Shown: positions 1 to 64,000 of the stretch, in pieces
How the letters are laid out: each line of letters begins with the position of its first letter
Position numbering within the stretch: position 1 is the first letter of the stretch
Origin: a virus
Taxonomy: Duplodnaviria > Heunggongvirae > Uroviricota > Caudoviricetes
Strand: one strand, 5' to 3'
DNA length: 64,000 nt
Virus record (IMG/VR): IMGVR_UViG_3300027721_000009
Span: 1-64,000 of that record
Notes under the pieces: model-generated
Seen by the model: only the letters and a program-made list of their open reading frames with translations
What the model was told of the DNA's origin: nothing
The model's database searches: none
Position numbers and translations under genes: made by a program

Positions 1-796
1 CGACACTACTCCGTTCCTGCACTCTAATGTGTACGGCACGGTGAACCTGTTGGATCAAATCAAGAACCATAGACCACAGTGCCACTTCATTCATGTCTCT
101 ACGGATGAAGTCTTCGGTTCGCTAGGTCTGAAAGACCCTGCATTCAACGAACAGACGGCATACGCGCCACGCAGTCCATACGCTGCATCCAAGGCAGCGA
201 GTGATCACTTTGTACGCGCATATGCTGCAACTCACGGACTCAAGGTAAACATCACCAATTGCTCCAACAACTACGGACCTTATCAGCATCCGGAGAAGTT
301 CATTCCTACGGTCATCCGTAAGAAACTGGCGGGTGAACGAATCCCGGTCTACGGCACCGGCATGAACATCCGTGACTGGCTGCATGTGGACGATCATGTG
401 GATGCGCTGATTGCCGTCCTTGAGCGTGGGCGCGTTGGTGAGCAATATTGTATCGGTGGTGGCACGCAGAAGACCAACATCGAAGTCGCGACCTCCATCA
501 TTGGCTGTCTCGGCGGATCCTTCGAAGAGATTGAATTCGTAACGGATCGCAAGGGACACGACTTCCGCTATGACATAGATAGTGATAAGCTCTATCTTCA
601 TACGGGTTGGAAGCCCACCGTGCCTTGGGTGCGCGGTCTGATTAGAACTGTGGATTGGTATGTCAATAACATTGAATGGGTGAAATCATGTCGAAATGCC
701 TCGGAATCATACTCGCAGGCGGCAAAAGCTCGCGCCTCTATCCCGCCACATTTGCTACGACCAAGCAAGTTCTCCCCATCTACGACAAGCCCCTGA
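1..796 (+). CDS. rfbB: dTDP-glucose 4,6-dehydratase (RmlB/RfbB), 3' portion; the gene begins upstream of the window
   Basis: Frame is open from nt 2. Extended-SDR catalytic motif YAASKAASDH, plus NCSNNYGPYQHPEKFIP and DWLHVDDH blocks typical of RmlB. The reported 3' end overlaps rfbA by about 110 nt, so the true stop is uncertain. Confidence 0.8.
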   Translation, partial: DTTPFLHSNVYGTVNLLDQIKNHRPQCHFIHVSTDEVFGSLGLKDPAFNEQTAYAPRSPYAASKAASDHFVRAYAATHGLKVNITNCSNNYGPYQHPEKFIPTVIRKKLAGERIPVYGTGMNIRDWLHVDDHVDALIAVLERGRVGEQYCIGGGTQKTNIEVATSIIGCLGGSFEEIEFVTDRKGHDFRYDIDSDKLYLHTGWKPTVPWVRGLIRTVDWYVNNIEWVKSCRNASESYSQAAKARASIPPHLLRPSKFSPSTTSP

Positions 797-1575
797 TCTA
801 TTATCCTCTGTCAACTCTCATGTTGGCAGGGATTCGGGATTTCGTAGTCATCACCACACCCGAAGAGCAATCGGTCTTCAAGACGTTGCTGTGGGATGCG
901 GAAGATCGCATGGGCATTAGAGTCTCGTTCGCTTCGCAGGACTTCCCTCGCGGCATTGCGGACGCATTCAATATCGTCACCGACCAGTACGACCTCACGG
1001 AAGAGTTCACTCGCTTCGCTCTAATTCTAGGCGATAACATCTTCTACGGTGCGGGAATGACCGAAATTCTACAAGAGGCTCGCCATGATGCCTCTACCAC
1101 CATACTAGCCGCAAAAGTGAAAGACCCCGAAAGATTCGGTGTTGTCACCATGGACGACCGTGGGCAAGTCATTGATCTGGAAGAGAAACCCAAGCACCCG
1201 AAGAGCGACTTAGCTATAACTGGAATTTACTTTTTCAATAAGTCGGTTTTTCAGCGAGCGAGGAAACTGCGTCCGTCTAATCGCAATGAGTTAGAAATAA
1301 CCGACCTTGTGAAAACATATTGGAAGGATGGCGCACTAACATGCATTAGACTGCCGCGTGGTTCCATCTGGTTCGACACCGGCACACCCGACTCGCTACT
1401 GGAAGCAGCAAATCTAATTCAGATGATACAGAAACATCAGGGTTTTGCTGTTGGCAATCCTCACGAAATCGCGTATAATAAAGGTTGGATTGAGCCTATC
1501 GCACTAAGACAAACCGCGCAGTTGTGCGAGAAGTCGGCGTATGGTCAGTACCTATTGAATCTCTTGGAGTCATAA
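676..1575 (+). CDS. rfbA: glucose-1-phosphate thymidylyltransferase (RmlA/RfbA)
   Basis: N-terminal GIILAGGKSSRLYP nucleotidyltransferase loop and RmlA-like pattern throughout (ITGIYFF...RGSIWFDTGT). Alternative start ATG at 688. Confidence 0.85.
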   Translation: MGEIMSKCLGIILAGGKSSRLYPATFATTKQVLPIYDKPLIYYPLSTLMLAGIRDFVVITTPEEQSVFKTLLWDAEDRMGIRVSFASQDFPRGIADAFNIVTDQYDLTEEFTRFALILGDNIFYGAGMTEILQEARHDASTTILAAKVKDPERFGVVTMDDRGQVIDLEEKPKHPKSDLAITGIYFFNKSVFQRARKLRPSNRNELEITDLVKTYWKDGALTCIRLPRGSIWFDTGTPDSLLEAANLIQMIQKHQGFAVGNPHEIAYNKGWIEPIALRQTAQLCEKSAYGQYLLNLLES

Positions 1576-2879
1576 TGAAACTTACACCTGAACAACGGCA
1601 CTTCTACATCCACGAACTCGCGAAGGAACTGCCGCCATGGGCGTACAACGCTAACGCGGAATTCGAACCGGGAAAGACTCCGGTGTTCTACTCCGGTCCC
1701 TACTTTGACCACCATGAGATTGAGGCTGCGCTAAAAGCATTCCTCACTGGCAAGTGGCTTGTCACAGGCGAAGAGGTCGCGAAGTTCCAGTGGAAGTTCG
1801 CACGCAAGTTTGGTGTGAAGTGGGCGCACATGGTCAACTCCGGTTCCTCTGCGAATCTGGTCATGGTCGCGGCTGCAAAGAAGTTCTTCGGTTGGAAGGA
1901 CGGCGCAGAAATCATCGTGTCGCCTGTGGGCTTCCCGACGACCATTGCGCCTATCGTGCAGAACGGCATGGTGCCGGTATTTGCCGATATCGAAATGGAC
2001 ACACTCAACTTCGATCTGGATGAAGTCGAGCGCAAGATCACCGAGAAGACCGTTGCAGTCTTCGTATCGCCTGTGTTGGGTAATCCGCCCGACATGGATC
2101 GTCTGCGTGAAATCTGCAACAATGCGCAGATCATCATGTTGGGTGACAACTGCGACTCGCTCGGAACTAAGTGGAATCATGAATGGCTGACGCACTATTA
2201 CGCCGCGTGGTCTACCTCATTCTATCCCGCACACCACATGACGACCGGCGAAGGTGGCATGGTGTGTTCCAACAACGAAGGAATCGTCAACTATGCACGA
2301 CAGTTCTCATGGTGGGGACGCGACTGCGTGTGCGTCGGTGCTGCCAATCTCAAACCCTGCGGATCTTGTGGAAATCGTTTTTCTCAGTGGCTCGCCCCGG
2401 AATACGAGGGAGTGGTCGATCACAAGTATCTGTTTACCCAAATGGGCTATAACCTCAAGCCTCTCGACTTCCAAGGAGCTATCGGCTCTGTACAATTAGA
2501 CAAGTTCGATGAGATTCACCTTCACCGAATGCAGTCCTATGACACCATTCGCGCCATCATCGAAACCTATGTGCCGGAAGTGACGGTAGTGGGTAATCTG
2601 GATGAAGCGGAAGTGAGTTGGTTTGGTGTGCCGATTCTGTGTGATAACGCGGATGTAAAGGTACGCTTGCAAGCACACTTCGAATCCAACAAGATTCAGA
2701 CGCGCAACTACTTCGCGGGTAACATTCTGCTCCATCCCGGCTACAAGCATCTGGATGACTACAAGAAGTATCCTAATGCGAATCAGGCTCTCGACCGAGT
2801 GTTCTTTGTGGGTGCAGCCCCGCACTACGGTCCAGAAATCTTCAACTGGTTTGAAACGGTGCTTTCGCAATGGACCTGA
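1575..2879 (+). CDS. DegT/DnrJ/EryC1/StrS-family PLP/PMP-dependent sugar 3-dehydrase/aminotransferase (RfbH/E1-like)
   Basis: TAATG overlap with rfbA. Fold-type I sugar aminotransferase blocks (HMVNSGSSANL, DNCDSLG) and a Cys cluster CGSCGNRF as in E1 dehydrases. Confidence 0.7.
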   Translation: MKLTPEQRHFYIHELAKELPPWAYNANAEFEPGKTPVFYSGPYFDHHEIEAALKAFLTGKWLVTGEEVAKFQWKFARKFGVKWAHMVNSGSSANLVMVAAAKKFFGWKDGAEIIVSPVGFPTTIAPIVQNGMVPVFADIEMDTLNFDLDEVERKITEKTVAVFVSPVLGNPPDMDRLREICNNAQIIMLGDNCDSLGTKWNHEWLTHYYAAWSTSFYPAHHMTTGEGGMVCSNNEGIVNYARQFSWWGRDCVCVGAANLKPCGSCGNRFSQWLAPEYEGVVDHKYLFTQMGYNLKPLDFQGAIGSVQLDKFDEIHLHRMQSYDTIRAIIETYVPEVTVVGNLDEAEVSWFGVPILCDNADVKVRLQAHFESNKIQTRNYFAGNILLHPGYKHLDDYKKYPNANQALDRVFFVGAAPHYGPEIFNWFETVLSQWT

Positions 2880-3724
2880 CCATCTATGGGCATACAGGAT
2901 TCGTCGGCAGTCATTACGTTCAGAAATACTGCCAGATAGACGACCTGTATCGTCCACCCCGCTATTCGCGTAGACCGAATCCGTACAAGAAAACGGATAT
3001 GCTGTATTTGATATCCACTACGCACAACTACCATGTCTTTGACGATCCGACTCTGGACGTAAAGACTAATCTGTTGGTGCTGACCGAAACCCTAGAGTCA
3101 TGGAAGAACAACAATCCACAAGGCACGTTCAATTTCGTGTCATCGTGGTTTGTCTATGGCGAACGGCGTGGCTTTGAGCGTGCGGGTAAGACGCGAGAAG
3201 ACGAGGATTGCCGCCCCGCAGGATTCTACTCTATCACTAAGCGGTGTGCCGAACAGTTGGTAGAATCCTTTTGCCAGACCCACAATCTGAGCTACCGCAT
3301 CCTGCGCCTCTGTAACATCCTAGGACCGGGAGACATGGGCGTTTCCGCTAAGAAGAACGCGCTCCAATACCTGATCAACGAAATGAAGGAAGATCGCCCA
3401 ATCTCCATCTACGGGACGGGTGAGTTTACCCGCACCTACATGGATGTGGATGATTGTGTTCGCGCACTCCGTCTGGTCATGGATCAGGGTGCCGAGAACA
3501 CCATCTTCAATATCGGCGTAGAACCTTCCCAACAGTTCCTAGACCTGATCAAACTGGCTCATGCCCTGTTGGAGAGCAAGTCCGAGATAAACTTCATCAA
3601 ACCTAAGAAGTTCCACCAACAGGTTCAGGTGGAAAACTTCGATATGGACTGCTCCAAGCTGCGCAGCCTAGGTTTTGAGCCGAAACATAGTATCGTTTCT
3701 ACGGTAGCTCGACTGTGTAAATAA
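2870..3724 (+). CDS. NAD(P)-dependent sugar epimerase/reductase (short extended SDR, RfbS/RfbJ-like)
   Basis: N-terminal GxxGxxG-like IYGHTGFVGS Rossmann motif and YxxxK-like YSITKRCAE. Sits directly after the dehydrase gene. Confidence 0.6.
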   Translation: MDLTIYGHTGFVGSHYVQKYCQIDDLYRPPRYSRRPNPYKKTDMLYLISTTHNYHVFDDPTLDVKTNLLVLTETLESWKNNNPQGTFNFVSSWFVYGERRGFERAGKTREDEDCRPAGFYSITKRCAEQLVESFCQTHNLSYRILRLCNILGPGDMGVSAKKNALQYLINEMKEDRPISIYGTGEFTRTYMDVDDCVRALRLVMDQGAENTIFNIGVEPSQQFLDLIKLAHALLESKSEINFIKPKKFHQQVQVENFDMDCSKLRSLGFEPKHSIVSTVARLCK

Positions 3725-3751
3725 GCTAAATAGAGCATCAACCCTCCCACA

Positions 3752-4954
3752 GTGCGGAAGAAGATGCTCAAGTTTAGCCAGTTCATCATAGAGAATGTCG
3801 AGGACACAGCCCGACTCTCCCATCTGGAACATGCCGAAGACCATGTAATCAATGCCGGTTCTGCCGGTGTTCACCATGCTGTCCGGACAATGGTGGGCGT
3901 TCACCATAAGCTCATGGGGCATAACACCCCGGTCAAGCTAACCACTAAGTATGACGGTGCGCCGTCCATCGTCTTCGGGCATCACCCCGAGACTAAGAAG
4001 TTCTTTGTCGCGTCCAAGTCGGCATTCAACAAGACTCCTAAGATCAATTACAGCCACGACGACATTGACCGCAATCATGGTCATGCTCCCGGTCTGGCAT
4101 CCAAGCTCAAGACCGCTCTCGACCATCTTCCCAAGGTCACTCCAAAGGGTAAGGTCTATCAGGGTGACGTAATGTACACCAAGGATGATGTGAAGTCCAC
4201 CGAGACTCACCACTCCTTCAAGCCAAACACGATCAAGTATTCGATCAAGAAGGATACGCCGACCGGTCAGAAGGTGTCTAAGGCGCACATTGGCGTGGCA
4301 GTCCACACCGAGTACCACGGTGAAGATCACCACTCCCTCAAGGCGAGCTTCGCTCCCGATACTTCGGACTTCAAGGATCACCCGGATGCACACATCATCG
4401 GAACCCACACTAACGCACGCGCTGCTGACTATAAGCCAAAAGATAGAGTCAAATTCTTCAACCATATCAAGAAAGCAAAAGACGCAGCTTCTAACCAGTC
4501 TTTTGACCATCTTGATCACCCTGTCCGTGAACATGTCAAGACCTACATCAACCACACTGTTCGCAGTGGAACTACTCCGTCTGTCAGTGGACTCTCAGCC
4601 CATGTCCAAGCGAAGCACGAAGCTAAGAAAGCTCTTGTCAAAGGTGGGGCTACCAAAGCTCGCATCGAAGGTGAGAAGCAGTCTCATCTGGCTCATATCC
4701 AATCTCATAAAGAAGCCTTTGGAAATACTCTTGCGGTTCATAAGCACCTTGCCGGTGCCAAGCACGTTCTTGTTAAGGCTCTCGCAAAGTCTGATGAATT
4801 TGAACACCACATTGGCGAAAAGGAATCGGGTCCGGAAGGGCATGTAGCCATCGTCGGTTCTAAGCCTACTAAGCTCGTTGACCGTGGCGCAGGCGGGTTT
4901 GCTTCGGCTAACCTGAATGCCGGTGGAATCAAGGGCTTAAAGAAACCTAAATAA
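3752..4954 (+). CDS. hypothetical His/Lys-rich basic protein
   Basis: 400-aa ORF with strong His/Lys bias. GTG start at 3752 or ATG at 3764. No recognisable family. Confidence 0.5.
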   Translation: MRKKMLKFSQFIIENVEDTARLSHLEHAEDHVINAGSAGVHHAVRTMVGVHHKLMGHNTPVKLTTKYDGAPSIVFGHHPETKKFFVASKSAFNKTPKINYSHDDIDRNHGHAPGLASKLKTALDHLPKVTPKGKVYQGDVMYTKDDVKSTETHHSFKPNTIKYSIKKDTPTGQKVSKAHIGVAVHTEYHGEDHHSLKASFAPDTSDFKDHPDAHIIGTHTNARAADYKPKDRVKFFNHIKKAKDAASNQSFDHLDHPVREHVKTYINHTVRSGTTPSVSGLSAHVQAKHEAKKALVKGGATKARIEGEKQSHLAHIQSHKEAFGNTLAVHKHLAGAKHVLVKALAKSDEFEHHIGEKESGPEGHVAIVGSKPTKLVDRGAGGFASANLNAGGIKGLKKPK

Positions 4955-4985
4955 TCAAGTCGGAAATTACCCACAGAGCGGTACA

Positions 4986-6248
4986 ATGTCTCACGCAACT
5001 TTCACCTTCGGACGCTTCAATCCTCCCACCGAATCCGGTCATGGGAAGCTAGTCTCGGCTGTCCAGAAGCACGCCGAAGAGAAAGGCGGATCGCACTACA
5101 TCTTCCCATCCCACTCTCAGGATCCGAAGAAGAACCCTCTTTCCCATGGCGATAAAGTCCATGCGATGAAGAAGATGTTCAAGGGTGCCAACATCGTATC
5201 CCACCCCGACGTAAAGAACGCAATTCATGCCCTCAAGCATCTTGAATCTAAGGGACATACACACGCTACCATGGTTGTAGGTGATGACAGAGTGCATGAA
5301 TTCCATAAGCTACTCCATGCCTACAACGGCAAGGAATACAACTTCAAGAAGATCGAAGTCAAGTCCGCAGGACACCGGGATCCAGACGCAGAGGGATCTG
5401 AGGGAATGTCCGCATCCAAGCTTCGTGGGCTGGTCAAGAGCGGCAAGCGCGACGAATTTATTTCTCACTACTCCGACAAGAAGCTCGGTGCACACATTCA
5501 TGACAAGGTGAAAGCAAACATGTCCGAATCCAAGGCAATGTTCATTCTCGGCGGTCCCGGCAGTGGCAAGGACTACGTGATCAACAATATCCTCAAGCGA
5601 TACGATCTGGTCGAAGTCCAGATGGATCAGATTCTCAACGGCGCAGTGAAGCCATTGATCGAACAGGGAGCCGACCTCCTGATCAACGGTAATGCGGATC
5701 AGGACAAGATTCAGCTTGTCAAGAGCATTCTTGAGAATTATTCGTTCTCTCACACGGTTGTCTCGGTCACTAACAAGGTGTCGCGTGAACGCAACGCCAC
5801 TCGCGACCGTCCGTTGTCAGAGCAGACTCGCATTCGTAAGTGGTTGGATTGTGAGAACATTTCTCTATCCAACTCATTCATCTTCAAGAACTCATTGAAC
5901 TTAGTAGAAGCCTCTCATGCCGAACTGAAAGGATTTCAGGATCAGATCGAAGGCTATCTCAAGTTCCTTCAAGACAACAAGTTCCACACCCTCGCAGAAG
6001 TGCTAGAGTGGGGAACCGATGAAACCGTGGCTGCGTACAAGGGTGGCACTCCCGGTCAAGTAGACGTAAAGCCTAAGCTCACGATGAACAAGCTTCGCAA
6101 GCGTGGTGTGAAGGGAATGCCGCCTAACGCATATGACTCTCGCGTAGGTGGTGTCCAGTACACTAACTATGCAGGCGGTGGCTCGTACACTGGCGGCGCA
6201 TTTGGTGGTCTAGTCTCTAGCTATCAGCACAATAAGAAGGTACTCTGA
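4986..6248 (+). CDS. two-domain protein: N-terminal (H/T)xGH nucleotidyltransferase-like domain fused to a P-loop nucleotide/nucleoside kinase domain (NadR-like architecture)
   Basis: N-terminal FGRFNPPTESGH and later SASKLR resemble the HxGH and ISSTxxR motifs of NMNAT/cytidylyltransferase folds. Mid-protein FILGGPGSGKDYV is an adenylate-kinase-type Walker A. Gly-rich C-terminal tail. Confidence 0.45.
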   Translation: MSHATFTFGRFNPPTESGHGKLVSAVQKHAEEKGGSHYIFPSHSQDPKKNPLSHGDKVHAMKKMFKGANIVSHPDVKNAIHALKHLESKGHTHATMVVGDDRVHEFHKLLHAYNGKEYNFKKIEVKSAGHRDPDAEGSEGMSASKLRGLVKSGKRDEFISHYSDKKLGAHIHDKVKANMSESKAMFILGGPGSGKDYVINNILKRYDLVEVQMDQILNGAVKPLIEQGADLLINGNADQDKIQLVKSILENYSFSHTVVSVTNKVSRERNATRDRPLSEQTRIRKWLDCENISLSNSFIFKNSLNLVEASHAELKGFQDQIEGYLKFLQDNKFHTLAEVLEWGTDETVAAYKGGTPGQVDVKPKLTMNKLRKRGVKGMPPNAYDSRVGGVQYTNYAGGGSYTGGAFGGLVSSYQHNKKVL

Positions 6249-6249
6249 C

Positions 6250-7362
6250 ATGTCTCAGAAAGCATGGGTGAACGCATACACCAAAGGCTCCAAGGCTTTG
6301 CAAGACAAGCTTGCCAAGGTGCACAAGAACAATCCTGAGTTTCAGGAGTTTGTGAAGAAGCATGGCTTCGGCGGCAACCTGTCGGTCAAGCAGTCGGGTC
6401 TACAGAAGAAGACCGTGGCTCCTACCCCTAAGCCAAATGCGGCGCAAGGCGGCGACCAGAATCGCGAACAGATGATCAAGGACATTGCCACGAAGCTGCG
6501 CAATCGTCGGCTTGCCGCGTCCAACCGCGCATCCTTCGGCGGCGAGCTAGGTGGCGACTTCTCCGTTCACTCTGGCGGCTTCCGTCGCTATTCGGAAGAG
6601 ACTGAACTGAACGAACTCTCCGATAAGCGTCTTTCCAAGTACATCAAGAAAGCCGGTAAGTCGGCTGACCGTCTAGCCTACTACAGTGATTCTCGCAACG
6701 ATCCAGATTGGATCAAGTCGAACAAGCGCGAGAAGATGATTGCGGTGGCTAAGAGAAAGCTAGGTGAAGACATTGCGTACAAGGATGGAGCTATCTCCAT
6801 GCGCCGTGGCGGATGGATCGCAAAGCGCAACGGGAAACAGGTTGGAATCATTCATCCTACGGAAGAACTGGCTAAAGCATTGCTAGACAATACGCGCATG
6901 ACGCTCGGACGCAAGGTAGGCGATGCACTTCGCAAGAAGGCAAAGGAACTGGCTCGCTCCCTAGATAAGAGGCGAATGGCAACCGAAGCCGTATCGGGTC
7001 TATCCTACAAGGGATTGAAGAGCCTTTCCAAGCAGCTTCCCAAGTCTGAACTCAAGCAAATGTCGCCGGAAGATCAGGCTTCCTTCCAGAGAATTCGCAA
7101 GCATTTTGCGAAGCGTGCGAACGTAGCCTATCTCGGCGGAAAGAAAGTACGCACCGAATCAGCCGCGAATCGTAATCGCATTCGTTCATGGGATTCGGCT
7201 GTCCTACCAGTAGAACACGATCATCCCCTACATACACCACACCCAAAGGCAAAGCTTGATGCTCTCAGAGCGGCAGGCAAACACGAAGAAGCACGCGAGC
7301 TAGAAAGATCATGGCTACGCAAGGCAATGTCAAAGGCTAAGAAGACGGAGAACTCAAAATGA
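6250..7362 (+). CDS. hypothetical Lys/Arg-rich protein
   Basis: 370-aa ORF, highly basic, in the same operon-like block. Confidence 0.5.
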   Translation: MSQKAWVNAYTKGSKALQDKLAKVHKNNPEFQEFVKKHGFGGNLSVKQSGLQKKTVAPTPKPNAAQGGDQNREQMIKDIATKLRNRRLAASNRASFGGELGGDFSVHSGGFRRYSEETELNELSDKRLSKYIKKAGKSADRLAYYSDSRNDPDWIKSNKREKMIAVAKRKLGEDIAYKDGAISMRRGGWIAKRNGKQVGIIHPTEELAKALLDNTRMTLGRKVGDALRKKAKELARSLDKRRMATEAVSGLSYKGLKSLSKQLPKSELKQMSPEDQASFQRIRKHFAKRANVAYLGGKKVRTESAANRNRIRSWDSAVLPVEHDHPLHTPHPKAKLDALRAAGKHEEARELERSWLRKAMSKAKKTENSK

Positions 7363-8210
7363 GCAAGGCACTGAATGAACTAAAGAAGGCAACAATGGCT
7401 GCGTATCTCGCGAAAGCGGGTGGACATGTTCGCGCAGGAACCTCCATTGCCAAGTCATTTGACGATGACGTATTCCGTCACATGAAGGTAGTCAATCAGC
7501 ACTCACCATACAACGTCAATGGTGCCGAGAAAGACCCCGAGAAGCTAGCTCATGCCACAAAGCAGATGAACGTCAACGCCGAACTGCGTGACCAGTTCAA
7601 GCGCGGCGCACAGAATCGCATCAAGGGTATTGCTCGCGCCGGTCGCTTGCTTGCCAAGGAAGAAGCCATTGAGGAAGGAAAGAATCCTTACGGTCCCGGC
7701 TACAAGCTAGTGGACAAGGATGGCACCGAACTCAAGGTGGGTCACAAGTTCATGCACACTTCGCATCACGAAGGCTCCAAGCCAGAACACCATACCATCA
7801 CCGGTTGGCAGTCGGGCGAGCAGCGTGGCAACTCTTCCTCTTCTGGTCGCGTTGCGGTCAAGGTAGGCAAGGGTAAGAAGGCATACGACACTGAATACTT
7901 CCCTCATGTCTTCGGTATGAAGGTTGTGAAGGAAGAGACTCTTGATGAAGTCTCTCGCTCGACCATTGCCAAGGTTGCGACGGCTCGCTATCAGCAAGCG
8001 CAAACCGCACTCAAGGCAAAGGACTTCGGCGGCTACGTCAAGAAGATGGGCAAGGCAATCAAAGCCGCAGACAAGACTACTCCTAATGTCGGTTGGAGTC
8101 CAGAAGACGACAAGAAGAATGAGGAAGTTGTGGCTCCTGTCGTTTCCGCACAGGAAAAGTATCGCCAGATTCGCGAGCAGAAGGTTCGCGCAGCACGTAA
8201 GGGTAAGTAA
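7359..8210 (+). CDS. hypothetical basic protein
   Basis: 283-aa ORF, ATGA overlap with the upstream gene. Confidence 0.5.
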   Translation: MSKALNELKKATMAAYLAKAGGHVRAGTSIAKSFDDDVFRHMKVVNQHSPYNVNGAEKDPEKLAHATKQMNVNAELRDQFKRGAQNRIKGIARAGRLLAKEEAIEEGKNPYGPGYKLVDKDGTELKVGHKFMHTSHHEGSKPEHHTITGWQSGEQRGNSSSSGRVAVKVGKGKKAYDTEYFPHVFGMKVVKEETLDEVSRSTIAKVATARYQQAQTALKAKDFGGYVKKMGKAIKAADKTTPNVGWSPEDDKKNEEVVAPVVSAQEKYRQIREQKVRAARKGK

Positions 8211-8211
8211 C

Positions 8212-9774
8212 ATGAGCGACCTATTCAATAACGTCAAGCCGGGTGATATGGTTCACTACAAGACTCCACAGGGTCAGCACGGTAAGGGTAAGGTTGTCCT
8301 CCGCTATGACACGCACGTTGTCGTCAATCGCGGCAAGGGACAGCCACAGGTTGTCAACGACAACAACTACGTCAAGCATGAGCGTGGCGGAAAGGTCATT
8401 GGCGCGTTGCTGTCTCGCCTCAAGGAAGATGAACTCAAGGAAGATGCAAAGCTAATGGCACAGCATCAAGAGTGGATGAAGAAAAGAGAAGCCGAGATTT
8501 ACAAAGCTAAGTCTGGTGAAGCATGGGAGCGTGTACACAAGGCAATGCCGGGAATTGCTACACGCATATCCGCTCGCCTGCGTGGAACCAAGCTAGACAA
8601 GTCTGGCAAGGTTGTCAAGGAAATGAGAAATCCATCCGGTCCTTACGGTGGTCATCCTTACGATTGGGATCCAGAACTGCGCAAGCAGATCTTCGCAGGC
8701 ATGGCAAAGAAAGTCAAGCAGAAGGGTCCACCTGACAATCATCGTGACTACAAGCCATCCAAGCTCGGACCTCCTCCGCGCCGTGGAACGACAAGCGAAG
8801 AGACTATCCTTGAGGGTAACATTCCGAAGGTGCATTCATGGGACGAGTTCCATCAGGCAGCGACGGATTGGGCATACTCCAACGATCATCACAACGGCGG
8901 CAATCCGAAGTACATCAAGAAGACGACCGAAACCGACAAGGTGCTACACCAGACGATTTCGATTGGTCATCACCCACGTTCCGGCAACCCATACGTGATC
9001 GGCGTGTTCAACCATATCGGCGGTCCTAATTCCGATAAGGGTCATGGCACTCACCATCACCACACGCAAGGGCTTGAATTGGATGAGGATTCTCACGATG
9101 CCGAGGGTAAGTCCGCTCGCGTGGCTAAGACTCGTCGGCTCAAGAAGAAACTCCATGAAGTGAGTAACTCGACACTCGCTTCCTATGTCTCCAAGGCAAT
9201 TGCTGATCGCAAGAAGGCAGGCGCAGGATTTGACATGGCAGGGCGTATTCACACTGGCGAGCGCAAGAAGTATTTCCAAGACAAGATGTTTGCCAAGATC
9301 GACAAGCGCACGAAGGGCATCACGAAGGCTGTAGGCAAGATTGCCAACAATCTTCCGGCTGAGAAAGTCACCGAAGGAACGCGCTCCGAATACGATGCGA
9401 ACATCCACATGTCGAAAGGGGCTGAGAAGACCGCAAAGGGTCACTACCTGATGCGCGACGGTCGCAAGCTCTCCGGTCCTCACTCGCCAGAAGAAGCGGT
9501 GAAGGCATACAAGGGTCTATCCTCACAGGGTACCGACACCAAGGGTGTGAAGATCGTTCATGTCAAGGAAGGCGTGGAGATTGATGTAACTGTTACGCTA
9601 ATCACCGAAGACAAGGTGAAGGAAGCTGCGCAGAAAGCCATTTCCCTCGCAAAGAAGGCTAAGGGCAACAAGCATGTCGATACGGAACCGAAGCTAGATA
9701 TACAAGACAAGGGAACTGGCGGTCCAATGGAAGCCAATCACGACGAAGGTGGAAATCATGCTCCTCAAGTTTAA
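8212..9774 (+). CDS. hypothetical His/Lys-rich protein
   Basis: True start is the ATG at 8212 (MSDLFNN); the listed ORF extends upstream in-frame. Contains the run GHGTHHHHTQG. Confidence 0.5.
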   Translation: MSDLFNNVKPGDMVHYKTPQGQHGKGKVVLRYDTHVVVNRGKGQPQVVNDNNYVKHERGGKVIGALLSRLKEDELKEDAKLMAQHQEWMKKREAEIYKAKSGEAWERVHKAMPGIATRISARLRGTKLDKSGKVVKEMRNPSGPYGGHPYDWDPELRKQIFAGMAKKVKQKGPPDNHRDYKPSKLGPPPRRGTTSEETILEGNIPKVHSWDEFHQAATDWAYSNDHHNGGNPKYIKKTTETDKVLHQTISIGHHPRSGNPYVIGVFNHIGGPNSDKGHGTHHHHTQGLELDEDSHDAEGKSARVAKTRRLKKKLHEVSNSTLASYVSKAIADRKKAGAGFDMAGRIHTGERKKYFQDKMFAKIDKRTKGITKAVGKIANNLPAEKVTEGTRSEYDANIHMSKGAEKTAKGHYLMRDGRKLSGPHSPEEAVKAYKGLSSQGTDTKGVKIVHVKEGVEIDVTVTLITEDKVKEAAQKAISLAKKAKGNKHVDTEPKLDIQDKGTGGPMEANHDEGGNHAPQV

Positions 9775-10234
9775 GGAATACTTCACGGAAGAGGAACGCA
9801 TCGTAATTGATGTGGATCCTGAATACACTATCTCTAATATGGAGAAGGCTAACGCGGATCTAGATGCCGTGACCGAATCTCCATTCGTGAACTCCGCGTT
9901 GTTTGTCAATGCGGTGCGTGGCACTCTGGAACGCTACGGTGTCGTTCTACCTTCACACTCAAACATGCAGCAGCTACAGATGGAAGGTGAGTGGGTGTAT
10001 CAGCTAGGTGATTCCGGTCACTATGTCTACATGGTTCACAACCTGTCGCCGGAAGGTGCGGTTGAGGGCTATGCTCAGATCGTGGATCAGGAAGAACTGG
10101 ATGACCTAGCAGAACTTGGCATCCCCGAAACGGTGGAACCAGAGCAGCAGGATCGACGGGAACCTTCCGAGTGGATGAAGTATCCTAAAGCACGCAGGGA
10201 CGATGACTCAGGAAATACGAACGAGTACACCTAA
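9758..10234 (+). CDS. hypothetical acidic protein
   Basis: ATG preceded by GGTGGA RBS; acidic C-terminus. Confidence 0.5.
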   Translation: MLLKFKEYFTEEERIVIDVDPEYTISNMEKANADLDAVTESPFVNSALFVNAVRGTLERYGVVLPSHSNMQQLQMEGEWVYQLGDSGHYVYMVHNLSPEGAVEGYAQIVDQEELDDLAELGIPETVEPEQQDRREPSEWMKYPKARRDDDSGNTNEYT

Positions 10235-10239
10235 TCACT

Positions 10240-10623
10240 ATGGAACAACTTAACAATGATACTGTGCTGCTTTACGCCATCAAAGCTTACGATAAGCTGA
10301 ATTACGTAAAGTCTGAATTTGAAGAGGACTACAAGACATTTCGATATGTCAAGAGACTTCTTCAACGATACCGGCAGTCAGGTGAGTTGAAAGAGAATCT
10401 GATTCTCAATCATCTTAGTCTGATCTACAATATGTTTGGGATTGAACCGGGAACCCGATTGCTGTTCTATAAGATGGATCAGGCTGACTATTCTAGTTTG
10501 AAAACGTTTCTCGTTTACCTGAATACGATGCCCGATATCGTCCATGGTATTGAAGGAAAGGACGTTAGATCTTCTGATTATCCTATAGATCTTAAGATTG
10601 CTAATGTTCTTAGATCTCTTTGA
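10240..10623 (+). CDS. hypothetical protein
   Basis: 127-aa ORF. Confidence 0.45.
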   Translation: MEQLNNDTVLLYAIKAYDKLNYVKSEFEEDYKTFRYVKRLLQRYRQSGELKENLILNHLSLIYNMFGIEPGTRLLFYKMDQADYSSLKTFLVYLNTMPDIVHGIEGKDVRSSDYPIDLKIANVLRSL

Positions 10624-10688
10624 ATTAACCCTTCAAAGAACCACACAGGTATTATACAGGCTGGAATTAGAACTGTCAAGGTCAAATC

Positions 10689-11603
10689 ATGGAAAAATAC
10701 AAGTCAATTTACCCTACGCTGAGACAGGCTAAAACTAAGTGGTCTTCACCTAGCATCGTCGCAAAGCAGGGCGAGGGTCCGTCCCACGGATGGTACGACA
10801 TGCTCAAGAAGGATGCTCGCGCCAAGCTTGCAGCGTCCATTCATCAATCGCATACCGGATCCATTCACCGGCAGGAGCGCATCGTGCGAGAAGACAAAAT
10901 CGGCAAGCAGACTCCTTCGGCTGAGTCCATTGCGAAGAAGCACAACAAGGAAGTCGAAGAGATTCAGGCGCAGATCGACAAGGGCATCAAGGTCGAGCGC
11001 GAACATACCAACTCAGATGACGAAGCGCATGAGATTGCTCGCGACCATCTAGACGAGTTCCCCGACTACTATGACCGTCTGGACAAGATGGAAAAGAAGG
11101 CGAAGGCTGACATGAAGGAAGGCTACGATCCTGAGAAGGAAATCCTCAAGGGTCGTATCGAATCCCACAAGAACGTAGCGAAGAAGATGGCAGCGAAGCA
11201 TGGTGAACAGTCTCAGGAAGCCGCTTTCCACCGTGCGCTAGTCAAGCGTTGGGAGAAGGAATTGGGCGAAGACCACATCAAGGAAGATGTAGCCAACTCT
11301 GTCGGCGGTGGAATGTCTCCCGTCATTGGTGGCGAAGGGAATATTCATGGCATGGACCCTATCTTGGGTAAGCCTATTCGCCGCAAGAGATTCGCAGGCA
11401 AGCAAGTGTTTGTGGTGGATCCTACCACCTATCACAAGGCATACTTGGGAAAGCGCAAGTACGAACACTACGAGAAGTATCTTGAGGGTTCGCCATACTT
11501 CGAAGAGATTCGTGAGTATGGTCGCAAGCATTGGGATGAAGCAATCGTCCTTGAGAATGAACAGACGGGCGCAATGGTGTACCTAAAATATGGAAGCAAG
11601 TAA
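10689..11603 (+). CDS. hypothetical protein
   Basis: 304-aa ORF, charged. Confidence 0.5.
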   Translation: MEKYKSIYPTLRQAKTKWSSPSIVAKQGEGPSHGWYDMLKKDARAKLAASIHQSHTGSIHRQERIVREDKIGKQTPSAESIAKKHNKEVEEIQAQIDKGIKVEREHTNSDDEAHEIARDHLDEFPDYYDRLDKMEKKAKADMKEGYDPEKEILKGRIESHKNVAKKMAAKHGEQSQEAAFHRALVKRWEKELGEDHIKEDVANSVGGGMSPVIGGEGNIHGMDPILGKPIRRKRFAGKQVFVVDPTTYHKAYLGKRKYEHYEKYLEGSPYFEEIREYGRKHWDEAIVLENEQTGAMVYLKYGSK

Positions 11604-11605
11604 TC

Positions 11606-12091
11606 ATGAAGCTATCGAAGTATTTCACTCTGGAAGAGTTCTGTAAGTCACAGACTGCCGTTCGCAAGGGCATCAACAACATGCCACCAGCCGAGTTCGC
11701 AGACGAACTGATTGGGAACATGCGTGCGCTCGCTCGCAACGTACTGGATCCGATTCGCGAGAACTATGCTCGACCAGTGATTCTGTCATCCGGCTTTCGC
11801 AGCCCTGCTCTGAACAAAGCCGTCAACGGATCCGCCAAGTCTCAGCACTGTTGGGGCGAAGCCGCAGACACCGAAGTACAGGGCATTGGCAATCCTACGC
11901 TCGCACGGTGGATCATCAAGAACGTGGAGTTCGATCAGGTCATCCTTGAGTTCTACAATCCACTGGAAGGACCGAACTCCGGATGGGTTCACGTATCTCA
12001 TGTACGCAATCGCCCAAACCGTCGCAAGGTCACGACCGCAATCATTCGCGGTGGTAAGACAGTGTACCTCGACGGGTTGGTGTTGCAATGA
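11606..12091 (+). CDS. peptidase M15-family cell-wall hydrolase (L-Ala-D-Glu / D,D-carboxypeptidase-like)
   Basis: SGFRSP...SQHCWGEAAD...H zinc-ligand arrangement typical of peptidase_M15. Confidence 0.7.
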   Translation: MKLSKYFTLEEFCKSQTAVRKGINNMPPAEFADELIGNMRALARNVLDPIRENYARPVILSSGFRSPALNKAVNGSAKSQHCWGEAADTEVQGIGNPTLARWIIKNVEFDQVILEFYNPLEGPNSGWVHVSHVRNRPNRRKVTTAIIRGGKTVYLDGLVLQ

Positions 12092-13497
12092 AATCCCTTG
12101 AAGAAAAGAAACTACTTGCTCGGATGGCGCGGAATATTGGTCAGCCCGACCTCGCGCTAGAAGAGTCGATTGCTCGCGAAGAGAAACTGACCGAGAATCT
12201 ATTCACTAATCTGCCCAAAACGGTCGAAAAGCCAATAGATCCGCCACTTTTGGTCGAAGAGAAACTATTCACTCCGAGTGCCAATCTGGTTCACTCCTCG
12301 GCTGAACACATCAAGATTGCACCCTCCGACCGTGTGAATGAGTCACCGGATCCTATCTCCAAGGAAATGACTCGCCTGCGTTCACAACTCGCAGAGGTGA
12401 TGAACAAGATTGGCACGATGGCATGGGGTGGCGGCGGTACCGGTGCTGTTCGCTTCGACGCACTGGATGATCATCAGCACCCGACCGACATTCGCATTCT
12501 GGAATTCAACACTGCCGGTCCCGGCGAACCGATTGTTCCCGCAGGCTCGCTCGCATGGAATCCCACCGAAGAGTGTCTCGACGTATATCAGCCGGATGGT
12601 ACCGTCTGTCAGGTAGGACTAGAGAACTACATTCGCGTCTGTAATCATACACTCGCAACTCTTCCGCAGGGTTCCTTTGTGATGTTCGCAGGAGTGGATG
12701 AACCGGTGGGTGGAGAACACACTCCGACTGTCGTTCCGTTCACAGCCAATGGCGCGTTCCCTCCACTCTACACCGTAGGTGTGCTGACCGAAGAAATCGC
12801 TCCTGATGAAATCGGTCGAGCAACCACATTCGGTAAGGTGCGTGGATTGAACACCACTGGTGCAGCCGTTGGTGAGACATGGGCGATTGGCGACCTGTTG
12901 TGGGCGCACCCGACGATTCCCGGCGCACTCACGAAAGTCAAGCCTGCGGCACCCGATATCGCACTGTCCGTCGCAGCCGTCCTCCATGTAGGTGCCGTCG
13001 ATGGGCAGTTGCTCGTAAGACCAACCATCTTCCCTCAGTTACACACTGGCACATTCTATTCCACGGTAGCGCAGACGGCTGCGCAAGCCAATACCGCATA
13101 TCCCGTCACTTGGAATGGCAATGGATTGAAGTGTCCACATGTCAATGTAGCCAACACATCAGAAGTCACCGTCGCAGACAGTGGACTCTATCAGTTCGAA
13201 TTCAGACTACATCTAGAAGCTCCGAAGAACCAGATAGGTCGAGTCTGGTTGTGGGTGCGCGTGAATGGTGTGGACGCACCGGGATCATCTACCGAAATGT
13301 CGTTGTTTGGTTCAGGCTCAATTGAAGCTCGACTATATCCATCATGGTCATTTGTTCAGCATATGGAAGCGGGTAGTAATCTACAACTCATGTGGGCAAC
13401 CGACAACACTCAACTCAAAATCTATGCGCCGGAAGCGACTGCCTTTGCACCATCCGCATATCCCGCCGTCATTCGCGCAGTACAGGTAAACCTCTAA
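12088..13497 (+). CDS. hypothetical structural/receptor-binding-like protein
   Basis: 469-aa ORF sitting between two muralytic genes. No clear motif. Confidence 0.35.
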   Translation: MKSLEEKKLLARMARNIGQPDLALEESIAREEKLTENLFTNLPKTVEKPIDPPLLVEEKLFTPSANLVHSSAEHIKIAPSDRVNESPDPISKEMTRLRSQLAEVMNKIGTMAWGGGGTGAVRFDALDDHQHPTDIRILEFNTAGPGEPIVPAGSLAWNPTEECLDVYQPDGTVCQVGLENYIRVCNHTLATLPQGSFVMFAGVDEPVGGEHTPTVVPFTANGAFPPLYTVGVLTEEIAPDEIGRATTFGKVRGLNTTGAAVGETWAIGDLLWAHPTIPGALTKVKPAAPDIALSVAAVLHVGAVDGQLLVRPTIFPQLHTGTFYSTVAQTAAQANTAYPVTWNGNGLKCPHVNVANTSEVTVADSGLYQFEFRLHLEAPKNQIGRVWLWVRVNGVDAPGSSTEMSLFGSGSIEARLYPSWSFVQHMEAGSNLQLMWATDNTQLKIYAPEATAFAPSAYPAVIRAVQVNL

Positions 13498-14129
13498 TGT
13501 TCACGAAGCCAATGCTCTTTGCCATGTTCCCCAACGCAGCGAAGTCGAAGCTAGACCTCGACCTGTTGGTGATGGTGCTTGACGATGCGTTTCAGAACGG
13601 ATCGCTCAAGACGCTCAATCGCCGCGCATCTTTTCTTGCGCAGCTAGCGCATGAGTGTGGGCAGTTCACAGTAATCTCCGAGAACCTGAACTACTCAGCC
13701 ACAGGACTACAGAAGACGTTCAAGAAGTATTTCCCCACATTAGAATTAGCTAATGCGTATGCAAAGCAGCCGCAGAGAATCGCCAACCGCGTCTATGCGA
13801 ATCGCATGGAGAATGGAAGCGAAGCGAGCGGCGACGGATGGAGATTCCGTGGGCGTGGGTTTATTCAACTCACCGGCAAGCGAAACTACAGGCTTTGTGG
13901 GCAGGCTCTCGGTATTAACCTACTGGAAGACCCCGACTACGTATCACGATCCCCTGTCGGTGCCATTGAAACAGCCCTATGGTTCTGGACTGTCAATAAC
14001 CTAAATATGTACGCAGACCGTGATGATCTGAATGGTCAGACGATCAAGATCAACGGCGGAACCAATGGATTAGCAGAACGACTCAAATACTATGATATCG
14101 CGAAGAGGGTCTTATCGGGTGGAACGTGA
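13497..14129 (+). CDS. glycoside hydrolase family 19 (chitinase-like) endolysin
   Basis: FLAQLAHECGQF...RFRGRGFIQLTGKRNY GH19 catalytic region. TAATG overlap with the upstream gene. Confidence 0.8.
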   Translation: MFTKPMLFAMFPNAAKSKLDLDLLVMVLDDAFQNGSLKTLNRRASFLAQLAHECGQFTVISENLNYSATGLQKTFKKYFPTLELANAYAKQPQRIANRVYANRMENGSEASGDGWRFRGRGFIQLTGKRNYRLCGQALGINLLEDPDYVSRSPVGAIETALWFWTVNNLNMYADRDDLNGQTIKINGGTNGLAERLKYYDIAKRVLSGGT

Positions 14130-14563
14130 GTCAACCAGTAAAGAAGAAAAGAAAGACAGCGGCAAGATACCGCGAAGACTGGTTGGACCGCAAGTGGCGA
14201 CCGGCAATGGGATGGATGTATCTGGTGGTGTGTGTCACCGACTTCCTGATCTTTCCGATTCTTCACGCATGGCTACAGGTTCACTACGGCACTGCCACTC
14301 TTGAATGGAATCCTCTCACGCTCAAGGGCGGCGGGCTGTTCCATGTCGCGATGGGTGCGGTCCTCGGTGTAGCTGCATGGTCGCGTGGTCAGGAGAAGAT
14401 CACAAAGTACCAGACGGGTTATTACAACCGTAGTGGAATGGACGATGGCTATGGTAATGAGTACATGGGTGAAGAGGTTATTGGTCACGAAGAATCGTAT
14501 GAGGCTCGCCCTCTTACGCCAGTAGCGAACACTGAAACTGAATTCTACAGATATAGGGGCTAG
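14126..14563 (+). CDS. putative holin / small membrane protein
   Basis: Two predicted TM segments after a basic N-terminus. Located between the endolysin and the spanins. GTG start. Confidence 0.45.
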   Translation: MSQPVKKKRKTAARYREDWLDRKWRPAMGWMYLVVCVTDFLIFPILHAWLQVHYGTATLEWNPLTLKGGGLFHVAMGAVLGVAAWSRGQEKITKYQTGYYNRSGMDDGYGNEYMGEEVIGHEESYEARPLTPVANTETEFYRYRG

Positions 14564-14567
14564 AGAC

Positions 14568-15146
14568 ATGAAACTAATCAATCCAGTGAATCTGATTCCA
14601 CCACAGTACCGTCTAGCCGCATACATCGTCGCAGCCGTATTAGTAGTCGGCGCACTCTTCGGTGGCGGATACAAGACCGGACACACGTTTGCGTCAAACC
14701 ACTATACCGCAATCATTGCGAAGATGGAAGCCGATGCCGCCAAGTTGGAGACAGAGAAAGCCGAATTGCAGACGAAACTCGTCGCAGAAATTGCCAATGT
14801 CAAAGAACGCATTGTCACTAAATACGTAGACCGCGTGAAAGTGATTACCAAAAAGGAGTATGTGTACCGTGAACAAGCTACCAATAATGTCCCTGATCGC
14901 ACTGAGCTTTCTAATGGTTGGGTGTCGCTCCACGACGACGCTGCTACAGGTCGAGATGCCGACAGCACCCGAAGCTCTGATGCAACCGGCTCGGGAATTG
15001 CAGCCAATCAAGCCCTCGCAAGAGTCACCGAAAACTACACAGCCTGTCACGCAAACGCCGAACAGTTAACCTCACTACAGGAATATGTGCGTGAAGTGCA
15101 ACGTGTTGTTGCCGAAGCGAATGAAATCCTACGGAATAAGAAGTAA
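14568..15146 (+). CDS. i-spanin (Rz-like)
   Basis: N-terminal TM segment, a periplasmic coiled coil, and lambda Rz-like stretches (NHYTAIIAK, ENYTACHANAEQL). Confidence 0.65.
   Translation: MKLINPVNLIPPQYRLAAYIVAAVLVVGALFGGGYKTGHTFASNHYTAIIAKMEADAAKLETEKAELQTKLVAEIANVKERIVTKYVDRVKVITKKEYVYREQATNNVPDRTELSNGWVSLHDDAATGRDADSTRSSDATGSGIAANQALARVTENYTACHANAEQLTSLQEYVREVQRVVAEANEILRNKK
14860..15069 (+). CDS. o-spanin (Rz1-like lipoprotein) embedded in the +1 frame of Rz
   Basis: Signal peptide with lipobox LMVGC, then a Pro-rich mature part. Lies entirely inside the Rz ORF. Confidence 0.55.
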   Translation: MCTVNKLPIMSLIALSFLMVGCRSTTTLLQVEMPTAPEALMQPARELQPIKPSQESPKTTQPVTQTPNS

Positions 15147-15149
15147 ATC

Positions 15150-15527
15150 ATGGATCTGGAACAAGCAGTATTAAGGAACGAAGCATCCATAAATAGACTG
15201 GAAGTGGAACTCTCTTCTCTCAAGGAGAAAGTAGCTTTCTTCAATGTCATCTATGGTAAGTTTGATGTTACCCTAGGAAAGATACAGGAAATGATCGAAA
15301 ACCGTAGATACGAAAACAACGAAGAAATCAAGGATGTTTACGCTAGACTAGAAGCGTCGGAACACCGCATCCTTGCGGAAATGAAAGGCATTCGTGAGGA
15401 AATGAAACACCAACACGCTGAGTATCAGGCTAAGATATCTGATATCGACAAGTGGCGTTGGATCGTGGTGGGTGCTGCCGGTGTCGTCGGTTGGATCCTC
15501 AACAAGTTCTTCGGACTCGGCGCATAA
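15150..15527 (+). CDS. coiled-coil protein with C-terminal TM segment (possible lysis regulator)
   Basis: 125-aa ORF; heptad-rich; C-terminal hydrophobic stretch WIVVGAAGVVGWIL. Confidence 0.4.
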   Translation: MDLEQAVLRNEASINRLEVELSSLKEKVAFFNVIYGKFDVTLGKIQEMIENRRYENNEEIKDVYARLEASEHRILAEMKGIREEMKHQHAEYQAKISDIDKWRWIVVGAAGVVGWILNKFFGLGA

Positions 15528-15533
15528 TCACCC

Positions 15534-15562
15534 TTGATTAGTTGAGCCATACGTGGTATCAT
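15534..15562 (+). promoter_or_regulatory. sigma70-like promoter (TTGATT-N17-TATCAT); predicted TSS at or next to the primase ATG
   Basis: Hexamers with a 17-nt spacer read directly from the sequence. Confidence 0.4.
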
Positions 15563-15569
15563 ACCATGT

Positions 15570-16604
15570 ATGAGTATCTACATTGATCGCAAATTCATCG
15601 GACTAATACAATACCGATTAGAGGGTTTCACACAAAAGAAACCAGACCTCTATAATTGCCGTTGTCCCTTCTGCCTCGACTCTAATAAGAGTAAGAGCAA
15701 GAAGCGCGGATACATTTACAAACTCCACGGCATCGAATCGTATGCTTACCGTTGTCATAATTGTGGTAAGTCAATCTCCCTCGGACATTTGATTGAAGCA
15801 ATTGACTCTAATGCGTATAAGGAATACGTCTTGGAGAAGTATTGCGCGGGTGCGAACAAGCACGCGCCTGTGGAGAAACCTGACTTCGGCAACCTGAAAG
15901 GAAATGCCGCAGAGTATTTCCGCAACCATCCAAAAAATCTAAGCATATCAAGCATCTACGCGCTCCCCGAAGAGCATCCTGCGCGTGCCTATATATTGGA
16001 CCGACGCATTCCGGAGAAGTTCTGGAACGATATCTACTACACGGATAAGTTCTTCGACTTCCTCAATGCGGATTTTCCGGATCACGGAAAGACAGAGAAA
16101 GAAGTTCCCAACGATGCCCGAATCGTGTTACTATACACGGATCGCGGTGGATATGTAACGCACGTAGCGGGGCGTGCCATAGATAAGAGTAACGGACTAC
16201 GGTATGTCAGTATCAAAGTATCGGACGTTGACAGAAAGATTTTCGGAGCGCATCGACTCGATCTTAGCAAACCCTCCTACGTGGTTGAAGGTCAGTTTGA
16301 TAGTCTCTTTGTTGATAACTGTGTGGCAAGCGGCGACTCTAATCTTCTTGGCGTTGTGGATTATTTTGCTACCGGAGACTGGACGCTAATCTTCGACAAC
16401 GAGCCACGCAACAAACAGATTGCGAAGGCTTTGGAAGTCGCGATAGATAAGGGATACAAGGTTGTTATCTTCCCGTCTGACTTAGAGCAGAAGGATATCA
16501 ACGATATGGTACTTGCGGGACATGACGTACAAGCATTGATTCGCGAGAACACATACAAGGGTGCATTGGCTATGTTAAGATTTCAAAGGTGGAAAAGAGT
16601 ATGA
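15570..16604 (+). CDS. DNA primase (zinc-ribbon + TOPRIM, T4 gp61-like)
   Basis: CRCPFC...CHNCG zinc ribbon, then TOPRIM motifs (EGQFD, DNEPRN, DIND). Confidence 0.75.
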   Translation: MSIYIDRKFIGLIQYRLEGFTQKKPDLYNCRCPFCLDSNKSKSKKRGYIYKLHGIESYAYRCHNCGKSISLGHLIEAIDSNAYKEYVLEKYCAGANKHAPVEKPDFGNLKGNAAEYFRNHPKNLSISSIYALPEEHPARAYILDRRIPEKFWNDIYYTDKFFDFLNADFPDHGKTEKEVPNDARIVLLYTDRGGYVTHVAGRAIDKSNGLRYVSIKVSDVDRKIFGAHRLDLSKPSYVVEGQFDSLFVDNCVASGDSNLLGVVDYFATGDWTLIFDNEPRNKQIAKALEVAIDKGYKVVIFPSDLEQKDINDMVLAGHDVQALIRENTYKGALAMLRFQRWKRV

Positions 16605-17422
16605 GAAGCAGTGACATTGGTGGATTTGAACCTTCGCCCGTTCCGGAACACGTACCGGAGATCGTTCTAGCCGAAGGTCCGTTGGGTGTGACCGTGAAGG
16701 AAGTCCTTCCCAATCCGAACAACGTGAACATTGCGCAGTACGCAGTTCCGGAAGATAACGTAGTCGAGGTTCTCGACGGCGGCTTTGTCCGTCTTGTGGA
16801 TTCCATGGGCAACGACCTCTCCATCGTTCGCTCCGCTCGCGTATCCTACGATGCCGACTGGCGCGAGGGTGACGAACAGAAGGATGCGAAGCTAATCGCG
16901 TACCTGATGAAGAATCGCCACACTTCGCCTTTTGAATCAGTGACGTTCACCTTTGAAGTCAAGGCTCCTATCTTTGTGTTCCGTCAGTGGCACCGTCACC
17001 GCACATGGGCATACAACGAAATCTCCGCACGCTACACTGAACTGGATGAAGGCTATTACGTCCCGGCAGTGGAACAGATCACCACTCAGTCCACTTCGAA
17101 CAAACAGATGCGTACCAACGAACAACATCCTCAAGCCGGATGGATGCGCCGCGAGATTGACGAACAGAATGAAGCGGCATTCACAACTTACAGAACACTC
17201 ATTGCGAAGGGTTGCCCTCGCGAACTCGCACGCTCCGTACTTCCTGTCGGCGCATATTCGCGCATGTTCGCCACCGTCGATCTACACAACCTGTTCCACT
17301 TCCTGCGCCTCAGACTCCATGAGCATTCACAATATGAAATCCGCGTCTATGCGGAAGCCATGCTACAGTTGATTGAACCTATAGTGCCTGTAGCCGTCAA
17401 AGAATTCAAGAACACACTCTAA
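16601..17422 (+). CDS. thyX: flavin-dependent thymidylate synthase ThyX
   Basis: ThyX signature RHRxxxxxxS (FRQWHRHRTWAYNEISARY). Confidence 0.85.
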   Translation: MRSSDIGGFEPSPVPEHVPEIVLAEGPLGVTVKEVLPNPNNVNIAQYAVPEDNVVEVLDGGFVRLVDSMGNDLSIVRSARVSYDADWREGDEQKDAKLIAYLMKNRHTSPFESVTFTFEVKAPIFVFRQWHRHRTWAYNEISARYTELDEGYYVPAVEQITTQSTSNKQMRTNEQHPQAGWMRREIDEQNEAAFTTYRTLIAKGCPRELARSVLPVGAYSRMFATVDLHNLFHFLRLRLHEHSQYEIRVYAEAMLQLIEPIVPVAVKEFKNTL

Positions 17423-17431
17423 GGGACTATC

Positions 17432-19318
17432 ATGACTTCACGCCTACCATCCATCTATCAGGATTACATCCACATTTCCCGTTACGCACGCTACCGCGAC
17501 GATCTAGGTCGCCGGGAGACTTGGGATGAAACGGTTGATCGCTACCTCAACCACTTCAAGAAGTTCACGAACAACAACAAGAAAATCCCATGGGATGAAC
17601 TCCGCGAAGGAATCCTGAACCTAGAAGTCATGCCATCCATGCGTGCGCTGATGACGGCAGGACCGGCACTAGAGAAGGATCAGGTCGCAGGCTACAATTG
17701 CTCGTATGCAGTCATCGACAACCCCAAGGTCTTTGATGAAATCATGTACATCCTCATGTGCGGCACCGGAGTCGGCTACTCAGTCGAGTCTCGCTACACA
17801 AACAAACTTCCGGAGATTCCAGATGAAATCCACGAAACAGAAACAACCATCGTCGTCCGTGATTCAAAGATTGGGTGGGCAACCGCATATCGTGAATTTA
17901 TCTCTCTGCTCTATTCCGGTAAACTTGCTCGCTATGACGTATCTAAGGTGCGAAAGGCGGGTGAACGACTTAAGACGTTTGGTGGGCGTGCTTCTGGTCC
18001 CGAGCCTCTTGCTGACCTATTCGAATTCACTCGACAGGTCTTTCAGAAGGCTAGAGGAAGAAAGCTTACAACGCTAGAGTGTTCCGATATCGTCTGTAAG
18101 GTTGCGGATATCGTGGTTGTCGGTGGTGTTCGCCGCTCCGCATTGATCTGCCTCTCCGACCTGAACGATGACTATCTACGTAACGCGAAGTCTGGTCAGT
18201 GGTGGGTATCCGATCCGCATCGTCAGCTTGCGAATATCTCCGCAGTGTACGAGCGCAAGCCATCCATGGAAACATTCATTCGCGAATGGGTTGCTCTCTA
18301 CAACTCCAAGTCTGGTGAACGTGGTATCTTCTCGCGTGAAGCTTCGCAGCTTGTCGCTGCCAAGTACGGCAGACGCGACGAGAACATCGACTATGGTACG
18401 AATCCTTGCTCTGAAATCATTCTGCGTCCAGACCAGTTCTGTAATCTCAGTGAAGTGGTTGTGCGTGCGGAAGATGATCTTGCAACCCTCGCACGCAAAG
18501 TCACACTCGCAACGATTCTCGGCACACTCCAAGCCACGCAGACTAACTTCCGTTATCTGTCTAAGCGTTGGAAGAACAACACGGAAGAGGAAGCACTTCT
18601 CGGTGTGTCGCTGACGGGCATCATGGACAATCCCCTGATGAACAGTCCGGTGAATGGATTAGCTGATAACCTGAGTAGGCTGCGTGAGATTGCCGTCAAT
18701 GTCAACAAGCAATACGCGAAGATCCTCGGCATCAATCAAGCCGCAGCCATCACTTGTGTCAAGCCATCCGGCACCGTGTCGCAGCTAGTCGATTCCGCAT
18801 CCGGTATTCATCCTCGCTATGCTCCGTACTACATTCGGCGCGTGCGTGGTGACAAAAAAGATCCACTCGCAGACTTCATGGTATCCCACGGCTACACCGC
18901 AGAGGATGACTTCTATGGTGCGCAGCGTTGGGTCTTCGGATTCCCTCAGAAGGCTCCCGAAGGCGCAGTGGTCACTGCCAACGTAACCGCGATTCAGCAG
19001 TTGGAACTGTGGAAGGTCTATCAGGAACATTGGTGCGAACACAAGCCGTCGATCACGGTCTACGTGGGCGACGATGAATGGATGGAAGTTGGCGCATGGG
19101 TCTACAAGAACATCGACACTCTATCCGGCGTATCGTTCCTGCCGCGTGACACCGGCAGCTACCGTCAGGCTCCGTATGAGGAAATCACGGAAGAGAAGTA
19201 CAACGAACTGGTCGCGGCGCAACGCCTAGATATTGATTGGACTCAGTTCCGTGAAGGCACCGACAATACTGAGAGTGCCAAGACTTTAGCATGTGTTGCG
19301 GGAGTATGTGAAATCTAA
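17432..19318 (+). CDS. ribonucleotide reductase, single-chain; probably class II (NrdJ-like)
   Basis: TNPCSEIIL...CNLSEV active-site region. No adjacent beta-subunit gene. Confidence 0.6.
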   Translation: MTSRLPSIYQDYIHISRYARYRDDLGRRETWDETVDRYLNHFKKFTNNNKKIPWDELREGILNLEVMPSMRALMTAGPALEKDQVAGYNCSYAVIDNPKVFDEIMYILMCGTGVGYSVESRYTNKLPEIPDEIHETETTIVVRDSKIGWATAYREFISLLYSGKLARYDVSKVRKAGERLKTFGGRASGPEPLADLFEFTRQVFQKARGRKLTTLECSDIVCKVADIVVVGGVRRSALICLSDLNDDYLRNAKSGQWWVSDPHRQLANISAVYERKPSMETFIREWVALYNSKSGERGIFSREASQLVAAKYGRRDENIDYGTNPCSEIILRPDQFCNLSEVVVRAEDDLATLARKVTLATILGTLQATQTNFRYLSKRWKNNTEEEALLGVSLTGIMDNPLMNSPVNGLADNLSRLREIAVNVNKQYAKILGINQAAAITCVKPSGTVSQLVDSASGIHPRYAPYYIRRVRGDKKDPLADFMVSHGYTAEDDFYGAQRWVFGFPQKAPEGAVVTANVTAIQQLELWKVYQEHWCEHKPSITVYVGDDEWMEVGAWVYKNIDTLSGVSFLPRDTGSYRQAPYEEITEEKYNELVAAQRLDIDWTQFREGTDNTESAKTLACVAGVCEI

Positions 19319-20142
19319 TGCTTAATGAACTACAGAATGATATGCCGAATGTGTTTGAAAACACCTTGAAGGGTTTCCCTACGGTTCGCTACATTTCCCT
19401 CAAGGAAAGTGTGAACCGCAGGAACTTCATGAAGCAGCAATTGGACATGTATGGGATCCCACACCGTCCATTCATCGTGGATCGCTATTCAGAAATCAAA
19501 GATAGCGTTGATGTGAACGTAATTCCAGAAAGCGCAAGATTCGCATTGTCACCATTGCAGATCGGCTGCGCAATATCTCAAATCGAAAACATGAGAGATT
19601 GGTTGGATAACACCGACGAAGAATATGTCATCTTCTGTGATGACGATATGAACTTCGATAGTATTTTCTATTGGACGTTTACGTGGAAAGAGTTTGTCGA
19701 GAACCTTCCGCCTAACTGGAATATCATCCAGTTGATCCGTATGGATGATAGCGAAGAACTCTACGGTGTGAATCTCAAGTTGCAACACGGTAGGTTTTGG
19801 GGAACCGCACGCCTGATGAACCGTGGATCCGTGGAATGGCTGTTGGGCATCCTACAGAATCCAGACGGCTCATACAATCTGGTTGCCAATGGTGGAGAGT
19901 TCATGCCCATTGTGGAGAACGTCCTCTTCCTCAATCTCCCTAGAGTGTACAACTTCCCACTACTCACCGAGTTCAACAACGAGAATCTGAACTCTACGGG
20001 ATTGGTATACATAGATGATAGCGAGAAAGAGAACCATCTTAAGTCCAAGGCGCGGTGTAAGTATTACAACTACGTCATCGACAAGCGATGGGAATTGATG
20101 GGTAAGTATGTAAACATCCGTGAGGCGTTAGCAATACCATGA
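19318..20142 (+). CDS. glycosyltransferase family 25
   Basis: GT25-like N-terminal region (ISL...S..RR) and a DDD motif. Confidence 0.6.
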   Translation: MLNELQNDMPNVFENTLKGFPTVRYISLKESVNRRNFMKQQLDMYGIPHRPFIVDRYSEIKDSVDVNVIPESARFALSPLQIGCAISQIENMRDWLDNTDEEYVIFCDDDMNFDSIFYWTFTWKEFVENLPPNWNIIQLIRMDDSEELYGVNLKLQHGRFWGTARLMNRGSVEWLLGILQNPDGSYNLVANGGEFMPIVENVLFLNLPRVYNFPLLTEFNNENLNSTGLVYIDDSEKENHLKSKARCKYYNYVIDKRWELMGKYVNIREALAIP

Positions 20143-21125
20143 ACCTAGTGTACAAAGCCTTGAATGCGGGTGGGTCAATCCATCCGCTTATCATCCCTAA
20201 TGAGTTTCCTACCAACGGCACGGCTCAACTGAATCCCTCTGTCTACGTCGATGGTGGTGATATCCTCACCACTATTCGGCACTGTCAGTACACCATCGTC
20301 CATTCGGAGAAGGGTAAGTTCCAACACCAGTGGGGTCCGTTGACGTATCTCTGTCCGGAAGATGACCTGACGTTGACCACAACTAACTACCTCGCGAAGC
20401 TGAATGCTGATCTGACGATCAAGGACATTCGCAAGGTGGACACTGCCATTCACGACAAGAAACCCATTTGGGAATTCGTCGGTCTGGAAGACGCTCGCCT
20501 GTTCCGTTGGGACGGCAAGCTTTACCTCTGTGGTGTGCGGCGTGACACCACAACGAATGGTCAGGGGCGCATGGAACTCTCCGAAGTCCAATACACTTCG
20601 GATGGAATCAAGGAAGTCACACGTTGGCGCATCCCCGCTCCCGGTCTAGATAACACGTACTGCGAAAAGAACTGGATGCCGATTCTCGACATGCCATTCC
20701 ATTTCGTGAAGTGGAGTAACCCGACCGAAATCGTCAAGGTCGATCCGGTCAAGAAGACCTGTGAAGTGGTATTCCAGAGTGATCGTGTTGTCGAAGCACC
20801 GTATGAGTATCGCGGCGGGAGTCATGTGATTCCGTTTGGTGACTATCGCATTGCTGTAGCTCACGTTCTCACTAAGTTCTGGCGCAACCCTGACGGGCGC
20901 AAGGATGCGACCTATCGCCACTGCTTCATCGTTTGGGATAAGGATTGGAACGTGGTTCGCTATGGCGCACCATTCTCATTCATGGATGCTGAGATTGAAT
21001 TCTGTTGTGGTATGGCTGAACACGATGGGAACTTCCTACTCAGCTTCGGCTATCAAGATAATGCCGCGTTTGTGGTCAAGGTACCGAAGCGCGTAATTGA
21101 GGGGTATGTAAGTGGACGTAACTAA
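20139..21125 (+). CDS. hypothetical protein (possibly glycan-active)
   Basis: 328-aa ORF, ATGA overlap, no motif assigned. Confidence 0.45.
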   Translation: MNLVYKALNAGGSIHPLIIPNEFPTNGTAQLNPSVYVDGGDILTTIRHCQYTIVHSEKGKFQHQWGPLTYLCPEDDLTLTTTNYLAKLNADLTIKDIRKVDTAIHDKKPIWEFVGLEDARLFRWDGKLYLCGVRRDTTTNGQGRMELSEVQYTSDGIKEVTRWRIPAPGLDNTYCEKNWMPILDMPFHFVKWSNPTEIVKVDPVKKTCEVVFQSDRVVEAPYEYRGGSHVIPFGDYRIAVAHVLTKFWRNPDGRKDATYRHCFIVWDKDWNVVRYGAPFSFMDAEIEFCCGMAEHDGNFLLSFGYQDNAAFVVKVPKRVIEGYVSGRN

Positions 21126-23121
21126 ACTAACCGCAGCGATTACGAAGTACATTCGCGACACCGAGAATGCTGAACTCAACTATCAGATCGCTCTGATCTA
21201 CGAAGAGCTAAAGCAAACGTCAGCCGCTATCGGGTTCTTCCTGCGTGCGGCTGAACGCACCAACGACATGAATCTAGCCTACGAGTGCTTGCTCAAGGTG
21301 GGTCTGTGCTTCGAACGCCAGACGCGCCGCAACAACACCGTGCGCGTGTTCTACAAGCACGCAGTCCTGTTGCTGCCTAAGCGTCCGGAAGCCTACTTCC
21401 TGCTATCGCGTTTCTATGAGCGCACTCTAGATCGTGTCTCCGGATACCTCTATGCGCAGCAGGGGCTAGACTTCGCAGACTTCAATCAGGTTCCGCTCCG
21501 TGGCTACGTTGAGTATCCCGGTAAGTACGGACTGATCTTTGAGAAGATGGTCTGTTCATGGTGGTGGGGTAAGGTTGACGAGTGCCGTGCGCTACTCGTA
21601 GAACTGCGCGACAAGTACAAGTATGTCATGGACGGTGTACATATCGGAGCCGTCCAGAACAATCTGAACATGTTGGGTGTCACGGCAGAGTCACACGTAC
21701 TGCGTCCGTACAAGATTTGGCAGAAGTCTCAGTTGCGTTACAAGTTCAAGGATTACGATAAGATCTACCGCAACTTCTCTCAGGTCTATCAGGACTTGTT
21801 CACCCTCTCCATGCTCGACGGCAAGCGCAATGGCACGTATCTGGAAATCGGCACTGCCGGTCCAGATCACGGCAACAATACCAAACTCCTAGAAGAGTTG
21901 GGTTGGACGGGTGTGGGTATCGAATGGGATAAGAACCTTGCCGCATCCTACGCTGCCGCTCGCAAGAACCCTGTACTCAATCAGGATGCACTCAAGACGG
22001 ATTACATCGAACTCACTCAGAAGATTGCGGTCAATGGTGTGATCGACTACCTACAGTTGGACTGCGAACCCGCATCCACGACCTACGAAATCATGACACG
22101 CATTCCGTTCAACCTGATCAAGTTCGCCGTCATCACGTATGAGCATGATGACTACGTGGACATGACGGGACAGTACCGGAACCTGTCGCGTGCGTTTCTG
22201 CGCGAGCGTGGCTACGAACTCGTAGTCTCGGATATCTCACCAGACGGCGTATCCAACTTCGAAGACTGGTGGGTACATCCTGACCTAGTGAGCAAGGATA
22301 TCATCCGCGCTATGAAGGATACCTCCAATCGCACTAAGCACGCCACGGAGTACATGCTCTCGGAGCCGTTCATTGAATTCAAGCCAGAAGAAGTAAATGG
22401 GTTGGACACCACAAACAACGATCCAACTTTCACCTCTTGTCTTCTCCGCGAAGTAATCACGGAGAGAATCTATGAACGGTATCGTTCAGTTCAGGATGGT
22501 GATGTTGTGGTTGATCTTGGGGCTAACATCGGGCTATTCCCATGGTCATTCAAGAACAAGCTTTACGGACGAGCGGGTGCGCTTGTGGTCGCGGTAGAAC
22601 CATCACCATCACTCATCCCCACACTTACCAACAACATGTCTAAATTGATTGCTCCTACAAAGGTATTCAACTATGCGATTGGTGGAACTACGGAAGAGCG
22701 CAAGGTAACTGACACCGATTGGCTTGCGGGTGACGTTCCCATTGGAAGCACGCTAAAGGTCAAGACGTTCAAGGACTTCCTTGCGGACGCGCAACTAGAG
22801 AAAATCGACTTCCTTAAGGTTGATGTTGAGGGTGCCGAATACGATATCTTCACCGAAGAGAACTACGAGTTCCTGACTAAGAACGTCAAGTATATCACTG
22901 GCGAGTGGCATCTGAGTTATGCGGAAGATGGACTAAACAAGTTCATCAACTTCAAGAACCTCTACCTGAAAGGCAAGAACAACTTCCGTGTGTTTGAACC
23001 GTATGATTGGAGAGAAGTAACCCACAAGATTCTGGACGATGCATACCTCCACGAATTCTACAACTGGCGCAATCCACGTAACAAGGGTGCGCAGTTCATG
23101 GTCTATATCGACAACGGGTGA
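21112..23121 (+). CDS. TPR-like N-terminus plus two FkbM-family methyltransferase domains
   Basis: Two Methyltransf_21-like segments (LEIGTAGPDHGNNT...; VVDLGANIGLF...AVEPSP). GTG start. Confidence 0.6.
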   Translation: MDVTKLTAAITKYIRDTENAELNYQIALIYEELKQTSAAIGFFLRAAERTNDMNLAYECLLKVGLCFERQTRRNNTVRVFYKHAVLLLPKRPEAYFLLSRFYERTLDRVSGYLYAQQGLDFADFNQVPLRGYVEYPGKYGLIFEKMVCSWWWGKVDECRALLVELRDKYKYVMDGVHIGAVQNNLNMLGVTAESHVLRPYKIWQKSQLRYKFKDYDKIYRNFSQVYQDLFTLSMLDGKRNGTYLEIGTAGPDHGNNTKLLEELGWTGVGIEWDKNLAASYAAARKNPVLNQDALKTDYIELTQKIAVNGVIDYLQLDCEPASTTYEIMTRIPFNLIKFAVITYEHDDYVDMTGQYRNLSRAFLRERGYELVVSDISPDGVSNFEDWWVHPDLVSKDIIRAMKDTSNRTKHATEYMLSEPFIEFKPEEVNGLDTTNNDPTFTSCLLREVITERIYERYRSVQDGDVVVDLGANIGLFPWSFKNKLYGRAGALVVAVEPSPSLIPTLTNNMSKLIAPTKVFNYAIGGTTEERKVTDTDWLAGDVPIGSTLKVKTFKDFLADAQLEKIDFLKVDVEGAEYDIFTEENYEFLTKNVKYITGEWHLSYAEDGLNKFINFKNLYLKGKNNFRVFEPYDWREVTHKILDDAYLHEFYNWRNPRNKGAQFMVYIDNG

Positions 23122-23124
23122 TAT

Positions 23125-23814
23125 ATGGAGTATGTGTTTAAGGGTGATTATGAATTCACGACCGATTGGTTTTCGAAGCACACGGTTCTATGGAACGCTA
23201 TCATCACAAAGTTTCAGCCACACAGGATTCTTGAAATCGGGAGCTTCGAAGGTCGCTCTACAATCCATCTTGTCGAAAAGATTAGAAAGCAGAGCAACGC
23301 TCCGATAGAGATTGTCTGTATTGATACGTGGCAGGGTGGCGCGGAACATGCCGGGATTGATTTCGATTCGGTCGAAGGTCGATATGACCGGAACATGAAG
23401 AAACTGGTTGACTCCACATACGATTTATCCATCTGGAAGAAGAAGAGATTGTCTTCGGTCGCTCTTGCCGAATTGTTGATTGAAAACGGTGCCAAGTTCG
23501 ATTTCATCTACATTGACGGATCGCACCTCGCAGCAGACGTATTTCTAGACGCTGCCCTCGCGTTCCAACTCCTGAGAGTTGGTGGCGTATTGATATTCGA
23601 TGACTATGCGTATGGCGACGAGGATTCAAAGAAAGATGCGTTCAATCACCCACATATTGCCATAGACGCATTCATTGAAGTGTATGGCAACAAGCTCTCA
23701 CTAATCCCATTTAAGACGACGGGTGATGATGGTGAAATAGAAGATCTACGAGAAGTTGTAATAAAGAAAGGGCTGTTGTTCTATCAGATGTATCTCACCA
23801 AAGCAGCCGACTAA
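23125..23814 (+). CDS. class I SAM-dependent methyltransferase (CmcI/TylF-like)
   Basis: ILEIGSFEGRST...FIYIDGSH...LIFDDY pattern. Confidence 0.65.
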   Translation: MEYVFKGDYEFTTDWFSKHTVLWNAIITKFQPHRILEIGSFEGRSTIHLVEKIRKQSNAPIEIVCIDTWQGGAEHAGIDFDSVEGRYDRNMKKLVDSTYDLSIWKKKRLSSVALAELLIENGAKFDFIYIDGSHLAADVFLDAALAFQLLRVGGVLIFDDYAYGDEDSKKDAFNHPHIAIDAFIEVYGNKLSLIPFKTTGDDGEIEDLREVVIKKGLLFYQMYLTKAAD

Positions 23815-23841
23815 ATATCACATAGCACTCAGGAGTATCCC

Positions 23842-24045
23842 ATGGCAGAACTAGAACGAGAATTGCATTGCGAGAACTGTGGAAGCCAGTGTCGCATCAT
23901 CTATGACTCCGATCAGGTGCACTACGATCCTGAGACTTGCCCGTTCTGTGGCGAGATTGCCGGGACCGTTGTTGACGAAGATTGGGAAGAGTTCGAAGAC
24001 GATGGACTAGGTGACGACGATGACAATGACTCTAATTGGAATTGA
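23842..24045 (+). CDS. small zinc-ribbon protein with acidic tail
   Basis: CENCGS...CPFCGE. Confidence 0.5.
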   Translation: MAELERELHCENCGSQCRIIYDSDQVHYDPETCPFCGEIAGTVVDEDWEEFEDDGLGDDDDNDSNWN

Positions 24046-24676
24046 CTATAGCCTGACTTGTCCTGCCGTCTGTGTCGCTAACAGTAAGAACTTTGACGAC
24101 TGTTATTTTCACTTTCTGCATGAGAACAAGAAGCATCATGGTTTCACCTTCGATGACCATATACTAGGTGATCCTCATGACGAGTACCTCACGGATCAGC
24201 AACGCTACGAGAACATTGCTTCTTGGGTGTTGAACATCCTCTCACCCTTCGACAAGGAATCGACATACATACTAATTGAGGACTATGCGTTCGCAGCCAA
24301 GGGACGAGTGTTCAACCTTGCCGAGAACTGCGGACTCCTCAAGTACCTGTTGTATAAGGAAGGCTACCAGTTTTCGACCATTGCCCCTAGCGTCATCAAG
24401 AAGTACGCAACGGGCAAGGGCAACGCAAACAAGGAAGCCATGTGGCTTGCGTTCTTTGAACTGACGAATCGCGACCTAGTGGGCGTGTATGGTCCCAAGA
24501 CCAGAACTCTCACCTCCCCTGTGACGGATATCATTGACTCCTACTATCTTACACGATGGATGCACGATAGCGTAGAAAACGAAGAAGAATCGGAGAAAAT
24601 GAACCGTGGCACGAACAAAGCAGCAAAACCAAAAACTAAGTCAAGAAAAGGTAAGCGAAGTGATAACCAATTGTGA
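24011..24676 (+). CDS. RuvC-like Holliday junction resolvase
   Basis: LIGIDYSLTCPAVCV N-terminal acidic loop, ILIEDYAF, and the RuvC-like APSVIKKYATGKGNANKEAMW block. Confidence 0.6.
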   Translation: MTTMTMTLIGIDYSLTCPAVCVANSKNFDDCYFHFLHENKKHHGFTFDDHILGDPHDEYLTDQQRYENIASWVLNILSPFDKESTYILIEDYAFAAKGRVFNLAENCGLLKYLLYKEGYQFSTIAPSVIKKYATGKGNANKEAMWLAFFELTNRDLVGVYGPKTRTLTSPVTDIIDSYYLTRWMHDSVENEEESEKMNRGTNKAAKPKTKSRKGKRSDNQL

Positions 24677-25028
24677 TGCAATCGTCTTTGGCAGCTATCA
24701 GGAAGAATCGAACAACCACACGATCATGACGTTCATGCAATCGAAGCATGGGCATAAAGCCGATCCGCATGAGTGCGGACACCGGTTCAACATCGTGTTG
24801 TTTGATAAGCTTTCGCCAGAAGAGAAGGATGTAGAACTCTTCTCGGCTATCCTAGGCGACCCGAAGGGCTACGTCGAGCGCATGGGCAAAGCAGGATATC
24901 ACGGTATCGTGGTCAAGCAGAAGACTTGTAAGCTCAAGGAAATCAAGGAAGTCTTTTCCAAGGTTCTGTACGGCTATGGCTTCGAAGAGAAACTGATCAA
25001 GAAGGTAATTCGCAAAACGGTGGTGTAA
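24661..25028 (+). CDS. hypothetical protein
   Basis: GTG 24661 or ATG 24726 start; unknown function. Confidence 0.4.
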
Positions 25029-25030
25029 TC

Positions 25031-26011
25031 ATGGGAAAGCGATATATTGTGACAGGTGGCGCGGGATTCCTCGGTAGCCATCTGTGTGAAAGATTGATTG
25101 AGTTGGATGAAACCTGTAAGGTCTTTGCGGTGGATAACCTGTCATCTTCGGATGGCACCAATCTACCGAAGCTTCGCAAGTATGGCTACAACCGTTTCGA
25201 ATTCGTAGACATGGATGTTTGCGATAAGATGACATGGGAAACGCTTGATGATCATGGTCCGTATGACGGCATCTTCAATCTAGCCTGCCCCGCTTCGCCG
25301 CCGTTCTATCAGAACATGCCCATCCAGACGACACTCACCTGTGTCCTAGGAGCGAATTATGCCTTGGCATACGCAACGAAATGGGGAGCTAAGATTCTCC
25401 AAACATCTACTTCGGAAGTTTACGGTGATCCAGAGGTACATCCTCAACCGGAAGAGTACCGAGGTAGCGTCAATTGTTTCGGTCCAAGAGCGTGCTATGA
25501 TGAAGGTAAGCGAGCGGCTGAAGCCCTCTTCTTCGACTACCAGAAGCAAAGCGGTACGGATATTCGCGTGGTCCGCATTTTCAATACTTACGGTCCTCAC
25601 ATGCTTGCTAATGATGGGCGCGTGGTGACAAACTTCATCAATCAGGCACTCAGGGGCGAAGACATTACCATCTACGGTGACGGCACACAGTCACGTTCCT
25701 TCTGTTACGTCGAAGACCTTATCAATGCCATCATGATTGTCTGGAAGTCAAATTACAAGTCGCCGGTCAATATCGGCAATCCAAAAGAGTATACGATGCT
25801 TGAATTGGCTGATGCTGTAATTAAAATTACAGGCAATAAGTCTAATTTGATTTACCACTCGCTCCCGGTAGACGATCCATTACAACGATGCCCTGACATT
25901 TCTCTAGCGAAATCATTGGGTTGGGGTGGACCGCGAATTGAGCTTGACGAGGGGCTACGGAATACTGTACAATACTTCCTGTATAAAGCGTTTTCTACGC
26001 CGAGGGTTTGA
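25031..26011 (+). CDS. UDP-glucuronate decarboxylase (UDP-xylose synthase-like extended SDR)
   Basis: VTGGAGFLGSHL Rossmann motif and UXS-type catalytic block PRACYDEGKRAAE. Confidence 0.75.
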   Translation: MGKRYIVTGGAGFLGSHLCERLIELDETCKVFAVDNLSSSDGTNLPKLRKYGYNRFEFVDMDVCDKMTWETLDDHGPYDGIFNLACPASPPFYQNMPIQTTLTCVLGANYALAYATKWGAKILQTSTSEVYGDPEVHPQPEEYRGSVNCFGPRACYDEGKRAAEALFFDYQKQSGTDIRVVRIFNTYGPHMLANDGRVVTNFINQALRGEDITIYGDGTQSRSFCYVEDLINAIMIVWKSNYKSPVNIGNPKEYTMLELADAVIKITGNKSNLIYHSLPVDDPLQRCPDISLAKSLGWGGPRIELDEGLRNTVQYFLYKAFSTPRV

Positions 26012-26259
26012 ACATGAAGTATAGTTACAATGATCTGGTGAGCAAGCTGCGCGACGGCGTGCTGAATATTACCTTTGAGAAGGTGGATGGGACTGAGCGC
26101 ACGCTACAGTGTACGCTACGCCCTGAGTATCTTCCGGAAGAGTATCGTAACAAGGCACCCATGCTGACCGAGACAACCCCGCTCACGATTTCCGTGTGGG
26201 ACGTTGAGAACTCCGGTTGGCGTTCGTTCCGCGTCGAAAACGTTATCGCGGTATTCTAA
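26008..26259 (+). CDS. hypothetical protein
   Basis: 83-aa ORF. Confidence 0.45.
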   Translation: MNMKYSYNDLVSKLRDGVLNITFEKVDGTERTLQCTLRPEYLPEEYRNKAPMLTETTPLTISVWDVENSGWRSFRVENVIAVF

Positions 26260-26261
26260 TC

Positions 26262-27320
26262 GTGGCAAAGGTCAAGCAAGTGCGCACTCGTAGAGTGCAC
26301 GCACCCGTCGATCATGAACCGAAGTGGACTTCGAAGGAAGCACCGGGACTCATTGATACCATCAAGGCATTGAACTGGTACAACGTCGAACGCGACGAGA
26401 AAGACGCGGCTAAGATTCTCAAGACGACTCCCGGCATTGCTCGCCATTTCCAGACACTTGCTTGGACCGTGCGCATGAAAGAGCGCGGGTTCCCTGTGCC
26501 GAAGTCTTCGGAAGAAACGATCAAGCGCATGACGCATGAGTTTCGCGAAGCACTCAAAGCGGCGAAGCCTGTGACAGTGGACAAGTCGAACGTGGTTTCG
26601 ATTCAGCAGCGCGTCCTCGCCAAGACCGACGAAATCATTGGCGAAATGCAGGGACTCATTGACGACTATGGTGTGCGCGGCGACTCCAACAAGTTGAACG
26701 CATATCAGTGGATGATCGACAACAACGTGAAGCCTGTTCATGCGAATCGCATTGCGGAGTTCTTCCGTGAGCAGTCGCGAGAAATTTTCGAAGCCGCACA
26801 GGGTAAGGACAAGGAACTGAAAGAGGGCTACTCGCACTATACAAAGTCGCGCCTCCTGAACCTGTTACACGCCCATTCGAACATCATCAAGGATGCGCTC
26901 AAGCTTGCTTCGAACGCTTCCGCATCACGCAAGCCGCGCAAGAAAAAGCCGGTTTCGTTTGAGAAGATGGTTTCGAAGATCAAGTACAAGGTCAAGGACG
27001 ATTCCCTTAAGCTGCAATCCGTCGATCCGGTCAAGGTGGTGGGTGCCATTCAGTTGTGGATTTACAACACTAAGACCCGCAAGCTTGGGGTGTACATGGC
27101 AGAAGACGAGTCTGGCTTGAAGGTCAAGGGTACGACTATCCTCAACTTCGTGGAAAGTACGTCTATCTCCAAGACTCTACGCAAGCCTGAAAAGACTCTG
27201 CCGTTGGTGGTAGATGGCGGCAAGATCGCACTACGTAAGGTGCTAGATGGCGTAAATTCGAAGCCGTTGAAAATGAACGGTAGAATCAACAAGGATACCT
27301 TGCTTCTGCGAGTTGTCTAA
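26262..27320 (+). CDS. hypothetical protein
   Basis: Long ORF; start uncertain (GTG at 26262 directly after the upstream stop). Confidence 0.45.
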   Translation: MAKVKQVRTRRVHAPVDHEPKWTSKEAPGLIDTIKALNWYNVERDEKDAAKILKTTPGIARHFQTLAWTVRMKERGFPVPKSSEETIKRMTHEFREALKAAKPVTVDKSNVVSIQQRVLAKTDEIIGEMQGLIDDYGVRGDSNKLNAYQWMIDNNVKPVHANRIAEFFREQSREIFEAAQGKDKELKEGYSHYTKSRLLNLLHAHSNIIKDALKLASNASASRKPRKKKPVSFEKMVSKIKYKVKDDSLKLQSVDPVKVVGAIQLWIYNTKTRKLGVYMAEDESGLKVKGTTILNFVESTSISKTLRKPEKTLPLVVDGGKIALRKVLDGVNSKPLKMNGRINKDTLLLRVV

Positions 27321-27361
27321 ATAGAGCGTTCCTTCTTCTCACTCTAGCCAGAGGATACGGG

Positions 27362-27907
27362 ATGATCCGCATTACAAGCGACTACCTTAAGAAAGGCGAC
27401 CTCGCGTTCCTGAAAAGGTACTGCTACTTTGTGATGCACAAACTGGTCAGACCGTCCGTTCTACGCAAAGCCAACATCAGCATTCGGATCATCAAGAACG
27501 ATGATCTGGAATCTCAGTCTGATGCCATGGACTTCAAGGACTACGGTGCATGGGTGTTCTACGAAGGCATTGATCCCGCCAACGGCAAGAAAAAGTTTGT
27601 CATGACGCTCAATGCTTCGCGCATTAACAGAAAGGCGAAAAAGACTCTTTACAGGGTCAAGAAAATCATGTATGATATCGCGCACGAACTCACCCATGTC
27701 AAGCAGTATCTCAACAACGAACTGTTCGACTACAAGGATGGCAAGGCGCGTTACAAGGGTGAGGTGTTCCATCTAGGACACGCGGACGATCTGCAAACAT
27801 ACTTCAACTCACCATGGGAAATCGAAGCCTACGGGCGCGAGCATGGCATGTACAAGATGTTCCAAGAAAAGCTAAAACAAGAACAAAAGGCTAAGAGTAA
27901 AAAGTGA
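27362..27907 (+). CDS. putative HExxH zinc metallopeptidase-like protein
   Basis: IAHELTHVKQY motif. Confidence 0.4.
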   Translation: MIRITSDYLKKGDLAFLKRYCYFVMHKLVRPSVLRKANISIRIIKNDDLESQSDAMDFKDYGAWVFYEGIDPANGKKKFVMTLNASRINRKAKKTLYRVKKIMYDIAHELTHVKQYLNNELFDYKDGKARYKGEVFHLGHADDLQTYFNSPWEIEAYGREHGMYKMFQEKLKQEQKAKSKK

Positions 27908-28107
27908 ATCCCTCCATACCCCTGCGCAAAGGCGAAAAGCTGCTGACATTCAAAAACAAGATCAATGGGATTGTGTATTACAGTACAAACCGTTATAAGC
28001 CCATGATCCATGAAGGGCAGGAAATGCTGCCAGTGTTCCAACGTGCCGCGCCTCCAAATGCGCGGCATTTGCTTTTAGTGAGCAAGGCTGCGCTAGAGCG
28101 CATTTAA
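27904..28107 (+). CDS. hypothetical small protein
   Basis: 67-aa ORF. Confidence 0.35.
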   Translation: MNPSIPLRKGEKLLTFKNKINGIVYYSTNRYKPMIHEGQEMLPVFQRAAPPNARHLLLVSKAALERI

Positions 28108-28199
28108 CATATCCTGTTCAAGTTTCCCGGTTGTTCATGTTCCGTGAACACTCCCAAAAGATGAACATCGGACGCATTCTGTAGCCATTTGGCTCGCTT

Positions 28200-28390
28200 T
28201 TGTAGCCACCCCGCTACCCTGATATCCCCTAGACCTCGCGCCTCGCTACGGGCTTCCTAGAGCGTCCTAGAGGGCATCCGTAAGTCCTTGATTCTATTGG
28301 GGTTATTCCCCTATAATTACCCTCGCGTAAGTCCTTGATAAGATTAAGGTTATTGCGCTTGCCTATTTTTAGGGTATTCGGTATGATTAG
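28200..28390 (+). repeat. intergenic repeat element, copy 1; contains CGTAAGTCCTTGATTC twice (28279-28294 and 28326-28339)
   Basis: Direct comparison with copies at 36613, 40380, 51255 and 59245. Confidence 0.7.
28359..28387 (+). promoter_or_regulatory. sigma70-like promoter TTGCCT-N17-TATGAT; predicted TSS at about 28394 (leaderless)
   Basis: Hexamers and spacer read from the sequence. Confidence 0.5.
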
Positions 28391-28393
28391 AGT

Positions 28394-28630
28394 ATGGAAG
28401 TTAAACATTTTGCCTCGGTCTGCGAAGCGGTCTGCTCGTTGATCGAACAGGGCTATCATACGGTGTTGGAAGATGCCGGTGCCGCCAAGGTGCGTCTTAT
28501 GATGCGCGACGGTGGCGATATCATGGTGGTCCGCTACGTCGGCTTGCTCTCGGCTACGGTCGAGCAGGATGACGGGTTTTGGGCTGACAAGCTTGAAGAT
28601 TGGGCGTCTGACGCTCCGGACTATCTGTAA
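28394..28630 (+). CDS. hypothetical protein
   Basis: 78-aa ORF at the predicted TSS. Confidence 0.45.
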   Translation: MEVKHFASVCEAVCSLIEQGYHTVLEDAGAAKVRLMMRDGGDIMVVRYVGLLSATVEQDDGFWADKLEDWASDAPDYL

Positions 28631-28836
28631 TGACCAACAAATACGCGCAGTTCGAATATCACGGTGGTCCGTATGACCGTGGCGCGGCTGACTATTACTA
28701 CTGGCGACCGCGCAATCCGCACAAGTACCCGAATGGTACGTACAACGGTCCCGAAGTCACCGACCTGACTCCGGAAGAGGTTGAGGCGTATAACGCCGGT
28801 TACGATGAATGCAACGACCGTAAGGATTGGGGTTAA
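28630..28836 (+). CDS. hypothetical protein
   Basis: 68-aa ORF. Confidence 0.4.
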   Translation: MTNKYAQFEYHGGPYDRGAADYYYWRPRNPHKYPNGTYNGPEVTDLTPEEVEAYNAGYDECNDRKDWG

Positions 28837-28837
28837 C

Positions 28838-29032
28838 ATGAAACTCGGTTCACGTACTCCGTTGACCATCCCGCAAGTCTGGAAGTTGCTCGACGCTGCT
28901 ATCTGGATGCGCGACAATCACAAGCCGCGTTGCGATGGCATGTCGCACGATGAATACATTGCGAGCCTGCGGAAAATCATCACCGACAAGTGCGATGAAA
29001 CCGACCGCATGTTCGAAAGGAATGCCGCTTGA
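28838..29032 (+). CDS. hypothetical protein
   Basis: ATG directly after the upstream stop. Confidence 0.4.
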   Translation: MKLGSRTPLTIPQVWKLLDAAIWMRDNHKPRCDGMSHDEYIASLRKIITDKCDETDRMFERNAA

Positions 29033-29379
29033 TCGCTGCGCCTAAAATCGGCTCGCAGATTCGCGTGCAGACCAAATTCGGTTTGCGCGAGGGAACCGTT
29101 GTTCCTAATCAGAAGTGGGAAAAGGCAGACACGTTCTGCATGACGGGTGACGCTGCGATTGCTATTCGCAATATCGCGCTCGCCAATGTCGTCACAATCG
29201 AATACATAACAGGCGCACCGTCGAAAGATGCCGTGCGTGCCTTTCGCGTCAAGTCTACGGACAAGAAACGCGAATACATCGTGACGGTTAGCGGCAACAA
29301 GATTGACTGCAACTGCACCGGCTTTACCTATCATCACAAGTGCAAGCATTCGGATGCTGTGCGAAGGAAAATCAAATGA
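29029..29379 (+). CDS. SWIM-type zinc-finger protein
   Basis: CNCTGFTYHHKCKH = CxCxnCxH. Confidence 0.5.
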   Translation: MIAAPKIGSQIRVQTKFGLREGTVVPNQKWEKADTFCMTGDAAIAIRNIALANVVTIEYITGAPSKDAVRAFRVKSTDKKREYIVTVSGNKIDCNCTGFTYHHKCKHSDAVRRKIK

Positions 29380-29600
29380 GTGCATACAAGACGGTCTGTG
29401 CCGACGTTGAGGTTAGCCTTGACGAGTGGCAGGAAAAGGAAATCATCGACTACATGGAAGACATTGGTTACACTCTTGTCAAGAGTCCCGAAGACGATGC
29501 ATGGCTGACGCGCCTCGCGGATGCCAAGGTCTACCATCCGGAACAGTTCGATAAGATGTTCTCGGAATACATTCATCAGAAGTTGGGGCGAATCGTATGA
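29376..29600 (+). CDS. hypothetical protein
   Basis: ATGA overlap with the upstream gene. Confidence 0.4.
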   Translation: MSAYKTVCADVEVSLDEWQEKEIIDYMEDIGYTLVKSPEDDAWLTRLADAKVYHPEQFDKMFSEYIHQKLGRIV

Positions 29601-29797
29601 AGCGGCGCGGCAAAGCAATCGAAGTGGATGCGGATGCTGCTATCTCGGATGCGGAACTGAGCGAACAACTTCGCCTCAAGTTCAAGGCAGAATGGGAGAA
29701 GCGCGACATGGATCGCCACTTCGCTACGGATGACCGCAGTGCGTTTTCGCAGGAAGCGTTCCTCAAAGACGCAATGGCAATATTCGGGAAACTATAA
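29597..29797 (+). CDS. hypothetical protein
   Basis: 66-aa ORF. Confidence 0.4.
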   Translation: MKRRGKAIEVDADAAISDAELSEQLRLKFKAEWEKRDMDRHFATDDRSAFSQEAFLKDAMAIFGKL

Positions 29798-30636
29798 TGA
29801 AAATTCAAGTTCTAAACGACCTCCATATCGAATTCGATAATGGACCGCAGCTTAAGCTTCCCGGTGGACAGAAACTCTTTCTCCCCGGTGACGTTTGTGT
29901 GGCTGCGTATCTGCGAAAGGGACGCACGGACAAGCTTGCGAAAAAGCATGAGCGGGTCTGCCGTGAGTTCTTTTTCCATGAGTGCGCGAAGTATGAACAA
30001 GTGTTTTACATTCCCGGCAACCATGAGCATTACAACGGCATCTTCGATTACACGGTCGAAATCCTGCGCGAGTTCCTTGAGGGAACGAACGTCACCATTC
30101 TAGACAACGAATGGGCTGACCTTGATCATAACTGCGGTTGGCAGTTGTTCGGCGGCACGCTATGGACTGATTACAACAATCAGGACTGGTTCGCGATGCA
30201 CGCTGCGAAGGACAAGATGAACGACCACCAAATCATCAAGAAACTCAAGCCGGTTGCAAACCCGTATGGTGAGTTCATGGGAAGGTTCCTTCCTGTTGAC
30301 GCATATGCGGAACACAACAAGACGCTAGAGGCTCTTGAGAATGGCATCTATGACATGGCGCGGATTGACCGTCCGACGATTGTTATGACGCACCATGCGC
30401 CGACGCATCAGAGCATCATGCCGCAGTACAAGGGTGATCTACTCAATGCTGCGTATGCGAGCGACTTGAGCGAACAGATTCTAAGACTAAGCAACATTAA
30501 GTATTGGTTCCATGGTCATATGCATGACAGCATTGAGTACATGGTGGGCGAGTGTCAGGTTAAGTGTAATCCTAGGGGTTACAACGGCTATGCGCTCAAT
30601 CCAAACTTCAATGTGGACTTTGAGTTCGAAATCTGA
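29797..30636 (+). CDS. calcineurin-like metallophosphoesterase
   Basis: DLH...GDV...GNHE...HH...GHMH metal-ligand blocks. Confidence 0.7.
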   Translation: MKIQVLNDLHIEFDNGPQLKLPGGQKLFLPGDVCVAAYLRKGRTDKLAKKHERVCREFFFHECAKYEQVFYIPGNHEHYNGIFDYTVEILREFLEGTNVTILDNEWADLDHNCGWQLFGGTLWTDYNNQDWFAMHAAKDKMNDHQIIKKLKPVANPYGEFMGRFLPVDAYAEHNKTLEALENGIYDMARIDRPTIVMTHHAPTHQSIMPQYKGDLLNAAYASDLSEQILRLSNIKYWFHGHMHDSIEYMVGECQVKCNPRGYNGYALNPNFNVDFEFEI

Positions 30637-30667
30637 TATACTGTGATCCTCTAATCGGAGATTTGCT

Positions 30668-30859
30668 ATGAATGGCTTCAAATTGATCTTAGTGCTTGCG
30701 CTGATTGCGTTCGCCCTGATTCTCGGTCCCGCCCTGTTCATTTGGGGTATCAACGAACTGCTAGAGCAGGCAAAAGTCGCCTATCAGATTCCGTGGAACT
30801 TCTGGACATGGCTCGCAGCACTCTTCGTAATGCCGAAGTCTGCGGGTTACAAGAGCTAA
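30668..30859 (+). CDS. small membrane protein
   Basis: Two hydrophobic segments. Confidence 0.4.
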   Translation: MNGFKLILVLALIAFALILGPALFIWGINELLEQAKVAYQIPWNFWTWLAALFVMPKSAGYKS

Positions 30860-30863
30860 GATC

Positions 30864-31109
30864 ATGGCACTAAAACGCCATAGCGAAATGACGCGGATTC
30901 ATACCATCGACCTACATGGTCCGGAAGGTAATGCGTTTGTCCTGCTAGGCTATGCGAACCGTTTGGGACGCGAGCAGGGTATGGACACTGCGAAAATCCA
31001 CAAGGAAATGACAAGCGGTGATTACACCAATCTGGTGAGAGTGTTCGTTCGCGAATTCGCTCACTGTTGCGATATCATCGTCCCTGATGAACTGGCGGAT
31101 GATCTATAA
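30864..31109 (+). CDS. hypothetical protein
   Basis: 81-aa ORF. Confidence 0.4.
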   Translation: MALKRHSEMTRIHTIDLHGPEGNAFVLLGYANRLGREQGMDTAKIHKEMTSGDYTNLVRVFVREFAHCCDIIVPDELADDL

Positions 31110-31297
31110 TGCTAACAGACAAAGAAATTGAAGAGTATGGTGTGATTCGGTTCTTCTCGGACTATGGGAAGCATCAGGTCACTATTGAGTTGCGCGGCGA
31201 TGCTGATATCTATCAGGTTCGCGACGGACTGAGAGGCTTCCTCTTGGCTACCGGATTCGCAAAGAGCAACGTTGACGAAATTCTAGAGGATGAATGA
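31109..31297 (+). CDS. hypothetical protein
   Basis: 62-aa ORF. Confidence 0.4.
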   Translation: MLTDKEIEEYGVIRFFSDYGKHQVTIELRGDADIYQVRDGLRGFLLATGFAKSNVDEILEDE

Positions 31298-31455
31298 TGA
31301 AACGAATTGATTGGTTATTGCTTGGATCGTGGGCAGCATACGTGGCTTTTGTTGGTCCGTGGCTTATCTCCGCTCCAAGTTGGATTGCGGTTGGACTAGG
31401 CTTCGGTCTTCTGGTCGCACTTGTGGTTTTCACGGCTAAGAGGTTTTACGAATGA
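31294..31455 (+). CDS. small two-TM membrane protein (not in the ORF track, under 60 aa)
   Basis: MMKRIDWLLLGSWAAYVAFVGPWLISAPSWIAVGLGFGLLVALVVF; ATGA overlaps on both sides. Confidence 0.35.
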   Translation: MMKRIDWLLLGSWAAYVAFVGPWLISAPSWIAVGLGFGLLVALVVFTAKRFYE

Positions 31456-32342
31456 ACAAGTTTGGTAAGGTTGCAGTTGCGGTTGCGGTGGCATTGTCAC
31501 TCGTAGGCTGCACAAAGGTTCCTGCCGGTAACGTCGGCGTGAAGGTCTATCTTCTCGGCAACTCCAAGGGTGTTGACGTTGAAGAACTGTCGCCGGGACG
31601 TTACTGGATTGGTTGGAACGAAGAACTCCACCTGTTCCCGACGTTCGCGCAGAACTATACGTGGACTCGCGAATGGATTGACGAGAACGGCGACGGCAAG
31701 GCGCAGCAGGACGAACTCGCTGACGAATCCATTTCGTTCCAGACGAAGGAAGGTCTTGTTGTCTCGGCTGACGTAGGTATCTCCTACAACGTTGACCCGA
31801 CAAAGGTTTCGGTTCTCTTCTCCAAGTACCGCAAGGGTATCGAAGAAATCACCGACCTCTACCTTCGCAACATGGTGAAGGATGCGCTCGTAACGTCCGC
31901 ATCGACTCGTTCGATTGAAATGGTCTACGGTGTCGGTAAGGCTGAGTTGCTTGCCGAAGTCGAAAAGACCGTTCGCGAACAGGTCGCACCTTTCGGCATT
32001 CAGGTCGAACGACTGTATTGGGCGGGTGAGTTCCGTCTGCCGCAGACTGTCGTTGCGTCCATCAACGCGAAGATTGAAGCTACGCAGAAGGCGCAGCAGC
32101 GCGAGAACGAAGTCGCGCAGGCAAAGGCAGAAGCCGACAAGTTGGTTGAAACTGCGCGTGGTGAAGCGGATAGCCGTCTAATCAACGCAAAGGCAGAAGC
32201 CGAGTCGATTCGCATCAAGGGTGAAGCCCTCGCTGAGAATCCGAAGCTTGTCGAACTGTCAGCCATCGAAAAGTGGAACGGCGTGCTTCCGACCATCACT
32301 GGCGGCGCAGTGCCATTCGTGAACGTTACTCCGAAGCAGTAA
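31452..32342 (+). CDS. SPFH/Band-7 (prohibitin/HflK-like) lipoprotein
   Basis: Signal peptide with lipobox LVGC, then an SPFH core and an Ala/Glu-rich coiled-coil C-terminus. Confidence 0.65.
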   Translation: MNKFGKVAVAVAVALSLVGCTKVPAGNVGVKVYLLGNSKGVDVEELSPGRYWIGWNEELHLFPTFAQNYTWTREWIDENGDGKAQQDELADESISFQTKEGLVVSADVGISYNVDPTKVSVLFSKYRKGIEEITDLYLRNMVKDALVTSASTRSIEMVYGVGKAELLAEVEKTVREQVAPFGIQVERLYWAGEFRLPQTVVASINAKIEATQKAQQRENEVAQAKAEADKLVETARGEADSRLINAKAEAESIRIKGEALAENPKLVELSAIEKWNGVLPTITGGAVPFVNVTPKQ

Positions 32343-32343
32343 C

Positions 32344-32517
32344 ATGAGCGATTTTACGGTCATGACTCCGGAACAGGAAGAGCGTTCTAAGAAATTAGAA
32401 CTCTTCTACCGGCAGATTCGGGAACTCGCACGTAGCTCTAATCTCAATCAGTATCCACTGGTATACGAAGCCCTGTCGGGCGTGGATCCTAAGTGGAACG
32501 AGGGACGTTCAAATTAG
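32344..32517 (+). CDS. hypothetical small protein
   Basis: 57-aa ORF. Confidence 0.35.
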   Translation: MSDFTVMTPEQEERSKKLELFYRQIRELARSSNLNQYPLVYEALSGVDPKWNEGRSN

Positions 32518-32519
32518 AC

Positions 32520-32548
32520 TTGACATGTGATCAATTAGTCTGTATAAT
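32520..32548 (+). promoter_or_regulatory. perfect-consensus sigma70 promoter TTGACA-N17-TATAAT
   Basis: Read directly from the sequence. Preceded by AAATTAGAC, which also precedes the promoter at 41868. Confidence 0.6.
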
Positions 32549-32554
32549 AGTAGA

Positions 32555-32930
32555 CTAATGGGATGATTACAGCAAACCAATATTAAAGTACCGTCGCGGC
32601 ATGGATCAAAAGGGTTCGCCCTCAGATCCCCTAAAGTGCCGCACACAGAAGTCCACTGAAAATACGACTGGCTCCTGACAAGATTCGGGATAAGGTTTGG
32701 AAGGATGCCGTAAAACTTCTTCATCCCGACTTTGATTATGAATATGAGACTTCTTTCAGCAATCCAAATCCATCATAAAGGAAAAGCGAAGTCTGTTTAG
32801 ATTTGAGAATCGGTTCAGCAAACCAAGATCACAGGAGAAATCCTGTACCATAGTAGCCGTCACACGGTATCGTTATAGGGTTAACGCAAAACCTCACGAT
32901 TCTGTTTGTAATAGGTAGGAAAGGAATAGT
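32555..32930 (+). ncRNA. candidate structured non-coding RNA or long leader downstream of the consensus promoter
   Basis: No plausible + ORF for about 380 nt. Nested hairpin GGAUC-AAAA-GGG-UUCG-CCC-UCA-GAUCC. Motif CAGCAAACCAA at 32570 and 32815. Confidence 0.35.
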
Positions 32931-32933
32931 AAA

Positions 32934-34358
32934 ATGAACGCAACACGTAAGAACGCATTTGTAGCCGCAGCACTTTCGGTGCCGGTAGAGGCTCGTACCG
33001 ACAACGGTATGAAGGCTCAGAAGTCCACCATGTCCGCAATCGTAGACCTGTTCTACATCGTCGGTTCTTCGCGTGGCAAGAATCTCTCGCGCCAGTTCGA
33101 AACTGCCATGCAGCAGGATGAAGACCTTGCGCTCCGTATCGCATTGTGGGCGCGTGACGCTCGCGGTGGTGCGGGTGAGCGTGAGGTATTCAAGTTCCTC
33201 TTGACGCACCTTGAGTTGTCGCGTCCAGACTTCCTCTTAAATTCGAAGTTCTTGGCAAAGGTGCCGGAACTCGGACGTTGGGACGACTTGCTCGTTCTTT
33301 CGGAGCCTCGCGCAAAGGCGAAGGCATTCGACTTGATCAAATCTGCGCTTGAGTCTGGCAACGGACTATGCGCAAAGTGGATGCCACGTAAGGGCAAGGT
33401 TGCTCGCGAACTTCGCGAACACTTCGGCATGTCGCCAAAGGCATACCGCAAGACTCTTGTTGGCTTGTCCAACACGGTCGAGCAGAAGCTTTGTGCGCGT
33501 GAGTTCGACCAAATCAACTACTCGCACGTTCCTTCGCTCGCAATGTCGCGCTACATGAAGGCGTTCTCTAAGAATGACGCAGAGCGTTTCGTTGCATACC
33601 GTGAGTCCTTGAAGAAGGGCGAAACGAAGATCAACGCGAAGGGTGTATTCCCTTATGACGTAATCAAGGCTCTCCGCGCAGGCGGCGACCGTGACGTATG
33701 TAACGCGCAGTGGGACGCACTGCCTGACTACATGGACGACACCAACGTTCTGCCTCTGGTAGACGTTTCGGGATCCATGCACTGTCCGGTTGGTGGCAAC
33801 CCTAACTTGCAGTGCATCGACGTTGCACTTTCGCTCGGACTCTACACTTCGGGACGTAACAAGGGTGTGTTCAAGGACATGTTCCTTACGTTCTCCGCAG
33901 ATCCGGAACTGTTGAAGGTTACGGGTACGCTCTCGCAGCGTATGGATCAGATGAACCAGTCTGAGTGGGGTATGAACACCAATCTGCACAAGGCATTCAC
34001 AAGAATCCTTGACGTTGCAGTGAAGGGTAACGTTCCGCAGGCAGACATGCCATCGGTTCTGTTGATCATGTCGGACATGCAGTTTGACCAGTGCGCTCGC
34101 TTCGATGACTCTGCTATGCAGATGATCGAACGCAAGTACGCTGCGGCAGGCTACAAGGTTCCTGTCATCGTGTTCTGGAACATCAGTGCCGGTGGTAAGG
34201 ATAACGCGCCAGTGTCCTTCGACAAGAAGGGTGTGGCTCTCGTTTCCGGATGCTCGCCTGCAATCATGAAGGCTGTCCTCGCGGCAGACTTCGATGACCT
34301 CTCGCCTGAGACAATCGTGCGGGATGCGGTAAGTATTCCTCGCTATGACTATCGTTGA
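32934..34358 (+). CDS. vWA-domain protein with MIDAS motif; N-terminal helical domain possibly TROVE/Ro60-like (DUF2828-type)
   Basis: C-terminal DVSGSM...T...SDMQF MIDAS arrangement. N-terminal ~270 aa helical with ARDARGGAGER. The TROVE assignment is a hypothesis. Confidence 0.5.
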   Translation: MNATRKNAFVAAALSVPVEARTDNGMKAQKSTMSAIVDLFYIVGSSRGKNLSRQFETAMQQDEDLALRIALWARDARGGAGEREVFKFLLTHLELSRPDFLLNSKFLAKVPELGRWDDLLVLSEPRAKAKAFDLIKSALESGNGLCAKWMPRKGKVARELREHFGMSPKAYRKTLVGLSNTVEQKLCAREFDQINYSHVPSLAMSRYMKAFSKNDAERFVAYRESLKKGETKINAKGVFPYDVIKALRAGGDRDVCNAQWDALPDYMDDTNVLPLVDVSGSMHCPVGGNPNLQCIDVALSLGLYTSGRNKGVFKDMFLTFSADPELLKVTGTLSQRMDQMNQSEWGMNTNLHKAFTRILDVAVKGNVPQADMPSVLLIMSDMQFDQCARFDDSAMQMIERKYAAAGYKVPVIVFWNISAGGKDNAPVSFDKKGVALVSGCSPAIMKAVLAADFDDLSPETIVRDAVSIPRYDYR

Positions 34359-34455
34359 TTTCCTCCTCGGTGGTGCCGTCTTCGCCCTAGTAGTTGTAAT
34401 GGCTATTAGGGTGGAGCGGCGTTACCTAGCCTCTAAACGTCCCCGAGACTAAATA

Positions 34456-34484
34456 TTGCGTTGCAGCAAGAAAGGTGCTATAAT
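34456..34484 (+). promoter_or_regulatory. sigma70-like promoter TTGCGT-N17-TATAAT
   Basis: Read from the sequence. Overlaps the ATG of the listed small ORF, so either the ORF or the promoter is not functional as annotated. Confidence 0.4.
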
Positions 34485-34761
34485 GGACAAAGGGAAGCGT
34501 CAGAAAAGACTAATCCAAAAGGTCCGGAATATAACCAAATGGTTGAAACGGGAACGAGTAAAGGCAAAAGAGGCAGGCGTAAGGTTCACAGTCGAGAATG
34601 AGAAAGATGCACACATTGAAGCGAATCACGGTAAACGTTGTTCTTGCGATATGTGCTGTAATCCACGCCATTCAAGATTCCATAAGGGAACAGGACGCTT
34701 GACTCTCCAAGAGAGGAAAGCAAATGAGAAGGCTAATGACGAGTTTGATGAACAAGGTTGA
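34483..34761 (+). CDS. doubtful small basic Cys-containing ORF
   Basis: Lys/Arg-rich. Its start codon lies inside the -10 element. Confidence 0.25.
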   Translation: MDKGKRQKRLIQKVRNITKWLKRERVKAKEAGVRFTVENEKDAHIEANHGKRCSCDMCCNPRHSRFHKGTGRLTLQERKANEKANDEFDEQG

Positions 34762-34905
34762 TTACGAAGCAGCAACGGTGTTTGCATTGGTAGCGTGTGT
34801 CGCTACTTTCGCAGCAGTGTGGCTACACGCATTCAGCCATTTCGGACAATAAAGGGAAACGTGAGAAGGGTGGAAGCAGTCACCATATTGACTGCATGTT
34901 AGAGG

Positions 34906-35835
34906 ATGAAGATTATGAAGTTGAAAGTAATGTTGATGGTCGCGATGCTTGCCCTTTCGGGTACGGCATTTGCTGTCCAACCGGTAAATCCCGGTAATAG
35001 TGGTGGTGAAGGTAACAACACCAACTGTCAGGGAACGGGCAACCCGAATTCACCTTGCGTGCCTACGCCTCGCGACCCTCGCGACGGTGGTAATGGCGGC
35101 AACGGTGGAAACGGTGGTAATGGCGGCAACGGCGGCGCGGGTGGTGATGCCACTGCGGTTGGCGTTGGTGTCGGCATCGGCGTAGGCATTGCGAATGCCG
35201 AAGCGAGCGCGGCAGCACTTGCCTCCGCATCGAATCGCACAGAAGTTGATGTGCGCAATACCAACACGAACCTGAACAGTCAGCTACAGGGTCAGGTACA
35301 GGGTCAGTCGCAGACTAACAATGCGTCGGTTGGCAACGTAACGTCGGGTGACGTAACTTCGACAAACACCAATAACAACACCGCAACCGGTGGTCAGGGT
35401 GGAAGTGCGGTCGCAGCAGCAACCGTTGAATCGGGTGCCGTGTCGGTTGCCGAAGGTGCGGTTCAGAGCAATCTGAATTACACGTACAAGGAAGTGCGTC
35501 AGGCTCCTGCGATTGGTCAGGGTAGCTTCGCCATCAGTGGTTGTAGCGTTGCCGGTAATGCCGGTGCGTCTAGCCCCGGTGGAGCAGGCTTCCTAGGCTT
35601 TGGTTTCACACCTTCGCAGTGCTATGACTTCATGTTGGCACAGGCTTACCAGTCAATCGGTGAGAAGAAGGCAGTGTGCGATATCTTGAAGAACAGCAAG
35701 GCAGGCAAGCGTCAGGCGAAGCGTGGTATCACGTTGCCTGAATGTCTGCCGGAAGTTCAGGAAGTCAAGACTGTCGTAGTCGAAGTCCCGAAGACTGTCT
35801 ACGTGGAAGTCCCTCCTGCCAAGATCAGCGAATAA
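34906..35835 (+). CDS. secreted low-complexity Gly/Asn/Gln-rich repeat protein
   Basis: Signal peptide MKIMKLKVMLMVAMLALSGTAFA. (GGN)n run. Cys pairs near the C-terminus. Confidence 0.55.
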   Translation: MKIMKLKVMLMVAMLALSGTAFAVQPVNPGNSGGEGNNTNCQGTGNPNSPCVPTPRDPRDGGNGGNGGNGGNGGNGGAGGDATAVGVGVGIGVGIANAEASAAALASASNRTEVDVRNTNTNLNSQLQGQVQGQSQTNNASVGNVTSGDVTSTNTNNNTATGGQGGSAVAAATVESGAVSVAEGAVQSNLNYTYKEVRQAPAIGQGSFAISGCSVAGNAGASSPGGAGFLGFGFTPSQCYDFMLAQAYQSIGEKKAVCDILKNSKAGKRQAKRGITLPECLPEVQEVKTVVVEVPKTVYVEVPPAKISE

Positions 35836-35860
35836 CTCTCGCTAACTCTTAGGAGTATGG

Positions 35861-35900
35861 AGCCTCTGTCGGCATAACAACTGGCAGAGGCTCTTTTCAT
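35861..35900 (+). terminator. rho-independent terminator
   Basis: AGCCUCUG...CAGAGGCU stem followed by CUUUUCAUU. Confidence 0.55.
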
Positions 35901-35901
35901 T

Positions 35902-36252
35902 ATGGTACTAATCAATCTCACTCTCGCGGTTATCTGCTTCGGCAGTAACATGGAATGCCATCCGATTCTCTATGGTGACAAAACACCACAGGGCGAATTC
36001 AGCATGGTAGTCCGTGTCACTCCCCAAGTTGGTTACGGTGGTGACGTAATTCAGTTCCACGCGGACGAAAAGCAAATCTACGCGATTCATCGTCTGTGGA
36101 CTCGCTCGCCACAACAGCAACGCGAACAACGTATATCATCCCCTGATATATCTCGCCGGAAGATTTCAGCCGGTTGTATCAACGTCATGCCAGAAGTCTA
36201 TGAGCAGTTGAAAGCATGTTGCTTGAACGAACCATTGAAGGTCATACAATGA
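35902..36252 (+). CDS. small L,D-transpeptidase (YkuD)-like protein
   Basis: HRLW...SAGCINV resembles the YkuD H...SxGC(I/V)R catalytic motif. Confidence 0.35.
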   Translation: MVLINLTLAVICFGSNMECHPILYGDKTPQGEFSMVVRVTPQVGYGGDVIQFHADEKQIYAIHRLWTRSPQQQREQRISSPDISRRKISAGCINVMPEVYEQLKACCLNEPLKVIQ

Positions 36253-36620
36253 ACAGACTAGAAGAACTACTCACCATCCTTTCCGAAGAATGTGCCGAAG
36301 TCTCGCAAGTGGCATCCAAGTGCGTGCGCTTCGGATTGGAATCTGAATATAATGATCGCACTAATCGTGATCGTCTTGAATGGGAGATTGGTGACTTCAT
36401 GGCAATGGTGCGATTGCTCACCGAAGAGTATAATCTCAATATGGACAACATCATTGCCGCAGCCGACGCGAAGCTTGTCAAGGTTGAGAAGTTCATGCGC
36501 AACAAAAAGGGATTGAGCGCACCGGAACTCGCGGCAGCATTCTCGCAGCGCACCCTGCCGCCACTGGCACCCATCGAAAAGCCGCACAGACGCGGAAAAC
36601 CCCGGTCAAATAAGCGGTAA
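36249..36620 (+). CDS. mazG: MazG-like nucleoside triphosphate pyrophosphohydrolase
   Basis: LSEECAEV...LEWEIGDFMAMVRLL all-alpha NTP-PPase motifs. Confidence 0.55.
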   Translation: MNRLEELLTILSEECAEVSQVASKCVRFGLESEYNDRTNRDRLEWEIGDFMAMVRLLTEEYNLNMDNIIAAADAKLVKVEKFMRNKKGLSAPELAAAFSQRTLPPLAPIEKPHRRGKPRSNKR

Positions 36621-36722
36621 TTCGTAAGTCCTTGATTCCTAAAGAGTTTCTCTTATTGCTTAGTTCTTAGTCTTCCTGTAGACTTATCTTATAGGTTGAT
36701 GATTTCAAGCAAGGACTAACAG
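36613..36722 (+). repeat. intergenic repeat element, copy 2 (CGTAAGTCCTTGATTC at 36623-36638) with a weak promoter TTGCTT-N17-TAGACT at 36656-36684
   Basis: Sequence comparison with the other copies. Confidence 0.5.
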
Positions 36723-37601
36723 ATGCCGCGTGGCGTACCGAAAGCGGGTTTCCGCATGACAAAGAATCGAAAGGCTCGCAAGGGTGGCAAAGTCACCAAT
36801 TCCGTGACCTTCGACAATGCGGCAATGTATCGCGAGCCTGAGATTCAGGAAACCGAAGACCAGATTCGGAACAAGCTTGATGAACGCTTTTCGGCAATGA
36901 CCATGATGGTCGAGTCAGCCATCAAGGGTGACGTTCGCGCCATCATTTTCTCCGGTCCTGCCGGTGTCGGCAAGTCGCATGAAGTGCACGCTGCACTGGA
37001 CCGACTCAAGCCGTATCACACGATCATTCACGGTTTCGTTCGCCCGACCGGTCTGTACCGTACCCTGTACGAATACCGTCAGCCGGGTTCGGTTGTCGTC
37101 CTTGACGATGCCGACTCAATCTTTGGCGACGACATTTCGCTGAACATCCTCAAGGTCGCGTGCGACACTACGCGCAAGCGTGAGATTTCTTGGCTCTCCG
37201 AGATTCGCATGGAAGATGAAGGTGGCGACAAGCTCCCGCGTTCCTACGAATTCGAAGGCACGATCATCTTCATTACGAATCAGGACTTCGACTACCTGAT
37301 CGAAAAGGGCAACAAGCTTGCGCCGCATATGTCGGCTCTTGTTTCCCGGTCCATGTACCTCGACATGAAAATGCATTCGAAGCGCGACTACATCGTGCGC
37401 ATCAAGCAAGTTCTCGAAAAGGGCATGTTGAAGGATTACGGTCTTTCGAAGCAGGATGAAACGGAAATCATGGACTTCATTACGAAGTATCAGGATACCA
37501 TCCGCGAACTCTCGCTGCGCATGGTGGTCAAGCTTGCGAACCTCAAGAAGTCGCGTCCGACTAAGTGGTATTCGCTCGCTAAGGTCTTCTGCGTCAAGTA
37601 A
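36723..37601 (+). CDS. AAA-type P-loop ATPase
   Basis: Walker A FSGPAGVGKSH, Walker B VVVLDDAD. Confidence 0.6.
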   Translation: MPRGVPKAGFRMTKNRKARKGGKVTNSVTFDNAAMYREPEIQETEDQIRNKLDERFSAMTMMVESAIKGDVRAIIFSGPAGVGKSHEVHAALDRLKPYHTIIHGFVRPTGLYRTLYEYRQPGSVVVLDDADSIFGDDISLNILKVACDTTRKREISWLSEIRMEDEGGDKLPRSYEFEGTIIFITNQDFDYLIEKGNKLAPHMSALVSRSMYLDMKMHSKRDYIVRIKQVLEKGMLKDYGLSKQDETEIMDFITKYQDTIRELSLRMVVKLANLKKSRPTKWYSLAKVFCVK

Positions 37602-37613
37602 CAGGATAAGACA

Positions 37614-37865
37614 ATGGCTCGTCATTTTCTCAAGGAAGCACTTCTGCCGGAAGGCGTAAAGGTAGTGCGTCTTACATTCACTCCGCACCCATACTTCCAA
37701 CCGGAATTCGTTGAGGAAGTTATCAACGAACTCTCCGCGAAGGAATTTCTGGTGCGCGGCGGTCTGGATGAATTCACCGCAGTAGACAGACTGGCGTTCC
37801 GCTTGCTCTACGAATCGGGTGTCATGGCAGGAACGCTACCGGAACTCAAAAAGGAAGGCGTGTAA
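37614..37865 (+). CDS. hypothetical protein
   Basis: 83-aa ORF. Confidence 0.4.
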   Translation: MARHFLKEALLPEGVKVVRLTFTPHPYFQPEFVEEVINELSAKEFLVRGGLDEFTAVDRLAFRLLYESGVMAGTLPELKKEGV

Positions 37866-38080
37866 TGTCATTCCAGTCCATAGAAATCATTGATGCGGAC
37901 ACGATGGTTTCCATCATTCGCGGTCCCATGATCGCAATCCCGCGCAATAGCGAACAGGTTGTGCTGCGCGACATGCACTACACCGTGACACAGGTTGTCT
38001 ACGATTTTCAGGAAGTCAAGCGACTCGGCATCAAGGCAAAGGCTGAACTCGCGATTCGCGTTTACGTCAAGAGGAACTAA
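37865..38080 (+). CDS. hypothetical protein
   Basis: 71-aa ORF. Confidence 0.4.
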   Translation: MSFQSIEIIDADTMVSIIRGPMIAIPRNSEQVVLRDMHYTVTQVVYDFQEVKRLGIKAKAELAIRVYVKRN

Positions 38081-38083
38081 TAC

Positions 38084-38230
38084 ATGTTCACACTCATTGC
38101 AACTCTTCTCTTTTTCTTGCTCACTCTCATGTGGCGCAGTGGTGATCCTCTCAATCTGTTCATCAAGTTCGGACTCGGACTGATGACGGGTTGGGGCGGC
38201 TATATCATCTACACAACCGGAGCAATCTAA
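38084..38230 (+). CDS. small membrane protein (about 48 aa, not in the ORF track)
   Basis: MFTLIATLLFFLLTLMW... Confidence 0.3.
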   Translation: MFTLIATLLFFLLTLMWRSGDPLNLFIKFGLGLMTGWGGYIIYTTGAI

Positions 38231-38409
38231 TGGATGACGTTGGCGACATTCTCATGGCGGTTGGTGGTGTCATGTTGGTTCTCGGATTCGGTGGACTCTG
38301 CCTCCTAGGAATCTGGATGGCATTCTCAATCTCACTTCCACTAGGGCTGATCACACTAGCCATCTGTGGATTCGGAATCGGTGTCATCGGTTCCATGCTC
38401 ACACGTTAA
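38230..38409 (+). CDS. small two-TM membrane protein
   Basis: True start is the ATG at 38230 within the listed ORF. Confidence 0.4.
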   Translation: MDDVGDILMAVGGVMLVLGFGGLCLLGIWMAFSISLPLGLITLAICGFGIGVIGSMLTR

Positions 38410-38421
38410 CGGAGAATTTCA

Positions 38422-39102
38422 ATGGGTACTCGTTCACTCACGTACATTTGGGAAGACAAGGCTGAAAAGCCGTTCCTGTGCATGTATCGGCAGTTCGATG
38501 GATACAAGGAAGGTCACGGCAAGGAACTCGCTGAATTCCTCGCGCCTATCACAATGATCAACGGCATCGGTGGACAGAAAGCCGGTGAAGCTGCGAATGG
38601 CATGGGTTGCCTCGCTGCGCAGTTGGTCACGCATTTCAAGGGACCGCACGGCATCGGCGGCTTCTATCTGCACGCTCCGGATCTTCCGCAGGATGCAGGA
38701 CAGGAATACGAATATCACGTTGCGCCGAATCGCGTGACGGTATACGAGATTCACTTCGAAGCACCGAATGACTGTATCTTTGTCGGTACGTGGAAGGCAT
38801 TCGCAGAATGGGCAGGCGCGGAAGTTGTCGCTGCCAAGGTCGCAGTCGAAGATGAACGCACGCTGCCGGAACTTTTCAAAGCCGGTGAGACTGTGCACGT
38901 TCGCTTCCGCAAGGCAGACGGCACGATCCGCGACATGCGCTGCACAAAGAACTTTGACCGCATTCCGGAAGACATGCATCCCGGCGCGAGCGGTCGCATC
39001 GGTCGCAACGATCCGCATCTGTTCAAGGTCTATGACCTCGACAAGCAGGACTGGCGTTCCTTCCGTGATAACACGGTCATTTCATTCGGAGTATCATCAT
39101 GA
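38422..39102 (+). CDS. hypothetical protein
   Basis: 226-aa ORF. Confidence 0.5.
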   Translation: MGTRSLTYIWEDKAEKPFLCMYRQFDGYKEGHGKELAEFLAPITMINGIGGQKAGEAANGMGCLAAQLVTHFKGPHGIGGFYLHAPDLPQDAGQEYEYHVAPNRVTVYEIHFEAPNDCIFVGTWKAFAEWAGAEVVAAKVAVEDERTLPELFKAGETVHVRFRKADGTIRDMRCTKNFDRIPEDMHPGASGRIGRNDPHLFKVYDLDKQDWRSFRDNTVISFGVSS

Positions 39103-39263
39103 CCGCACGACTTCTTAAGTACGCACTGTACGGACTGTTGGGGTTCGAACTGTCACAGGTGGGCGCGGGATTGGATAACCCTCTGTGGTTCTTCGCAATC
39201 CTGATCACCGTGCTGATCATCGAACAACTCGGCATCATTCAGGCAACCTCGCGGAGATTCTAA
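39099..39263 (+). CDS. small membrane protein (about 54 aa)
   Basis: MTARLLKYALYGLLGF... Confidence 0.3.
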   Translation: MTARLLKYALYGLLGFELSQVGAGLDNPLWFFAILITVLIIEQLGIIQATSRRF

Positions 39264-39264
39264 T

Positions 39265-39522
39265 ATGGAACCGTATGAAAAGAAAATTCACCGGCTCAAG
39301 ATTGTCATTCATACAAAGAGTGGCAAGGTCTTCGAATCAATGGTCATGGAATTGGATGAAGACGCTGCGGGTAGATGGGCAGGACTACTGCGTGCCGGTA
39401 TCGAAGAACTCTCGACACTCTACATTCCACAGGTTCACGCATTGGGTTGGACTCAGCACGCCTACTTCAATCCGACAAACATCGAAGCGGTCGAACTGAT
39501 TCAGGTTCCGGAGAATATCTAA
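39265..39522 (+). CDS. hypothetical protein
   Basis: 85-aa ORF. Confidence 0.4.
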   Translation: MEPYEKKIHRLKIVIHTKSGKVFESMVMELDEDAAGRWAGLLRAGIEELSTLYIPQVHALGWTQHAYFNPTNIEAVELIQVPENI

Positions 39523-39896
39523 TGGGTTACAATACCACAGTCATCGTCCTGAACGATGCGATTGATATCATCCGTGACGATCCGAAGTTCGGTGAGAAAC
39601 TCTACTACGCGATTCTGGAATTGGCTCGCGGCAAACAGGTAGACATTCCCGCGCACTCGTATCGCGACGGTAAGATCACTGGCGTTCATTGTAACGCAGC
39701 CACCGCAGTCGAAACGCATCATGCAGACGGCACAGCCGTTGTCGCGGTAGGCGGCAACTGCGCATCGGTACTCGGTCACGTATTCTACACCGGATACCAT
39801 GGCGACGAGTCTGGCAAGTTGAAGACGCTACAGCAACTCGCGGAATCCATGGGTTATCGTCTTGTAAAGAAACCCGCACGTAAGAGAGCCGCATGA
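39522..39896 (+). CDS. hypothetical protein
   Basis: ATG at 39522 (MGYNTTVIV). Confidence 0.45.
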   Translation: MGYNTTVIVLNDAIDIIRDDPKFGEKLYYAILELARGKQVDIPAHSYRDGKITGVHCNAATAVETHHADGTAVVAVGGNCASVLGHVFYTGYHGDESGKLKTLQQLAESMGYRLVKKPARKRAA

Positions 39897-40120
39897 TCGC
39901 TCAATTCGGAATCGCACTGACTGGCACCGTCGCTATCTTTCTCACACAGAGCAAGAGCGCGGAAGCAAGACGCTACGCCTGTCTGTTCGGAATCGCCGGT
40001 CAGCCGTTCTGGATTTACGAAACGTGGTTCGCAGCACAGTGGGGAATGTTCGCTCTTACGTTCTTATACACACTCGCATGGCTTAAGGGCATTCACACTC
40101 ACTGGATAACACAATCATGA
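39893..40120 (+). CDS. small membrane protein
   Basis: 75-aa ORF, hydrophobic. Confidence 0.4.
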   Translation: MIAQFGIALTGTVAIFLTQSKSAEARRYACLFGIAGQPFWIYETWFAAQWGMFALTFLYTLAWLKGIHTHWITQS

Positions 40121-40362
40121 AACTCTTAGACATTGCACAGACGGCTTACCTCGACTCCATGGACAAGCGTTCATTCCCCGCGTGCTTCACTGGTTCGCGC
40201 CAATTTGAAAACTGGCAAGCCGTAGAATCCATTGCGCACACAAAGCCGCGTGCGCTGCCATGCCGAGACTGCACGGTAGACTATCATCGGCAGATGGTCG
40301 CTGCCGGATGCTGCGCACTGGCAGGCATCCCGAAGATCACCCGAATCATGGATCGGAGCTAA
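40117..40362 (+). CDS. hypothetical protein
   Basis: 81-aa ORF. Confidence 0.4.
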   Translation: MKLLDIAQTAYLDSMDKRSFPACFTGSRQFENWQAVESIAHTKPRALPCRDCTVDYHRQMVAAGCCALAGIPKITRIMDRS

Positions 40363-40379
40363 CAGGAAGGCGCACAAGC

Positions 40380-40596
40380 CACGATCTGCCGGTACCCGCT
40401 AGGGTAGCCTAGGGTACCCGCAGAAACGCCCCTAGAGGCTCTCAGACAGTCCTAGAGGGCATCCGTAAGTCCTTGATTCTAAAGGGCTTATTTTGATCAA
40501 TTCTTAACCATCCTAAGTGCTTGATTCTCTTAGGGTTTTCCCTATTGCGTATTCCACCGGTTTTGCTATACTGGTTGTACAAGGTAAGGAAAAGAT
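40380..40596 (+). repeat. intergenic repeat element, copy 3 (28-mer GTACCCGCTAGGGTAGCCTAGGGTACCC at 40392-40419; CGTAAGTCCTTGATTC at 40464-40479; variant CTAAGTGCTTGATTC at 40512-40527)
   Basis: The identical 28-mer recurs at 59271-59298. Confidence 0.7.
40545..40572 (+). promoter_or_regulatory. sigma70-like promoter TTGCGT-N16-TATACT
   Basis: Read from the sequence; a leader with AAGGAAAAG RBS precedes the ATG at 40597. Confidence 0.5.
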
Positions 40597-41307
40597 ATGC
40601 TGAATCGCAAAGTCACTGAATGGTCGAGCGCGGAATGCAAGTACGTCGATAAAGGTCGCGTCACTGAGCATGTCGGTCGCTCGCTTTACGTGGCGAACGA
40701 AACCGTCCAGATCATGTCGGACGTATGGGATACGGAAACGTTCCTGTACTCCGTGCGCGACGACGGCACGTTGAGCCGCGATTGCGTCGGCTACTGCGAC
40801 AATCCGGAAATGAATCCGGTCTACGAAATTGATGCGACCGAAGAGGCGTTCGAACTTTATCGCGCCGCGCAGGAAGCTCGCCAGTACGAAACTCTGGTGC
40901 ACAATACGAATGCGGAATACGCGAATCCGGCGCACAAGGGTCGCGTTGTGAAGGTTACGAAAGGTCGCAATACGCCCAAGGGTGTTGTCGGCAAGGTTGT
41001 CGTAATCATCGAACGTCCGTATGGCATGGGCTATCACTCTTCGATGCGCAAGAAACTCGGTATTGCGACCTCGGCTCGCACCGTTGAAAAGGTCATGCCG
41101 AATGGTAAGGTCTTCCAGAATCATGCCGACATGGTATGGGTTTGGGCGCACAACTGCGAAGTCGAAAAGCCGCAGACTGCGGACCTCGCACTCTGCCGCC
41201 AGATGGCGCAGGATTTTGCGAAGGGTGCCGTGAACGGTCTTCGCAAGACGCAGGCTGACCGCTACCAGTACAATGCGCAAGGCATGAAGGGCTACAAGGC
41301 AGCGTAA
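40597..41307 (+). CDS. hypothetical protein
   Basis: 236-aa ORF. Confidence 0.5.
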   Translation: MLNRKVTEWSSAECKYVDKGRVTEHVGRSLYVANETVQIMSDVWDTETFLYSVRDDGTLSRDCVGYCDNPEMNPVYEIDATEEAFELYRAAQEARQYETLVHNTNAEYANPAHKGRVVKVTKGRNTPKGVVGKVVVIIERPYGMGYHSSMRKKLGIATSARTVEKVMPNGKVFQNHADMVWVWAHNCEVEKPQTADLALCRQMAQDFAKGAVNGLRKTQADRYQYNAQGMKGYKAA

Positions 41308-41321
41308 AACAAGGGCTAAAA

Positions 41322-41366
41322 CGCAACCCCTTGAACGGCAAAGAGTTTTCGGGGTTGCGTTCTGGT
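41322..41366 (+). terminator. possible terminator hairpin AACGCAACCCC...GGGGUUGCGUU
   Basis: 11-bp perfect stem, but no U-tract follows. Confidence 0.3.
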
Positions 41367-41380
41367 CGAAAGTCGGTAGA

Positions 41381-41677
41381 ATGGTATACATGATGAAGCG
41401 AAACGTAAAGCGAATGGAAATTAACCTTCCCGCGATTGAAGTTGGCGACCTGATTCGGGCGTATGACTTCGAACCGTGTCCCGGCAGACCCGACATGTAT
41501 GTTGTCGGAATCGTGAAGGATATCGGTTGGATCCGGAACGAGTACATCGGCTACACGATTGACTGTGTGTTCGATTCTCTTTCGAAGGAAATTCCGAAGG
41601 CTTCGCGAGTTGGTGCCACGGTGTATGTCCCGGTCCAGACTTCCATGGACTATGACGGTAGGGTAACAAAGGTATGA
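41381..41677 (+). CDS. hypothetical protein
   Basis: 98-aa ORF. Confidence 0.4.
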   Translation: MVYMMKRNVKRMEINLPAIEVGDLIRAYDFEPCPGRPDMYVVGIVKDIGWIRNEYIGYTIDCVFDSLSKEIPKASRVGATVYVPVQTSMDYDGRVTKV

Positions 41678-41865
41678 GTCAAGACGCTAAGAGTATCGTG
41701 CGCGAAGTCGCAACGGAACTGTCGATGCAGGGTTTCCTGCTAGAGCATGAGGTTACGCTGCGCGGCGATTGGGATTCGGCTAAGATGGATAAGACTGTGC
41801 TGTATGCCGTCGCGTCCAAGTTGCAGGATCAGATTGCGGCACTTTTGAAGGCAGCTTCAAATTAG
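41674..41865 (+). CDS. hypothetical protein
   Basis: 63-aa ORF. Confidence 0.4.
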   Translation: MSQDAKSIVREVATELSMQGFLLEHEVTLRGDWDSAKMDKTVLYAVASKLQDQIAALLKAASN

Positions 41866-41867
41866 AC

Positions 41868-41896
41868 TTGACAGGGTTTGAATTAGAGAGTATACT
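41868..41896 (+). promoter_or_regulatory. sigma70-like promoter TTGACA-N17-TATACT heading the tRNA array
   Basis: Read from the sequence. Same AATTAGAC upstream context as the promoter at 32520. Confidence 0.55.
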
Positions 41897-42342
41897 GTAT
41901 GGACTAGGCAAGGTGCGGACCCGCAAAACGTCCGCAGGCATAGGTAGATGTAGCAAAAAATATTTGCAAAATCGCTTGACTTAGAGAGATTTTTCAAGTA
42001 AACTGTGCTATATATTGTAGAGAGTGGATTCGCCGCTCCCGCGTAGTCGGTAGGGTCATAGACCCCAAGCTGCCCCTCAACGGGTATGTGTAAAAGGCGA
42101 ATGTTGATACTGGTAAACTTGGCTTAGTCCCAAGTTTTTTTGCCCCTACGAAAAGTAGGGATGCCGCAAAAGGTTCTTTGTCAATTAGATTGATATTAGT
42201 GATTGGGCGCACTTACTGCCCTGCGAGGACTTTTTGCTCGCTAAATTGTAAGGTAAATCACTTCCTGTCTTCGGATGGGCGTGCCTATCAAGGGTGCCAT
42301 GACTACGTAAATGTCATCCCGCATGTGGTAAGCGGGAACTAT

Positions 42343-42416
42343 GCAAAGGTCGTCTAACGGTTTAGGATACTAGACTTTCAATCTGGAAGATGCGGGTTCG
42401 AATCCCGTCCTTTGCT
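42343..42416 (+). tRNA. tRNA-Glu (anticodon TTC), CCA encoded
   Basis: Hand-folded cloverleaf; T-loop GGTTCGAATCC. Confidence 0.7.
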
Positions 42417-42538
42417 CCAATTCTCAGAGCGCGACTAAATGCGCGTTCGGTAATGTGTCGGGAAAAGAGCGGTGCAATTCCGCAGTCACCTTCGGGTGTC
42501 AGTAAGTGTAATCAGGTGCACGTTCCCATTGTTTCTAT

Positions 42539-42611
42539 TCCGGGTTGACTAGAGTGGTAATAGCCGCGACTGTTAATCGCGTACTCGTAGGTTCGATCCC
42601 TACACCCGGAG
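42539..42611 (+). tRNA. tRNA-Asn (GTT)
   Basis: Hand-folded; anticodon loop CTGTTAA. Confidence 0.7.
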
Positions 42612-42618
42612 CCAACAT

Positions 42619-42691
42619 GCGTAGGTAATTCAACGGCTAGATTGCTTCCCTGTCACGGAAGATTATGCGGGTTCGAATCCCGTCTTACGCG
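42619..42691 (+). tRNA. tRNA-Asp (GTC)
   Basis: Hand-folded; loop CTGTCAC. Confidence 0.7.
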
Positions 42692-42805
42692 CCAACTTCG
42701 TAGTATGACCTACGTAAGATGTATTCCCGCTCGCAAAAGCGTAGGAGCATCCGGTGTCAAAGTCGCAGGGGGTTGCGTATCCTGATAAAACGCAAGACGA
42801 ATTCC

Positions 42806-42876
42806 GGGGAGTTAGTATAACGGGATTATTTCTCGCTTGCACCGAGAAGACAAGGGTTCGATTCCCTTACTCTCCA
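42806..42876 (+). tRNA. tRNA-Ala (TGC)
   Basis: Hand-folded; G3-U70 in the acceptor stem; loop CTTGCAC. Confidence 0.65.
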
Positions 42877-42884
42877 CCAACAAC

Positions 42885-42958
42885 GGGTCTGTCGTATAAC
42901 GGCATATTATATCCGGCTCTTAACCGGTAAGATTAGGGTTCGATTCCCTACAGACCCA
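42885..42958 (+). tRNA. tRNA-Lys (CTT)
   Basis: Hand-folded; loop CTCTTAA. Confidence 0.6.
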
Positions 42959-42966
42959 CCAATCAT

Positions 42967-43050
42967 GAGCGTAACACCCAATAGGAAGGGTATCGGGCTG
43001 TAACCCCGAAGTCGGCTAGTTCCGTGTAGGTTCGACTCCTACTGCGCTCA
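42967..43050 (+). tRNA. tRNA-Tyr (GTA), long variable arm
   Basis: Hand-folded; loop CTGTAAC. Confidence 0.65.
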
Positions 43051-43058
43051 CCAATTTT

Positions 43059-43150
43059 GTTCCTGTAGTTTAACGGTAGAACACCACCCTTATAAAGTGG
43101 CATTGTCGCCAGATTAGCGAACGGTCTAGGTTCGAATCCTAGCAGGAACA
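43059..43150 (+). tRNA. type II tRNA, anticodon ambiguous (CCTTATAAA loop region)
   Basis: Good acceptor and T-arm, about 22-nt variable arm; anticodon stem could not be placed unambiguously. Confidence 0.45.
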
Positions 43151-43161
43151 CCAGTAGATTT

Positions 43162-43235
43162 CGGAGTGTAGCTCAGTCTGGTAGAGCACTGCGTTTGGGG
43201 CGCAGGTGTCCAAAGTTCGAATCTTTGTACTCCGA
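43162..43235 (+). tRNA. tRNA-Pro (TGG)
   Basis: Hand-folded; loop TTTGGGG. Confidence 0.7.
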
Positions 43236-43244
43236 CCAATTTTT

Positions 43245-43320
43245 GCGAGTGTAGCAGAATCGGCATATGCGGGACACTTAAAACGTCCGTCACTTGTGGG
43301 TTCGACTCCCACTACTCGCA
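43245..43320 (+). tRNA. tRNA with Leu-type anticodon TAA (76 nt, short variable loop)
   Basis: Loop CTTAAAA closed by a weak stem; class I length is unusual for Leu. Confidence 0.45.
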
Positions 43321-43543
43321 CCAGAACTTGCGCGAACGCTAGGGATGACAACCCAAGGTCTTGCTCGTCACAAGACTGTTAGTAACGCAACGTATAAAGC
43401 GGAGCGCGGAAATCGCGTTCGCAAACAGAATGATAGAGCCACCGGTAAAACTCCGGTCCTTGATAGACTAGCAAGCTACAAGGTAGTTCAAGAGGTCAAC
43501 GCTTCGCAGCAAAGACCGCGACAGAACACTATCGCATATTTAC

Positions 43544-43614
43544 GCGGGGTTGGCATAATGGTTGTGTCCAAGTCTTCCAAACTTGTTACGCGGGTTCGAT
43601 TCCCGCACTCCGCT
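43544..43614 (+). tRNA. tRNA-Gly (TCC)
   Basis: Hand-folded; loop CTTCCAA. Confidence 0.7.
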
Positions 43615-43621
43615 CCAATTC

Positions 43622-43694
43622 GCCCTTATAGCATAACGGAAAGTGCGTCGGGTTTCTACCCCGTTCGGTGTGGGTTCGATTCCTACTGAGGGCA
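43622..43694 (+). tRNA. tRNA-Arg (TCT)
   Basis: Hand-folded; loop TTTCTAC with a 4-bp anticodon stem. Confidence 0.55.
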
Positions 43695-43707
43695 CCAATT
43701 ATTCAAT

Positions 43708-43781
43708 GCGCCTGTGACGGAACTGGCATACGTGTTAGTCTTAGAAGCTAAATTTTGTGGGTTCGACTCCCACCGGGCGCA
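43708..43781 (+). tRNA. tRNA with Leu-type anticodon TAG (74 nt, class I length)
   Basis: Stem TTAGT/GCTAA, loop CTTAGAA; paralog of the 48155 gene. Confidence 0.55.
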
Positions 43782-43791
43782 CCAATTTCAT

Positions 43792-43862
43792 GTGGGATAA
43801 GTGTTACGGTAGCACAATAGTCTCCAAAACTACTAGCGGGGGTTCGACTCCCTCATCCCACG
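43792..43862 (+). tRNA. tRNA-Trp (CCA)
   Basis: Hand-folded; loop CTCCAAA. Confidence 0.65.
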
Positions 43863-43870
43863 CCAACATC

Positions 43871-43943
43871 GGGTCCATGACGTAACGGCTAGCGTATCGG
43901 GCTTTTACCCCGTAAAGTCAGAGTTCGAATCTCTGTGGACCCA
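43871..43943 (+). tRNA. tRNA-Lys (TTT)
   Basis: Hand-folded; loop CTTTTAC. Confidence 0.65.
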
Positions 43944-44125
43944 CCAAAAAAGGTAGCTCGTAGCTTCCTAGAGAGTTAGTGCCGCTGCCGGTGCGAGTAG
44001 TTAGCCAACACTACTGCGCAGCAGAGAACGGTACTAACGATCTTCAATAGCGCGATAGATAGCTTCGCGGGTGTTAGCGGGTATGGTAGGAAATGACCGT
44101 ATCAAAAACCCGCCGCGAATTCAAT

Positions 44126-44197
44126 GCCGGTGTCTTCTAATGGCTAGGAACGTCAGCCGATTACTGACTAATGGGGGTTCGATTCCTCTCACCGGTA
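44126..44197 (+). tRNA. tRNA-Ile (GAT), unusual loop CCGATTA
   Basis: Perfect 5-bp anticodon stem GTCAG/CTGAC; C33 and T37 are atypical. Confidence 0.5.
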
Positions 44198-44205
44198 CCA
44201 ACTTT

Positions 44206-44277
44206 GCCCTTGTATTTCAACGGACAGAATACGACGCTACGAACGTCATGATGGGGGTTCGATTCCCTCCGAGGGTA
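44206..44277 (+). tRNA. tRNA-Arg (ACG)
   Basis: Hand-folded; loop CTACGAA. Confidence 0.6.
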
Positions 44278-44285
44278 CCAACTTT

Positions 44286-44357
44286 GTCTCTATAGTGTAA
44301 TGGATAACACGCAACTCTCCGAAGGTTGTAATTCAGGCTCGACTCCTGATAGGGACA
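44286..44357 (+). tRNA. tRNA-Arg (CCG)
   Basis: Hand-folded; loop CTCCGAA; T-loop CTCGACT. Confidence 0.6.
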
Positions 44358-44404
44358 CCAAACACAATGCCGCAAAAATGGGGAAACCTGTTGCGTGGCT
44401 CTCC

Positions 44405-44476
44405 GGTGATATCGTACAACGGCTAGTACAGGAGTCTCATAAGCTCTTAATGATGGTTCGATTCCATCTTTCACCA
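44405..44476 (+). tRNA. tRNA-Met (CAT)
   Basis: Hand-folded; loop CTCATAA. Confidence 0.6.
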
Positions 44477-44486
44477 CCAATTCAAT

Positions 44487-44558
44487 GCCGTCATAGTATA
44501 ATGGCGATTACGTCTGTCTTGTAAGCAGACTATCTCAGTTCGATTCTGAGTGACGGCT
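44487..44558 (+). tRNA. tRNA-Thr (TGT)
   Basis: Hand-folded; loop CTTGTAA. Confidence 0.7.
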
Positions 44559-44566
44559 CCAAATAT

Positions 44567-44639
44567 GTAAGCGTGGCAGACCGGCAGATGCATCGGATTG
44601 CAAACCCGATTTAAGCGAGTTCAATTCTCGCCGCTTACT
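44567..44639 (+). tRNA. tRNA-Cys (GCA)
   Basis: Hand-folded; loop TTGCAAA. Confidence 0.6.
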
Positions 44640-44648
44640 CCAAACAAT

Positions 44649-44719
44649 GCCCGATTCGTAAAATGGTATTACCTCGCTTTTACACGGCGAAGTCGGCAGT
44701 TCGATCCTGTCATCGGGTA
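44649..44719 (+). tRNA. tRNA-Val (TAC)
   Basis: Hand-folded; loop TTTACAC. Confidence 0.65.
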
Positions 44720-44731
44720 CCAACAAACAAT

Positions 44732-44804
44732 AGCGAAAGAGTGAAACGGTTTACATTCTAGCCTCATAAGCTAGAGACATTGGGTTCGACTCCCATGATC
44801 GCTA
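44732..44804 (+). tRNA. second CAT-anticodon tRNA (fMet, Met or Ile2/lysidine)
   Basis: Perfect anticodon stem CTAGC/GCTAG, loop CTCATAA; imperfect acceptor stem. Confidence 0.5.
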
Positions 44805-44812
44805 CCAACAAC

Positions 44813-44883
44813 GTCCGATTAGCTTAAAAGTGAAGCACAGACCTGATAAGTCTGAGAAGTAGGAGCATTACCTACATTGGACA
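44813..44883 (+). tRNA. tRNA (GAT) with non-canonical T-loop AGCATTA
   Basis: Perfect acceptor and anticodon stems; T-arm GTAGG-AGCATTA-CCTAC lacks the TTC. Confidence 0.5.
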
Positions 44884-44972
44884 CCAACTACATTCAGCGC
44901 ACGAAAAGGTAAGTAGTGCGGTCTTGCGTCAACAAGGCGAGTTGTATCTTGACGGATATGATGACTGCGTGC

Positions 44973-45044
44973 GCCGCCATAGTATAACGGTTATTACAAG
45001 GTCTTGGTAAGACTTGAATCACAGTTCGATTCTGTGTGGTGGCA
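44973..45044 (+). tRNA. tRNA-Thr (GGT)
   Basis: Hand-folded; loop TTGGTAA. Confidence 0.65.
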
Positions 45045-45130
45045 CCAATTCAATTCAGCACTCGTTCATTTTCGCGAATGTTCGAAGCTACTGTGAAAGT
45101 CAGTCGTCGGTAGCGCGATAGCTACGCCAT

Positions 45131-45201
45131 GCGGGTATGATGTATTGGTTGCCTAGAACTTTGCCAAAGTTCATGAACGGGTTCGATTCCCGTTACCCGC
45201 T
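45131..45201 (+). tRNA. tRNA-Gly (GCC)
   Basis: Hand-folded; loop TTGCCAA. Confidence 0.7.
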
Positions 45202-45206
45202 CCAAT

Positions 45207-45821
45207 TCAACACGGATCGTATCTGTAATCCAAGCGATACAGGTCTTCGATCCCGCGTCTTAGATCGTCGGTAACAACGAGGTCTGTTATGAAGTTCGGC
45301 TTCTCGTTCTCAACGGGAATGTCGATTGCCGTATCACCACCGAAGATGCCGATAAGTCTTCTGGCTTCCGATTCGAAGTCATGATAGTTGAGTACGTTCA
45401 TGTTCGGATGGTCAAACCATGCGGACTGCGGCTTGAAGCCGAGAATGTTAGTGCGGTTGATCCGCTCCAACAAATCCACCGGCTGACGATTGATCTTCTC
45501 TCTTAGGTGTTGCGGCAGCGCGTTGAATGACTCTTCATCCAATGGCTCTGGCATGACGACACCAGAGAAGTCTTCCGGAAAAAGTTTGAACAGGACGGTT
45601 CGATACGTGCGCAGAAAGTTGTACGTGGATACGAAACGTTCTACAGGGTCGCGCCAGAAAGCGTAACCCGTCAGTGCTAAATACGCGGGACTTGGAGTGT
45701 CATGAATGTGAACAGCAACATTCGTCCCAAGCGGTCTTAGCAGATTTCGAATGGTAGTCGAACCAGTCTTCGGCACCAGATAGAAAATGTATTTGTTATC
45801 GTGACTGACGATCATACTCAT
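45207..45821 (-). CDS. sulfotransferase-family protein (the only convincing minus-strand gene in the window)
   Basis: N-terminal YLVPKTGSTT (5'-PSB, PAPS-binding-like) and a later RDP... region. Inserted inside the tRNA array. Confidence 0.6.
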   Translation of the reverse strand: MSMIVSHDNKYIFYLVPKTGSTTIRNLLRPLGTNVAVHIHDTPSPAYLALTGYAFWRDPVERFVSTYNFLRTYRTVLFKLFPEDFSGVVMPEPLDEESFNALPQHLREKINRQPVDLLERINRTNILGFKPQSAWFDHPNMNVLNYHDFESEARRLIGIFGGDTAIDIPVENEKPNFITDLVVTDDLRRGIEDLYRLDYRYDPC

Positions 45822-45943
45822 ATTTAGGGGAAGAGAAATGTTCCAAGAAAGAAATAGAGCATACTACCTAAGACAAGCGCGAGCATGTTTCAAGGCAGGC
45901 TTGATCTTTCTGAAACGTTCGGTCTTCCTCCCCAAGAGATAAT

Positions 45944-46016
45944 GTCCTCTAAACTAATCTAGTGAAAGTGCAAGTTTGAAAAACTTGAGAGGTTGGAGCG
46001 TAACCAACAGAGGACA
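45944..46016 (+). tRNA. tRNA-Phe (GAA) with non-canonical T-loop AGCGTAA
   Basis: Perfect acceptor GTCCTCT/AGAGGAC and anticodon stem CAAGT/ACTTG. Confidence 0.55.
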
Positions 46017-46125
46017 CCACATTTCCTACGTCACTGAAATTGAACGTAGCGTAATAGAGTCAACAGATGAAACGACCTCCCTAGTGGTGCACTCAATAGT
46101 GCTGAAAAAATCTGTCGAATACAAT

Positions 46126-46199
46126 GCACCGGTCTTCTAACAGGATAGGAAAACAGATTCTCAATCTGTGCAATGACGGTTCGAATCCGTTCCGGTGCG
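46126..46199 (+). tRNA. tRNA-Glu (CTC)
   Basis: Hand-folded; loop TTCTCAA. Confidence 0.65.
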
Positions 46200-46277
46200 C
46201 CAACCAATCGTCCCGCGCATAGCTCGACAGCGCATGTGTACACATGGGCAGAATCAACTGCCGGGATGACCAGATAA

Positions 46278-46349
46278 CAGGATGTAAGTCAAAAGCAGAC
46301 GACCTCGCTTGGAACGAGGAGGTAGGTGGAGCGTTACCACCCATCCTGA
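46278..46349 (+). tRNA. tRNA (TGG, Pro-type) with non-canonical T-loop AGCGTTA
   Basis: Perfect stems; T-arm GGTGG-AGCGTTA-CCACC. Confidence 0.5.
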
Positions 46350-46495
46350 CCAACATCTTGCGTACATTTTCTAGAGGGTGTACGTGAGGACTTGAAAGTA
46401 GCCGACTGGCAAATTACGATTCAAGCGTCACGCCCTTTACGATACAGGGCGACTCATTCAGAAAGTAGTTCATATGGACTACTAAGTAGATCAAT

Positions 46496-46569
46496 GGTGC
46501 CGGTAGCATAATGGTTAATGCCCAAGACTGTGAATCTTGAAGATGCGGGTTCGAATCCCGTCCAGCACC
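46496..46569 (+). tRNA. tRNA-His (GTG) with G-1
   Basis: Extra 5' G pairing with C73; loop CTGTGAA. Confidence 0.7.
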
Positions 46570-46591
46570 CCAAACACAAACGGAGTTTCCC

Positions 46592-46771
46592 ATGGCAGCG
46601 AAGAACGATGTAACAGGCGATAGCATAAAAACTAAGACCGGCAACTCTAATGCATATGCAAAGGGTTGGGATCGTATCTTCAAGAAAGGGAAAGCCAAGA
46701 AAGGTGAAGAACTAACAGTGTGCGTTGCAAAGCGCGGCGTTGGTAAGTCAACCTTCAACAAGAACAATTGA
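46592..46771 (+). CDS. small ORF (59 aa) inside the tRNA array
   Basis: GGAG RBS 7 nt upstream; motif AYAKGWDRIFKKG; its TGA overlaps the first nt of tRNA-Gln. Confidence 0.4.
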   Translation: MAAKNDVTGDSIKTKTGNSNAYAKGWDRIFKKGKAKKGEELTVCVAKRGVGKSTFNKNN

Positions 46772-46843
46772 CCACATGCGGTACCGGTATCTGCACCTTG
46801 TCTTTGAAACAAGATTTTCTAGGTTCGAATCCTAGGTGGTCAG
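46769..46843 (+). tRNA. tRNA-Gln (TTG)
   Basis: Hand-folded; perfect anticodon stem CTTGT/ACAAG, loop CTTTGAA. Confidence 0.65.
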
Positions 46844-46977
46844 CCAATTTCTCTCGCGAGGAAAAACAACGAATCGTACTACGTTGTAAAACAAGGGTAC
46901 GCAACCATGTGCTGAAAGCAGACGGCTAACGTGCTGTCTCTTCCTTCGGGAAGTGGAGTAAGAGTGGTGGTAGTAAG

Positions 46978-47055
46978 CGATTCTAAGATAGTTCAATCAG
47001 GTAGAACAACCTCACGCTAAGAGGGAGACAGAGGTTCAAATCCTCACTAGAATCC
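46978..47055 (+). pseudogene. degenerate tRNA-like sequence (D-arm and T-arm present, acceptor pairing broken, no CCA)
   Basis: TAGTTCAATCAGGTAGAAC D-arm and GGTTCAAATCC T-loop, but no consistent 7-bp acceptor stem. Confidence 0.3.
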
Positions 47056-47093
47056 GGACGCAGCTTCCAAGAATGCCAAATGCGTCCAACTTT

Positions 47094-47164
47094 TCTCGGC
47101 TCGTCTAACGGCAGGACGCAACACTCTGAATGTTGCTATCGAGGTTCGAATCCTTGGCTGAGAA
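47094..47164 (+). tRNA. tRNA-Gln (CTG)
   Basis: Hand-folded; loop CTCTGAA. Confidence 0.7.
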
Positions 47165-47207
47165 CCAAACATACATACTCTTGAGTGACCCTCAAGAGGA
47201 TTACAAG

Positions 47208-47750
47208 ATGGAACCGATTCAAGTGATGTACGAAGGCGACCTCGCCCCTCTGATTGAGTGGGCTGAGAATGGCGACAGGGATCGCGACGGATTAGGCTTC
47301 GCGCCTGAACCGTTCTACTCATGGGTGCGCAATCACATGCCGCCCTACTGTCGCGGATTCGTTACGAACACCATCGGGTACATAACGGAGAATGGAATCT
47401 TCGACGGTGATTGGGTTAAGGGATATCCACATATCCATACCACAACGATGTTTTGGGAACCCGAGATATACACCATCATCACCTATCTGATCGTACCCGA
47501 AGAGGGTGGCGAATTCGCGATGGGTGGATTGGAACGGAACGATCCGTACACTTTGATTCCGGTCAAGCCGGGATTGTCCATCGGGTGTGATTCAATCACA
47601 TGGCATGGAGTCAAGCAAGTACGAAAGGGAAAGCGCGTTGCGATAGTGACGGCAGGCTTTCCATCACAAGAGTACCAGAAGAAATGTCTGGCACTGAGAA
47701 ACGAGAACAAAGGAAGGTTGCGCGAGAGGCTTATGCGCCCTGTTTGCTAA
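47208..47750 (+). CDS. putative 2OG-Fe(II) oxygenase-like protein
   Basis: AGAGGA RBS. HxD...H-like YPHIHTT...WHGV. Last ~40 nt overlap tRNA-Ser(GCT), with the stop TAA inside its anticodon loop. Confidence 0.4.
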   Translation: MEPIQVMYEGDLAPLIEWAENGDRDRDGLGFAPEPFYSWVRNHMPPYCRGFVTNTIGYITENGIFDGDWVKGYPHIHTTTMFWEPEIYTIITYLIVPEEGGEFAMGGLERNDPYTLIPVKPGLSIGCDSITWHGVKQVRKGKRVAIVTAGFPSQEYQKKCLALRNENKGRLRERLMRPVC

Positions 47751-47796
47751 ACAGAGGGATGTAACAGTCACAGAGGTTCGAATCCTCTACCTTCCG
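47712..47796 (+). tRNA. tRNA-Ser (GCT), type II
   Basis: Hand-folded; loop TTGCTAA; long variable arm. Confidence 0.65.
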
Positions 47797-47804
47797 CCAA
47801 ATTT

Positions 47805-47891
47805 GGAAGATTGACCGAGAGGCTTATGGTTCCCGCTTGGAAAGCGGTGAGTGGGGAAACCTACACACAGGTTCAAATCCTGTATCTTCCG
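47805..47891 (+). tRNA. tRNA-Ser (GGA), type II
   Basis: Hand-folded; loop TTGGAAA. Confidence 0.6.
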
Positions 47892-47899
47892 CCACATAT

Positions 47900-47970
47900 G
47901 GTTCTGTCGTATAGAAGCAATACACGGCATTGACATTGCTGAAAAGATGGAGCGTTACCATCCAGAACCA
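47900..47970 (+). tRNA. tRNA (GAC, Val-type) with non-canonical T-loop AGCGTTA
   Basis: Acceptor GGTTCTG/CAGAACC; T-arm GATGG-AGCGTTA-CCATC. Confidence 0.45.
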
Positions 47971-47979
47971 CCAACTAAA

Positions 47980-48064
47980 GGAAGGTTGGCAGAGAGGCTA
48001 ATTGCCGCTGTTTCGAAAGCAGATGGGTGTAAAAACCACACAGGTTCAAATCCTGTACCTTCCG
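47980..48064 (+). tRNA. tRNA-Ser (CGA), type II
   Basis: Hand-folded; loop TTCGAAA. Confidence 0.55.
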
Positions 48065-48073
48065 CCAGACAAT

Positions 48074-48147
48074 GCGAGTGTGATGTAACTGGCAAACGTG
48101 ATCGGCTCAAACCCGATTTTTTGTGGGTTCGAATCCCACCACTCGCA
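48074..48147 (+). tRNA. tRNA with Leu-type anticodon CAA (74 nt, class I length)
   Basis: Perfect anticodon stem ATCGG/CCGAT, loop CTCAAAC. Confidence 0.55.
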
Positions 48148-48154
48148 CCAATAC

Positions 48155-48228
48155 GCGCCTATGACGGAACAGGCATACGTCTAACGTTGAGAACGTTAGT
48201 TTTGTGGGTTCGAATCCCACTAGGCGCA
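48155..48228 (+). tRNA. tRNA with Leu-type anticodon GAG (74 nt, class I length)
   Basis: Perfect anticodon stem TAACG/CGTTA, loop TTGAGAA. Confidence 0.55.
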
Positions 48229-48325
48229 CCAAACATTGAGAGTATGGAAATTACTCAATGAAATTGGACTAGGTGAGGATGGAACGTTGCTAGTACGTAC
48301 ACGGAATACCATAACTGTTTAGTCG

Positions 48326-48495
48326 CCGGAACCATAACCGGAACAATTTACTGAGTCGAGCTAACGCAGGCAACTGAGGAAGTTCGCGACTCTCGCCAAG
48401 GTCGCGTGGGAGGCTAACGCCGTCTAACCACCGTGACACAGAGAGCAACACAAACAGAACGTGGGAAACCTTGGCTTATACGTTCGGGTTGTGGC
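48326..48495 (+). ncRNA. RNase P RNA-like element, apparently miniaturised (catalytic-domain motifs present, specificity-domain region missing)
   Basis: In order: GAGGAAGUUCG (48376; compare E. coli GAGGAAAGUCCGG), GGCUAACGCC (48412; compare GGUAACGCC), ACAGAGAGCAA (48438; exact 11-mer of M1 RNA), ACAGAAC...GGCUUAU (48454-48479; compare ACAGAACCCGGCUUAU). Terminal helix CCAUAACCGGAAC (48332) with GUUCGGGUUGUGG (48482). Confidence 0.45.
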
Positions 48496-48637
48496 AAAGA
48501 TGAATGTTAGCATAGAACAGAATCGCGGCTACGGACTCAGTAATTTCAATAGCTGACCCATACGTGTCGAAAGCTCTTTAGGCAAGACTTGCGGAAGTCG
48601 AAATACGCAAGTTAGACGGTGGGTTGGCGGTACCTAT

Positions 48638-48711
48638 ACCCTTGTAGTTTCAACGGACAGAACACCCCGGTCCTAACGGGTCCAATGCAGGTTCGAATCC
48701 TGTCGAGGGTA
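48638..48711 (+). tRNA. tRNA-Arg (CCT)
   Basis: Hand-folded; loop GTCCTAA; 4-bp anticodon stem. Confidence 0.55.
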
Positions 48712-48722
48712 CCACATATTCG

Positions 48723-48793
48723 CTGTCATCGTATAATGGCTATTACGGATGTTTCGTAAGCATCCTATCTCAGTTCGACTCTGAGTGACAGCA
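48723..48793 (+). tRNA. tRNA-Thr (CGT)
   Basis: Hand-folded; loop TTCGTAA. Confidence 0.65.
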
Positions 48794-48800
48794 CCAGTTT

Positions 48801-48885
48801 GGAAGACTAACTCAACAAGGTTGGGACTCGCCTTGAAAGCGATGGGATGCCTAACGGCATTGGGGCGCGATACCTCAGTCTTCCG
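48801..48885 (+). tRNA. tRNA-Ser (TGA), type II, with non-canonical T-loop CGCGATA
   Basis: Acceptor GGAAGAC/GTCTTCC; loop CTTGAAA. Confidence 0.5.
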
Positions 48886-48964
48886 CCAAGTTAGGGGAAA
48901 CTTTCAGCAAATCAAACAAACTTTACCTGTAATAAAGCAAAAGCGTTTCCCGCCAAATTAGAAA

Positions 48965-49029
48965 GCGTACAGCAAACCAAAATTCTCTACGAAAGACCTA
49001 GACCGGTTCGACTCCGGAATGCTCCACCA
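48965..49029 (+). other. tRNA-like 3' module (T-arm CCGG-TTCGACT-CCGG + CCA) without a matching 5' half
   Basis: Preceded by the CAGCAAACCAA motif shared with 32570/32815, and by a GGGAAAC...GUUUCCC-GCCA minihelix at 48897-48957. Confidence 0.3.
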
Positions 49030-49123
49030 ATGCGAAGGGGCTTTAGTGTAACGGCAGCACATGAAAAAACGCTTTCTGTCTTTCCTAAATAGCCCTATAG
49101 TTTCGACTTTGAGGGCTATCCCA

Positions 49124-49441
49124 ATGACCACAAAATTCTCTCCCATGACCATCCTAGGGTCTGTCATGTCGCTCGCGGCATTCGCAAGCCTTGTGATCGG
49201 GTTCAATTCCTACTTCATGCCCCGCGCCGAAGCCGACGAAATCATCGGTAAGGTGACACGGCAGCAACAGGTAGACCGCGTGGAGACTGACCTCACCGTG
49301 ATCGAACTGGAAATGAAGTTTCTAGAAGAGACTCTGGAAGACGATCCGGACAACGCGAAGGCGCGGAAGCGTCTGGAATATCTAGAGAAGCGTCTTCTGG
49401 TTCTGGAAGAGTACCAGTTAGAGCTACAGAGCGGCGACTAA
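49124..49441 (+). CDS. membrane-anchored coiled-coil protein
   Basis: N-terminal TM segment then heptad-rich region. The upstream part of the listed ORF overlaps a tRNA-like D-arm and a hairpin, so the start was moved to the ATG at 49124. Confidence 0.4.
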   Translation: MTTKFSPMTILGSVMSLAAFASLVIGFNSYFMPRAEADEIIGKVTRQQQVDRVETDLTVIELEMKFLEETLEDDPDNAKARKRLEYLEKRLLVLEEYQLELQSGD

Positions 49442-49485
49442 ATACTACACTGATATCAATCTAATTGCCAAAGGATCCAACCACC

Positions 49486-50601
49486 ATGCTACGCTTCAAA
49501 GAACACCTGATTGAGAAAGAGATTTCGGAGTATGCCTACACGTTTGAGGATTTCGTCGCCCTAGGCGAGCAGTCCTTGGATGAAATGAAGCTGACCGATA
49601 TTCCTGTCAAGGTTGAGGGTCCGAAGGCTAATCGCGAAGCAACCCCGGCTCATGGCGTTCCTACCGAGAAGCAGAAGGGTGGCAACCACTGGCAGAAGCT
49701 CCGCAAGGGTGCTGCGTCTTACTTCTCTAAGTCTCCCGAAGAGCAGAAGAAAGCTCATGAGGAAGCGCATAAGGTTCTAGGTCACACGGCTCTAATGGGT
49801 GACGAAGCATCTAACCCGAAGCTAGCCAAGAGCGGTAAGACGATGCCTGAGTTCCGTACTAAGGGACTCACCCTAGCACCGTCCACCCATTCCGGCATCG
49901 ACGTATGCCCTAACGCATCCTCTGAGTGTAAGGCAAGCTGCCTAGGCTCCGAAGCCGGTCGCGCACACATGGCAAAGGATGCGCGAGTCAAGCGTACCCA
50001 CAAGTTGTTTGACCATCCAGAACACTTCTACGCCAAGCTCGACCATGAGATTTCCTCTGCGAAGAGCGCGGCACACAAGGCAGGGCAGAAGCTAGCCGTA
50101 AGACTGAACGTGGCTTCCGACGTTCCGCATGAGCATCTTGCTCGCGGTCTGTTCGACAAGCACAAGGACGTTCACTTCTACGACTATACGAAGATCACCG
50201 GTCGCGCCAATCACGCGAAGAAGCCTGACAACTATCACCTGACGCTATCCTCGACGGGATTGAACCACAAGGAAAGCAACTGGTCGCACGTTCGGAAGCA
50301 TTTGGACAAGGGTGGTGTGGCAGCAATGGCATTCCACATCAATGCGAAGAGCCACGCAGGAAAGGCAACAGCCCTACCGTCGCATGTGCATGATGAAGAG
50401 ACAGGAAAGAAGTATCGCGTGATTGATGGTGACGAACACGATCATCGTCACTTGGACAAAGCCTACCATGGCATCGGAGAACACGAAGGCGTGATTGCCG
50501 GTCTTAAGTTTAAGGGCGGCGAAGGTAACATGGAGAAGGCAGGCAACTTTGCGGTGAAGCATGAAGGCGGCATTGCGGTTGCGAAGAAAGGGCAGAACTA
50601 A
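49486..50601 (+). CDS. hypothetical His/Lys-rich protein
   Basis: ATG at 49486 (TTG at 49465 is an alternative). Confidence 0.5.
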   Translation: MLRFKEHLIEKEISEYAYTFEDFVALGEQSLDEMKLTDIPVKVEGPKANREATPAHGVPTEKQKGGNHWQKLRKGAASYFSKSPEEQKKAHEEAHKVLGHTALMGDEASNPKLAKSGKTMPEFRTKGLTLAPSTHSGIDVCPNASSECKASCLGSEAGRAHMAKDARVKRTHKLFDHPEHFYAKLDHEISSAKSAAHKAGQKLAVRLNVASDVPHEHLARGLFDKHKDVHFYDYTKITGRANHAKKPDNYHLTLSSTGLNHKESNWSHVRKHLDKGGVAAMAFHINAKSHAGKATALPSHVHDEETGKKYRVIDGDEHDHRHLDKAYHGIGEHEGVIAGLKFKGGEGNMEKAGNFAVKHEGGIAVAKKGQN

Positions 50602-50613
50602 GTCAAATTAGTC

Positions 50614-50642
50614 TTGCCATCCGGGGCAGGACATGATATAAT
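50614..50642 (+). promoter_or_regulatory. sigma70-like promoter TTGCCA-N17-TATAAT
   Basis: Read from the sequence. Confidence 0.5.
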
Positions 50643-50676
50643 GATCTTGCTTCTAATATGAAGAAGAGTAAGTGTT

Positions 50677-51255
50677 ATGACGGCTACAGCAGTTCAAATT
50701 CTAATCGCAGACAGCGCAGGCAACCCTAAAGATTGGGTTACGCTCGACTATGCATCCCATTACCTCGCATCCGATAAGGTTGTGTGGCAAGCCGGTTCGG
50801 TTGTCAAGACCTATCGCGGCGGTTTCAACCATGTGACCGGACTGCGTTCGACTCTGGACATTCACTCCATTCTCGGTATCTCCGGTAAGTTGCTAGGCGA
50901 CAAGTTCTTCACCAGAACGACCGTCTACACGGATCGTGAGATTCTGTACGCTCGCGACAGATACCTCTGTGCGTACTGCGGCGACGAGTTCAATGCTTAC
51001 AAGCTAACCATTGACCACGTTCATCCTCAGTCTCGCGGTGGTAAGAACGTCTGGCAGAACTGCGTCACCGCATGTAAGACTTGTAACCACAAGAAGGGTG
51101 ACAAGACTCCGGAAGAGGCAAAGATGCCATTGCTCTATGTGCCATACGCGCCAAACATGTTCGAAAAGATGATTCTAAAGAATCGCAACATCCTTTCGGA
51201 TCAGATGGACTTCCTCAAGGCGCGGGTTCCTAAGACTTCCAGAGTCTTCCTGTAA
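50677..51255 (+). CDS. HNH endonuclease
   Basis: C-terminal CAYCGDEF...LTIDHVHP...NCVTACKTCNHKKGDK HNH/zinc motif. Confidence 0.75.
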   Translation: MTATAVQILIADSAGNPKDWVTLDYASHYLASDKVVWQAGSVVKTYRGGFNHVTGLRSTLDIHSILGISGKLLGDKFFTRTTVYTDREILYARDRYLCAYCGDEFNAYKLTIDHVHPQSRGGKNVWQNCVTACKTCNHKKGDKTPEEAKMPLLYVPYAPNMFEKMILKNRNILSDQMDFLKARVPKTSRVFL

Positions 51256-51406
51256 GCCGTTCGGCAGGCTCCCTAGGCTACCCTACCGGTGCCTAGGTGC
51301 GCCTCACCAGAGGCTTCCTAGAGCGTTCTAGGGCATATCGTAAGTCATTGATTTGTAAGGGGTTGGGAAGGTTGACTTCCCGCCCCTTTTTGCTTATAAT
51401 GGTTGT
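51255..51406 (+). repeat. intergenic repeat element, copy 4 (CCCTAGGCTACCC inverted sub-motif at 51275-51287, palindrome CCTAGAGCGTTCTAGG, CGTAAGTCATTGATT at 51339-51353)
   Basis: Sequence comparison with the other copies. Confidence 0.65.
51372..51400 (+). promoter_or_regulatory. sigma70-like promoter TTGACT-N17-TATAAT; predicted TSS at about the ATG 51407 (leaderless)
   Basis: Read from the sequence. Confidence 0.55.
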
Positions 51407-51763
51407 ATGACTGATCATCACACTCCATTCTGGATTGAAGGGCTGTACGTTCTCAACGAGGGCGAGCTTGCCCGTCAGACTCTTACCGAGACTCGCATCT
51501 ATCGCGGCAACGATCCGCGATGCGTAATTCTCGGCGGCGATGCCTATTGGCAGTGGAGCGAGTTCGGTCCCTACAGAAACCACAATCAGGGTTTTTGTTG
51601 GACTCAGGCTCTTCACGATGGACTTGAGGGTTGGCATTCGACCATCTTCCATGCGGACGAGAATCCCCGATTCTGTGTGCATCCGCAGCATCCCGACTAT
51701 GCGCACGTTGCGCGGATTTGGGATTTGGTCAACGCGAACGTGTTCGTTCCGAAGGATTGGTAA
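51407..51763 (+). CDS. hypothetical protein
   Basis: 118-aa ORF beginning at the predicted TSS. Confidence 0.45.
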   Translation: MTDHHTPFWIEGLYVLNEGELARQTLTETRIYRGNDPRCVILGGDAYWQWSEFGPYRNHNQGFCWTQALHDGLEGWHSTIFHADENPRFCVHPQHPDYAHVARIWDLVNANVFVPKDW

Positions 51764-51767
51764 GATT

Positions 51768-52220
51768 ATGGCTATCCTATATATTGTGAGGGGCGTGTCC
51801 GGTTCGGGCAAGTCTACTCTGGCTCGCGAAATGGCATCTAAGCTTGGCTTGGAACACTATGAAGCGGACCAGTGGTTTGAGCGGGATGGAGTCTACAACT
51901 TCGATCCTCGCGAACTACAGAATGCGCACGCGGCTTGCTTGGAAAATGCAATGTACGCTATGCGACATTTGGGCGGGTGTATCGTGTCCAACACGTTCAC
52001 TCGCCTTTGGGAGATGCGAAACTATCTCGACTTTGCCGCAGAACTCGGCTGTCAGATTCGCATCATAACGTGCCGTGGGCAGTATCAGAATACGCACGGC
52101 TTGAGTGACAAGGACGTTGAAAAGCAGCGTGCGCGTTTCCAGAGCAATCTACAGATTGCCAAGGAATTGCAGTATGATCGGCAACGGTTCGGAATGATCG
52201 TCTTTTCGAACCATGGATAA
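51768..52220 (+). CDS. P-loop kinase of the polynucleotide kinase (Pnk) N-terminal-domain type
   Basis: LYIVRGVSGSGKSTLARE Walker A at the extreme N-terminus, as in T4 Pnk; about 150 aa. Confidence 0.55.
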   Translation: MAILYIVRGVSGSGKSTLAREMASKLGLEHYEADQWFERDGVYNFDPRELQNAHAACLENAMYAMRHLGGCIVSNTFTRLWEMRNYLDFAAELGCQIRIITCRGQYQNTHGLSDKDVEKQRARFQSNLQIAKELQYDRQRFGMIVFSNHG

Positions 52221-53109
52221 TGAAATGCACTTAGTTGATAGACAGTTGCGTGAGTTTGCTGAGTCCCATCCGGACTTAGTTTCCGTTCGCATGTCAGTTC
52301 GCCATCCGCGTCTGCGAGTGGTGAAGTACAAGCCGAAGGTTTTCTACAAGGCACTCTGGACTCCTGAGTTGTGCGAAATGCGCGGCTTAGTTGTGGACGA
52401 GGATTGGAACGTCATCGTGCGCCCTTTCCGCAAGATCTTCAACCGCTTCGAATCCGGTACCGATTTCCCGTTGGATGCCGAAGTTGCGGCTGCGCGTAAG
52501 GTCAACGGCTTCATGGCAGCGTTGACGATGGATGATGAATACGGCTTGATTGTTTCGACAACGGGTTCGTTGGATTCGCCATTCGTTACCATGGCTGAGA
52601 AGTATCTGCTGCCGTTGAAGGATTCCGGTCTGATCAACGGTGTTACGTATCTCTTCGAAATCGTGGATCCAGAGGATCCGCACATTGTCGAAGAGAAGGT
52701 TGGCGCATACCTGATTGGTGCGCGTGCGGTCTGTTCAAAGATCACGCTCCTAGAGTGTGACCTAGACGAGATTGCAAAGGGAATGGGTGTGTTGCGTCCG
52801 GAATGGAAGCGTGCATCGTTTCGCGAGATAGTCGAAGAGACTAAGACTTGCAAGCATGAGGGATTCGTTTGCTACAACGTAGAGAACGGACATGCTCTTA
52901 AGATCAAGTCTCCATACTATCTGGTTAAGAAGTTCTTCGCTCGCGTGCGTGCGGAGAAGCTAACGGCAGATTGGCTACAGGCTAATCGCCACAACTTTGA
53001 TGAAGAGTTTTACGGATTGATTGACTATATCTCGGACAACCGGGATCAGTTCACCACAATGGATCAAGAGGGGCGCAAGTCCTTCATCGAACACTTTTTG
53101 TCGTTATGA
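52213..53109 (+). CDS. ATP-dependent RNA ligase-like nucleotidyltransferase
   Basis: Motif I KVNGF (K-x-N/D-G), motif IV EGFV, motif V LKIKS. Confidence 0.5.
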   Translation: MDNEMHLVDRQLREFAESHPDLVSVRMSVRHPRLRVVKYKPKVFYKALWTPELCEMRGLVVDEDWNVIVRPFRKIFNRFESGTDFPLDAEVAAARKVNGFMAALTMDDEYGLIVSTTGSLDSPFVTMAEKYLLPLKDSGLINGVTYLFEIVDPEDPHIVEEKVGAYLIGARAVCSKITLLECDLDEIAKGMGVLRPEWKRASFREIVEETKTCKHEGFVCYNVENGHALKIKSPYYLVKKFFARVRAEKLTADWLQANRHNFDEEFYGLIDYISDNRDQFTTMDQEGRKSFIEHFLSL

Positions 53110-53738
53110 CTGAACATTTAGGTATATGGATCGGGCAGAATGTGGTGTCTGTCCGCTTCCCTGAGAGAGAAAGAAAAGTGGAAAAGATTTGGTTTACTTC
53201 CGATACTCATTTCGGACACAAGAACATTTTGAAGTTTTGCCCTAACTCCCGTCCTGTGAAGGACGTTGAAGAGCATGATGAACGATTGATTCGCAACTGG
53301 CAAGAGCAAGTTGCGCCGCATGATCGCGTCTATCACTTGGGCGACTTTTTCTTCTGCAACGGCGACCGAGCGCGTAAGATCCTCGACCGTCTGCCGGGAC
53401 AGATTCACTTCATTCACGGCAACCACGATAAGGTGATTTCGTCTAACCACGATATCCGCTCGCGGTTCGTTTCCGTGTCCGACTACAAGGAACTGCGGAT
53501 TGACGAAATCAAGGTCTGCCTGTTCCACTTCCCGATTTACGAGTGGCATCATATCCACTACGGATCGTTCCATCTGTACGGTCACGTTCACGGCTCCGTA
53601 CAGGTACCGGGTCGCGCAATGGACGTAGGCGTGGATACCCGTCCCGGTGGAGACATGAAGCTTTGGTCTTGGCAAGAGGTCAAGGCAAAGCTATCGGCGC
53701 GTGAGGTTCGCACTCACCACAACAACGTGAGAATGTAA
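53106..53738 (+). CDS. calcineurin-like metallophosphoesterase (candidate RNA 2',3'-end phosphatase)
   Basis: SDTHFGH...GDFF...GNHD...GHVHG metal-binding blocks. Confidence 0.65.
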   Translation: MTEHLGIWIGQNVVSVRFPERERKVEKIWFTSDTHFGHKNILKFCPNSRPVKDVEEHDERLIRNWQEQVAPHDRVYHLGDFFFCNGDRARKILDRLPGQIHFIHGNHDKVISSNHDIRSRFVSVSDYKELRIDEIKVCLFHFPIYEWHHIHYGSFHLYGHVHGSVQVPGRAMDVGVDTRPGGDMKLWSWQEVKAKLSAREVRTHHNNVRM

Positions 53739-53739
53739 C

Positions 53740-54063
53740 ATGAGCTTAGACGTATACTTGAAGAAAGTGATGCCAACCGAAATCTATTCGGACAACATCA
53801 CTCACAACCTCGCGCCCATGGCGAAGCAAGCCGGTATCTACGAAGTCCTCTGGCGACCAGAAGACCTCGGACTCAAATATGCGCGAGACTTGATTCCGTT
53901 CCTTGAAACGGGATTGCTTGAGTTGTCTCGGCATCCGGAACTCTACGAGCAGTTGAACCCCGCGAATGGGTGGGGCAACTATGTCGGCTTGAAGGTATTC
54001 GTTCGCGAGTACCTAGAAGCCTGCCGTGCGAATCCGGATGCGGAGGTAGAGGTTTCACGATGA
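53740..54063 (+). CDS. hypothetical protein
   Basis: 107-aa ORF. Confidence 0.4.
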   Translation: MSLDVYLKKVMPTEIYSDNITHNLAPMAKQAGIYEVLWRPEDLGLKYARDLIPFLETGLLELSRHPELYEQLNPANGWGNYVGLKVFVREYLEACRANPDAEVEVSR

Positions 54064-54293
54064 ACAAGAATGAAGCAATCGAAGAGTGTAACAGATACCT
54101 CGCACGCAACGAAGCGCAACGCGCCCGTTCGGTAAGACTACAAGAGTTGGCGAGCATGGCGCGTAACGGTAAGCCAGAAGAGGCGAAGCGTGCGCTGCGC
54201 GAGCTAGACGCAGACCGCATGAACCTGACAGTTTATGACGGTGCGAATCTAGAATTAGCCATCAAAACACTGCTAAAACTCGTAAGTGCTTGA
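54060..54293 (+). CDS. hypothetical protein
   Basis: ATG at 54060 (MNKNEAIEE). Confidence 0.4.
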   Translation: MNKNEAIEECNRYLARNEAQRARSVRLQELASMARNGKPEEAKRALRELDADRMNLTVYDGANLELAIKTLLKLVSA

Positions 54294-54348
54294 ACTAAAA
54301 GGTGTTCTAATAGTTGCGTTTTTCGATGTTAAGTGAGACAATAATAGT

Positions 54349-55239
54349 ATGAGTAAAGCATTCAAACCGATTCTTGCCGGTAAGTTCGACGCGAGCAAGC
54401 AGAAATTCCCGGTACTCGCATCCGCAAAGCTCGACGGCGTGCGGTGTATCGTCATTGACGGCGTGGCAATGTCGCGCAGTCTCAAGCCGATTCCGAATGA
54501 ATTCGTTCAGAAGCAAATCGGCAAAGCCAAGTACAACGGACTCGACGGCGAACTCATGGTAGGATTCGTCGGCGGCAAGGATGTTTACCGCAATACCGTT
54601 TCGGCAGTCATGTCCGAAGACGGCACGCCTGCGTTCACCTTTTGGGTGTTCGACAAGGTTCCGCAGAATCCAGAACGCGCCGAAGGCTATGCCGACCGGC
54701 TTGCGTCAATCCAGAAGTTCGACGGCGACGGCGCAATCAAGGTGCTGCCGCATACACTGATCAAGGATATGGACTCGCTCGACCGGTTCGAAGCGAAGCA
54801 ACTTGAGCGTGGCTTGGAAGGCGTGATTCTTCGCGCCCCGAAGGGTCCGTACAAGTTCGGCAGATCGTCCACCAACGAAGGCACGCTACTGAAACTCAAG
54901 CGATTCGAAGACTCCGAAGCTGAGATTATCGGCGTGGAAGAGTTGCTTTCCAATCAGAACGATGCGAACAAGAATGCCCTCGGTCACACTGAGCGCAGTT
55001 CGCACAAGGCTAACATGGTGCCAATGGGAACCATGGGCGCACTCAACGTTCGCGACCTCAAGAGCAAGGTGGAATTCTCCATCGGCACCGGTTTCGATGC
55101 GGACACCCGCGCCGAATTCTGGAAGACGCGCAAGAGCGTCATCGGCAAGATCGTGAAGTACAAGTATTTCGCGAGCGGTTCGAAAGACAAGCCGCGTTTC
55201 CCGGTCTTCCTCGGCTTCCGTGACAAGAGGGACATGTAA
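54349..55239 (+). CDS. ATP-dependent DNA ligase (small, T7-like)
   Basis: Motif I KLDGVR, EGVILR, LKLK, plus a C-terminal OB-like region. Confidence 0.7.
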   Translation: MSKAFKPILAGKFDASKQKFPVLASAKLDGVRCIVIDGVAMSRSLKPIPNEFVQKQIGKAKYNGLDGELMVGFVGGKDVYRNTVSAVMSEDGTPAFTFWVFDKVPQNPERAEGYADRLASIQKFDGDGAIKVLPHTLIKDMDSLDRFEAKQLERGLEGVILRAPKGPYKFGRSSTNEGTLLKLKRFEDSEAEIIGVEELLSNQNDANKNALGHTERSSHKANMVPMGTMGALNVRDLKSKVEFSIGTGFDADTRAEFWKTRKSVIGKIVKYKYFASGSKDKPRFPVFLGFRDKRDM

Positions 55240-55409
55240 TGGAATGGCTTCTAATCCTGCTTGCAATCCCGGTAGCACTCGGAATCGCAGCCGCAATCGT
55301 GTGGTTCTGTGTTAAGGTCTTTTGGGTTATCGGTGTAATCGTGTTCCATGTTGCTATGATTGTTCTGGCAATCGCAGCATTCGTTGGGCTAATAATTCTA
55401 CTGACATGA
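55239..55409 (+). CDS. small two-TM membrane protein (56 aa)
   Basis: TAATG start overlap and ATGA stop overlap. Confidence 0.35.
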   Translation: MEWLLILLAIPVALGIAAAIVWFCVKVFWVIGVIVFHVAMIVLAIAAFVGLIILLT

Positions 55410-55864
55410 TCATCACAATCCTAGCATGGTTCACCGTCGTCGGTCTGCCAATTCTAGGATTGGTGGGTATCTGGTTTCTCTGGAAAAAGATCTTTCCCAA
55501 ACCGATTGACCCGCCTGCGCCGCTACATGATCTGAGATACTCTTACACCGCGCCGCCGCCTGACTACGTGGAGCCTACTGTTACTATGACTACATCAAAA
55601 GACATGCCCGATTGGACTTCAATAAACGAGGAAGCGTTCCTAGAAGGTGAAGATGATCCTGTAGTGGACTGTCGCAAGATCGTGGATCCCGGCACTCGCG
55701 TCTGGCGTATCTATCGCAGCGTAGACCGAATCCATTGGGCTGAGTGTGACCCTGCACTGACTGAACGCGCAGCCTGTAACTACGCAGACTACATAAAGAG
55801 AAGCAACCCCGAAGAGTTCGTGCGTTGCAATGATCCAAACGGCGTGATTCTCTTCTATGAATAA
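55406..55864 (+). CDS. membrane-anchored hypothetical protein
   Basis: ATG at 55406 (MIITILAWF). Confidence 0.45.
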   Translation: MIITILAWFTVVGLPILGLVGIWFLWKKIFPKPIDPPAPLHDLRYSYTAPPPDYVEPTVTMTTSKDMPDWTSINEEAFLEGEDDPVVDCRKIVDPGTRVWRIYRSVDRIHWAECDPALTERAACNYADYIKRSNPEEFVRCNDPNGVILFYE

Positions 55865-56324
55865 AGACCTGTGTAATCGTGTGCTTTCATTCTGCGACTC
55901 GTTGCCGTGGAAGCGATACGATTTTCAGAGTCCTAGCGGTATACCATTCCACTATAGCGGCTTTCATGTCCGCAGTGAGCATCCAATCTATCCGGAGCTA
56001 TTGGACTATCTACTCAAGGCAGCACCAGAATTTGAACAGTTTGACCTCAACATATCCATCAACAAATATGAAGTTGGCGACTATATGGGTAGGCATCGTG
56101 ATAACATGCCTATCAGGTGGAGAACTTTTCTTGTCCAGTTGAGCGAACCCGATTCTTACGAAGGTGGCGACTTGACGGTAGACGACAAACCAAGTTCAAG
56201 AGAGCAAGGCACGACTAACTTGTTTGATTCACAAACTGTCTGGCACTCCGTAGACAAAGTGACCAAAGGAACCAGATATAGCATCGTCTATTGGGGTTAC
56301 GAGAAAGAGGTAGAAAATGAATAA
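55857..56324 (+). CDS. 2OG-Fe(II) oxygenase (prolyl-4-hydroxylase-like)
   Basis: GRHRDN HxD motif and distal WHSV His. Confidence 0.6.
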   Translation: MNKDLCNRVLSFCDSLPWKRYDFQSPSGIPFHYSGFHVRSEHPIYPELLDYLLKAAPEFEQFDLNISINKYEVGDYMGRHRDNMPIRWRTFLVQLSEPDSYEGGDLTVDDKPSSREQGTTNLFDSQTVWHSVDKVTKGTRYSIVYWGYEKEVENE

Positions 56325-56691
56325 GCTAGACCATCTAATCGGCGCAACGGGACTCGCCCTGTTCATCTTCGCAGGCTTTCTTGCCGGATGCGAGCCGAAG
56401 CCGCACGGTCCACCTTTGCTGACCGAATGCAAATTCGAAACGCCCCTGAACGTCAACATCATCGTGTTAGACGACAAAGCCATGCGCGAGAAGTGGGAAT
56501 ACTACAATCGCACAAAGCTACCCGAAGCTGCGAAAGTCGAAGGGTTTGCCATCTATAACAAAGCCACCGGTCTTCATACCTTATTTGTATTAGAGATAAG
56601 AGGGCAGGCTGATCATGACCGGATTGAAACCATCGGGCATGAGCTAATGCATTCTTTCTGCGGCGACTGGCATCCGCGAAATTATGGTTGA
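56317..56691 (+). CDS. lipoprotein with HExxH metallopeptidase motif
   Basis: Lipobox FLAGC; GHELMHSF. Confidence 0.5.
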   Translation: MNKLDHLIGATGLALFIFAGFLAGCEPKPHGPPLLTECKFETPLNVNIIVLDDKAMREKWEYYNRTKLPEAAKVEGFAIYNKATGLHTLFVLEIRGQADHDRIETIGHELMHSFCGDWHPRNYG

Positions 56692-56716
56692 CAAATCGAC
56701 TAAATAGTAGTAGACT
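56688..56716 (+). promoter_or_regulatory. sigma70-like promoter TTGACA-N17-TAGACT
   Basis: Read from the sequence; same unusual -10 TAGACT as the 36656 candidate. Confidence 0.4.
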
Positions 56717-56769
56717 ATAAGGCAGAGGATAGACCTCTACCATATTAACTCTAAGGGAGCCTTAGAAAC

Positions 56770-57828
56770 ATGAGCAAGCAAACACACATGTCCGTGTTCA
56801 TCGGACGCTTTCAGCCGCCACACAAGGCGCACATCGAAACCATCACTCGCGCATTGGAATTCTCCGACAAGGTGCTAATTCTAATCGGTTCGGCATTCAA
56901 GCCATCCGACACGCGCAATCCGTTCCCCGCAGCAGAACGCCGGGAAATGATCCAGACTTGCTTTAATCTGGAAACGCAAAAGCGACTCGTATTCGACTAT
57001 ATCTCCGACCATCCATACAACGATCTTGCGTGGGTGAAGAATGTCCAGACCGCAATCGACAAGGCTTACTATGACAACTTCGGTTGGCAGGACAAGGCTG
57101 ACATTACGCTGATCGGACACCACAAAGACGAGTCCACGTATTATCTCGACCTCTTCCCGTCTTACAAGCAAGCGGAAATGGAGAACATCTACGGTCTGGA
57201 TTCCACGACCATCCGTGAACTCTACTTCGCAGGCAAGGATGCGTGGAAGAACAGCAACATGAAGCGTGTCGCGCAGTTCGTTCCGCAGCCGGTCATGAAC
57301 TACATCACCAATCACATGAAGCTGATCGCGTATGATCGTCTTGTGCGCGAATTCGAATTCCTTCGCACCTACAGGCTACAGTGGTCGCAGGCTCCGTATC
57401 CACCAGTGTTCGTCACTGCGGATGCCGTTGTCACCAACATGGGACACGTTCTACTCGTTCGCCGCAAGTCCGCACCGGGAGAAGGTCTGTGGGCAATGCC
57501 GGGAGGTTTCCTCAATCAGTACGAAACGCTGCGTGAGTGTGCGAATCGCGAACTAGAGGAAGAGACTAAGATCAAGGTTCCGCCGCGAGTCCTCGACGGT
57601 TCAATCGTCAAGGAAAAGCGATACGATCATCCCGGTCGCTCGCTGCGCGGACGCACGATCACAACCGCATTTCACTTCGATCTACATGAACGGACTATGC
57701 CGAAGGTTCGCGGCTCAGATGACGCTGCGCAAGCCAAGTGGGTTCCGTTGGCTGAATTCATCAAGATGCAAGCCGTCATGTACGAAGACCACTATTCAAT
57801 CATCACCGACCTTCTAGGTTTGGGCTGA
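56770..57828 (+). CDS. natV: bifunctional NMN adenylyltransferase / Nudix hydrolase (NadM-Nudix, NatV-like)
   Basis: N-terminal [12 protein letters not shown] (HxGH-type); C-terminal Nudix box [24 protein letters not shown]. Confidence 0.85.
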
Positions 57829-57870
57829 GATAGACTTAGCCCCGTTTCAACAGCAGATAAGGAGTTTATC

Positions 57871-59244
57871 ATGCGTACCAATCTTCTACTTAACACCGAC
57901 TCGTACAAGGCTTCCCACTGGCTCCAATACCCACCGGGAACAGAGTACGTCTATTCATACATCGAATCTCGCGGCGGTCTTCATGACGCGACCGTGTTCT
58001 TCGGTCTACAGGCATTCGTAAAAGAATACCTGATCGGCGGCGTGTTTACTCAGGATGACATTGAGGAAGCCGCAGCGTTCTTTGCCGCACATGGCGAACC
58101 GTTCAATCGTGAGGGATGGGAATACATCCTGCGCGAATACGGTGGCAAGCTGCCAATCGAAATCAAGGCACTGCCAGAAGGTCTGCGCGTTCCTGTGCGC
58201 ACTCCGCTAGTCACCATCGTCAACACAGACCCGAAGTGCTTCTGGTTGACCTCGTATCTGGAAACCGCACTGCTTCGCGCAGTCTGGTATCCGACGACTG
58301 TTGCGACAATCTCACACTACATCAAGACCATCATCAAGCGTGAACTGGAAGAGACAGGCGACCTCGCCGGTCTGCCGTTCAAGCTACATGACTTCGGTGC
58401 GCGTGGCGTATCGTCCAACGAATCCGCAGCCCTCGGTGGCATGGCGCATCTGGTCAACTTCCAAGGCTCCGACACGGTTCAGGGTGTAGTCGCGGCGGCT
58501 CGTTACTACAACGAGAAGATGGCAGCGTTCTCCATCCCCGCAGCCGAGCATTCCACGATTACTACGTGGGGTAAGACTCGCGACGGTGAGACTGCGGCAT
58601 ACTACAACATGATTCAGAAGTACAGCAAGCCGGGAAGCATCTTCGCAGTTGTTTCTGACTCCTACGATATCTTCAAGGCGTGCGAAGAGATTTGGGGTGG
58701 AAGCCTCAAGGATGCCGTAATTGCTCACGGTGGTACTCTGGTCATCCGTCCTGACTCCGGTGATCCGGTTGCTGTCACACTTCGCTGCGTCCAGATTCTT
58801 GACGAGAAGTTCGGCAGCACTCGCAATGACAAGGGATTCAAAGTCCTCAATCACGTTCGACTCATTCAGGGTGACGGTGTGAATCCTTCAAGCATCGAAG
58901 CCATCCTGATGAACTTCAAGGCACATGGCTACAGCGCAGACAACATTGCGTTCGGCATGGGCGGCGCGTTGCTCCAACACATGAACCGTGACACACAAGA
59001 GTTCGCAATGAAGGCGAGCGCAGTCATGGTCAACGGTGAATGGCGGGACGTATCCAAGTCACCTGTCGGTCAGGCTTCGAAAAAGTCGAAAGGTGGACGT
59101 TTCTCGGTGGTTATGGAAGGCGGTCGCCTGATAACCATCGGTTATGACGAGACTGAGGAAGACTACTTGAGAACCGTTCTCATCAACGGGAAACTGGTAC
59201 GGGACATGACACTAAGCCAGATTCGCTACAATACGAGCCTCTAG
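57871..59244 (+). CDS. nadV: nicotinamide phosphoribosyltransferase (NadV/Nampt)
   Basis: NTDSYKASHW N-terminus and type II PRTase pattern over the full length. Confidence 0.85.
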   Translation: MRTNLLLNTDSYKASHWLQYPPGTEYVYSYIESRGGLHDATVFFGLQAFVKEYLIGGVFTQDDIEEAAAFFAAHGEPFNREGWEYILREYGGKLPIEIKALPEGLRVPVRTPLVTIVNTDPKCFWLTSYLETALLRAVWYPTTVATISHYIKTIIKRELEETGDLAGLPFKLHDFGARGVSSNESAALGGMAHLVNFQGSDTVQGVVAAARYYNEKMAAFSIPAAEHSTITTWGKTRDGETAAYYNMIQKYSKPGSIFAVVSDSYDIFKACEEIWGGSLKDAVIAHGGTLVIRPDSGDPVAVTLRCVQILDEKFGSTRNDKGFKVLNHVRLIQGDGVNPSSIEAILMNFKAHGYSADNIAFGMGGALLQHMNRDTQEFAMKASAVMVNGEWRDVSKSPVGQASKKSKGGRFSVVMEGGRLITIGYDETEEDYLRTVLINGKLVRDMTLSQIRYNTSL

Positions 59245-59410
59245 AAGCCTAATATGAGCCGTTTGGGGAGTACCCGCTAGGGTAGCCTAGGGTACCCCCA
59301 AATAGCCCCAAAACGCCTCTCAGGGGGCTTACAGAGGCTCTCGTAAGTGCTTGATTCTATTAGGGTTATTAGGGCTAATCTAAGTTACTGATTCTTAAAA
59401 GCTTTTTCGT
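59245..59410 (+). repeat. intergenic repeat element, copy 5 (28-mer GTACCCGCTAGGGTAGCCTAGGGTACCC at 59271-59298; CGTAAGTGCTTGATTC at 59342-59357; variant CTAAGTTACTGATTC at 59380-59394)
   Basis: 28-mer identical to 40392-40419. Confidence 0.7.
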
Positions 59411-59411
59411 G

Positions 59412-59439
59412 TTGCATTCTCGGTCCAGTCTGATATACT
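59412..59439 (+). promoter_or_regulatory. sigma70-like promoter TTGCAT-N16-TATACT
   Basis: Read from the sequence. Confidence 0.5.
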
Positions 59440-59444
59440 GGTAT

Positions 59445-59790
59445 TACAGAGTGAGGAAACGGGCATGAGTTAGTAGACACAGTAACGGTTGCGTTCAAGG
59501 GTAAGTTACCATGACACTTGAATAACCGCGCACAGCATGGTGACTCGGCATAGCAAAATGACCCCGCTATGTCGGATACAAAGAGAGCCGACTCATTAAC
59601 CGGTGGGGTGCGCAACTGGCACAAGGCGTTAACAAAAGTTGAAACTGCCACGGATGGGAACCTGAATCGCGCAGTGCGGTCCCTACCATCTAAGAATAGA
59701 CCGCAACTGCGCACTTGGGAAAGGATACACTGACGACGACGGGACAGATGGTAGCTTTGTAAAGCACTGTCCCGTCGAATTTCAGATCGA
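59445..59790 (+). ncRNA. about 350-nt highly structured non-coding leader / candidate ncRNA
   Basis: No + ORF. Long perfect hairpins GCGCAGUGCGGUC...GACCGCA-A-CUGCGC (59667-59712) and GACGGGACAG...CUGUCCCGUC (59740-59778). Confidence 0.35.
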
Positions 59791-59792
59791 AT

Positions 59793-60209
59793 ATGGCATA
59801 CATGAGTCAAGAGCGCAAGGCGCAACTCTCCCCGGCTATCAAGGCGCATTGCGCCAAGTATGGCATCAAGGCTTCGATTGCCGTGCGCCATCATTCGACC
59901 CTTGTGGTCAACATCAAGTCGGGCAAGCTCGACTTCTGCCAGAATTTCTACGATACGCAGGCTCCGGTTCATGCGCATCGTTATCCGCATCATGAAGCCA
60001 TGATGAAGCCGAATGCCATTCAAGTCAATCCGCACTGGTGCCATGAGCATTTCTCTGGCAAGTGCAAGACGTTCATCGTGGAACTCATTCGCCTGATGAA
60101 CATCGGCAACCATGACCGTTCGGACATTCAGACCGACTACTTTGATGTGGGTTGGTACAAGGATGTGAACATTGGTACGTGGAACAAGCCTTACGTGGTG
60201 ACGAAGTAA
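59793..60209 (+). CDS. hypothetical His-rich protein
   Basis: 138-aa ORF. Confidence 0.5.
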   Translation: MAYMSQERKAQLSPAIKAHCAKYGIKASIAVRHHSTLVVNIKSGKLDFCQNFYDTQAPVHAHRYPHHEAMMKPNAIQVNPHWCHEHFSGKCKTFIVELIRLMNIGNHDRSDIQTDYFDVGWYKDVNIGTWNKPYVVTK

Positions 60210-60544
60210 TGAAAATCTACAATCGCAACGATGGCAAGGCTCGCAAGGTTCTTGCTGCTGTTAAGCGTCTTGCTAAGAAGAGCAAAGACGACAGCGTGAT
60301 GCTTGTCGATATCTACGCGAATTGTCGCGAGCAGGGTTTCCACCTTGCGTCCTGCGACGACTGCGCCGTGTCGTTTTCCGAATTCCGGCGCAGCGACAAC
60401 ATCGTTGTCTACGTCGGCAAGCGCAAGGATTTTGCGTTCAACACGCACATCCCCTCTGAGGAAGTTTACGAGAATGCGAAGTTCTTCGCTCCTGACGGCT
60501 ACGAAGCCGCTGCGAAGTTCATCGTCAAGCATCTGGAAGGCTAA
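60209..60544 (+). CDS. hypothetical protein
   Basis: ATGA overlap; ATG at 60209. Confidence 0.45.
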   Translation: MKIYNRNDGKARKVLAAVKRLAKKSKDDSVMLVDIYANCREQGFHLASCDDCAVSFSEFRRSDNIVVYVGKRKDFAFNTHIPSEEVYENAKFFAPDGYEAAAKFIVKHLEG

Positions 60545-60545
60545 C

Positions 60546-60785
60546 ATGGCTAAGATTAAGAACAGTTCGACTTATCACTCCCGCGTCCGTTACGGCATCA
60601 TGGATGAAAACGGTATGCAGTTTGGCGACCTGAGTGACCCGACGCTTTTCAATCTGCCGACTGCGCGAAAGTTGTTCGAAGAGAATTTGAACGACCTCGG
60701 ACAGTGTGCGCAGATCGTGAAGGTCCGCGTTACCTACGAAGTCCTCGACTATGACGATGACGCATTCCGACTGACGGACGACTAA
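60546..60785 (+). CDS. hypothetical protein
   Basis: ATG at 60546 (MAKIKN). Confidence 0.45.
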   Translation: MAKIKNSSTYHSRVRYGIMDENGMQFGDLSDPTLFNLPTARKLFEENLNDLGQCAQIVKVRVTYEVLDYDDDAFRLTDD

Positions 60786-60786
60786 T

Positions 60787-61095
60787 ATGGCTCTTACACT
60801 CTTAACTCCGCGTCAGGAAACCCTGATCGTCAATAACGTTGTGGCAGCGTGTCGCGATATCGAACGTCTGAATCGCACCGGCTACAAGTTCATCAATCTG
60901 TGCGCCGGATTCATTGCGCACTATGACCTGTACGGCTTCCGCGCCGCGTATGGCTATTCGGGCAAACTCGCTGCGGATATCATGCGCAACCGTTTCGCAA
61001 ACGAGTGGAAGAACTTCCACGTAGGCGAGCGCGATTACGACTACTATCAGCAAAAGGCGCGGGTGTACGCTCGCATCGTTGAGGCAATTCGATAA
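60787..61095 (+). CDS. hypothetical protein
   Basis: 102-aa ORF. Confidence 0.45.
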   Translation: MALTLLTPRQETLIVNNVVAACRDIERLNRTGYKFINLCAGFIAHYDLYGFRAAYGYSGKLAADIMRNRFANEWKNFHVGERDYDYYQQKARVYARIVEAIR

Positions 61096-61310
61096 TGGGT
61101 ATCGGTGACGACAGCGAATTCCGTTTGGCGCGTGCCGCGTTTCTTTCGAAGTCTCTCAAGGCATCGGCTACCGCAGGCGTGGCAGAAGATCAAGTAAACA
61201 ACGTGTACGCAGGCTACTGCGAATCGTTCCTCATGCTTCTAGCCACTCGCTATCCGGAAGTCCGCAAGGAAATGGAAGAGCGCATTCTCTACAAGGGATT
61301 CCGTTCATGA
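61095..61310 (+). CDS. hypothetical protein
   Basis: 71-aa ORF. Confidence 0.4.
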   Translation: MGIGDDSEFRLARAAFLSKSLKASATAGVAEDQVNNVYAGYCESFLMLLATRYPEVRKEMEERILYKGFRS

Positions 61311-61519
61311 AGTCTTACGTTCTACGTGCCGGTTCGAAGTATACTCTCATGCAAGAGACTCCGACCAAAATGCTGATCATTCCGGATGTTGCGGATCGTG
61401 ACATTTCGTTCGATGACAGCGAATTGATCGAAGTGGATACCGTCACAAAGATGCTTCACTTCAAGGTTGGCAATCGGCACTACTATGCCAACAACAGCAA
61501 CGTGAGCATCGTTCACTAA
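61307..61519 (+). CDS. hypothetical protein
   Basis: 70-aa ORF. Confidence 0.4.
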   Translation: MKSYVLRAGSKYTLMQETPTKMLIIPDVADRDISFDDSELIEVDTVTKMLHFKVGNRHYYANNSNVSIVH

Positions 61520-61737
61520 TGATCTTCAACGACACATTGACGGCTGACTCATTGCAGGAAGAGTATCTTGCATGGGCGAAGGATTGGAGTCAGGGTAAGA
61601 CCTCGCTCCGCTTCGGGCAGCACATCTGTAATAAATACCTAGTCTTAGGCAAGTCCGCACCTGAGATTTTCTATGCCGAAAACGTAGGGGATGCCTACTG
61701 GCTAATCGCGGACGTTTTAGTAAATCAGGAAATTTGA
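61519..61737 (+). CDS. hypothetical protein
   Basis: 72-aa ORF. Confidence 0.4.
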   Translation: MIFNDTLTADSLQEEYLAWAKDWSQGKTSLRFGQHICNKYLVLGKSAPEIFYAENVGDAYWLIADVLVNQEI

Positions 61738-61937
61738 GCATGTCACGCACATGGAAACGGGATGATTCTGGTCGCAAGAATCAGGGCGACTCTCTTAGAG
61801 ATAAGAGGCGAAACAAGTACAATAACACGCACCGCGAGGATGCCGTAAATCCGGATTCCTACGACCGCATGAAATTGAATCAGGAGTTCCGGCGTAACTC
61901 TAATTTCAATTATGGGCTTGACAACGACTCAGATTAG
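61734..61937 (+). CDS. hypothetical basic protein
   Basis: 67-aa ORF. Confidence 0.4.
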   Translation: MSMSRTWKRDDSGRKNQGDSLRDKRRNKYNNTHREDAVNPDSYDRMKLNQEFRRNSNFNYGLDNDSD

Positions 61938-61946
61938 TGCTATACT
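61918..61946 (+). promoter_or_regulatory. sigma70-like promoter TTGACA-N17-TATACT
   Basis: Read from the sequence; overlaps the 3' end of the preceding ORF. Confidence 0.5.
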
Positions 61947-61989
61947 GATCCCGTCGATTTGATTTATCATTTGAATTTGAGGTTTTGTA

Positions 61990-62433
61990 ATGTCTAAGTC
62001 TACCAAGTATTTCGAACTCTTCTCGGCTCTCCGCGCAGGCGGCGACAAGGGAGTTTCCCCGGCAGCGTTGCAGAAGGCGACCGGTTTCAATCAGGGTGCG
62101 CTCGCCGTCTACATTCACGCACTGCGCCATCAGTTCGGTGCTGTCATCGAGTCCGTCCGTAACGGTCGCACCGTGACCGCATACCGGCTCACCAATGCGG
62201 ATGAAGTGACCATCACTGCGGCACGCAAGCCGCGCACGCTCAAGACGAAGGCGAAGGCATCGGCTAAGAAGCCGGTCAAGATGAAGACCGTCAAGCCTAC
62301 GCTTCGCACCGCACAGATTGTCAAGACCTCCAAGGTTGACGACGGTTCGATTCCGGTTCTCGACGCGGACCTCGACATTGCCGAAATCGGCGCGTCGGAG
62401 TTGGACGACATTCGCCACTCTCTCGGTATCTAA
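61990..62433 (+). CDS. basic, possibly DNA-binding protein
   Basis: 147-aa ORF with a Lys-rich central region. Confidence 0.45.
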   Translation: MSKSTKYFELFSALRAGGDKGVSPAALQKATGFNQGALAVYIHALRHQFGAVIESVRNGRTVTAYRLTNADEVTITAARKPRTLKTKAKASAKKPVKMKTVKPTLRTAQIVKTSKVDDGSIPVLDADLDIAEIGASELDDIRHSLGI

Positions 62434-62435
62434 TC

Positions 62436-62585
62436 ATGAAGAATCATCAGTTCTTCGCGCTACAGTGTAGCATCTGGATCGTCGGCTCGACGGCAGCACA
62501 GACTCCGGTTGCCAAGATCGGATTCCTTGTGATCGGTATTGTCTACCTGATCCTGCAATTCATTGCCATCAAGAGTGAAGTATGA
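62436..62585 (+). CDS. small membrane protein (about 50 aa)
   Basis: MKNHQFFALQCSIWIVGSTAAQ... Confidence 0.3.
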   Translation: MKNHQFFALQCSIWIVGSTAAQTPVAKIGFLVIGIVYLILQFIAIKSEV

Positions 62586-62848
62586 CAAGTCTCCGTAAAG
62601 ATGGTCTGCCCGTAGTTCCCGTTTGCATTGAATGCGAGCATTGGTATGATTCCGTGTTCGATGCCTGTAACTCCCCCAACAGGGCGCGAGACTTCGACCC
62701 CGTTCACGGCTATACGTACAAAACGATACGCTGCCGCGATGCGCGTGCCGACAACAATCTGTGCGGAACTGCCGGGGCATGGTACGAGCCAAGGAAGGTG
62801 GTCAAGCCGACACTTCGGCAGCGCATTCGGCGGTGGCTCTTCTCGTAA
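62582..62848 (+). CDS. Cys-rich zinc-finger-like protein
   Basis: CIECEHW...C...C...C pattern. Confidence 0.4.
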   Translation: MTSLRKDGLPVVPVCIECEHWYDSVFDACNSPNRARDFDPVHGYTYKTIRCRDARADNNLCGTAGAWYEPRKVVKPTLRQRIRRWLFS

Positions 62849-62857
62849 TCCCTAAAT

Positions 62858-63064
62858 ATGGGAGCAGGGATGCTCCCTCGGGAGGATGACATGTTAAGTT
62901 TCACACGCGAATCGACTCATTACTACATCATTTCGAACATCTGGATCGCGACGAGCATTCTCGCTGACCAGTGGTACGACATGTACTTCGCAGGCGCGAT
63001 GGGTCTTATCTGGTTCCTGTATGGCTTGTGGATGGGTAAGAAGGAAAAGGACAGCGAAAGCTAA
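62858..63064 (+). CDS. small membrane protein
   Basis: 68-aa ORF, two hydrophobic segments. Confidence 0.4.
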   Translation: MGAGMLPREDDMLSFTRESTHYYIISNIWIATSILADQWYDMYFAGAMGLIWFLYGLWMGKKEKDSES

Positions 63065-63067
63065 ACT

Positions 63068-63601
63068 ATGAATGTGTTTTTCCTCGACCGTGATCCTCAG
63101 ATCGCGGCGCAGTTTCATAATGACAAACATGTGGTAAAGATGATTCTGGAATCCGCACAGTTGCTCTCGACTGCGCATCGGGTTCTGGACGGCGACTCAA
63201 AAGGAGTGCTGAGTGATGCGCGAAATGACGTTCTCTATAAGGCTACCCACCGTAATCACCCGTCTGCTGTATGGGTTAGACGCGAACTTGATCACTATCG
63301 TTGGGTTCATGATCTACTGTATTTTCTTATTGGTGAGTTCCGCTATCGCTACGGCAAGCCGCACGCCACAGAACGTCTACAGCCCTTTCTTCTAGACGCA
63401 CCGCACAACATCCCCATGGACGGTCCTTTCATCATGGAAGACCCTCCGCAGTGTATGCCGGATGACTCCAAGCATGAAGATTGTGTGACAGCGTACCGTA
63501 CATACTACGCTAGACATAAATACCATATCGCGGGTTGGAAACGTCGCGGCACTCCGGAGTGGTGGAATGAAACGGTTCAAGGAATTCATATCGGAAAGTA
63601 G
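63068..63601 (+). CDS. hypothetical protein
   Basis: 177-aa ORF. Confidence 0.5.
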   Translation: MNVFFLDRDPQIAAQFHNDKHVVKMILESAQLLSTAHRVLDGDSKGVLSDARNDVLYKATHRNHPSAVWVRRELDHYRWVHDLLYFLIGEFRYRYGKPHATERLQPFLLDAPHNIPMDGPFIMEDPPQCMPDDSKHEDCVTAYRTYYARHKYHIAGWKRRGTPEWWNETVQGIHIGK

Positions 63602-64000
63602 TCTTCATGTCTTCGACATAGATGACACGCTGTTCCATACGACCGCAAAAGTCCACGTAAAGAAAGGTGGCAAGACGGTCAAGACCCTCTCTTCGGCTGA
63701 GTATAACAGCCATACGCTCCCACCGGGACACTCGTATGACTACCACGAATTCCACTCAGCCCACAAATTCGACACCGAATCCAAGCCTGTTCATCGGATG
63801 ATGGACAAGCTGAAAGGCGTTCATGCCTCCGTGAAAGCGAAGGGGAACGGACGAGTCATTCTCAATACCGCAAGGCAGGACTTCGATGACCGAGAAACGT
63901 TTTTGGGAACCTTTCGCAAGCATGGTGTTGAGATTGATGATATTCACGTACATCGTGCGGGTAACATTGCTAGGGAGAAAGGAATCTCCGTTGGACACGC
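63567..64000 (+). CDS. HAD-superfamily phosphatase (DxDxT), 5' part; continues beyond the window
   Basis: ATG at 63567 with GGAG RBS; VFDIDDTLF is HAD motif I. No stop before the window ends. Absent from the ORF track. Confidence 0.55.
   Translation, partial: MKRFKEFISESSLHVFDIDDTLFHTTAKVHVKKGGKTVKTLSSAEYNSHTLPPGHSYDYHEFHSAHKFDTESKPVHRMMDKLKGVHASVKAKGNGRVILNTARQDFDDRETFLGTFRKHGVEIDDIHVHRAGNIAREKGISVGH

Follow-up and report, generated by a model that had tools for sequence, protein, structure and literature searches.

Dehydratases that combine PMP with an iron-sulfur cluster have previously been known only in bacteria, where they serve O-antigen and antibiotic pathways. In Salmonella and Yersinia, CDP-3,6-dideoxyhexoses are made by RfbF/DdhA, RfbG/DdhB, RfbH/E1/DdhC, and RfbI/E3/DdhD, followed by RfbJ/RfbS/AscE-F, such that a nucleotidyltransferase, a 4,6-dehydratase, a PMP/[2Fe-2S] 3-dehydratase, and an SDR 4-reductase act in turn. 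In actinomycetes, the dTDP-4-keto-2,6-dideoxyglucose 3-dehydratases of the SpnQ/UrdQ type act downstream of RmlA/RmlB-type dTDP enzymes and have no dedicated E3, with electrons coming from general ferredoxin or flavodoxin systems (PMC8987622). ColD, the GDP-4-keto-6-deoxymannose 3-dehydratase of the colitose pathway, has the DegT fold and a histidine in place of lysine but lacks Fe-S cysteines, and its PMP is regenerated with glutamate. Lastly, several T4-like cyanophages (S-H68, S-B05, S-B43, RN05-S, S-SCSM1, and P-SSM2) carry glycan (“LPS”) islands, whose genes published work takes to modify the host surface (PMC9602691, PMC7824862).

Here, we describe a gene cassette related to these systems, located at one end of a 64,000-nt stretch of phage DNA (“the window”). 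Family models and PDB matches, with E-values far beyond chance, confirm that nucleotides 1–3724 hold four predicted plus-strand genes, apparently translationally coupled: a partial RmlB, an RmlA, an E1/RfbH-type 3-dehydratase, and a short extended SDR (SDR4) (Table 1). The identities, positions, and strand given in the preliminary description of this DNA are borne out; scores against the RfbH, RmlA, and RmlB models all fall under the NCBIfam equivalog cut-offs. The 3′ tail of the rmlB-like gene (~36 codons) extends into rmlA, rmlA and the E1 gene overlap by 1 nt (TGATG), and the E1 and SDR4 genes overlap by 10 nt. As read from sequence, the four genes form an operon-like cassette that we predict, giving this an even chance, to make a dTDP-activated 3,6-dideoxyhexose during infection. 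The unusual feature is a dTDP route without 2-deoxygenation enzymes; we found no report of a dTDP-3,6-dideoxyhexose in the searchable literature.

Table 1. Predicted genes of the cassette and of the other candidate glycan-related loci in the window.
Feature	Position	Strand	Basis and remarks
rmlB-like dTDP-glucose 4,6-dehydratase	2..796	+	TIGR01181, motifs; 5′-truncated by window edge
rmlA-like glucose-1-phosphate thymidylyltransferase	688..1575	+	TIGR01207, 1MC3; alternative ATG at 676
E1/RfbH-type PMP + [2Fe-2S] NDP-4-keto-6-deoxyhexose 3-dehydratase, long-loop clade, 434 aa	1575..2879	+	RfbH model, 3BCX, residues, tree
Short extended SDR (SDR4), 284 aa; putative NAD(P)H-dependent 4-ketoreductase on E1 product	2870..3724	+	Pfam Epimerase, motifs, AF2
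Candidate glycosyltransferase, weak call; possible user of phage-made sugar	19318..20142	+	GT25, phrog_2835
TPR region, divergent methyltransferase-like region, and FkbM methyltransferase domain	21112..23121	+	TIGR01444, Pfam
Methyltransf_24 class I methyltransferase	23125..23814	+	Pfam, 62 bits
UDP-glucuronate decarboxylase (UDP-xylose synthase), separate nucleotide-sugar enzyme	25031..26011	+	302 bits to human UXS1 (second-best family, 116 bits)
Sulfotransferase-like ORF, in gap of tRNA array	45207..45821	-	Pfam Sulfotransfer_2

In the proposed pathway, RmlA would convert glucose-1-phosphate and dTTP to dTDP-glucose, and RmlB would convert dTDP-glucose to dTDP-4-keto-6-deoxy-D-glucose. The E1-like enzyme would form a PMP Schiff base at C4, with the active-site histidine taking the C4′ proton and the 3-OH being expelled; the glucoseen intermediate would then be reduced by two single electrons via the enzyme’s own [2Fe-2S] cluster. 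In contrast to the CDP pathway, neither an E3 reductase nor a ferredoxin is encoded as a partner. Because there is no phage-encoded E3, electrons would presumably be supplied by the host, through ferredoxin/FNR or flavodoxin/reductase, as for SpnQ, which is the precedent for electron supply without an E3 (PMC8987622). SDR4 would reduce dTDP-4-keto-3,6-dideoxyglucose at C4, yielding a paratose-like or abequose-like dTDP sugar, and a glycosyltransferase of the phage or the host may then transfer the sugar to a glycan of the host envelope or to a protein of the virion. The substrate nucleotide, the electron donor, and the acceptor in this scheme are those that we infer.

The preliminary description had staked its reading of the E1-like protein in advance on the distinction from DegT aminotransferases, and the protein has a histidine rather than the lysine and all of the Fe-S cysteines. 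Its motifs run DNCD ... FYPAHH ... RDCVCVGAANLKPCGSC ... SWF, and the equivalents of C193, D194, Y217, H220, C251, C253, C261, and F345 are all kept, matching the Salmonella/Yersinia E1 in the catalytic His, Asp194, Tyr217, Phe345, and four Cys ligands. These signature residues are present in every member of the clade and missing from two plain aminotransferases (L011 and L012). A plain DegT aminotransferase is ruled out by the replacement of the PLP lysine by His, the four [2Fe-2S] cysteines, and Asp194/Tyr217/Phe345. The protein scores 335 bits against NF011936 (RfbH; E 6e-100; below the cut-off of 423) versus 124 bits for the best aminotransferase model, and it matches PDB 3BCX (E1 dehydrase) with E 3e-63. 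The score to ColD is 152 bits, compared with 217 bits to E1 and, unlike ColD, the phage protein keeps the four cysteines.

The phage protein is nevertheless distinct from RfbH, with which it shares 32% identity: its cysteine loop is four residues longer (CxCx11C vs CxCx7C), and the longer loop occurs together with the PAHH motif in 120 of the 120 closest database homologues. Phylogenetically, the phage E1 clade stands apart (100% bootstrap) from CDP-type RfbH, from the Streptomyces dTDP-type (SpnQ-like) proteins, and from ColD. The Streptomyces proteins, which have the same His and Fe-S motifs, are 33–36% identical to the phage E1 and group with CDP-type RfbH. Of the RfbH, ColD, and SpnQ clades named earlier as alternatives, the protein falls in none. 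Nor are E1-type enzymes fed solely by CDP sugars, as had been taken to be the norm, since SpnQ-type actinomycete homologues use dTDP sugars (PMC8987622; Streptomyces loci).

SDR4 matches the Pfam Epimerase family (E 7e-31). Its GxxGxxG, SSWFVYG, and YSITK motifs do not vary among 32 homologues, and the Asp-Glu pair found in 4,6-dehydratases is missing from it. The AF2 model (pLDDT 89) matches the fold of SDR sugar enzymes, the RMD reductase among them, and the cofactor domain is shortened, as in RmlD and RMD; besides reductases, the fold also matches epimerases and dehydratases. No match of the abequose synthase RfbJ to the SDR gene of the window was reported by tblastn at E 1e-6. We infer both the role of SDR4 and its stereochemistry.

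Gene order in related phages connects the E1-like enzyme to RmlB and RmlA. In all 17 related phage loci with an E1 at least 66% identical, E1 is immediately preceded by RmlB-type and RmlA-type genes, and in none of them does CDP-type RfbF/RfbG adjoin E1. This invariant synteny backs the earlier proposal that the dTDP route feeds the dehydratase. The relatives’ RmlB-type proteins are 45% identical to Salmonella RfbB and their RmlA-type proteins 46–56% identical to RfbA, as opposed to 22–25% identity to RfbG/RfbF where a CDP-type match is reported at all. An SDR gene directly follows E1 in each of the 14 loci that reach that far, with L022 excluded. In L022, RmlB-RmlA-E1 is kept and RmlC-like and RmlD-like genes replace the SDR, as one would expect were the RmlB product the substrate of E1 and the tailoring steps variable. 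In L027, the same four genes have the order RmlA-SDR-E1-RmlB, flanked by GT2, Methyltransf_24, and GT1 genes. The conserved cassette contains no glycosyltransferase.

The window cassette shares its first two steps and enzymes with the dTDP-L-rhamnose pathway (RmlABCD), but has neither RmlC nor RmlD, and its RmlA is followed by an inserted E1-type 3-dehydratase. RmlA, RmlB, and a 4-reductase suffice for a 6-deoxyhexose, and L022 amounts to a complete RmlABCD-like set with an E1 inserted. It is therefore conceivable, although unlikely, that RmlA, RmlB, and the SDR alone make a dTDP-6-deoxyhexose (D-quinovose/D-fucose), with the E1-like protein acting on another, host-supplied NDP-sugar, or as a 4-aminotransferase that yields dTDP-4-amino-4,6-dideoxyglucose. 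The lack of an encoded E3 or ferredoxin fits this alternative, as does the aminotransferase activity of SpnQ without reductase (PMC8987622). However, a transaminase needs neither the four Fe-S cysteines nor the His-for-Lys replacement, and both are strictly kept in homologues spanning 54–97% identity; moreover, the E1 gene is apparently translationally coupled, lies between rmlA and the SDR gene, and always occurs together with RmlB/RmlA in the related phage loci.

A less probable alternative is that the enzymes use another nucleotide (UDP or CDP) despite their RmlA/RmlB-like sequences, giving, e.g., a CDP- or UDP-3,6-dideoxyhexose. The RmlB-like product comprises the C-terminal ~230 residues of a dTDP-glucose 4,6-dehydratase, with the N-terminus outside the window. 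It scores 309 bits against TIGR01181 (model positions 94–319 of 321; E 3e-92) but only 48 bits against the CDP-glucose dehydratase model, has the STDE and YAASK (YxxxK) catalytic motifs, and is 44% identical to Salmonella RfbB; no CDP-type RfbG match to this region was reported by tblastn at E 1e-6. The RmlA-like protein shares 47% identity with Salmonella RfbA. It can be aligned over its full length with thymidylyltransferases (270–282 bits; 282 bits for E. coli RffH, 1MC3), and it retains the base-contacting Gln in the AxQxxPxGxAxAF base-binding segment. CDP-type RfbF and RfbG proteins show 22–26% identity wherever they gave a match. By sequence, both enzymes are of the dTDP type, unlike those of the CDP pathway, even though the RmlA score against TIGR01207 is slightly under the cut-off (348 vs 360.65 bits), RmlA variants with bound UDP-glucose exist in the PDB, and in cyanophage relatives the partner of an RmlB-like gene is a small cytidylyltransferase. 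The long-loop clade as a whole is probably not uniformly dTDP-dependent, given the differing gene contexts of other members: a GMD-like dehydratase (L024), a small cytidylyltransferase (cyanophage S-H68), or a lone GT1 partner (cyanobacteria).

The cyanophage islands encode a long-loop E1 (56% identical), an RmlB-like protein (50% identical), and an SDR4-like protein (40% identical). Their genes are dispersed over a 15-kb island that also holds many glycosyltransferases, an RmlC-like epimerase, and the small cytidylyltransferase, whereas in the window the four genes form a compact cassette in which RmlA is canonical and next to which no glycosyltransferase lies. The source of the cassette is a large freshwater phage. 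Phage origin is supported by PolB, UvsX, and a DnaB-like helicase directly upstream of the cassette in relatives, by DUF6267, which is common to this phage, T4-like cyanophages, HTVC008M, and Melnitz, and by an array of 35 tRNAs inside the window. The cassette lies in a replication/nucleotide-metabolism region, flanked by the DnaB-like helicase and DUF6267 and close to ThyX and RNR. This location would suit a sugar that hypermodifies the DNA of the phage instead of decorating a glycan or protein, a reading that we consider very improbable: neither a hydroxymethylase nor any base-modifying enzyme was detected, the presence of ThyX points to normal thymidine, the known cases of DNA glycosylation draw on UDP sugars, and in L027 and cyanophages the same enzymes occur amid glycan genes of the usual GT2, GT1, and GT11 kinds.

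Typical aquatic hosts, whether Gram-negative or cyanobacterial, would not be expected to carry a 2,3-dehydratase and a 3-ketoreductase, i.e., the enzymes of 2-deoxygenation. The 2,3,6-trideoxyhexose raised as an alternative in the preliminary description, which would require these enzymes from the host or from elsewhere in the phage genome, is the least probable product of all: Streptomyces E1 homologues do act downstream of both (PMC8987622; Streptomyces loci), and every one of the Streptomyces loci has genes for an NDP-hexose 2,3-dehydratase and for a Gfo/Idh/MocA 3-ketoreductase, but neither is present in the 64-kb window or ~30 phage loci (tblastn, 1e-6), and the phage E1 lies outside the Streptomyces clade. 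With E3, ferredoxin, 2,3-dehydratase, and 3-ketoreductase all missing, a dTDP-3,6-dideoxyhexose is the best-fitting product.

The phage had also been credited with a wider toolkit for building and decorating glycans, which holds in part. The assignment of the UDP-xylose synthase is clear, those of the glycosyltransferase and the sulfotransferase are weak, and nothing ties the toolkit genes, 15–41 kb away, to the cassette. The candidate glycosyltransferase scores 22.9 bits against Pfam GT25, under the cut-off of 24, and 94 bits against phrog_2835 (“glucosyltransferase”), with no PDB sequence match and no relatives in IMG/VR. The sulfotransferase assignment is marginal (31 bits against Sulfotransfer_2, cut-off 22; no NCBIfam match). 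Of two FkbM domains proposed at 21112, one is clear (residues 465–603; TIGR01444, 62 bits; Pfam, 51.5 bits), and the protein also has a divergent methyltransferase-like middle region, which weakly resembles Methyltransf_23 and contains an IDxLxxDxE-like motif. The class I methyltransferase at 23125 belongs to Methyltransf_24; the Methyltransf_24 gene that flanks the cassette in L027 is a different gene.

The four genes at the left end of the window are arranged in the same orientation, with intergenic space nearly absent. The product of the first gene, rmlB-like, matches TIGR01181 with 309 bits across positions 94-319 of the 321-position model, i.e., two-thirds of it, versus 48 bits for the CDP-glucose dehydratase model, and the STDE and YAASK active-site motifs of an extended SDR are visible in it. 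The N-terminal third of this protein lies outside the window; the locus of one relative (L001) has a full-length homologue with 82% identity. Exact searches with the window's RmlA and SDR proteins matched no contig; the region 5' of the window is seen only through such relatives, and their conserved ORFs upstream of rmlB have no meaningful Pfam match. RmlA scores 348 bits against TIGR01207, for which the cut-off is 360.65, and aligns end-to-end with about 20 solved thymidylyltransferases at 270-282 bits, with the base-contacting Gln kept. In the window (676-796) and in six relatives (L001, L013, L015, L020, L031, and L034), the rmlB stop codon that would follow "...WVKSC" is lost. The read-through ORF enters rmlA by 103-109 nt and gains a low-complexity tail of ~36 residues. 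The stop codon is at its usual site in the more distant L014, L018, L021, L022, and L002.

Features of the cassette and of other regions of the window
Feature	Position	Strand	Remarks
rmlB-like dTDP-glucose 4,6-dehydratase	from 2; 5' end beyond window edge	+	C-terminal two-thirds; TIGR01181
rmlA-like glucose-1-phosphate thymidylyltransferase, short form	688-1575	+	TIGR01207
E1-like protein gene	1575-2879	+	start ATG shares one base with rmlA stop
Extended SDR, 284 residues	2870-3724	+	10-nt overlap with E1-like gene
DUF6267 protein gene and the gene after it	3752-6248		DUF6267 product has K-Y-D-G motif resembling motif I of ligases and nucleotidyltransferases
Three consecutive Lys-/His-rich, highly basic proteins	6250-9774		no Pfam match
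Peptidase_M15_3 protein	11606-12091		candidate lysis enzyme
Glycoside hydrolase 19-domain protein	13392-14129		candidate lysis enzyme
GT25 candidate glycosyltransferase	19318		below Pfam threshold; phage glucosyltransferase PHROG at 94 bits
TPR repeats + FkbM protein	21112		one clear FkbM domain; divergent methyltransferase-like middle region
Methyltransf_24 protein	23125
UDP-xylose synthase	25031		302 bits to human UXS1, clear
35 tRNA genes	42343-48796	+	nearly all amino acids covered
Sulfotransferase-like ORF	45207-45821	-	passes Pfam cut-off weakly; in gap of tRNA array

The third gene encodes the E1-like protein, a predicted 3-dehydratase. Among curated models, RfbH ranks first (335 bits, E 6e-100), and the equivalog cut-off of NF011936 (423 bits) is not reached; judged by its sequence, the protein is a relative of RfbH and not an equivalog. 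The highest score from an aminotransferase model is 124 bits. Among solved structures, the best match is the Yersinia E1 dehydrase 3BCX (E 3e-63), with ColD at 1.5e-43. The FYPAHH motif of the E1-like protein aligns with FYPAHH of wild-type 3BCX, the H220K mutant 3BB8 reading FYPAKH at this site. We aligned the protein with about 20 homologues from phages, two from Streptomyces, ColD, and the RfbH proteins of Salmonella and four other proteobacterial sources. All clade members have His at the position of Yersinia E1 His220, where it replaces the PLP-binding Lys; two aminotransferase-like outliers (L011 and L012) have Lys. Equivalents of Cys193, Asp194, Tyr217, His220, Cys251, Cys253, Cys261, and Phe345 are kept throughout the clade, the window protein included. 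Asp194, Tyr217, and Phe345 are reportedly dehydrase-specific, with His in all three positions in aminotransferases (Smith et al. 2008). All four cysteines of the E1 [2Fe-2S] ligand motif, C-X57-C-X1-C-X7-C, are present, with candidate cluster-ligand cysteines in the sequence CGSC. The cysteine loop carries a clade-wide insertion of four residues, giving CxCx11C as opposed to the CxCx7C of E1, and the longer spacing is found in all 120 of the closest database proteins. The preliminary description had assigned the protein to the E1/RfbH type, as opposed to a plain DegT aminotransferase with the PLP-binding Lys and no Fe-S cysteines. That assignment holds; the plain aminotransferase reading is out, since the His and the cysteines are present. 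A ColD-type enzyme would combine His for Lys with no cluster cysteines; these cysteines are absent from ColD-like sequences, whereas the phage protein keeps them.

The E1-like protein is about equally far from both Fe-S types, with 32-34% identity to CDP-type RfbH and 33-36% to the Streptomyces proteins. A bootstrapped neighbor-joining tree splits the long-loop proteins, i.e., those with CxCx11C, from L032, classical RfbH, the Streptomyces proteins, and ColD-like sequences with 100% bootstrap support. The long-loop side includes the window, phage contigs, cyanophage S-H68, and a Fibrobacteres MAG. L032, a viral outlier with 40% identity, falls on the other side, and the Streptomyces proteins are placed with CDP-type RfbH, across the split from the phage clade. 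This topology is provisional, since the tree is distance-based and was built from few references without authentic SpnQ. Phylogeny had been suggested as a way of sorting the protein among RfbH, ColD, and SpnQ clades; in this tree it instead falls in the long-loop clade, apart from RfbH, the Streptomyces proteins, and ColD-like sequences, a comparison in which SpnQ itself is absent. Automatic annotation names long-loop proteins either "CDP-...-3-dehydrase" or generic aminotransferase, and both labels are probably misleading.

The dTDP feed that had been proposed for E1 is supported by its RmlA/RmlB-type neighbors and by synteny. In 17 of 17 loci where E1 is at least 66% identical, the genes immediately before it are of RmlB and RmlA type, these loci being metagenomic or from IMG/VR and including some near-duplicates. 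In 14 loci the SDR gene comes next after E1; of the other three, two end too early and the third is L022, described below. In all 17 loci, the cassette occupies one constant site, between a DnaB-like helicase and DUF6267. Contigs of 94-172 kb are available for this phage clade. The relatives' RmlB- and RmlA-type genes have 45% and 46-56% identity to Salmonella RfbB and RfbA, respectively, and only 22-25% identity to RfbG/RfbF where tblastn reported any match. RfbF and RfbG have no tblastn match in the window at E 1e-6, and those reported in relatives reach only 22-26% identity. With RfbA/RfbB-type neighbors in place of RfbF/RfbG, i.e., the wrong partner enzymes, the CDP route was rejected.

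Two reference patterns are available for comparison. In the first, proteobacterial rfbH genes on plasmids adjoin rfbF (cytidylyltransferase) and rfbG (CDP-glucose dehydratase), several of them with an E3-type reductase. Unlike this CDP-3,6-dideoxyhexose (ddh/rfb/asc) system, the phage cassette has no RfbF, RfbG, or dedicated E3 (RfbI/AscD); tblastn with Salmonella or Sphingomonas E3 gave no match in the 64-kb window or any phage locus. Similarly, there is no Fer2 or FNR-type Pfam domain among about 70 window ORFs, and a scan of the window for the plant-type ferredoxin Cys pattern was negative. In the second pattern, Streptomyces rfbH-like genes are found with rfbA, rfbB, an NDP-hexose 2,3-dehydratase, and a Gfo/Idh/MocA ketoreductase, a locus type that corresponds to the SpnQ situation (PMC8987622). 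The phage cassette shares the SpnQ-type feed of a predicted dTDP-glucose synthase and dTDP-glucose 4,6-dehydratase, but its E1-like protein does not group with the actinomycete homologues, and neither the 2,3-dehydratase nor the 3-ketoreductase has a homologue in the window or in the phage loci. With these two enzymes missing from the loci searched, the trideoxy route was rejected, and with it the 2,3,6-trideoxy sugar that the preliminary description had offered as a second possible product. Thus, neither reference pattern fits the phage cassette.

The SDR belongs to a family of 3271 homologues at E 1e-5, with all listed members at about 230-310 residues; GxxGFxGS, SSWFVYG, and FYSITK are invariant among 32 homologues. 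The Ser/Thr-Tyr-Lys triad is present, the Asp-Glu pair of 4,6-dehydratases is absent, and the cofactor domain is shortened. An AlphaFold model (pLDDT 89) has a confident SDR fold, which Foldseek matches about equally to epimerases, dehydratases, and the RMD 4-reductase. A 4-ketoreductase role for the SDR is inferred from pathway logic, from its replacement by RmlC-like and RmlD-like genes in L022, and from its position after RmlB-RmlC in cyanophages.

Taken in order, the cassette would act as follows. RmlA would convert glucose-1-phosphate and dTTP to dTDP-glucose, from which RmlB would form dTDP-4-keto-6-deoxyglucose. The long-loop E1 would then carry out a PMP/[2Fe-2S]-dependent 3-deoxygenation, drawing its electrons, like SpnQ, from ferredoxin or flavodoxin systems of the host, and the SDR would reduce C4 to give a dTDP-3,6-dideoxyhexose. 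We regard this five-step scheme, as a whole, as evenly balanced between right and wrong. The main rival, which we consider unlikely, is that the E1-like protein is off the path of the RmlB product or is a transaminase, in which case the cassette would make a 6-deoxy or 4-amino sugar. Two variant loci bear on this choice. In L022 (IMGVR_UViG_3300022562_000051, a viral contig of 172 kb; 11311-12643), RmlB-RmlA-E1 is kept and RmlC-like and RmlD-like genes replace the SDR, which hints at either a 3,6-dideoxy sugar of L configuration or a side route to rhamnose. In L027, the order is RmlA-SDR-E1-RmlB, flanked by GT2, Methyltransf_24, and GT1 genes. Such modular behavior, with a variable tailoring end, is what an E1 acting on the RmlB product would be expected to show. 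We give lower odds to the use of another nucleotide, to a trideoxy product, and to DNA modification.

NDP-hexose 3-dehydratases are described for three substrates: CDP-4-keto-6-deoxyglucose, GDP-4-keto-6-deoxymannose, and dTDP-4-keto-2,6-dideoxyglucose (PMC8987622). Building on the dTDP-3,6-dideoxyhexose scheme, a broader proposal is that the long-loop proteins form a fourth class, that the phage enzyme uses dTDP-4-keto-6-deoxyglucose directly with host electrons to make the first dTDP-3,6-dideoxyhexose, and that abundant freshwater T4-like phages use it to remodel the host envelope or their own virions. This proposal is tentative, and we think it somewhat more apt to fail than to hold.

The long-loop spacing is carried by 14 of the 150 best representatives at 50% identity clustering, most of the top-scoring ones included, which suggests a compact family. 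The family also occurs outside phages, in Fibrobacterota and cyanobacteria (Allocoleopsis franciscana and an Oscillatoriophycideae MAG). These bacterial members come from the protein search; a contig scan with an exact peptide pattern gave only one close bacterial relative. In two cyanobacteria (L042 and L043; 8001-10800), the long-loop E1 pairs with a GT1 glycosyltransferase gene. In one viral lineage, represented by L024 (5259-9145), its neighbors are a GMD-like 4,6-dehydratase and an RmlD-like reductase of short length, and in cyanophages RmlB-like and RmlC-like genes accompany it, together with a small cytidylyltransferase. The L024 and cyanobacterial contexts indicate that the long-loop clade is not tied to a single nucleotide. 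Given the other partners of distant long-loop proteins, the dTDP assignment applies to this phage clade and not to the whole family. Some long-loop homologues are 580-917 residues long. One of these (P0237) carries Hint/intein Pfam domains, and four longer ones (P0380, P0382, P0383, and P0392) each have two matched stretches. From their sequences, these over-long homologues probably come from phage sugar dehydratase genes interrupted by inteins.

3,6-Dideoxyhexoses are classic antigenic determinants. To our knowledge, they are made only by CDP routes (abequose, paratose, tyvelose, and ascarylose) or a GDP route (colitose), and the only E1-type enzymes that we know to act on dTDP sugars belong to antibiotic producers, where 2-deoxygenation comes first. 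A full-text literature search, with much subscription literature outside its reach, found no dTDP-3,6-dideoxyhexose pathway. Similarly, a literature text search for dTDP-4-keto-3,6-dideoxy sugars, dTDP-paratose, dTDP-abequose, and dTDP-ascarylose returned nothing relevant. As read from the predicted genes, the enzymes are familiar, the combination is new, and its carrier is a widespread uncultured phage clade. If the predicted pathway is real, the nucleotide-sugar map would gain a compact dTDP route that works without a reductase of its own, in uncultured freshwater phages of a widespread clade. The four-gene cassette could be useful for glycoengineering, and phages would have a specific, testable means of altering cell-surface or virion glycans.

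The wider glycan toolkit that had been listed for this phage is retained in part. UDP-xylose synthase, Methyltransf_24, and one FkbM domain are confirmed; the second FkbM domain is not, the GT25 assignment is sub-threshold, and the sulfotransferase is weak. The GT25-like protein had no relatives in the IMG/VR scan. The toolkit genes lie 15-41 kb from the cassette, with lysis genes, ThyX, and RNR in between. Phage glycan genes have been treated as host-surface modifiers (PMC9602691, PMC7824862), and by this analogy we take the host surface, by default, as the putative acceptor of the cassette sugar.

Several other features of the window were recorded. The candidate lysis enzymes sit between the cassette and the ThyX/RNR genes (11606-14129). 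A pooled scan, which places families at region level only, found an NAD salvage set at about 26000-64000, comprising NAMPT with its N-domain, NUDIX, and a cytidylyltransferase-like NMNAT. The same region has an RNA ligase, an ATP-dependent DNA ligase, HNH endonucleases, SPFH/Band_7, a 2OG-Fe(II) oxygenase, and DUF2828/DUF7788. The gene after DUF6267 encodes a HIGH-type nucleotidyltransferase with a P-loop domain. These two genes always follow the sugar cassette in relatives, and they match the two halves of phrog_455, indicating that they are fused in other phages.

Follow-up and report, generated by a model that had tools for sequence, protein, structure and literature searches.

Within the window, as we call the whole 64 kb stretch of DNA that was analysed, six intergenic cassettes share a 34-nt motif that contains the 15-mer GTAAGTSCTTGATTC and occurs in nine copies, all on the + strand. 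The repeat family is real and non-random. Allowing <=3 mismatches, the 15-mer has 11 matches compared with 3.2 +/- 1.8 in shuffled sequences, and 0 of 100 shuffles reached 11. A weight-matrix scan returned seven strong copies (28279, 28326, 36623, 40464, 40512, 51339 and 59342) and one weaker copy (59379), again all on the + strand.

A sequence-only reading had described five intergenic regions with three sub-motifs, all of which we find close to where it placed them. The family holds, but a sixth cassette had been missed; it lies at 54281, upstream of DNA ligase, and has the same downstream layout as the others. The 28-mer GTACCCGCTAGGGTAGCCTAGGGTACCC occurs exactly twice, at 40392 as given before and at 59270 rather than 59271, and the inverted core CCCTAGGCTACCC of this 28-mer sits at 51271 rather than 51275. 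CCTAGAG is found nine times on the + strand, five times inside cassettes (28256, 28266, 40431, 40451 and 51317), and all four occurrences of the longer box TCCTAGAGSG are inside cassettes. Regions 1, 3 and 4 have CCTAGAG boxes, region 5 has a degenerate form and region 2 has none. The features, by cassette, are as follows.

28043..28078, + strand: cassette 1, terminator-like hairpin with T-rich tail TTGCTTTTAG, 5' of the repeat block; 9-bp stem with 7 GC pairs
28255..28274, + strand: cassette 1, two tandem CTAG boxes, TCCTAGAGCG and TCCTAGAGGG, 22 and 12 nt before the distal motif
28279..28312, + strand: cassette 1, distal 34-nt motif CGTAAGTCCTTGATTC...; IHF-consensus match on the - strand
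28326..28358, + strand: cassette 1, proximal motif, 47 nt after the distal motif
28359..28396, + strand: cassette 1, promoter with -35 TTGCCT, 17-nt spacer and -10 TATGAT; 6 nt to ATG 28394, predicted leaderless mRNA
36623..36655, + strand: cassette 2, single motif (weight matrix, IHF-consensus match)
36656..36725, + strand: cassette 2, promoter with -35 TTGCTT, 17-nt spacer and -10 TAGACT; leader with AAGGA, ATG 36723 of the nrdC.10-like gene
40385..40424, + strand: cassette 3, hairpin on the 28-mer (40392-40419), its stem lengthened by CUGC/GCAG flanks
40430..40459, + strand: cassette 3, CTAG boxes in a 10-nt ladder, with CTAG 65, 55, 32 and 12 nt before the distal motif
40464..40497, + strand: cassette 3, distal motif (weight matrix, IHF-consensus match)
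40512..40544, + strand: cassette 3, proximal motif, 48 nt after the distal motif
40545..40599, + strand: cassette 3, promoter with -35 TTGCGT, 16-nt spacer and -10 TATACT; leader, ATG 40597
51254..51332, + strand: cassette 4, hairpin with the inverted core CCCTAGGCTACCC (51271-51283), and a short CCTAGA/TCTAGG hairpin
51339..51371, + strand: cassette 4, single motif CGTAAGTCATTGATTT (weight matrix, IHF-consensus match)
51364..51409, + strand: cassette 4, terminator-like hairpin enclosing the -35 TTGACT (51372)
within 51364..51409, + strand: cassette 4, promoter with 17-nt spacer and -10 TATAAT (51395); 6 nt to ATG 51407, predicted leaderless
54281..54313, + strand: cassette 6, motif CGTAAGTGCTTGAACT, overlapping the stop codon of ORF 53970-54293
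54314..54351, + strand: cassette 6, promoter with -35 TTGCGT, 17-nt spacer and -10 GACAAT; 6 nt to the DNA ligase ATG 54349, predicted leaderless
59261..59303, + strand: cassette 5, hairpin on the 28-mer (59270-59297), its stem lengthened by UUUGGGG/CCCCAAA flanks
59342..59375, + strand: cassette 5, distal motif (weight matrix, IHF-consensus match)
59379..59411, + strand: cassette 5, more degenerate proximal motif TCTAAGTTACTGATTC, matching WATCAR, 37 nt after the distal motif
59412..59439, + strand: cassette 5, promoter with -35 TTGCAT, 16-nt spacer and -10 TATACT

The coupling to promoters is tighter than had been claimed. From the start of TTGA/CTGA in the proximal motif to the -35 hexamer is exactly 24 nt in all six cassettes, and the -10 hexamer lies 16-17 nt beyond. 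The motif-linked -35 hexamers are non-consensus (TTGCNT in five, TTGACT in one), compared with TTGACA in four and TTGCCA in one of the five near-consensus promoters that lack the repeat (32520, 41868, 50614, 56688 and 61918), a comparison biased by the fact that these motif-less promoters came from a consensus scan. Three cassettes (1, 4 and 6), with the ATG 6 nt past the -10, are predicted to give leaderless mRNAs.

Strong hairpins are present in regions 3, 4 and 5 (z-scores -4.5, -2.6 and -3.1), with no comparable hairpin in regions 2 and 6. In regions 3 and 5 no T-run follows the hairpin, and only the hairpins at 28043 and 51364 resemble intrinsic terminators. The "terminator or insulator" proposed earlier is partly supported. 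Likewise, the statement that the cassettes always precede small early-type genes is partly true, as the genes behind them also encode a 292-aa nrdC.10-like protein, a 236-aa protein and DNA ligase.

The motif as a probable IHF-type site, and its carriers

On the opposite strand the motif core TAAGTnnTTGATT reads as the IHF consensus WATCAANNNNTTR, in the form given in several papers (e.g. PMC8942017, PMC9452768). The window holds eight matches to this consensus where about 0.9 are expected per strand, and seven of the eight are the motif. Conservation extends past the consensus, to the CG before TAAGT and to GT/AC inside the NNNN spacer. In lambda attP, the stretch flanked by the P1 and P2 Int sites reads CTAAGTAGTTGATTC, which is the H1 IHF site, reportedly described by Craig and Nash in 1984. 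The window motif, C[G/C]TAAGTnnTTGATTC, equals it at all constrained positions, with two unconstrained bases differing.

The repeats are conserved in related genomes, both those of uncultured relatives and that of Stenotrophomonas phage DLP6. In the uncultured relatives whole cassettes are conserved at orthologous positions, with 24 or 25 nt from motif to -35 as read from the sequences. The orthologue of cassette 2 is at 5903 in relative L118; those of cassettes 5 and 6 are at 4738 and 329 in L119, the latter with the same 6-nt layout from -10 to ATG as in the window. The two motifs of region 3 are 48 nt apart in the window and 37 nt apart in L118 and L282, an 11-nt indel. Orthologues of the gene at 40597 with 44-79% identity keep the motif and have TTGTGT, TTGCGT or TTGAAT as -35, whereas at 40-42% identity the motif is absent and the -35 is TTGACA. 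The flanks have wholly diverged where relatives at 44% protein identity still keep the motif. In L118 the DNA ligase and nrdC.10-like genes are translationally coupled; in the window and L119 the ligase gene lies 17 kb from the other, behind its own cassette.

DLP6, a T4-superfamily phage with homologues of 13 window proteins, has 14 paired motif cassettes. Its + strand carries 28 matches to WATCAANNNNTTR (1.25 expected), 27 of them in cassettes, and its version of the site, AATCAACGACTTAG, differs by one base from AATCAACTACTTAG, the reverse complement of H1. The distance from ATCAA to -35 is 23/24 nt in three cassettes, 33/34 nt in eight and 44 nt in two; in the fourteenth the -35 is not clear, and the place of the -10 fits the 23/24 class. 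The hairpins between motif and -35 vary in sequence. A positional counterpart of cassette 2 lies at 34653-34730, 5' of the homologous gene. The DLP6 paper lists 25 PHIRE "phage promoters", 22 of the 25 in twos before gene clusters (Peters et al. 2017, PMC5349666), and motif pairs are found just 5' of five clusters named there (AAY80_060, _092, _113, _121 and _131).

The motif also occurs in unrelated phages: T4-superfamily phages, KL1/Epa40 siphoviruses and small terminase-bearing contigs. In small siphoviruses it adjoins primase genes, where the DNA is AT-rich and origin-like. Many other phages have it as a 27-bp palindrome that is nearly perfect and would suit a homodimeric regulator as well as IHF, and some contigs have tandem half-sites every 21-22 nt, too tight for IHF footprints of ~35 bp. 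Across the broad metagenomic set a sigma-70-like promoter is not generally found after the motif.

No HU/IHF homologue was found in the window, in the other loci examined or in the complete DLP6 genome. Given that DLP6 lacks such a gene despite its 14 paired cassettes, any IHF-type binder would be the host's. The architectural protein site in the cassettes is most likely one for host IHF, the presence of IHF in the host being assumed.

Competing explanations

Judging from sequence, we consider it probable that the six regions are modular early-gene control cassettes of a large DLP6-like T4-superfamily phage, in which an IHF-type site assists weak promoters. The earlier idea of a modular cassette ending in a promoter for host RNA polymerase is borne out by the invariant 24-nt spacing, the conservation in relatives and the equivalent system in DLP6. 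Points against an IHF-type site that assists promoters are the conservation past the IHF consensus, the palindromic form and closely spaced half-sites in other phages, the promoter seldom seen after the motif in the metagenomic set, and a geometry that differs between the window and DLP6.

Alternatively, the motif could be the operator of a phage-encoded dimeric early repressor or activator, its likeness to IHF sites being coincidence or specificity mimicry. Arguing for this case, the 27-bp version is dyad-symmetric in many phage contigs, conservation exceeds the IHF consensus, motif stretches are strongly enriched in viral contigs over bacterial genomes (69 versus 12), and iteron-like tandem arrays occur at 21-22 nt spacing. 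Counter to this, the carriers span unrelated phage types, the motif is near-identical to lambda H1, and the motif-bearing loci have no protein family in common except PhoH, GP88 and terminase/structural genes. The 61990 product, which had been put forward as the regulator, has no Pfam or PHROG match and no recognisable DNA-binding domain. We therefore regard an operator for a phage regulator, as first suggested, as doubtful, and less likely than a site matching the host IHF consensus.

The repeats might instead be chiefly recombination substrates or mobile cassettes, comparable to the promoter-early stem-loops (PeSLs) of T4-type phages, with the 15-mer kept by gene conversion and not by regulation. 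The relocation of the ligase gene goes with a cassette, an HNH endonuclease gene lies directly 5' of cassette 4, and PeSLs provide a precedent. This explanation is quite improbable, as gene conversion accounts neither for the invariant 24-nt spacing and the 10-nt steps in DLP6, where the sequences in between are unrelated, nor for the retention of the motif at 44% protein identity between fully diverged flanks, nor for the complementarity of motif and TTGACA.

That the motif itself is a phage-specific promoter for a phage-modified or phage-encoded polymerase or sigma factor follows the "phage promoters" label given to the paired repeats before gene clusters in PMC5349666, but is very improbable, since PHIRE finds repeated words only, a well-spaced -35/-10 pair is already present downstream in each cassette, and the motif occurs in both orientations relative to genes and also near primase genes in origin-like siphovirus regions. 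A role as an RNA hairpin in processing, stability or termination, for which the foldable 27-mer palindrome and the strong strand bias relative to genes could be cited, is hardly credible given that the central two positions of each half-site vary without co-variation (every L207 copy, for instance, has GC facing CG), the copies in the window make poor palindromes, a distance to the -35 that changes by helical turns is a property of DNA, and Rfam gives no match.

Proposed mechanism and comparison with known systems

The best reading is that the cassettes are PeSL-like terminator/promoter units plus an added architectural protein site. The quantisation in DLP6 and the 11-nt indel in region 3 argue for a motif that works as DNA and keeps phase with the promoter. 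Read 5' to 3', the layout begins with a variable GC-rich hairpin (some copies only) and a ladder of CTAG boxes in ~10 nt steps. One or two putative ~30-bp protein-binding sites with the IHF core follow, then a sigma-70 promoter whose weak -35 lies exactly 24 nt past the TTGA of the proximal site. Next comes a leader that carries a ribosome-binding site or, in its place, an ATG 6 nt past the -10. In the mechanism that we infer, which takes in the binding of IHF, promoter activation, the start sites of transcription and any terminator activity, host IHF would bind the site(s) and sharply bend the DNA just 5' of the -35, bringing upstream DNA onto RNA polymerase and making up for the poor -35. 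The whole cassette may insulate each early transcription unit and, because it is repeated, could serve as a recombination substrate that moves genes, as proposed for PeSLs.

Lambda attP H1 resembles the window in its site; its role is in site-specific recombination, not transcription. IHF-assisted sigma-70 promoters include lambda pL, Mu Pe and ilvPG, which like the window have an IHF site 5' of the promoter. To our knowledge these have a single site, further upstream than in the window, and none of them is known to have a site abutting the -35 together with a second site half-integral turns away, in an arrangement repeated across the genome.

The PHIRE repeats of DLP6 are the same motif (AAATCAACGACTTAG/C being the reverse complement of the window motif), mostly paired and placed before gene clusters of a related T4-superfamily phage. 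DLP6 differs in that the motif is mostly inverted, pairs are spaced by 25 nt, a true terminator hairpin stands between motif and -35 (TTTACT), and CTAG boxes are missing. Site centres in the two genomes are, by our estimate, about half a helical turn apart relative to the -35. With this offset and the opposite orientation in the window to most DLP6 cassettes, one simple bend geometry fails to fit both. Where PMC5349666 read the repeats as promoters, we see IHF-type sites 5' of a sigma-70 promoter.

PeSLs are known from RB49/phi1, T4/PST and KVP40/nt-1 (Arbiol et al. 2010, PMC2839356; Comeau et al. 2014, PMC4122927, from which we take the definition). Like the cassettes described here, they are composite intergenic units that recur in the plastic early part of a T4-superfamily genome, bring together stem-loops, a sigma-70-like early promoter and a downstream gene start, and are tied to gene relocation between relatives. 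As described, PeSLs have the stem-loop just 5' of the promoter and an AT-rich upstream region. In the window, by contrast, a conserved IHF-consensus site, single or paired, lies a fixed 24 nt from the -35, with phased CTAG boxes before it; the hairpin stands another 75-100 nt upstream, is missing in two cassettes and mostly without a T-run, and three cassettes predict leaderless mRNAs.

Repeat cassettes and their predicted promoters

The repeat finding is real and functional-looking. On sequence grounds, the repeats are best described as early-promoter cassettes that resemble the promoter-early stem-loop (PeSL) repeats of T4-type phages and carry a phase-locked, putative IHF-type architectural site. 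All sub-motifs listed in the sequence-only reading can be found, 1-4 nt from the coordinates given there: the hairpin-forming 28-mer lies at 40392 and again at 59270, with the inverted core at 51271. The CCTAGAG-type repeats (CTAG boxes), in the form TCCTAGAGSG, occur four times in the window, always within cassettes. The 15-mer noted earlier is the beginning of a 34-nt motif, CGTAAGTSCTTGATTCTAWWRGGGTTATT. All its copies, seven strong and one weaker, are on the + strand. A sixth cassette, absent from the sequence-only reading, lies 5' of the DNA ligase gene and overlaps the stop codon of ORF 53970-54293. The six cassettes fall within 31 kb of small or accessory genes.

Repeat cassettes of the window and the hexamers of their predicted promoters
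Cassette 1, about 28200, +, intergenic repeat region: -35 TTGCCT, -10 TATGAT
Cassette 2, about 36613, +, intergenic repeat region: -35 TTGCTT, -10 TAGACT
Cassette 3, about 40380, +, intergenic repeat region: -35 TTGCGT, -10 TATACT
Cassette 4, about 51255, +, intergenic repeat region: -35 TTGACT, -10 TATAAT
Cassette 5, about 59245, +, intergenic repeat region: -35 TTGCAT, -10 TATACT
Cassette 6, 54281, +, repeat region 5' of DNA ligase: -35 TTGCGT, -10 GACAAT

The window is a portion of a large phage genome with every gene on the + strand and a GC content of about 0.50. Its T4-type accessory genes encode a gp61-like primase, an nrdC.10-like protein, an RnlA-like RNA ligase, DNA ligase, NAMPT, a NUDIX/cytidylyltransferase protein and a class II ribonucleotide reductase. 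There are 35 tRNA genes at 42.3-48.8 kb (ARAGORN), and Rfam matches at 44732, 45944, 46982 and 47900 add to this very large array (42343-49031), in which tRNA-Ile(TAT) at 43059-43153 is 95 nt long. Two strong motif-less promoters lie 5' of the array (41868-41896, TTGACA-17-TATACT; 41976-42004, TTGACT-17-TAAACT). The cluster of sugar/nucleotide-modifying genes at 1524-27320 (DegT-type aminotransferase, cytidylyltransferases, FkbM methyltransferase, nucleotide-sugar epimerase) makes DNA hypermodification a possibility, which could alter protein recognition of the cassette sites. A tandem 9-nt repeat (ACGGTGGTAATGGCGGCA...) at 35084-35137, within ORF 34906-35835, encodes a glycine/asparagine-rich stretch. 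The HNH endonuclease gene at 50677-51255, a possible homing element, stops exactly at the start of cassette 4.

Searches with megablast and tblastn found no close relative among cultured phages, and none is close at the DNA level. Stenotrophomonas phage DLP6, a 168-kb member of the T4 superfamily with 30 clustered tRNAs (PMC5349666), was picked up solely through a short blastn match to the motif; 13 window proteins have DLP6 homologues at 30-50% identity, colinear in part. Closer uncultured relatives came from IMG/VR and metagenomes: L118, L110 and L222 (a single 172.6-kb contig); L119 and L245; and L005, L234, L239 and L282-L284.

Repeat and predicted promoter are precisely coupled. The TTGA/CTGA of the proximal motif (the copy nearer the promoter where there are two) starts 24 nt 5' of the -35 hexamer in every one of the six cassettes, and each has a TTGNNT -35, a 16-17-nt spacer and a TATAAT-like -10, predicted by sequence match to be a sigma-70-like early promoter. 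The motif-to-(-35) distance is also 24 nt in those cassettes of relatives that were counted from sequence, with 25 nt in L239. DLP6 has 14 paired cassettes, ordered as gene stop, motif, 25 nt, motif, terminator hairpin, TTTACT, 16 nt, TATAAT. There the distance from ATCAA to the -35 is restricted to 23/24, 33/34 or 44 nt, steps of one helical turn each, and the hairpins in between are unrelated in sequence. Most spacings between paired motifs fall near 2.5, 3.5 or 4.5 turns of 10.5 bp, and region 3 orthologues differ by an 11-nt indel between the motifs (48 versus 37 nt).

Start-to-start spacing of motifs within cassettes
Window: 47, 48, 37 nt
L118 and L282: 37 nt
L119: 36 nt
L005 and L234: 47 nt
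DLP6: 25 or 26 nt in pairs; 37 nt inside the three-copy cassette at 34.6 kb

A single helical phase of pair spacing common to all phages was not found, the peaks (25, 33-37, 40-42 and 47-50 nt) being family-specific; across the metagenomic set, the motif was not generally tied to sigma-70-like promoters.

The -35 hexamers that accompany the motif are poor. Motif-less promoters in the window (n=5) have TTGACA in four cases and TTGCCA in one, a comparison that is biased because these promoters came from a consensus scan. Orthologues of gene 40597, the gene downstream of cassette 3, retain the motif at 24 nt, with TTGTGT, TTGCGT or TTGAAT, where protein identity is 79-44%; those at 40-42% identity lack the motif and have a consensus TTGACA-TATACT promoter. 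Such a pattern would be expected of a site that makes up for a weak -35. We consider it very likely that the motif is a DNA-level protein site coupled to the promoter, and quite possible that the protein bound there activates transcription.

In cassettes 1, 4 and 6 an ATG lies 6 nt 3' of the -10 (28382-28396, 51395-51409 and 54337-54351), so the predicted +1 is the A of the start codon and the predicted mRNA is leaderless. L119 has this layout too, as do several DLP6 cassettes with a gap of 7 nt (TATAATGGTTCCTATGATGACTGA), for example at 48089, 90404 and 106668. L118 has the same DNA ligase N-terminus (MSK...), but there the gene is preceded by a Shine-Dalgarno sequence and coupled to the gene 5' of it.

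The probable protein site and its distribution

Read on the opposite strand, the motif core TAAGTnnTTGATT gives WATCAANNNNTTR, the IHF consensus that several papers contain. Seven of nine motif copies match this consensus exactly, an eighth matches WATCAR, and the 54281 copy has two mismatches. The window holds eight consensus matches, compared with about 0.9 expected per strand, and seven of these are the motif; on the + strand of DLP6, 27 of 28 matches (1.25 expected) lie in cassettes. The sole match outside the window cassettes (AATCAAGGGCTTA, 4927-4939, + strand, in coding region 3752-4954) is probably due to chance. We also compared the IHF criterion of an A/T-rich element about 8 nt 5' of WATCAA: the consensus strand has a conserved AATAAC/ATAAGC 8-9 nt 5' of AATCAA, which can equally be read as a degenerate second palindrome half.

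Similarity extends to phage lambda. The fetched sequence of lambda attP reads CTAAGTAGTTGATTC between annotated Int sites 1 and 2, a stretch that we take to be the location of the H1 IHF site, reportedly described by Craig and Nash in 1984. It is identical to window 40512-40527 at 13 of 15 positions, the two differing positions being unconstrained, and it is the same as the motif wherever the window copies are constrained. DLP6 AATCAACGACTTAG is one base off the H1 reverse complement.

A single 16-mer scan of IMG/VR (>117 matches, taken as mostly chance or unrelated phage families) was replaced by a double-motif pattern. The pattern GTAAGTSCTTGAT-N20-40-TAAGTNNYTGAT has 69 exact matches in IMG/VR, against about 0.1 by chance by our own estimate, and only 12 in 596 Gb of bacterial genomes, mostly Proteobacteria MAG contigs. 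Many viral contigs carry the site as a nearly perfect palindrome of 27 bp, such as GTAAGTCCTTGAT-T-ATCAAGGACTTAC, and in the logo of 436 non-redundant instances the left half is strong and the right half weaker. The dyad version is widespread in otherwise unrelated viral contigs (GC 0.35-0.63), often paired around a GC-rich hairpin (L194-L260); contigs carrying it include L208, L229 and L207, which has five cassettes in 6.7 kb ordered terminator-site-site-promoter. Elsewhere the motif adjoins terminase genes, a primase with iteron-like repeats, or phage tRNA genes. In Burkholderia phage KL1 (L273, 37.3-37.7 kb) and Pseudomonas phage Epa40 (L274, 38.0-38.3 kb) it lies in an AT-rich intergenic region beside primase, together with tandem TTTTAATCAATAGGAC repeats, and by sequence this region resembles a replication origin equipped with IHF-type sites. 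At L198, L206, L244 and L261, a reading as attP next to a tRNA fragment was rejected, as these loci hold complete phage tRNA-Met genes (ARAGORN); only L269, beside a chromosomal tRNA-Ser, stays att-like.

The cultured motif carriers infect Stenotrophomonas, Burkholderia and Pseudomonas. The breadth of contexts favours a conserved host protein. We think that the protein at the motif is probably host IHF. The symmetry of the motif and some tandem arrays of 21-22 nt leave room for a different, dimeric binder. Clustering of ORFs for a regulator gene common to motif-bearing contigs gave only terminase/structural proteins, PhoH, GP88, primase and a sigma factor. A phage-encoded HU/IHF was rejected: neither regular expressions nor tblastn with E. 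coli HupA, IhfA and IhfB found a homologue in the window, the motif-bearing loci or the complete DLP6 genome, so an IHF-type binder, if any, would be the host's.

Comparisons by eye rejected a sigma-54 promoter (TGGCAC-N5-TTGC; GG missing or one base displaced in every cassette), an FNR/CRP site (the motif has TTGA-N3-TCAA, not N6), a Fis site (wrong G/C polarity and AT core), a T4 MotA box (wrong spacing to the -10), and CtrA, DnaA and LexA sites (no match). An RNA hairpin is at odds with central dinucleotides that do not co-vary, and the motif as -35 of its own promoter is inconsistent across copies, with TATAAT at the right distance for 28288 only.

Upstream hairpins, CTAG boxes and RNA

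The sequence-only reading had proposed a terminator or insulator as part of each cassette, which the sequences support in part. The 28-mer folds into a stable hairpin, with copy-specific flanks (CUGC/GCAG, UUUGGGG/CCCCAAA, CAGGGG/CCCCUAG) that lengthen the stem; the z-scores are -4.5 (region 3), -3.1 (region 5) and -3.5 (L119). The hairpin is followed by AAACGCCCC in region 3 and UAGCCCC in region 5; neither contains a T-run, and the 28-mer hairpin is therefore not a canonical intrinsic terminator. Stable hairpins lie 75-100 nt 5' of the -35 in regions 3, 4 and 5, and regions 2 and 6 have none. Terminator-like hairpins (GC-rich with a T-run) are found solely at 28043 and at 51364, the latter enclosing the -35. 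DLP6 cassettes have a hairpin directly adjoining the -35.

The CTAG of the boxes and of the 28-mer form a ladder 12, 22, 32, (46), 55 and 65 nt 5' of the distal motif, as counted in regions 1, 3, 4 and 5 and in L118 and L282. This suggests a phased array on one helix face. DLP6 cassettes are without CTAG boxes.

A stretch of about 350 nt that would be transcribed from the predicted cassette-5 promoter (window 59441-59790; L119 4801-5162) has no conserved ORF. The two sequences are 85% identical and differ by indels whose lengths are not multiples of three; two-sequence RNAalifold predicted 84 pairs, 12 of them with two-sided compensatory changes. IMG/VR and the recovered loci yielded no further homologues. 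Rfam 15 gave only tRNAs at gathering score across the window, and nothing at E<=1 for 59200-59850. We regard this segment as a candidate structured non-coding RNA or long leader. A second cassette class with a conserved leader, TATAMTGGKTATTRYAGGGTGAGG..., occurs in DLP6 (84044, 87623, 95544, 101433, 121639), L234 (8648) and the window (59434-59470). By eye, these leaders have a 5' hairpin, for example GGGUGAGGAA-UGG-UUCUUCACCC in L234, with loop and arm sequences that vary among copies; it may be a 5'-end stabiliser.

Significance and relation to known systems

Tentatively, and with more doubt than confidence, we propose that early transcription in the DLP6-like T4-superfamily lineage, including the window, would depend on host IHF. 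It would act via lambda-H1-like sites, paired half-integral helical turns apart and phase-locked to weak sigma-70 promoters, several of them giving leaderless mRNAs. The symmetric 27-bp form (GTAAGTSSTTGAT-W-ATCAASSACTTAC) would then be an unrecognised architectural module in Proteobacteria phages, widely reused beside promoters, primase/origin-like regions, terminase and tRNA genes. If IHF binds, large lytic phages would have a route to tie early expression to a host nucleoid protein, which to our knowledge T4-type phages have not been known to do. Site, phase and pairing would also offer a precise, easily mutated handle on the working and movement of modular promoter cassettes, and because DLP6 is cultured the system is experimentally accessible. 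The widespread palindromic version would be a useful annotation mark for regulatory regions of uncultured phage genomes. A literature search on IHF, early promoters and T4-like phages found no relevant report, and one with motif sequence words returned primers and minicircle constructs only.

The motif has been sighted before, in DLP6. Among 25 "phage promoters" predicted with PHIRE, 22 are paired ahead of gene clusters (PMC5349666), and the motif pairs that we mapped just 5' of AAY80_060, _092, _113, _121 and _131 agree with that description. That paper has neither the IHF reading nor the sigma-70 promoter 3' of the motifs, and its "phage promoters" would be reinterpreted if IHF binds.

PeSLs, in which T4-type phages combine a stem-loop with an early promoter, are composite repeats marking places where genes are shuffled (PMC4122927), and the window cassettes fit this concept. 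In PeSLs a stem-loop just upstream of the promoter serves as terminator, whereas the window hairpins are distant or missing; instead of an AT-rich upstream region, the 34 nt 5' of the -35 are the conserved motif, a putative IHF-type site; and, unlike described PeSLs, the window cassettes have the CTAG ladder and three predict leaderless starts. As in PeSLs, a predicted sigma-70-like early promoter occupies the 3' part of the repeat in all six cassettes, and many copies lie in a plastic region beside gene exchanges, here six copies and a relocated DNA ligase. In L118 the ligase gene (6892-7763) is directly 3' of the nrdC.10-like gene and coupled to it; in the window (54349-55239) and L119 it lies 17 kb from that gene, behind its own cassette. 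The DNA ligase has moved together with its cassette, a visible shuffling event.

Follow-up and report, generated by a model that had tools for sequence, protein, structure and literature searches.

The tRNA array

The window, by which we mean the whole 64,000-nucleotide stretch of Caudoviricetes DNA analysed here (IMGVR_UViG_3300027721_000009, positions 1 to 64,000), carries an array of tRNA genes that is broken up by three ORFs and several spacers. The array and its surroundings are as follows:

42343..48888, + strand: tRNA gene array (ARAGORN, Rfam, our own cloverleaf scan and covariance model search)
46982-47052: marginal tRNA-like sequence (29.7 bits, without CCA, C33)
45207..45821, - strand: ORF within the array, sulfotransferase-like (Pfam PF03567, E 3e-7)
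47208..47750, + strand: ORF within the array, without a match in family searches
41868..41896, + strand: sigma-70-like promoter match TTGACA-17-TATACT (11/12), about 450 bp upstream of the array
50677..51255, + strand: HNH endonuclease, shortly downstream of the array (Pfam PF14279, E 4e-18)
51540..53109, + strand: P-loop kinase (AAA_33) followed by a T4 Rnl1-type RNA ligase (Pfam PF13671, E 3e-14, and PF09511, E 1e-8; phrog_562)

ARAGORN identified 35 tRNAs, all inside 42343-48796 on the + strand, and Rfam RF00005 identified 36 at the gathering score. The union of both sets, plus two genes detected by our own methods only, amounts to 40 credible tRNA genes and the marginal one, with 37 anticodons and all 20 amino acids. 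This agrees well with the original prediction of an array of about 40 genes (at least 38 tRNAs) with near-complete amino-acid coverage. The consensus promoter that had been placed upstream corresponds to a single strong promoter-like match, although the total of promoter-like matches over the whole region was not above that in shuffled sequences. The kinase and the ligase are likely, from their family matches, to be a tRNA repair pair.

Five tRNA genes with non-canonical T-loops

Five genes of the array had been singled out for their T-loops, and cloverleaf folding agreed with the prediction on their starts and loop sequences. For comparison of orthologues we used a related 172-kb phage contig, IMGVR_UViG_3300022562_000051 (L109). 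R1 is a covariance model made from 53 odd-loop tRNAs, all from unrelated contigs. The five genes, followed by three others needed to interpret them, are:

44813..44886, + strand: tRNA-Ile(GAU), alternative elbow; T-loop AGCAUUA, D-loop AAAAGUG (ARAGORN, Rfam, R1 75.2 bits)
45944..46019, + strand: tRNA-Phe(GAA), the sole tRNA-Phe in the window; T-loop AGCGUAA, D-loop AUCUAGUGA (Rfam 44.1 bits, R1 50.7 bits)
46278..46352, + strand: second tRNA-Pro(UGG), with A37; T-loop AGCGUUA, D-loop AAAAGCA (own scan, R1 56.6 bits)
47900..47973, + strand: tRNA-Val(GAC), the sole GAC gene; T-loop AGCGUUA, D-loop AGAAGCA (Rfam 43.5 bits, R1 72.9 bits)
48801..48888, + strand: tRNA-Ser(UGA), long variable arm, the sole UGA-anticodon gene; T-loop CGCGAUA, D-loop AACAAGGUUGG (MFE cloverleaf -31.4 kcal/mol; R1 14.2 bits, E 0.05)
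43162..43238, + strand: tRNA-Pro(UGG), canonical, with G37, partner of 46278 (ARAGORN, Rfam)
44126..44200, + strand: second, "canonical" tRNA-Ile(GAU), atypical in its anticodon loop CCGAUUA, which has C33 and U37 (ARAGORN)
44286..44360, + strand: tRNA-Arg(CCG), C54, normal GG D-loop; T-loop CUCGACU, identical to the loop at L109:7521

All five genes encode CCA. Their acceptor and anticodon stems had been described as perfect; the anticodon stem of 48801, however, has 4 bp with a C/U mismatch. The Arg-CCG gene at 44286 is a sixth, milder T-loop variant that had been overlooked. Each of the five had also been thought to duplicate an anticodon. This holds for Pro-UGG and formally for Ile-GAU, whose second copy at 44126 was not reported by Rfam at the gathering score and has no counterpart in L109, where Ile-GAU is present in the odd-loop form only. 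In contrast, a canonical counterpart to the Phe-GAA, Val-GAC and Ser-UGA genes is found nowhere in the window, inside the array or outside it.

ARAGORN, which had been proposed as a check, recovered just 44813 and missed the other four; Rfam recovered 44813, 45944 and 47900, and both 46278 and 48801 escaped ARAGORN as well as Rfam even at E<=10. We used a home-made, loop-agnostic cloverleaf scanner, which gave 1,520 matches in real loci versus 0 in shuffled loci. With R1, genes 44813, 47900, 46278 and 45944 scored 75, 73, 57 and 51 bits (E 1e-21 to 1e-13), and these four outrank all the canonical tRNAs of the window, which score at most 45.5 bits. The Ser gene 48801 is the weakest case of the five. 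Its D-loop resembles that of odd-loop Ser tRNAs from Verrucomicrobiota arrays, and the Ser-UGA tRNA of L109, unlike 48801, has a canonical T-loop.

The D-loop and the T-loop change together

Comparison of T-loops across related phages, another of the proposed checks, revealed that the odd loops recur and that they are accompanied by a D-loop change from GG to AG, which had gone unnoticed. Among about 2,000 distinct tRNAs (1,338 from 121 viral loci and 684 from 120 bacterial loci), a T-loop with U55 is accompanied by a D-loop GG and one with G55 by a D-loop AG. Considering 7-nt D-loops (positions 18,19 / 55,56), we counted 329 GG/UC and 90 AG/GC in the viral loci and 215 AG/GC in the bacterial genomes, with just a handful of mixed cases. 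Note that these counts are inflated by related sequences and that the viral loci were picked for carrying AGCGTTA, so they do not tell how common each class is in general. That the established 19-56 pair shows covariation here too (GA/UU, GU/UA) validates the approach. Variation at 54/58 (U/A, A/U, G/G, C/A) is independent of this, and A60 accompanies the forms other than U/A.

Because of this rule, A18·G55 would take the place of G18·Ψ55, and G19-C56 would stay. The A18·G55 pair is non-standard, and we infer its geometry from covariation. The T54·A58 pair gives way to A54/U58 (with A60) in four of the genes and to C54/A58 in the Ser gene. Since the odd T-loops are matched by the D-loop change, they point to a coherent alternative form of the elbow, the corner at which the D-loop touches the T-loop, and not to a defective one.

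The odd loops are conserved

Between the Ile gene 44813 and its orthologue at L109:6792, 11 stem pairs have changed in a compensatory way, as against 3 unpaired positions; the corresponding figures are 8 and 1 for Phe 45944 and L109:8164, and 6 and 0 (of 29 unpaired positions) for Val 47900 and L109:9474. Thus, with 6-11 compensatory stem pairs versus 0-3 unpaired changes, the odd loops are more constrained than the stems. The Pro orthologue (L109:8535) has the T-loop UGCGAGU, in which A54/U58 is swapped for U54/A58. Moreover, the only unpaired positions that separate Phe 45944 from its homologue in Pseudomonas phage Boevelstad are 18 (A/G) and 55 (G/U).

These comparisons bear on whether the five could be decaying duplicates whose conserved T-loop has drifted away. 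Two of them are missed by both ARAGORN and Rfam, and the array does contain one truly marginal tRNA-like sequence, at 46982-47052. However, the compensatory changes between orthologues with almost invariant loops, the presence of the same loops in other contigs with a strict change of the D-loop partner, and covariance model scores that exceed those of the canonical genes make decay the least probable of all the readings; covariation already contradicts it. Orthologue conservation, covariation and the R1 scores bear out the proposal that the five, non-canonical T-loops included, are true tRNA genes of a large phage array.

By sequence reading, the identity features are kept: A73 in Phe, Val and Ile, C1-G72 and A73 in Pro, and G73 with the long arm in Ser. 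The odd Phe, Ile and Val tRNAs read UUC, AUC and GUC, the preferred codons of the phage.

Occurrence in other phages and in bacteria

Beyond this phage, the odd-elbow design is present in more than 100 viral contigs, and bacterial tRNA arrays have it too. Its use is near-exclusive in some viral contigs (18 of 19 tRNAs in L012, 16 of 16 in L075), and Verrucomicrobiota genomes contain entire arrays of odd-elbow tRNAs. Canonical genes coexist in bacterial loci with odd-elbow genes of the same anticodon, e.g. Arg-UCU in L241. The Anabaena 7120 L-array has one odd-elbow tRNA, Ile-GAU (T-loop GGCAGUA, D-loop AAAAGUG). In vivo, the operonic tRNA-Ile(GAU) of this array could be detected and was found charged; in this form it ran aberrantly, so it may still be misacylated (PMC8421152).

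The original prediction offered that the odd genes could be decoys, look-alikes standing outside translation and cut by host anticodon nucleases instead of the useful tRNAs. Pro-UGG is truly duplicated, its duplicate status is conserved in L109, and a tRNA repair module lies nearby. Nevertheless, three of the five are the sole gene for their anticodon, and the array would have no Phe tRNA if 45944 were discounted. None of the five has lost its acceptor stem, discriminator or CCA, the most used codons are read, the loops are more conserved than the stems, whole bacterial arrays are built from the same class, and the Anabaena member is charged in vivo (PMC8421152). We consequently regard the decoy proposal as very improbable.

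Other RNAs in and beside the array

Further RNA-like features, and one protein gene, are also found in the window:

48349..48542, + strand: miniature RNase P RNA-like gene inside the array, catalytic domain only (Rfam RF00373)
48895..48955, + strand: short tRNA-like element with a 7-bp acceptor-like stem ending G-CCA and without a T-arm (sequence reading)
48957..49084, + strand: circularly permuted tRNA-like RNA with T-arm, closed acceptor-like hairpin, D-arm and outer closing stem
32934-34358: Ro-like protein gene

The RF00373 match (49.3 bits, E 5e-13) is under the gathering score of 84. The miniature RNA has 19 viral homologues, its structure with the P4 pseudoknot is 95.7% paired, and 26 of 33 pairs show compensatory change. 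The short element is 88% identical to L109:9408-9466. The permuted RNA, seen by folding and by nhmmer matches in L001 and about 10 other viral loci, resembles Y RNA (YrlA); the Rfam search gave no YrlA match for it.

The two tRNA mimics and the Ro-like protein gene raise the idea that the odd genes act outside translation, serving as primers or regulators or binding the Ro-like protein in the manner of tRNA-mimicking Y RNAs. The true mimics look very different from the five odd tRNAs, though: each of the five has a complete anticodon arm with a plausible anticodon and retains identity elements, and the set fits the preferred codons. We think such roles very unlikely.

Discussion

We estimate at roughly 80% the probability that the five genes are working elongator tRNAs with a normal cloverleaf, whose elbow uses other bases that match one another. 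We infer that they are expressed and charged in this phage. The alternative elbow should keep the L-shape, so that the odd tRNAs would still be processable, chargeable by host synthetases and usable on the ribosome. They would supply decoding of Phe (UUC), Ile (AUC), Val (GUC), Pro and Ser, and probably represent a mobile lineage circulating among phage tRNA clusters and bacterial L-arrays.

They share with the canonical elongator tRNA (RF00005) the 7-bp acceptor stem, the 4-bp D stem, the 5-bp anticodon stem with 7-nt loop and U33, the 5-bp T stem with 7-nt loop, G53-C61 and G19-C56, and the discriminator with CCA. G18, U54, U55 and A58 are treated as universal in cytoplasmic tRNAs (PMC7912444); in contrast, the phage genes carry A18, A54 (or C54), G55 and U58, with A60 where 54/58 is not U/A. 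Horizontal mobility, some 40 non-periodic one-strand tRNA genes in 6.5 kb, a nearby HNH endonuclease and odd-elbow tRNAs are common to this array, bacterial L-arrays (Santamaria-Gomez et al. 2021, PMC8421152) and phage clusters (Morgado & Vicente 2019, PMC6409571). Neither of these papers touches on the T-loop, the D-loop or G18, and the elbow variant is what distinguishes the present case; we found no description of the design in the literature searched. The eukaryotic initiator tRNA also combines A54 with A60 and has an altered 54/58 pair (A54·A58) in an otherwise normal T-loop (PMC7912444), but it keeps Ψ55, G18 and A58, whereas the phage elongators, of many identities, have G55, A18 and U58. 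tRNA-Pyl and metazoan mitochondrial tRNAs likewise lack the D-loop GG and the T-loop TΨC. Their loops or arms are shortened or missing and their elbow contacts weakened, unlike the standard loop and arm sizes and strictly covarying replacement bases seen here. Phage tRNAs of T5 and mycobacteriophages reportedly escape anticodon nucleases via anticodon-loop changes. The odd tRNAs are similarly phage-encoded and off the host consensus at conserved positions, but their changes lie in the elbow, and the class is common to bacterial chromosomal arrays.

Finally, the rewired elbow could have been selected because it frees these tRNAs from host factors that recognise the canonical one, either by hiding them from such factors or by removing the need for them. 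Candidate factors are T-loop-cutting tRNases or the enzymes modifying G18, U54, U55 and A58. This supplements the reading as working elongator tRNAs with a reason and does not replace it. G18, U54, U55 and A58 are the elbow targets of TrmH, TrmA, TruB and TrmI; the AGCGUUA form replaces all four of these normally modified bases and is without any target base of these enzymes. The odd Pro gene carries A37 and not the normally methylated G37. Phage clusters contain the class, as do supernumerary bacterial arrays, where canonical genes of the same anticodon stand beside it, and in some viral contigs every tRNA, or nearly every one, belongs to it. Moreover, the kinase and Rnl1-type ligase near the array suggest pressure from tRNA-cleaving defences. 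A toxin is also on record, CdiA-CT E479, whose cut in the tRNA T-loop falls between the conserved T and Ψ (PMC9086364). We know of no elbow-directed anti-phage nuclease, however, and found none in the literature searched. Protection would also be only partial, because 34 of the 40 phage tRNAs have a canonical elbow. We therefore consider selection for such independence possible but doubtful. If it is true, the decoding set of the phage would outlast host attack or shut-off.

The tRNA array and its five odd genes

In the window ARAGORN called 35 tRNA genes, which lie between 42343 and 48796 and are all encoded on the + strand; the Rfam tRNA model RF00005 called 36 at its gathering score. The genes at 45944, 47900 and 44732 and the marginal 46982 were found by Rfam only, and those at 44126, 46769 and 47712 by ARAGORN only; 46278 and 48801 were missed by both, even with E<=10. 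Our own cloverleaf scanner, which constrains stem pairing and loop sizes and leaves loop sequence free, gave 1,520 matches in real loci versus 0 in shuffled loci. It recovered 44813, 45944, 46278 and 47900; for 48801-48888, minimum-energy folding gives a cloverleaf with a long variable arm. Taking the two gene lists, the scanner and this fold together, the array contains 40 credible tRNA genes, whose 37 anticodons cover 20 of 20 amino acids, and one further tRNA-like sequence that is doubtful. The original prediction of about 40 genes is thus confirmed, the coverage it described as nearly all amino acids is in fact complete, and the five genes with non-canonical T-loops are exactly those it listed:

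44813 (+), tRNA-Ile(GAU)
45944 (+), tRNA-Phe(GAA)
46278 (+), tRNA-Pro(UGG)
47900 (+), tRNA-Val(GAC)
48801 (+), tRNA-Ser(UGA)

All five fold into a cloverleaf whose arms and loops are of standard size, and have U33, a discriminator and CCA. The perfect acceptor and anticodon stems claimed for them are perfect or near-perfect in the first four, but 48801 has one anticodon-stem mismatch. The proposed check by ARAGORN returned no call for 45944, 46278, 47900 and 48801; Rfam does find 45944 and 47900, and against its 29-bit gathering threshold RF00005 scored 44813 at 51.4 bits, 45944 at 44.1 and 47900 at 43.5.

CCA is encoded in nearly all genes of the array, which shows the hallmarks of phage tRNA clusters and of the long bacterial tRNA arrays (L-arrays): 40 non-periodic tRNA genes on one strand in 6.5 kb, and an HNH endonuclease gene (50677-51255) 1.8 kb downstream. 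The marginal sequence at 46982-47052 (+; Rfam 29.7 bits, 6-bp acceptor stem, anticodon loop ACGCUAA with C33, no CCA) is probably a degenerate tRNA gene. The tRNA-Ile(UAU) at 43059-43153 (+) has a variable arm of about 25 nt, atypical for an Ile tRNA and kept in a related contig (L109 6691-6783). Note also that C33 replaces the universal U33 in the tRNA-Ile(GAU) at 44126-44200 (+), as in the Ile-GAU genes of loci L172, L128 and L177 (loops CCGAUUA / CCGAUAA).

Conservation and probable decoding role of the odd genes

The GP88-like protein encoded just 3' of the array (49465-50601) led to a relative, the 172,580-bp viral contig IMGVR_UViG_3300022562_000051, which carries a syntenic array at both ends, in loci L109 and L001.

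Orthologues of odd genes compared between window and relative
Ile-GAU: 11 compensatory stem pairs; 3 unpaired-position changes
Phe-GAA: 8 compensatory stem pairs; 1 unpaired-position change
Val-GAC: 6 compensatory stem pairs; 0 of 29 unpaired positions changed

Thus, the odd D- and T-loops are constrained more tightly than the helices, and the T-loop comparison with a related phage that had been proposed found the odd loops of Ile, Phe and Val to be near-invariant.

Each odd gene had been thought to duplicate an anticodon served by a canonical gene. This is true of Pro-UGG, the only true duplicate, whose duplicate state is kept in the relative, and of Ile-GAU if the atypical, C33-bearing 44126 is counted, the relative having the odd-loop form of Ile-GAU only. 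It does not hold for Phe-GAA, Val-GAC and Ser-UGA, which have no second gene in the window by ARAGORN or Rfam. The phage ORFs prefer UUC (33 per thousand codons), AUC (30) and GUC (23), the codons decoded by odd tRNAs. Identity features are also present: the Phe, Ile and Val genes have A73, Pro has A73 and C1-G72, and Ser has G73 and the long arm. Judged from sequence, we read the five genes as maintained, not as wrecks.

A covariation rule for the odd elbows

Cytoplasmic tRNAs are taught to carry G18, U54, Ψ55 and A58 without exception; four conserved modification enzymes act on these bases, and tRNA-finding software uses them as landmarks. The odd genes keep G19 and C56 and replace the other elbow bases, with A at 18, G at 55 and A/U at 54/58 (C/A in the Ser gene). 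The class defined by G55-C56 in a 7-nt T-loop together with AG, not GG, in the D-loop is fitted exactly by 44813, 45944, 46278 and 47900; in 48801, which also has G55-C56, the D-loop sequence AAGG leaves the 18/19 assignment ambiguous.

IMG/VR was scanned for TGGAGCGTTACCA-N10-CCA, giving at least 120 loci, and the tRNA survey covers 121 viral loci, whatever the loops. Among the matches listed, 106 of 124 viral ones look tRNA-like by a relaxed test, compared with 5% of random positions; the number of true tRNAs depends on the criterion used, and ranges from 46 to 106 of these 124 and from 27 to 45 of the 123 genome matches listed.

Base 55 of the T-loop and the D-loop (viral loci among the matches listed; duplicates included)
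U55: D-loop contains GG, 1,246/1,289
G55: D-loop contains AG, without GG, 198/220

For tRNAs with a 7-nt D-loop the table is near-diagonal, with GG/UC (n=329) and AG/GC (n=90) in the viral loci and AG/GC (n=215) in the bacterial loci among the matches listed; since all these loci were picked by one T-loop motif, the proportions should not be taken for prevalences. Each related sequence was counted on its own, in a sample spanning 38-41 different anticodons and a large number of contigs. Covariation of the known G19-C56 pair is seen in these data as well (GA with UU, GU with UA), showing that the method detects tertiary pairs.

The states of 54/58 (U/A, A/U, A/A, G/G and C/A) do not depend on 55, and when they are other than U/A position 60 is almost always A. 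Between the tRNA-Phe of the window and that of Pseudomonas phage Boevelstad, the unpaired differences lie only at 18 (A/G) and 55 (G/U), and the second Pro orthologues have A54/U58 in the window versus U54/A58 in the relative. We conclude that A18·G55 replaces G18·Ψ55, and that 54/58(/60) is a module with several interchangeable states, the pair geometries being deduced ones. We also considered a longer Watson-Crick 'kiss' of D-loop AAAGC with T-loop GCGUU; the AAAAGYA types agree with it, the Phe types (AUCUAGUGA, AGAUAGAU) do not, and the simpler 18/55 rule was adopted.

The Boevelstad tRNA-Phe(GAA) (PQ464592.1 66679-66748; L259 5995-6070) has the T-loop AUCGUAA (A54/U58/A60) with normal U55 and GG. 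It is absent from the deposited annotation, in which 14 neighbouring tRNAs are annotated.

Membership of the odd-elbow class

The whole window was searched, with filters off, with R1, a covariance model built from 53 G55-type tRNAs of unrelated viral contigs only. The four best matches were 44813 (75.2 bits), 47900 (72.9), 46278 (56.6) and 45944 (50.7), and each canonical tRNA of the window scored at most 45.5 bits. The Ser gene at 48801 scored 14.2 bits with this model, which has no long variable arm. No match fell outside the array region anywhere in the window; the sole one past the array end is weak (49037-49097, 12 bits, E 0.24, E-values being rough because of short calibration) and lies within a permuted tRNA-like RNA.

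These R1 scores, the 18/55 rule and the orthologue conservation contradict three other readings of the odd genes. They speak against pseudogenes. They also speak against a non-translational role, as do the codon match and the identity features. The original prediction had further offered the odd genes as possible decoys for host anticodon nucleases; here the same evidence is joined by the sole-gene status of three of them, and their identity features are kept. The odd genes are likewise unlike tRNA-Pyl, which has a CUA anticodon, a 6-bp anticodon stem, a 3-nt variable loop and a 5-nt D-loop: their anticodons are sense ones, their anticodon stems have 5 bp, their variable loops 4-5 nt and their D-loops 7-9 nt.

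Odd elbows in bacteria and other phages

The bacterial and archaeal sample came from the same motif scan with one genome per species (at least 123 genome matches; 120 bacterial loci). Many genome matches were chance ones inside protein-coding genes, and the tRNAs among the matches listed were mostly from Verrucomicrobiota. There (bacterial loci L124-L241, e.g. L175, L179, L197 and L229), 15-27 tRNA genes stand in conserved order per 8-kb segment (15-27 or more per array), with T-loops that are nearly all G55-type (UGCRANU, AGCGUUA, CGCGAUA, GGCAGCA) and AG in the D-loops. These arrays use Arg-GCG, not Arg-ACG, and canonical tRNAs, some with the same anticodon, lie near them. Some of the arrays are on contigs of 0.6-5.9 Mb, which indicates a chromosomal location; some 'bacterial' MAG contigs are possibly mis-binned phage.

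L-arrays have been reported to spread horizontally, in phyla including Verrucomicrobia (PMC8421152); neither that study nor two tRNA-cluster surveys mention T- or D-loop features, and a 2021 review of the T-loop treats G18, U54, U55 and A58 as universal (PMC7912444). We found no description of G55/A18 tRNAs in the searchable literature, where absence is not proof, subscription journals being mostly outside it. The Anabaena 7120 array has one G55-type gene, an Ile-GAU with T-loop GGCAGUA and D-loop AAAAGUG, the only Ile-GAU that our scan found in that array. In vivo, the operonic tRNA-Ile(GAU) of Anabaena was found to be present and aminoacylated, and it ran aberrantly in gels (PMC8421152). This sole experimental sign hints by analogy that odd-elbow tRNAs may be processed and charged.

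Some viral contigs use the odd elbow exclusively. Among 50,697 GenBank phage records, the window array had no near relative, the widespread odd Tyr and CAU-anticodon tRNAs had no BLAST match, and only the Phe type matched a cultured phage. No relatives were found through the sulfotransferase-like ORF inside the array.

A rearranged tRNA-Tyr(GUA), absent from the window, has an AGCGUUA T-loop and no D hairpin (in related loci, e.g. viral L024, L026, L043 and L061; Verrucomicrobiota L125, L129, L143 and L175). In 52 of 59 distinct sequences, versus 14% in shuffles, the 6 nt that come after its acceptor stem are paired with the variable region, through more than 25 different pair combinations; the conserved AAG that comes next could supply the elbow contact.

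Other RNAs and genes around the array

48349-48542 (+), miniature RNase P RNA-like gene, 194 nt, within the array gap 48232-48637
48895-48955 (+), acceptor-stem mimic, 61 nt, with a perfect 7-bp acceptor-like stem ending G-CCA, an internal hairpin and no T-arm
48957-49084 (+), circularly permuted tRNA-like RNA, with an outer closing stem around a T-arm, a closed acceptor-like hairpin and a D-arm
50677-53109 (+), HNH endonuclease, then AAA_33 P-loop kinase, then T4 Rnl1-type RNA ligase, directly 3' of the array
32934-34358, Ro-like RNA-binding protein gene (phrog_850, DUF2828/DUF7788)

The miniature RNase P RNA has the catalytic-domain motifs and the P4 pseudoknot and almost no specificity domain, about 90 positions of the RF00373 model being collapsed to about 23 nt; it scores 49.3 bits with RF00373, below the gathering score of 84. 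CR-I, CR-IV and CR-V are conserved (GAGGAAGUUC, AGAUGAAUG and AUAGAACAGAA..GGCUACGG). Across 19 viral homologues (15 distinct), 95.7% of cells are paired and 26 of 33 pairs show compensatory change, with a covariation score of 0.70 versus at most 0.14 in slid controls; in the 15 distinct sequences P4 is 100% paired, and 4 of its 6 pairs vary in a compensatory way. The homologues (about 195-250 nt) lie in or beside tRNA arrays:

L001 147-336
L007 ~9884-10138 (-)
L034 6096-6324 (-)
L071 ~442-698 (-)
L242-L256

The idea that an RNase P without S-domain serves the odd elbows was rejected: 15 further viral contigs with the RNA have mostly canonical tRNAs. It was found in 0 of 120 bacterial loci rich in odd-elbow tRNAs, among the matches listed. 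In the searchable literature, mostly without subscription journals, an RNase P RNA of phage origin did not turn up, which does not prove that none has been described.

The acceptor-stem mimic is kept in the relative (L109 9408-9466, 88% identical). The permuted RNA, whose T-arm has a canonical UUCGACU loop, is also found at L001 1685-1815 and, as full-length nhmmer matches, in about ten other viral loci (L054, L002, L095, L100, L097, L031, L099, L096, L084, L024, L117). Its likeness to the bacterial Y RNA YrlA is architectural only; RF02553 gave no match to 48957-49084 at E<=10.

The kinase and ligase look like a tRNA repair module, and such a module beside the array suggests that the host employs tRNA-cleaving defences. 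The window further encodes a NAD salvage set (57871-59244, 56770-57828 and 4986-6248, all +; nicotinamide phosphoribosyltransferase and two NadR-like nucleotidyltransferase/NUDIX proteins), a B12-dependent ribonucleotide reductase (17432-19318), thymidylate synthase and several sugar-modifying enzymes, typical auxiliary metabolism of a large phage. The reductase is nearest (~60% identity) to Roseobacter and Puniceispirillum phage enzymes, too weak a match for naming the host.

Possible reasons for keeping the odd elbow

The reading best supported by these comparisons is that the odd genes would be ordinary decoding tRNAs with an alternative, self-consistent elbow, inherited in a mobile tRNA lineage. 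As to why the elbow is kept, independence or escape from host factors that read the elbow is a reasonable adaptive hypothesis, since the AGCGUUA form lacks every base modified by TrmH, TrmA, TruB and TrmI; A37 replaces the normally methylated G37 in the odd Pro gene; the class occurs in phage and supernumerary tRNA sets; some contigs use it exclusively; a kinase and an Rnl1-type ligase lie beside the array; and a bacterial tRNase that cuts the T-loop exists (PMC9086364). However, 34 of the 40 tRNAs of this phage keep the normal elbow.

More tentatively, at roughly three chances in ten, the A18·G55 elbow in its A54/U58/A60 and related versions may be a second self-consistent tRNA architecture, used by mobile elements (phage tRNA clusters and bacterial L-arrays, including whole Verrucomicrobiota arrays of about 40 genes) as a parallel decoding set that would not need Gm18, m5U54, Ψ55 or m1A58 and would escape host factors reading the canonical elbow.

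The widespread, coordinated replacement of all four bases is a natural experiment on how an elbow is built and on its recognition by RNase P, the CCA-adding enzyme, the L1 stalk of the ribosome and T-box RNAs. Phages and mobile arrays hold more tRNAs than are now annotated: two of the five odd genes and the Boevelstad tRNA-Phe were missed. Odd-elbow tRNAs are ready scaffolds for orthogonal tRNA engineering, and they give a testable handle on the reason why phages and L-arrays carry tRNA sets of their own.
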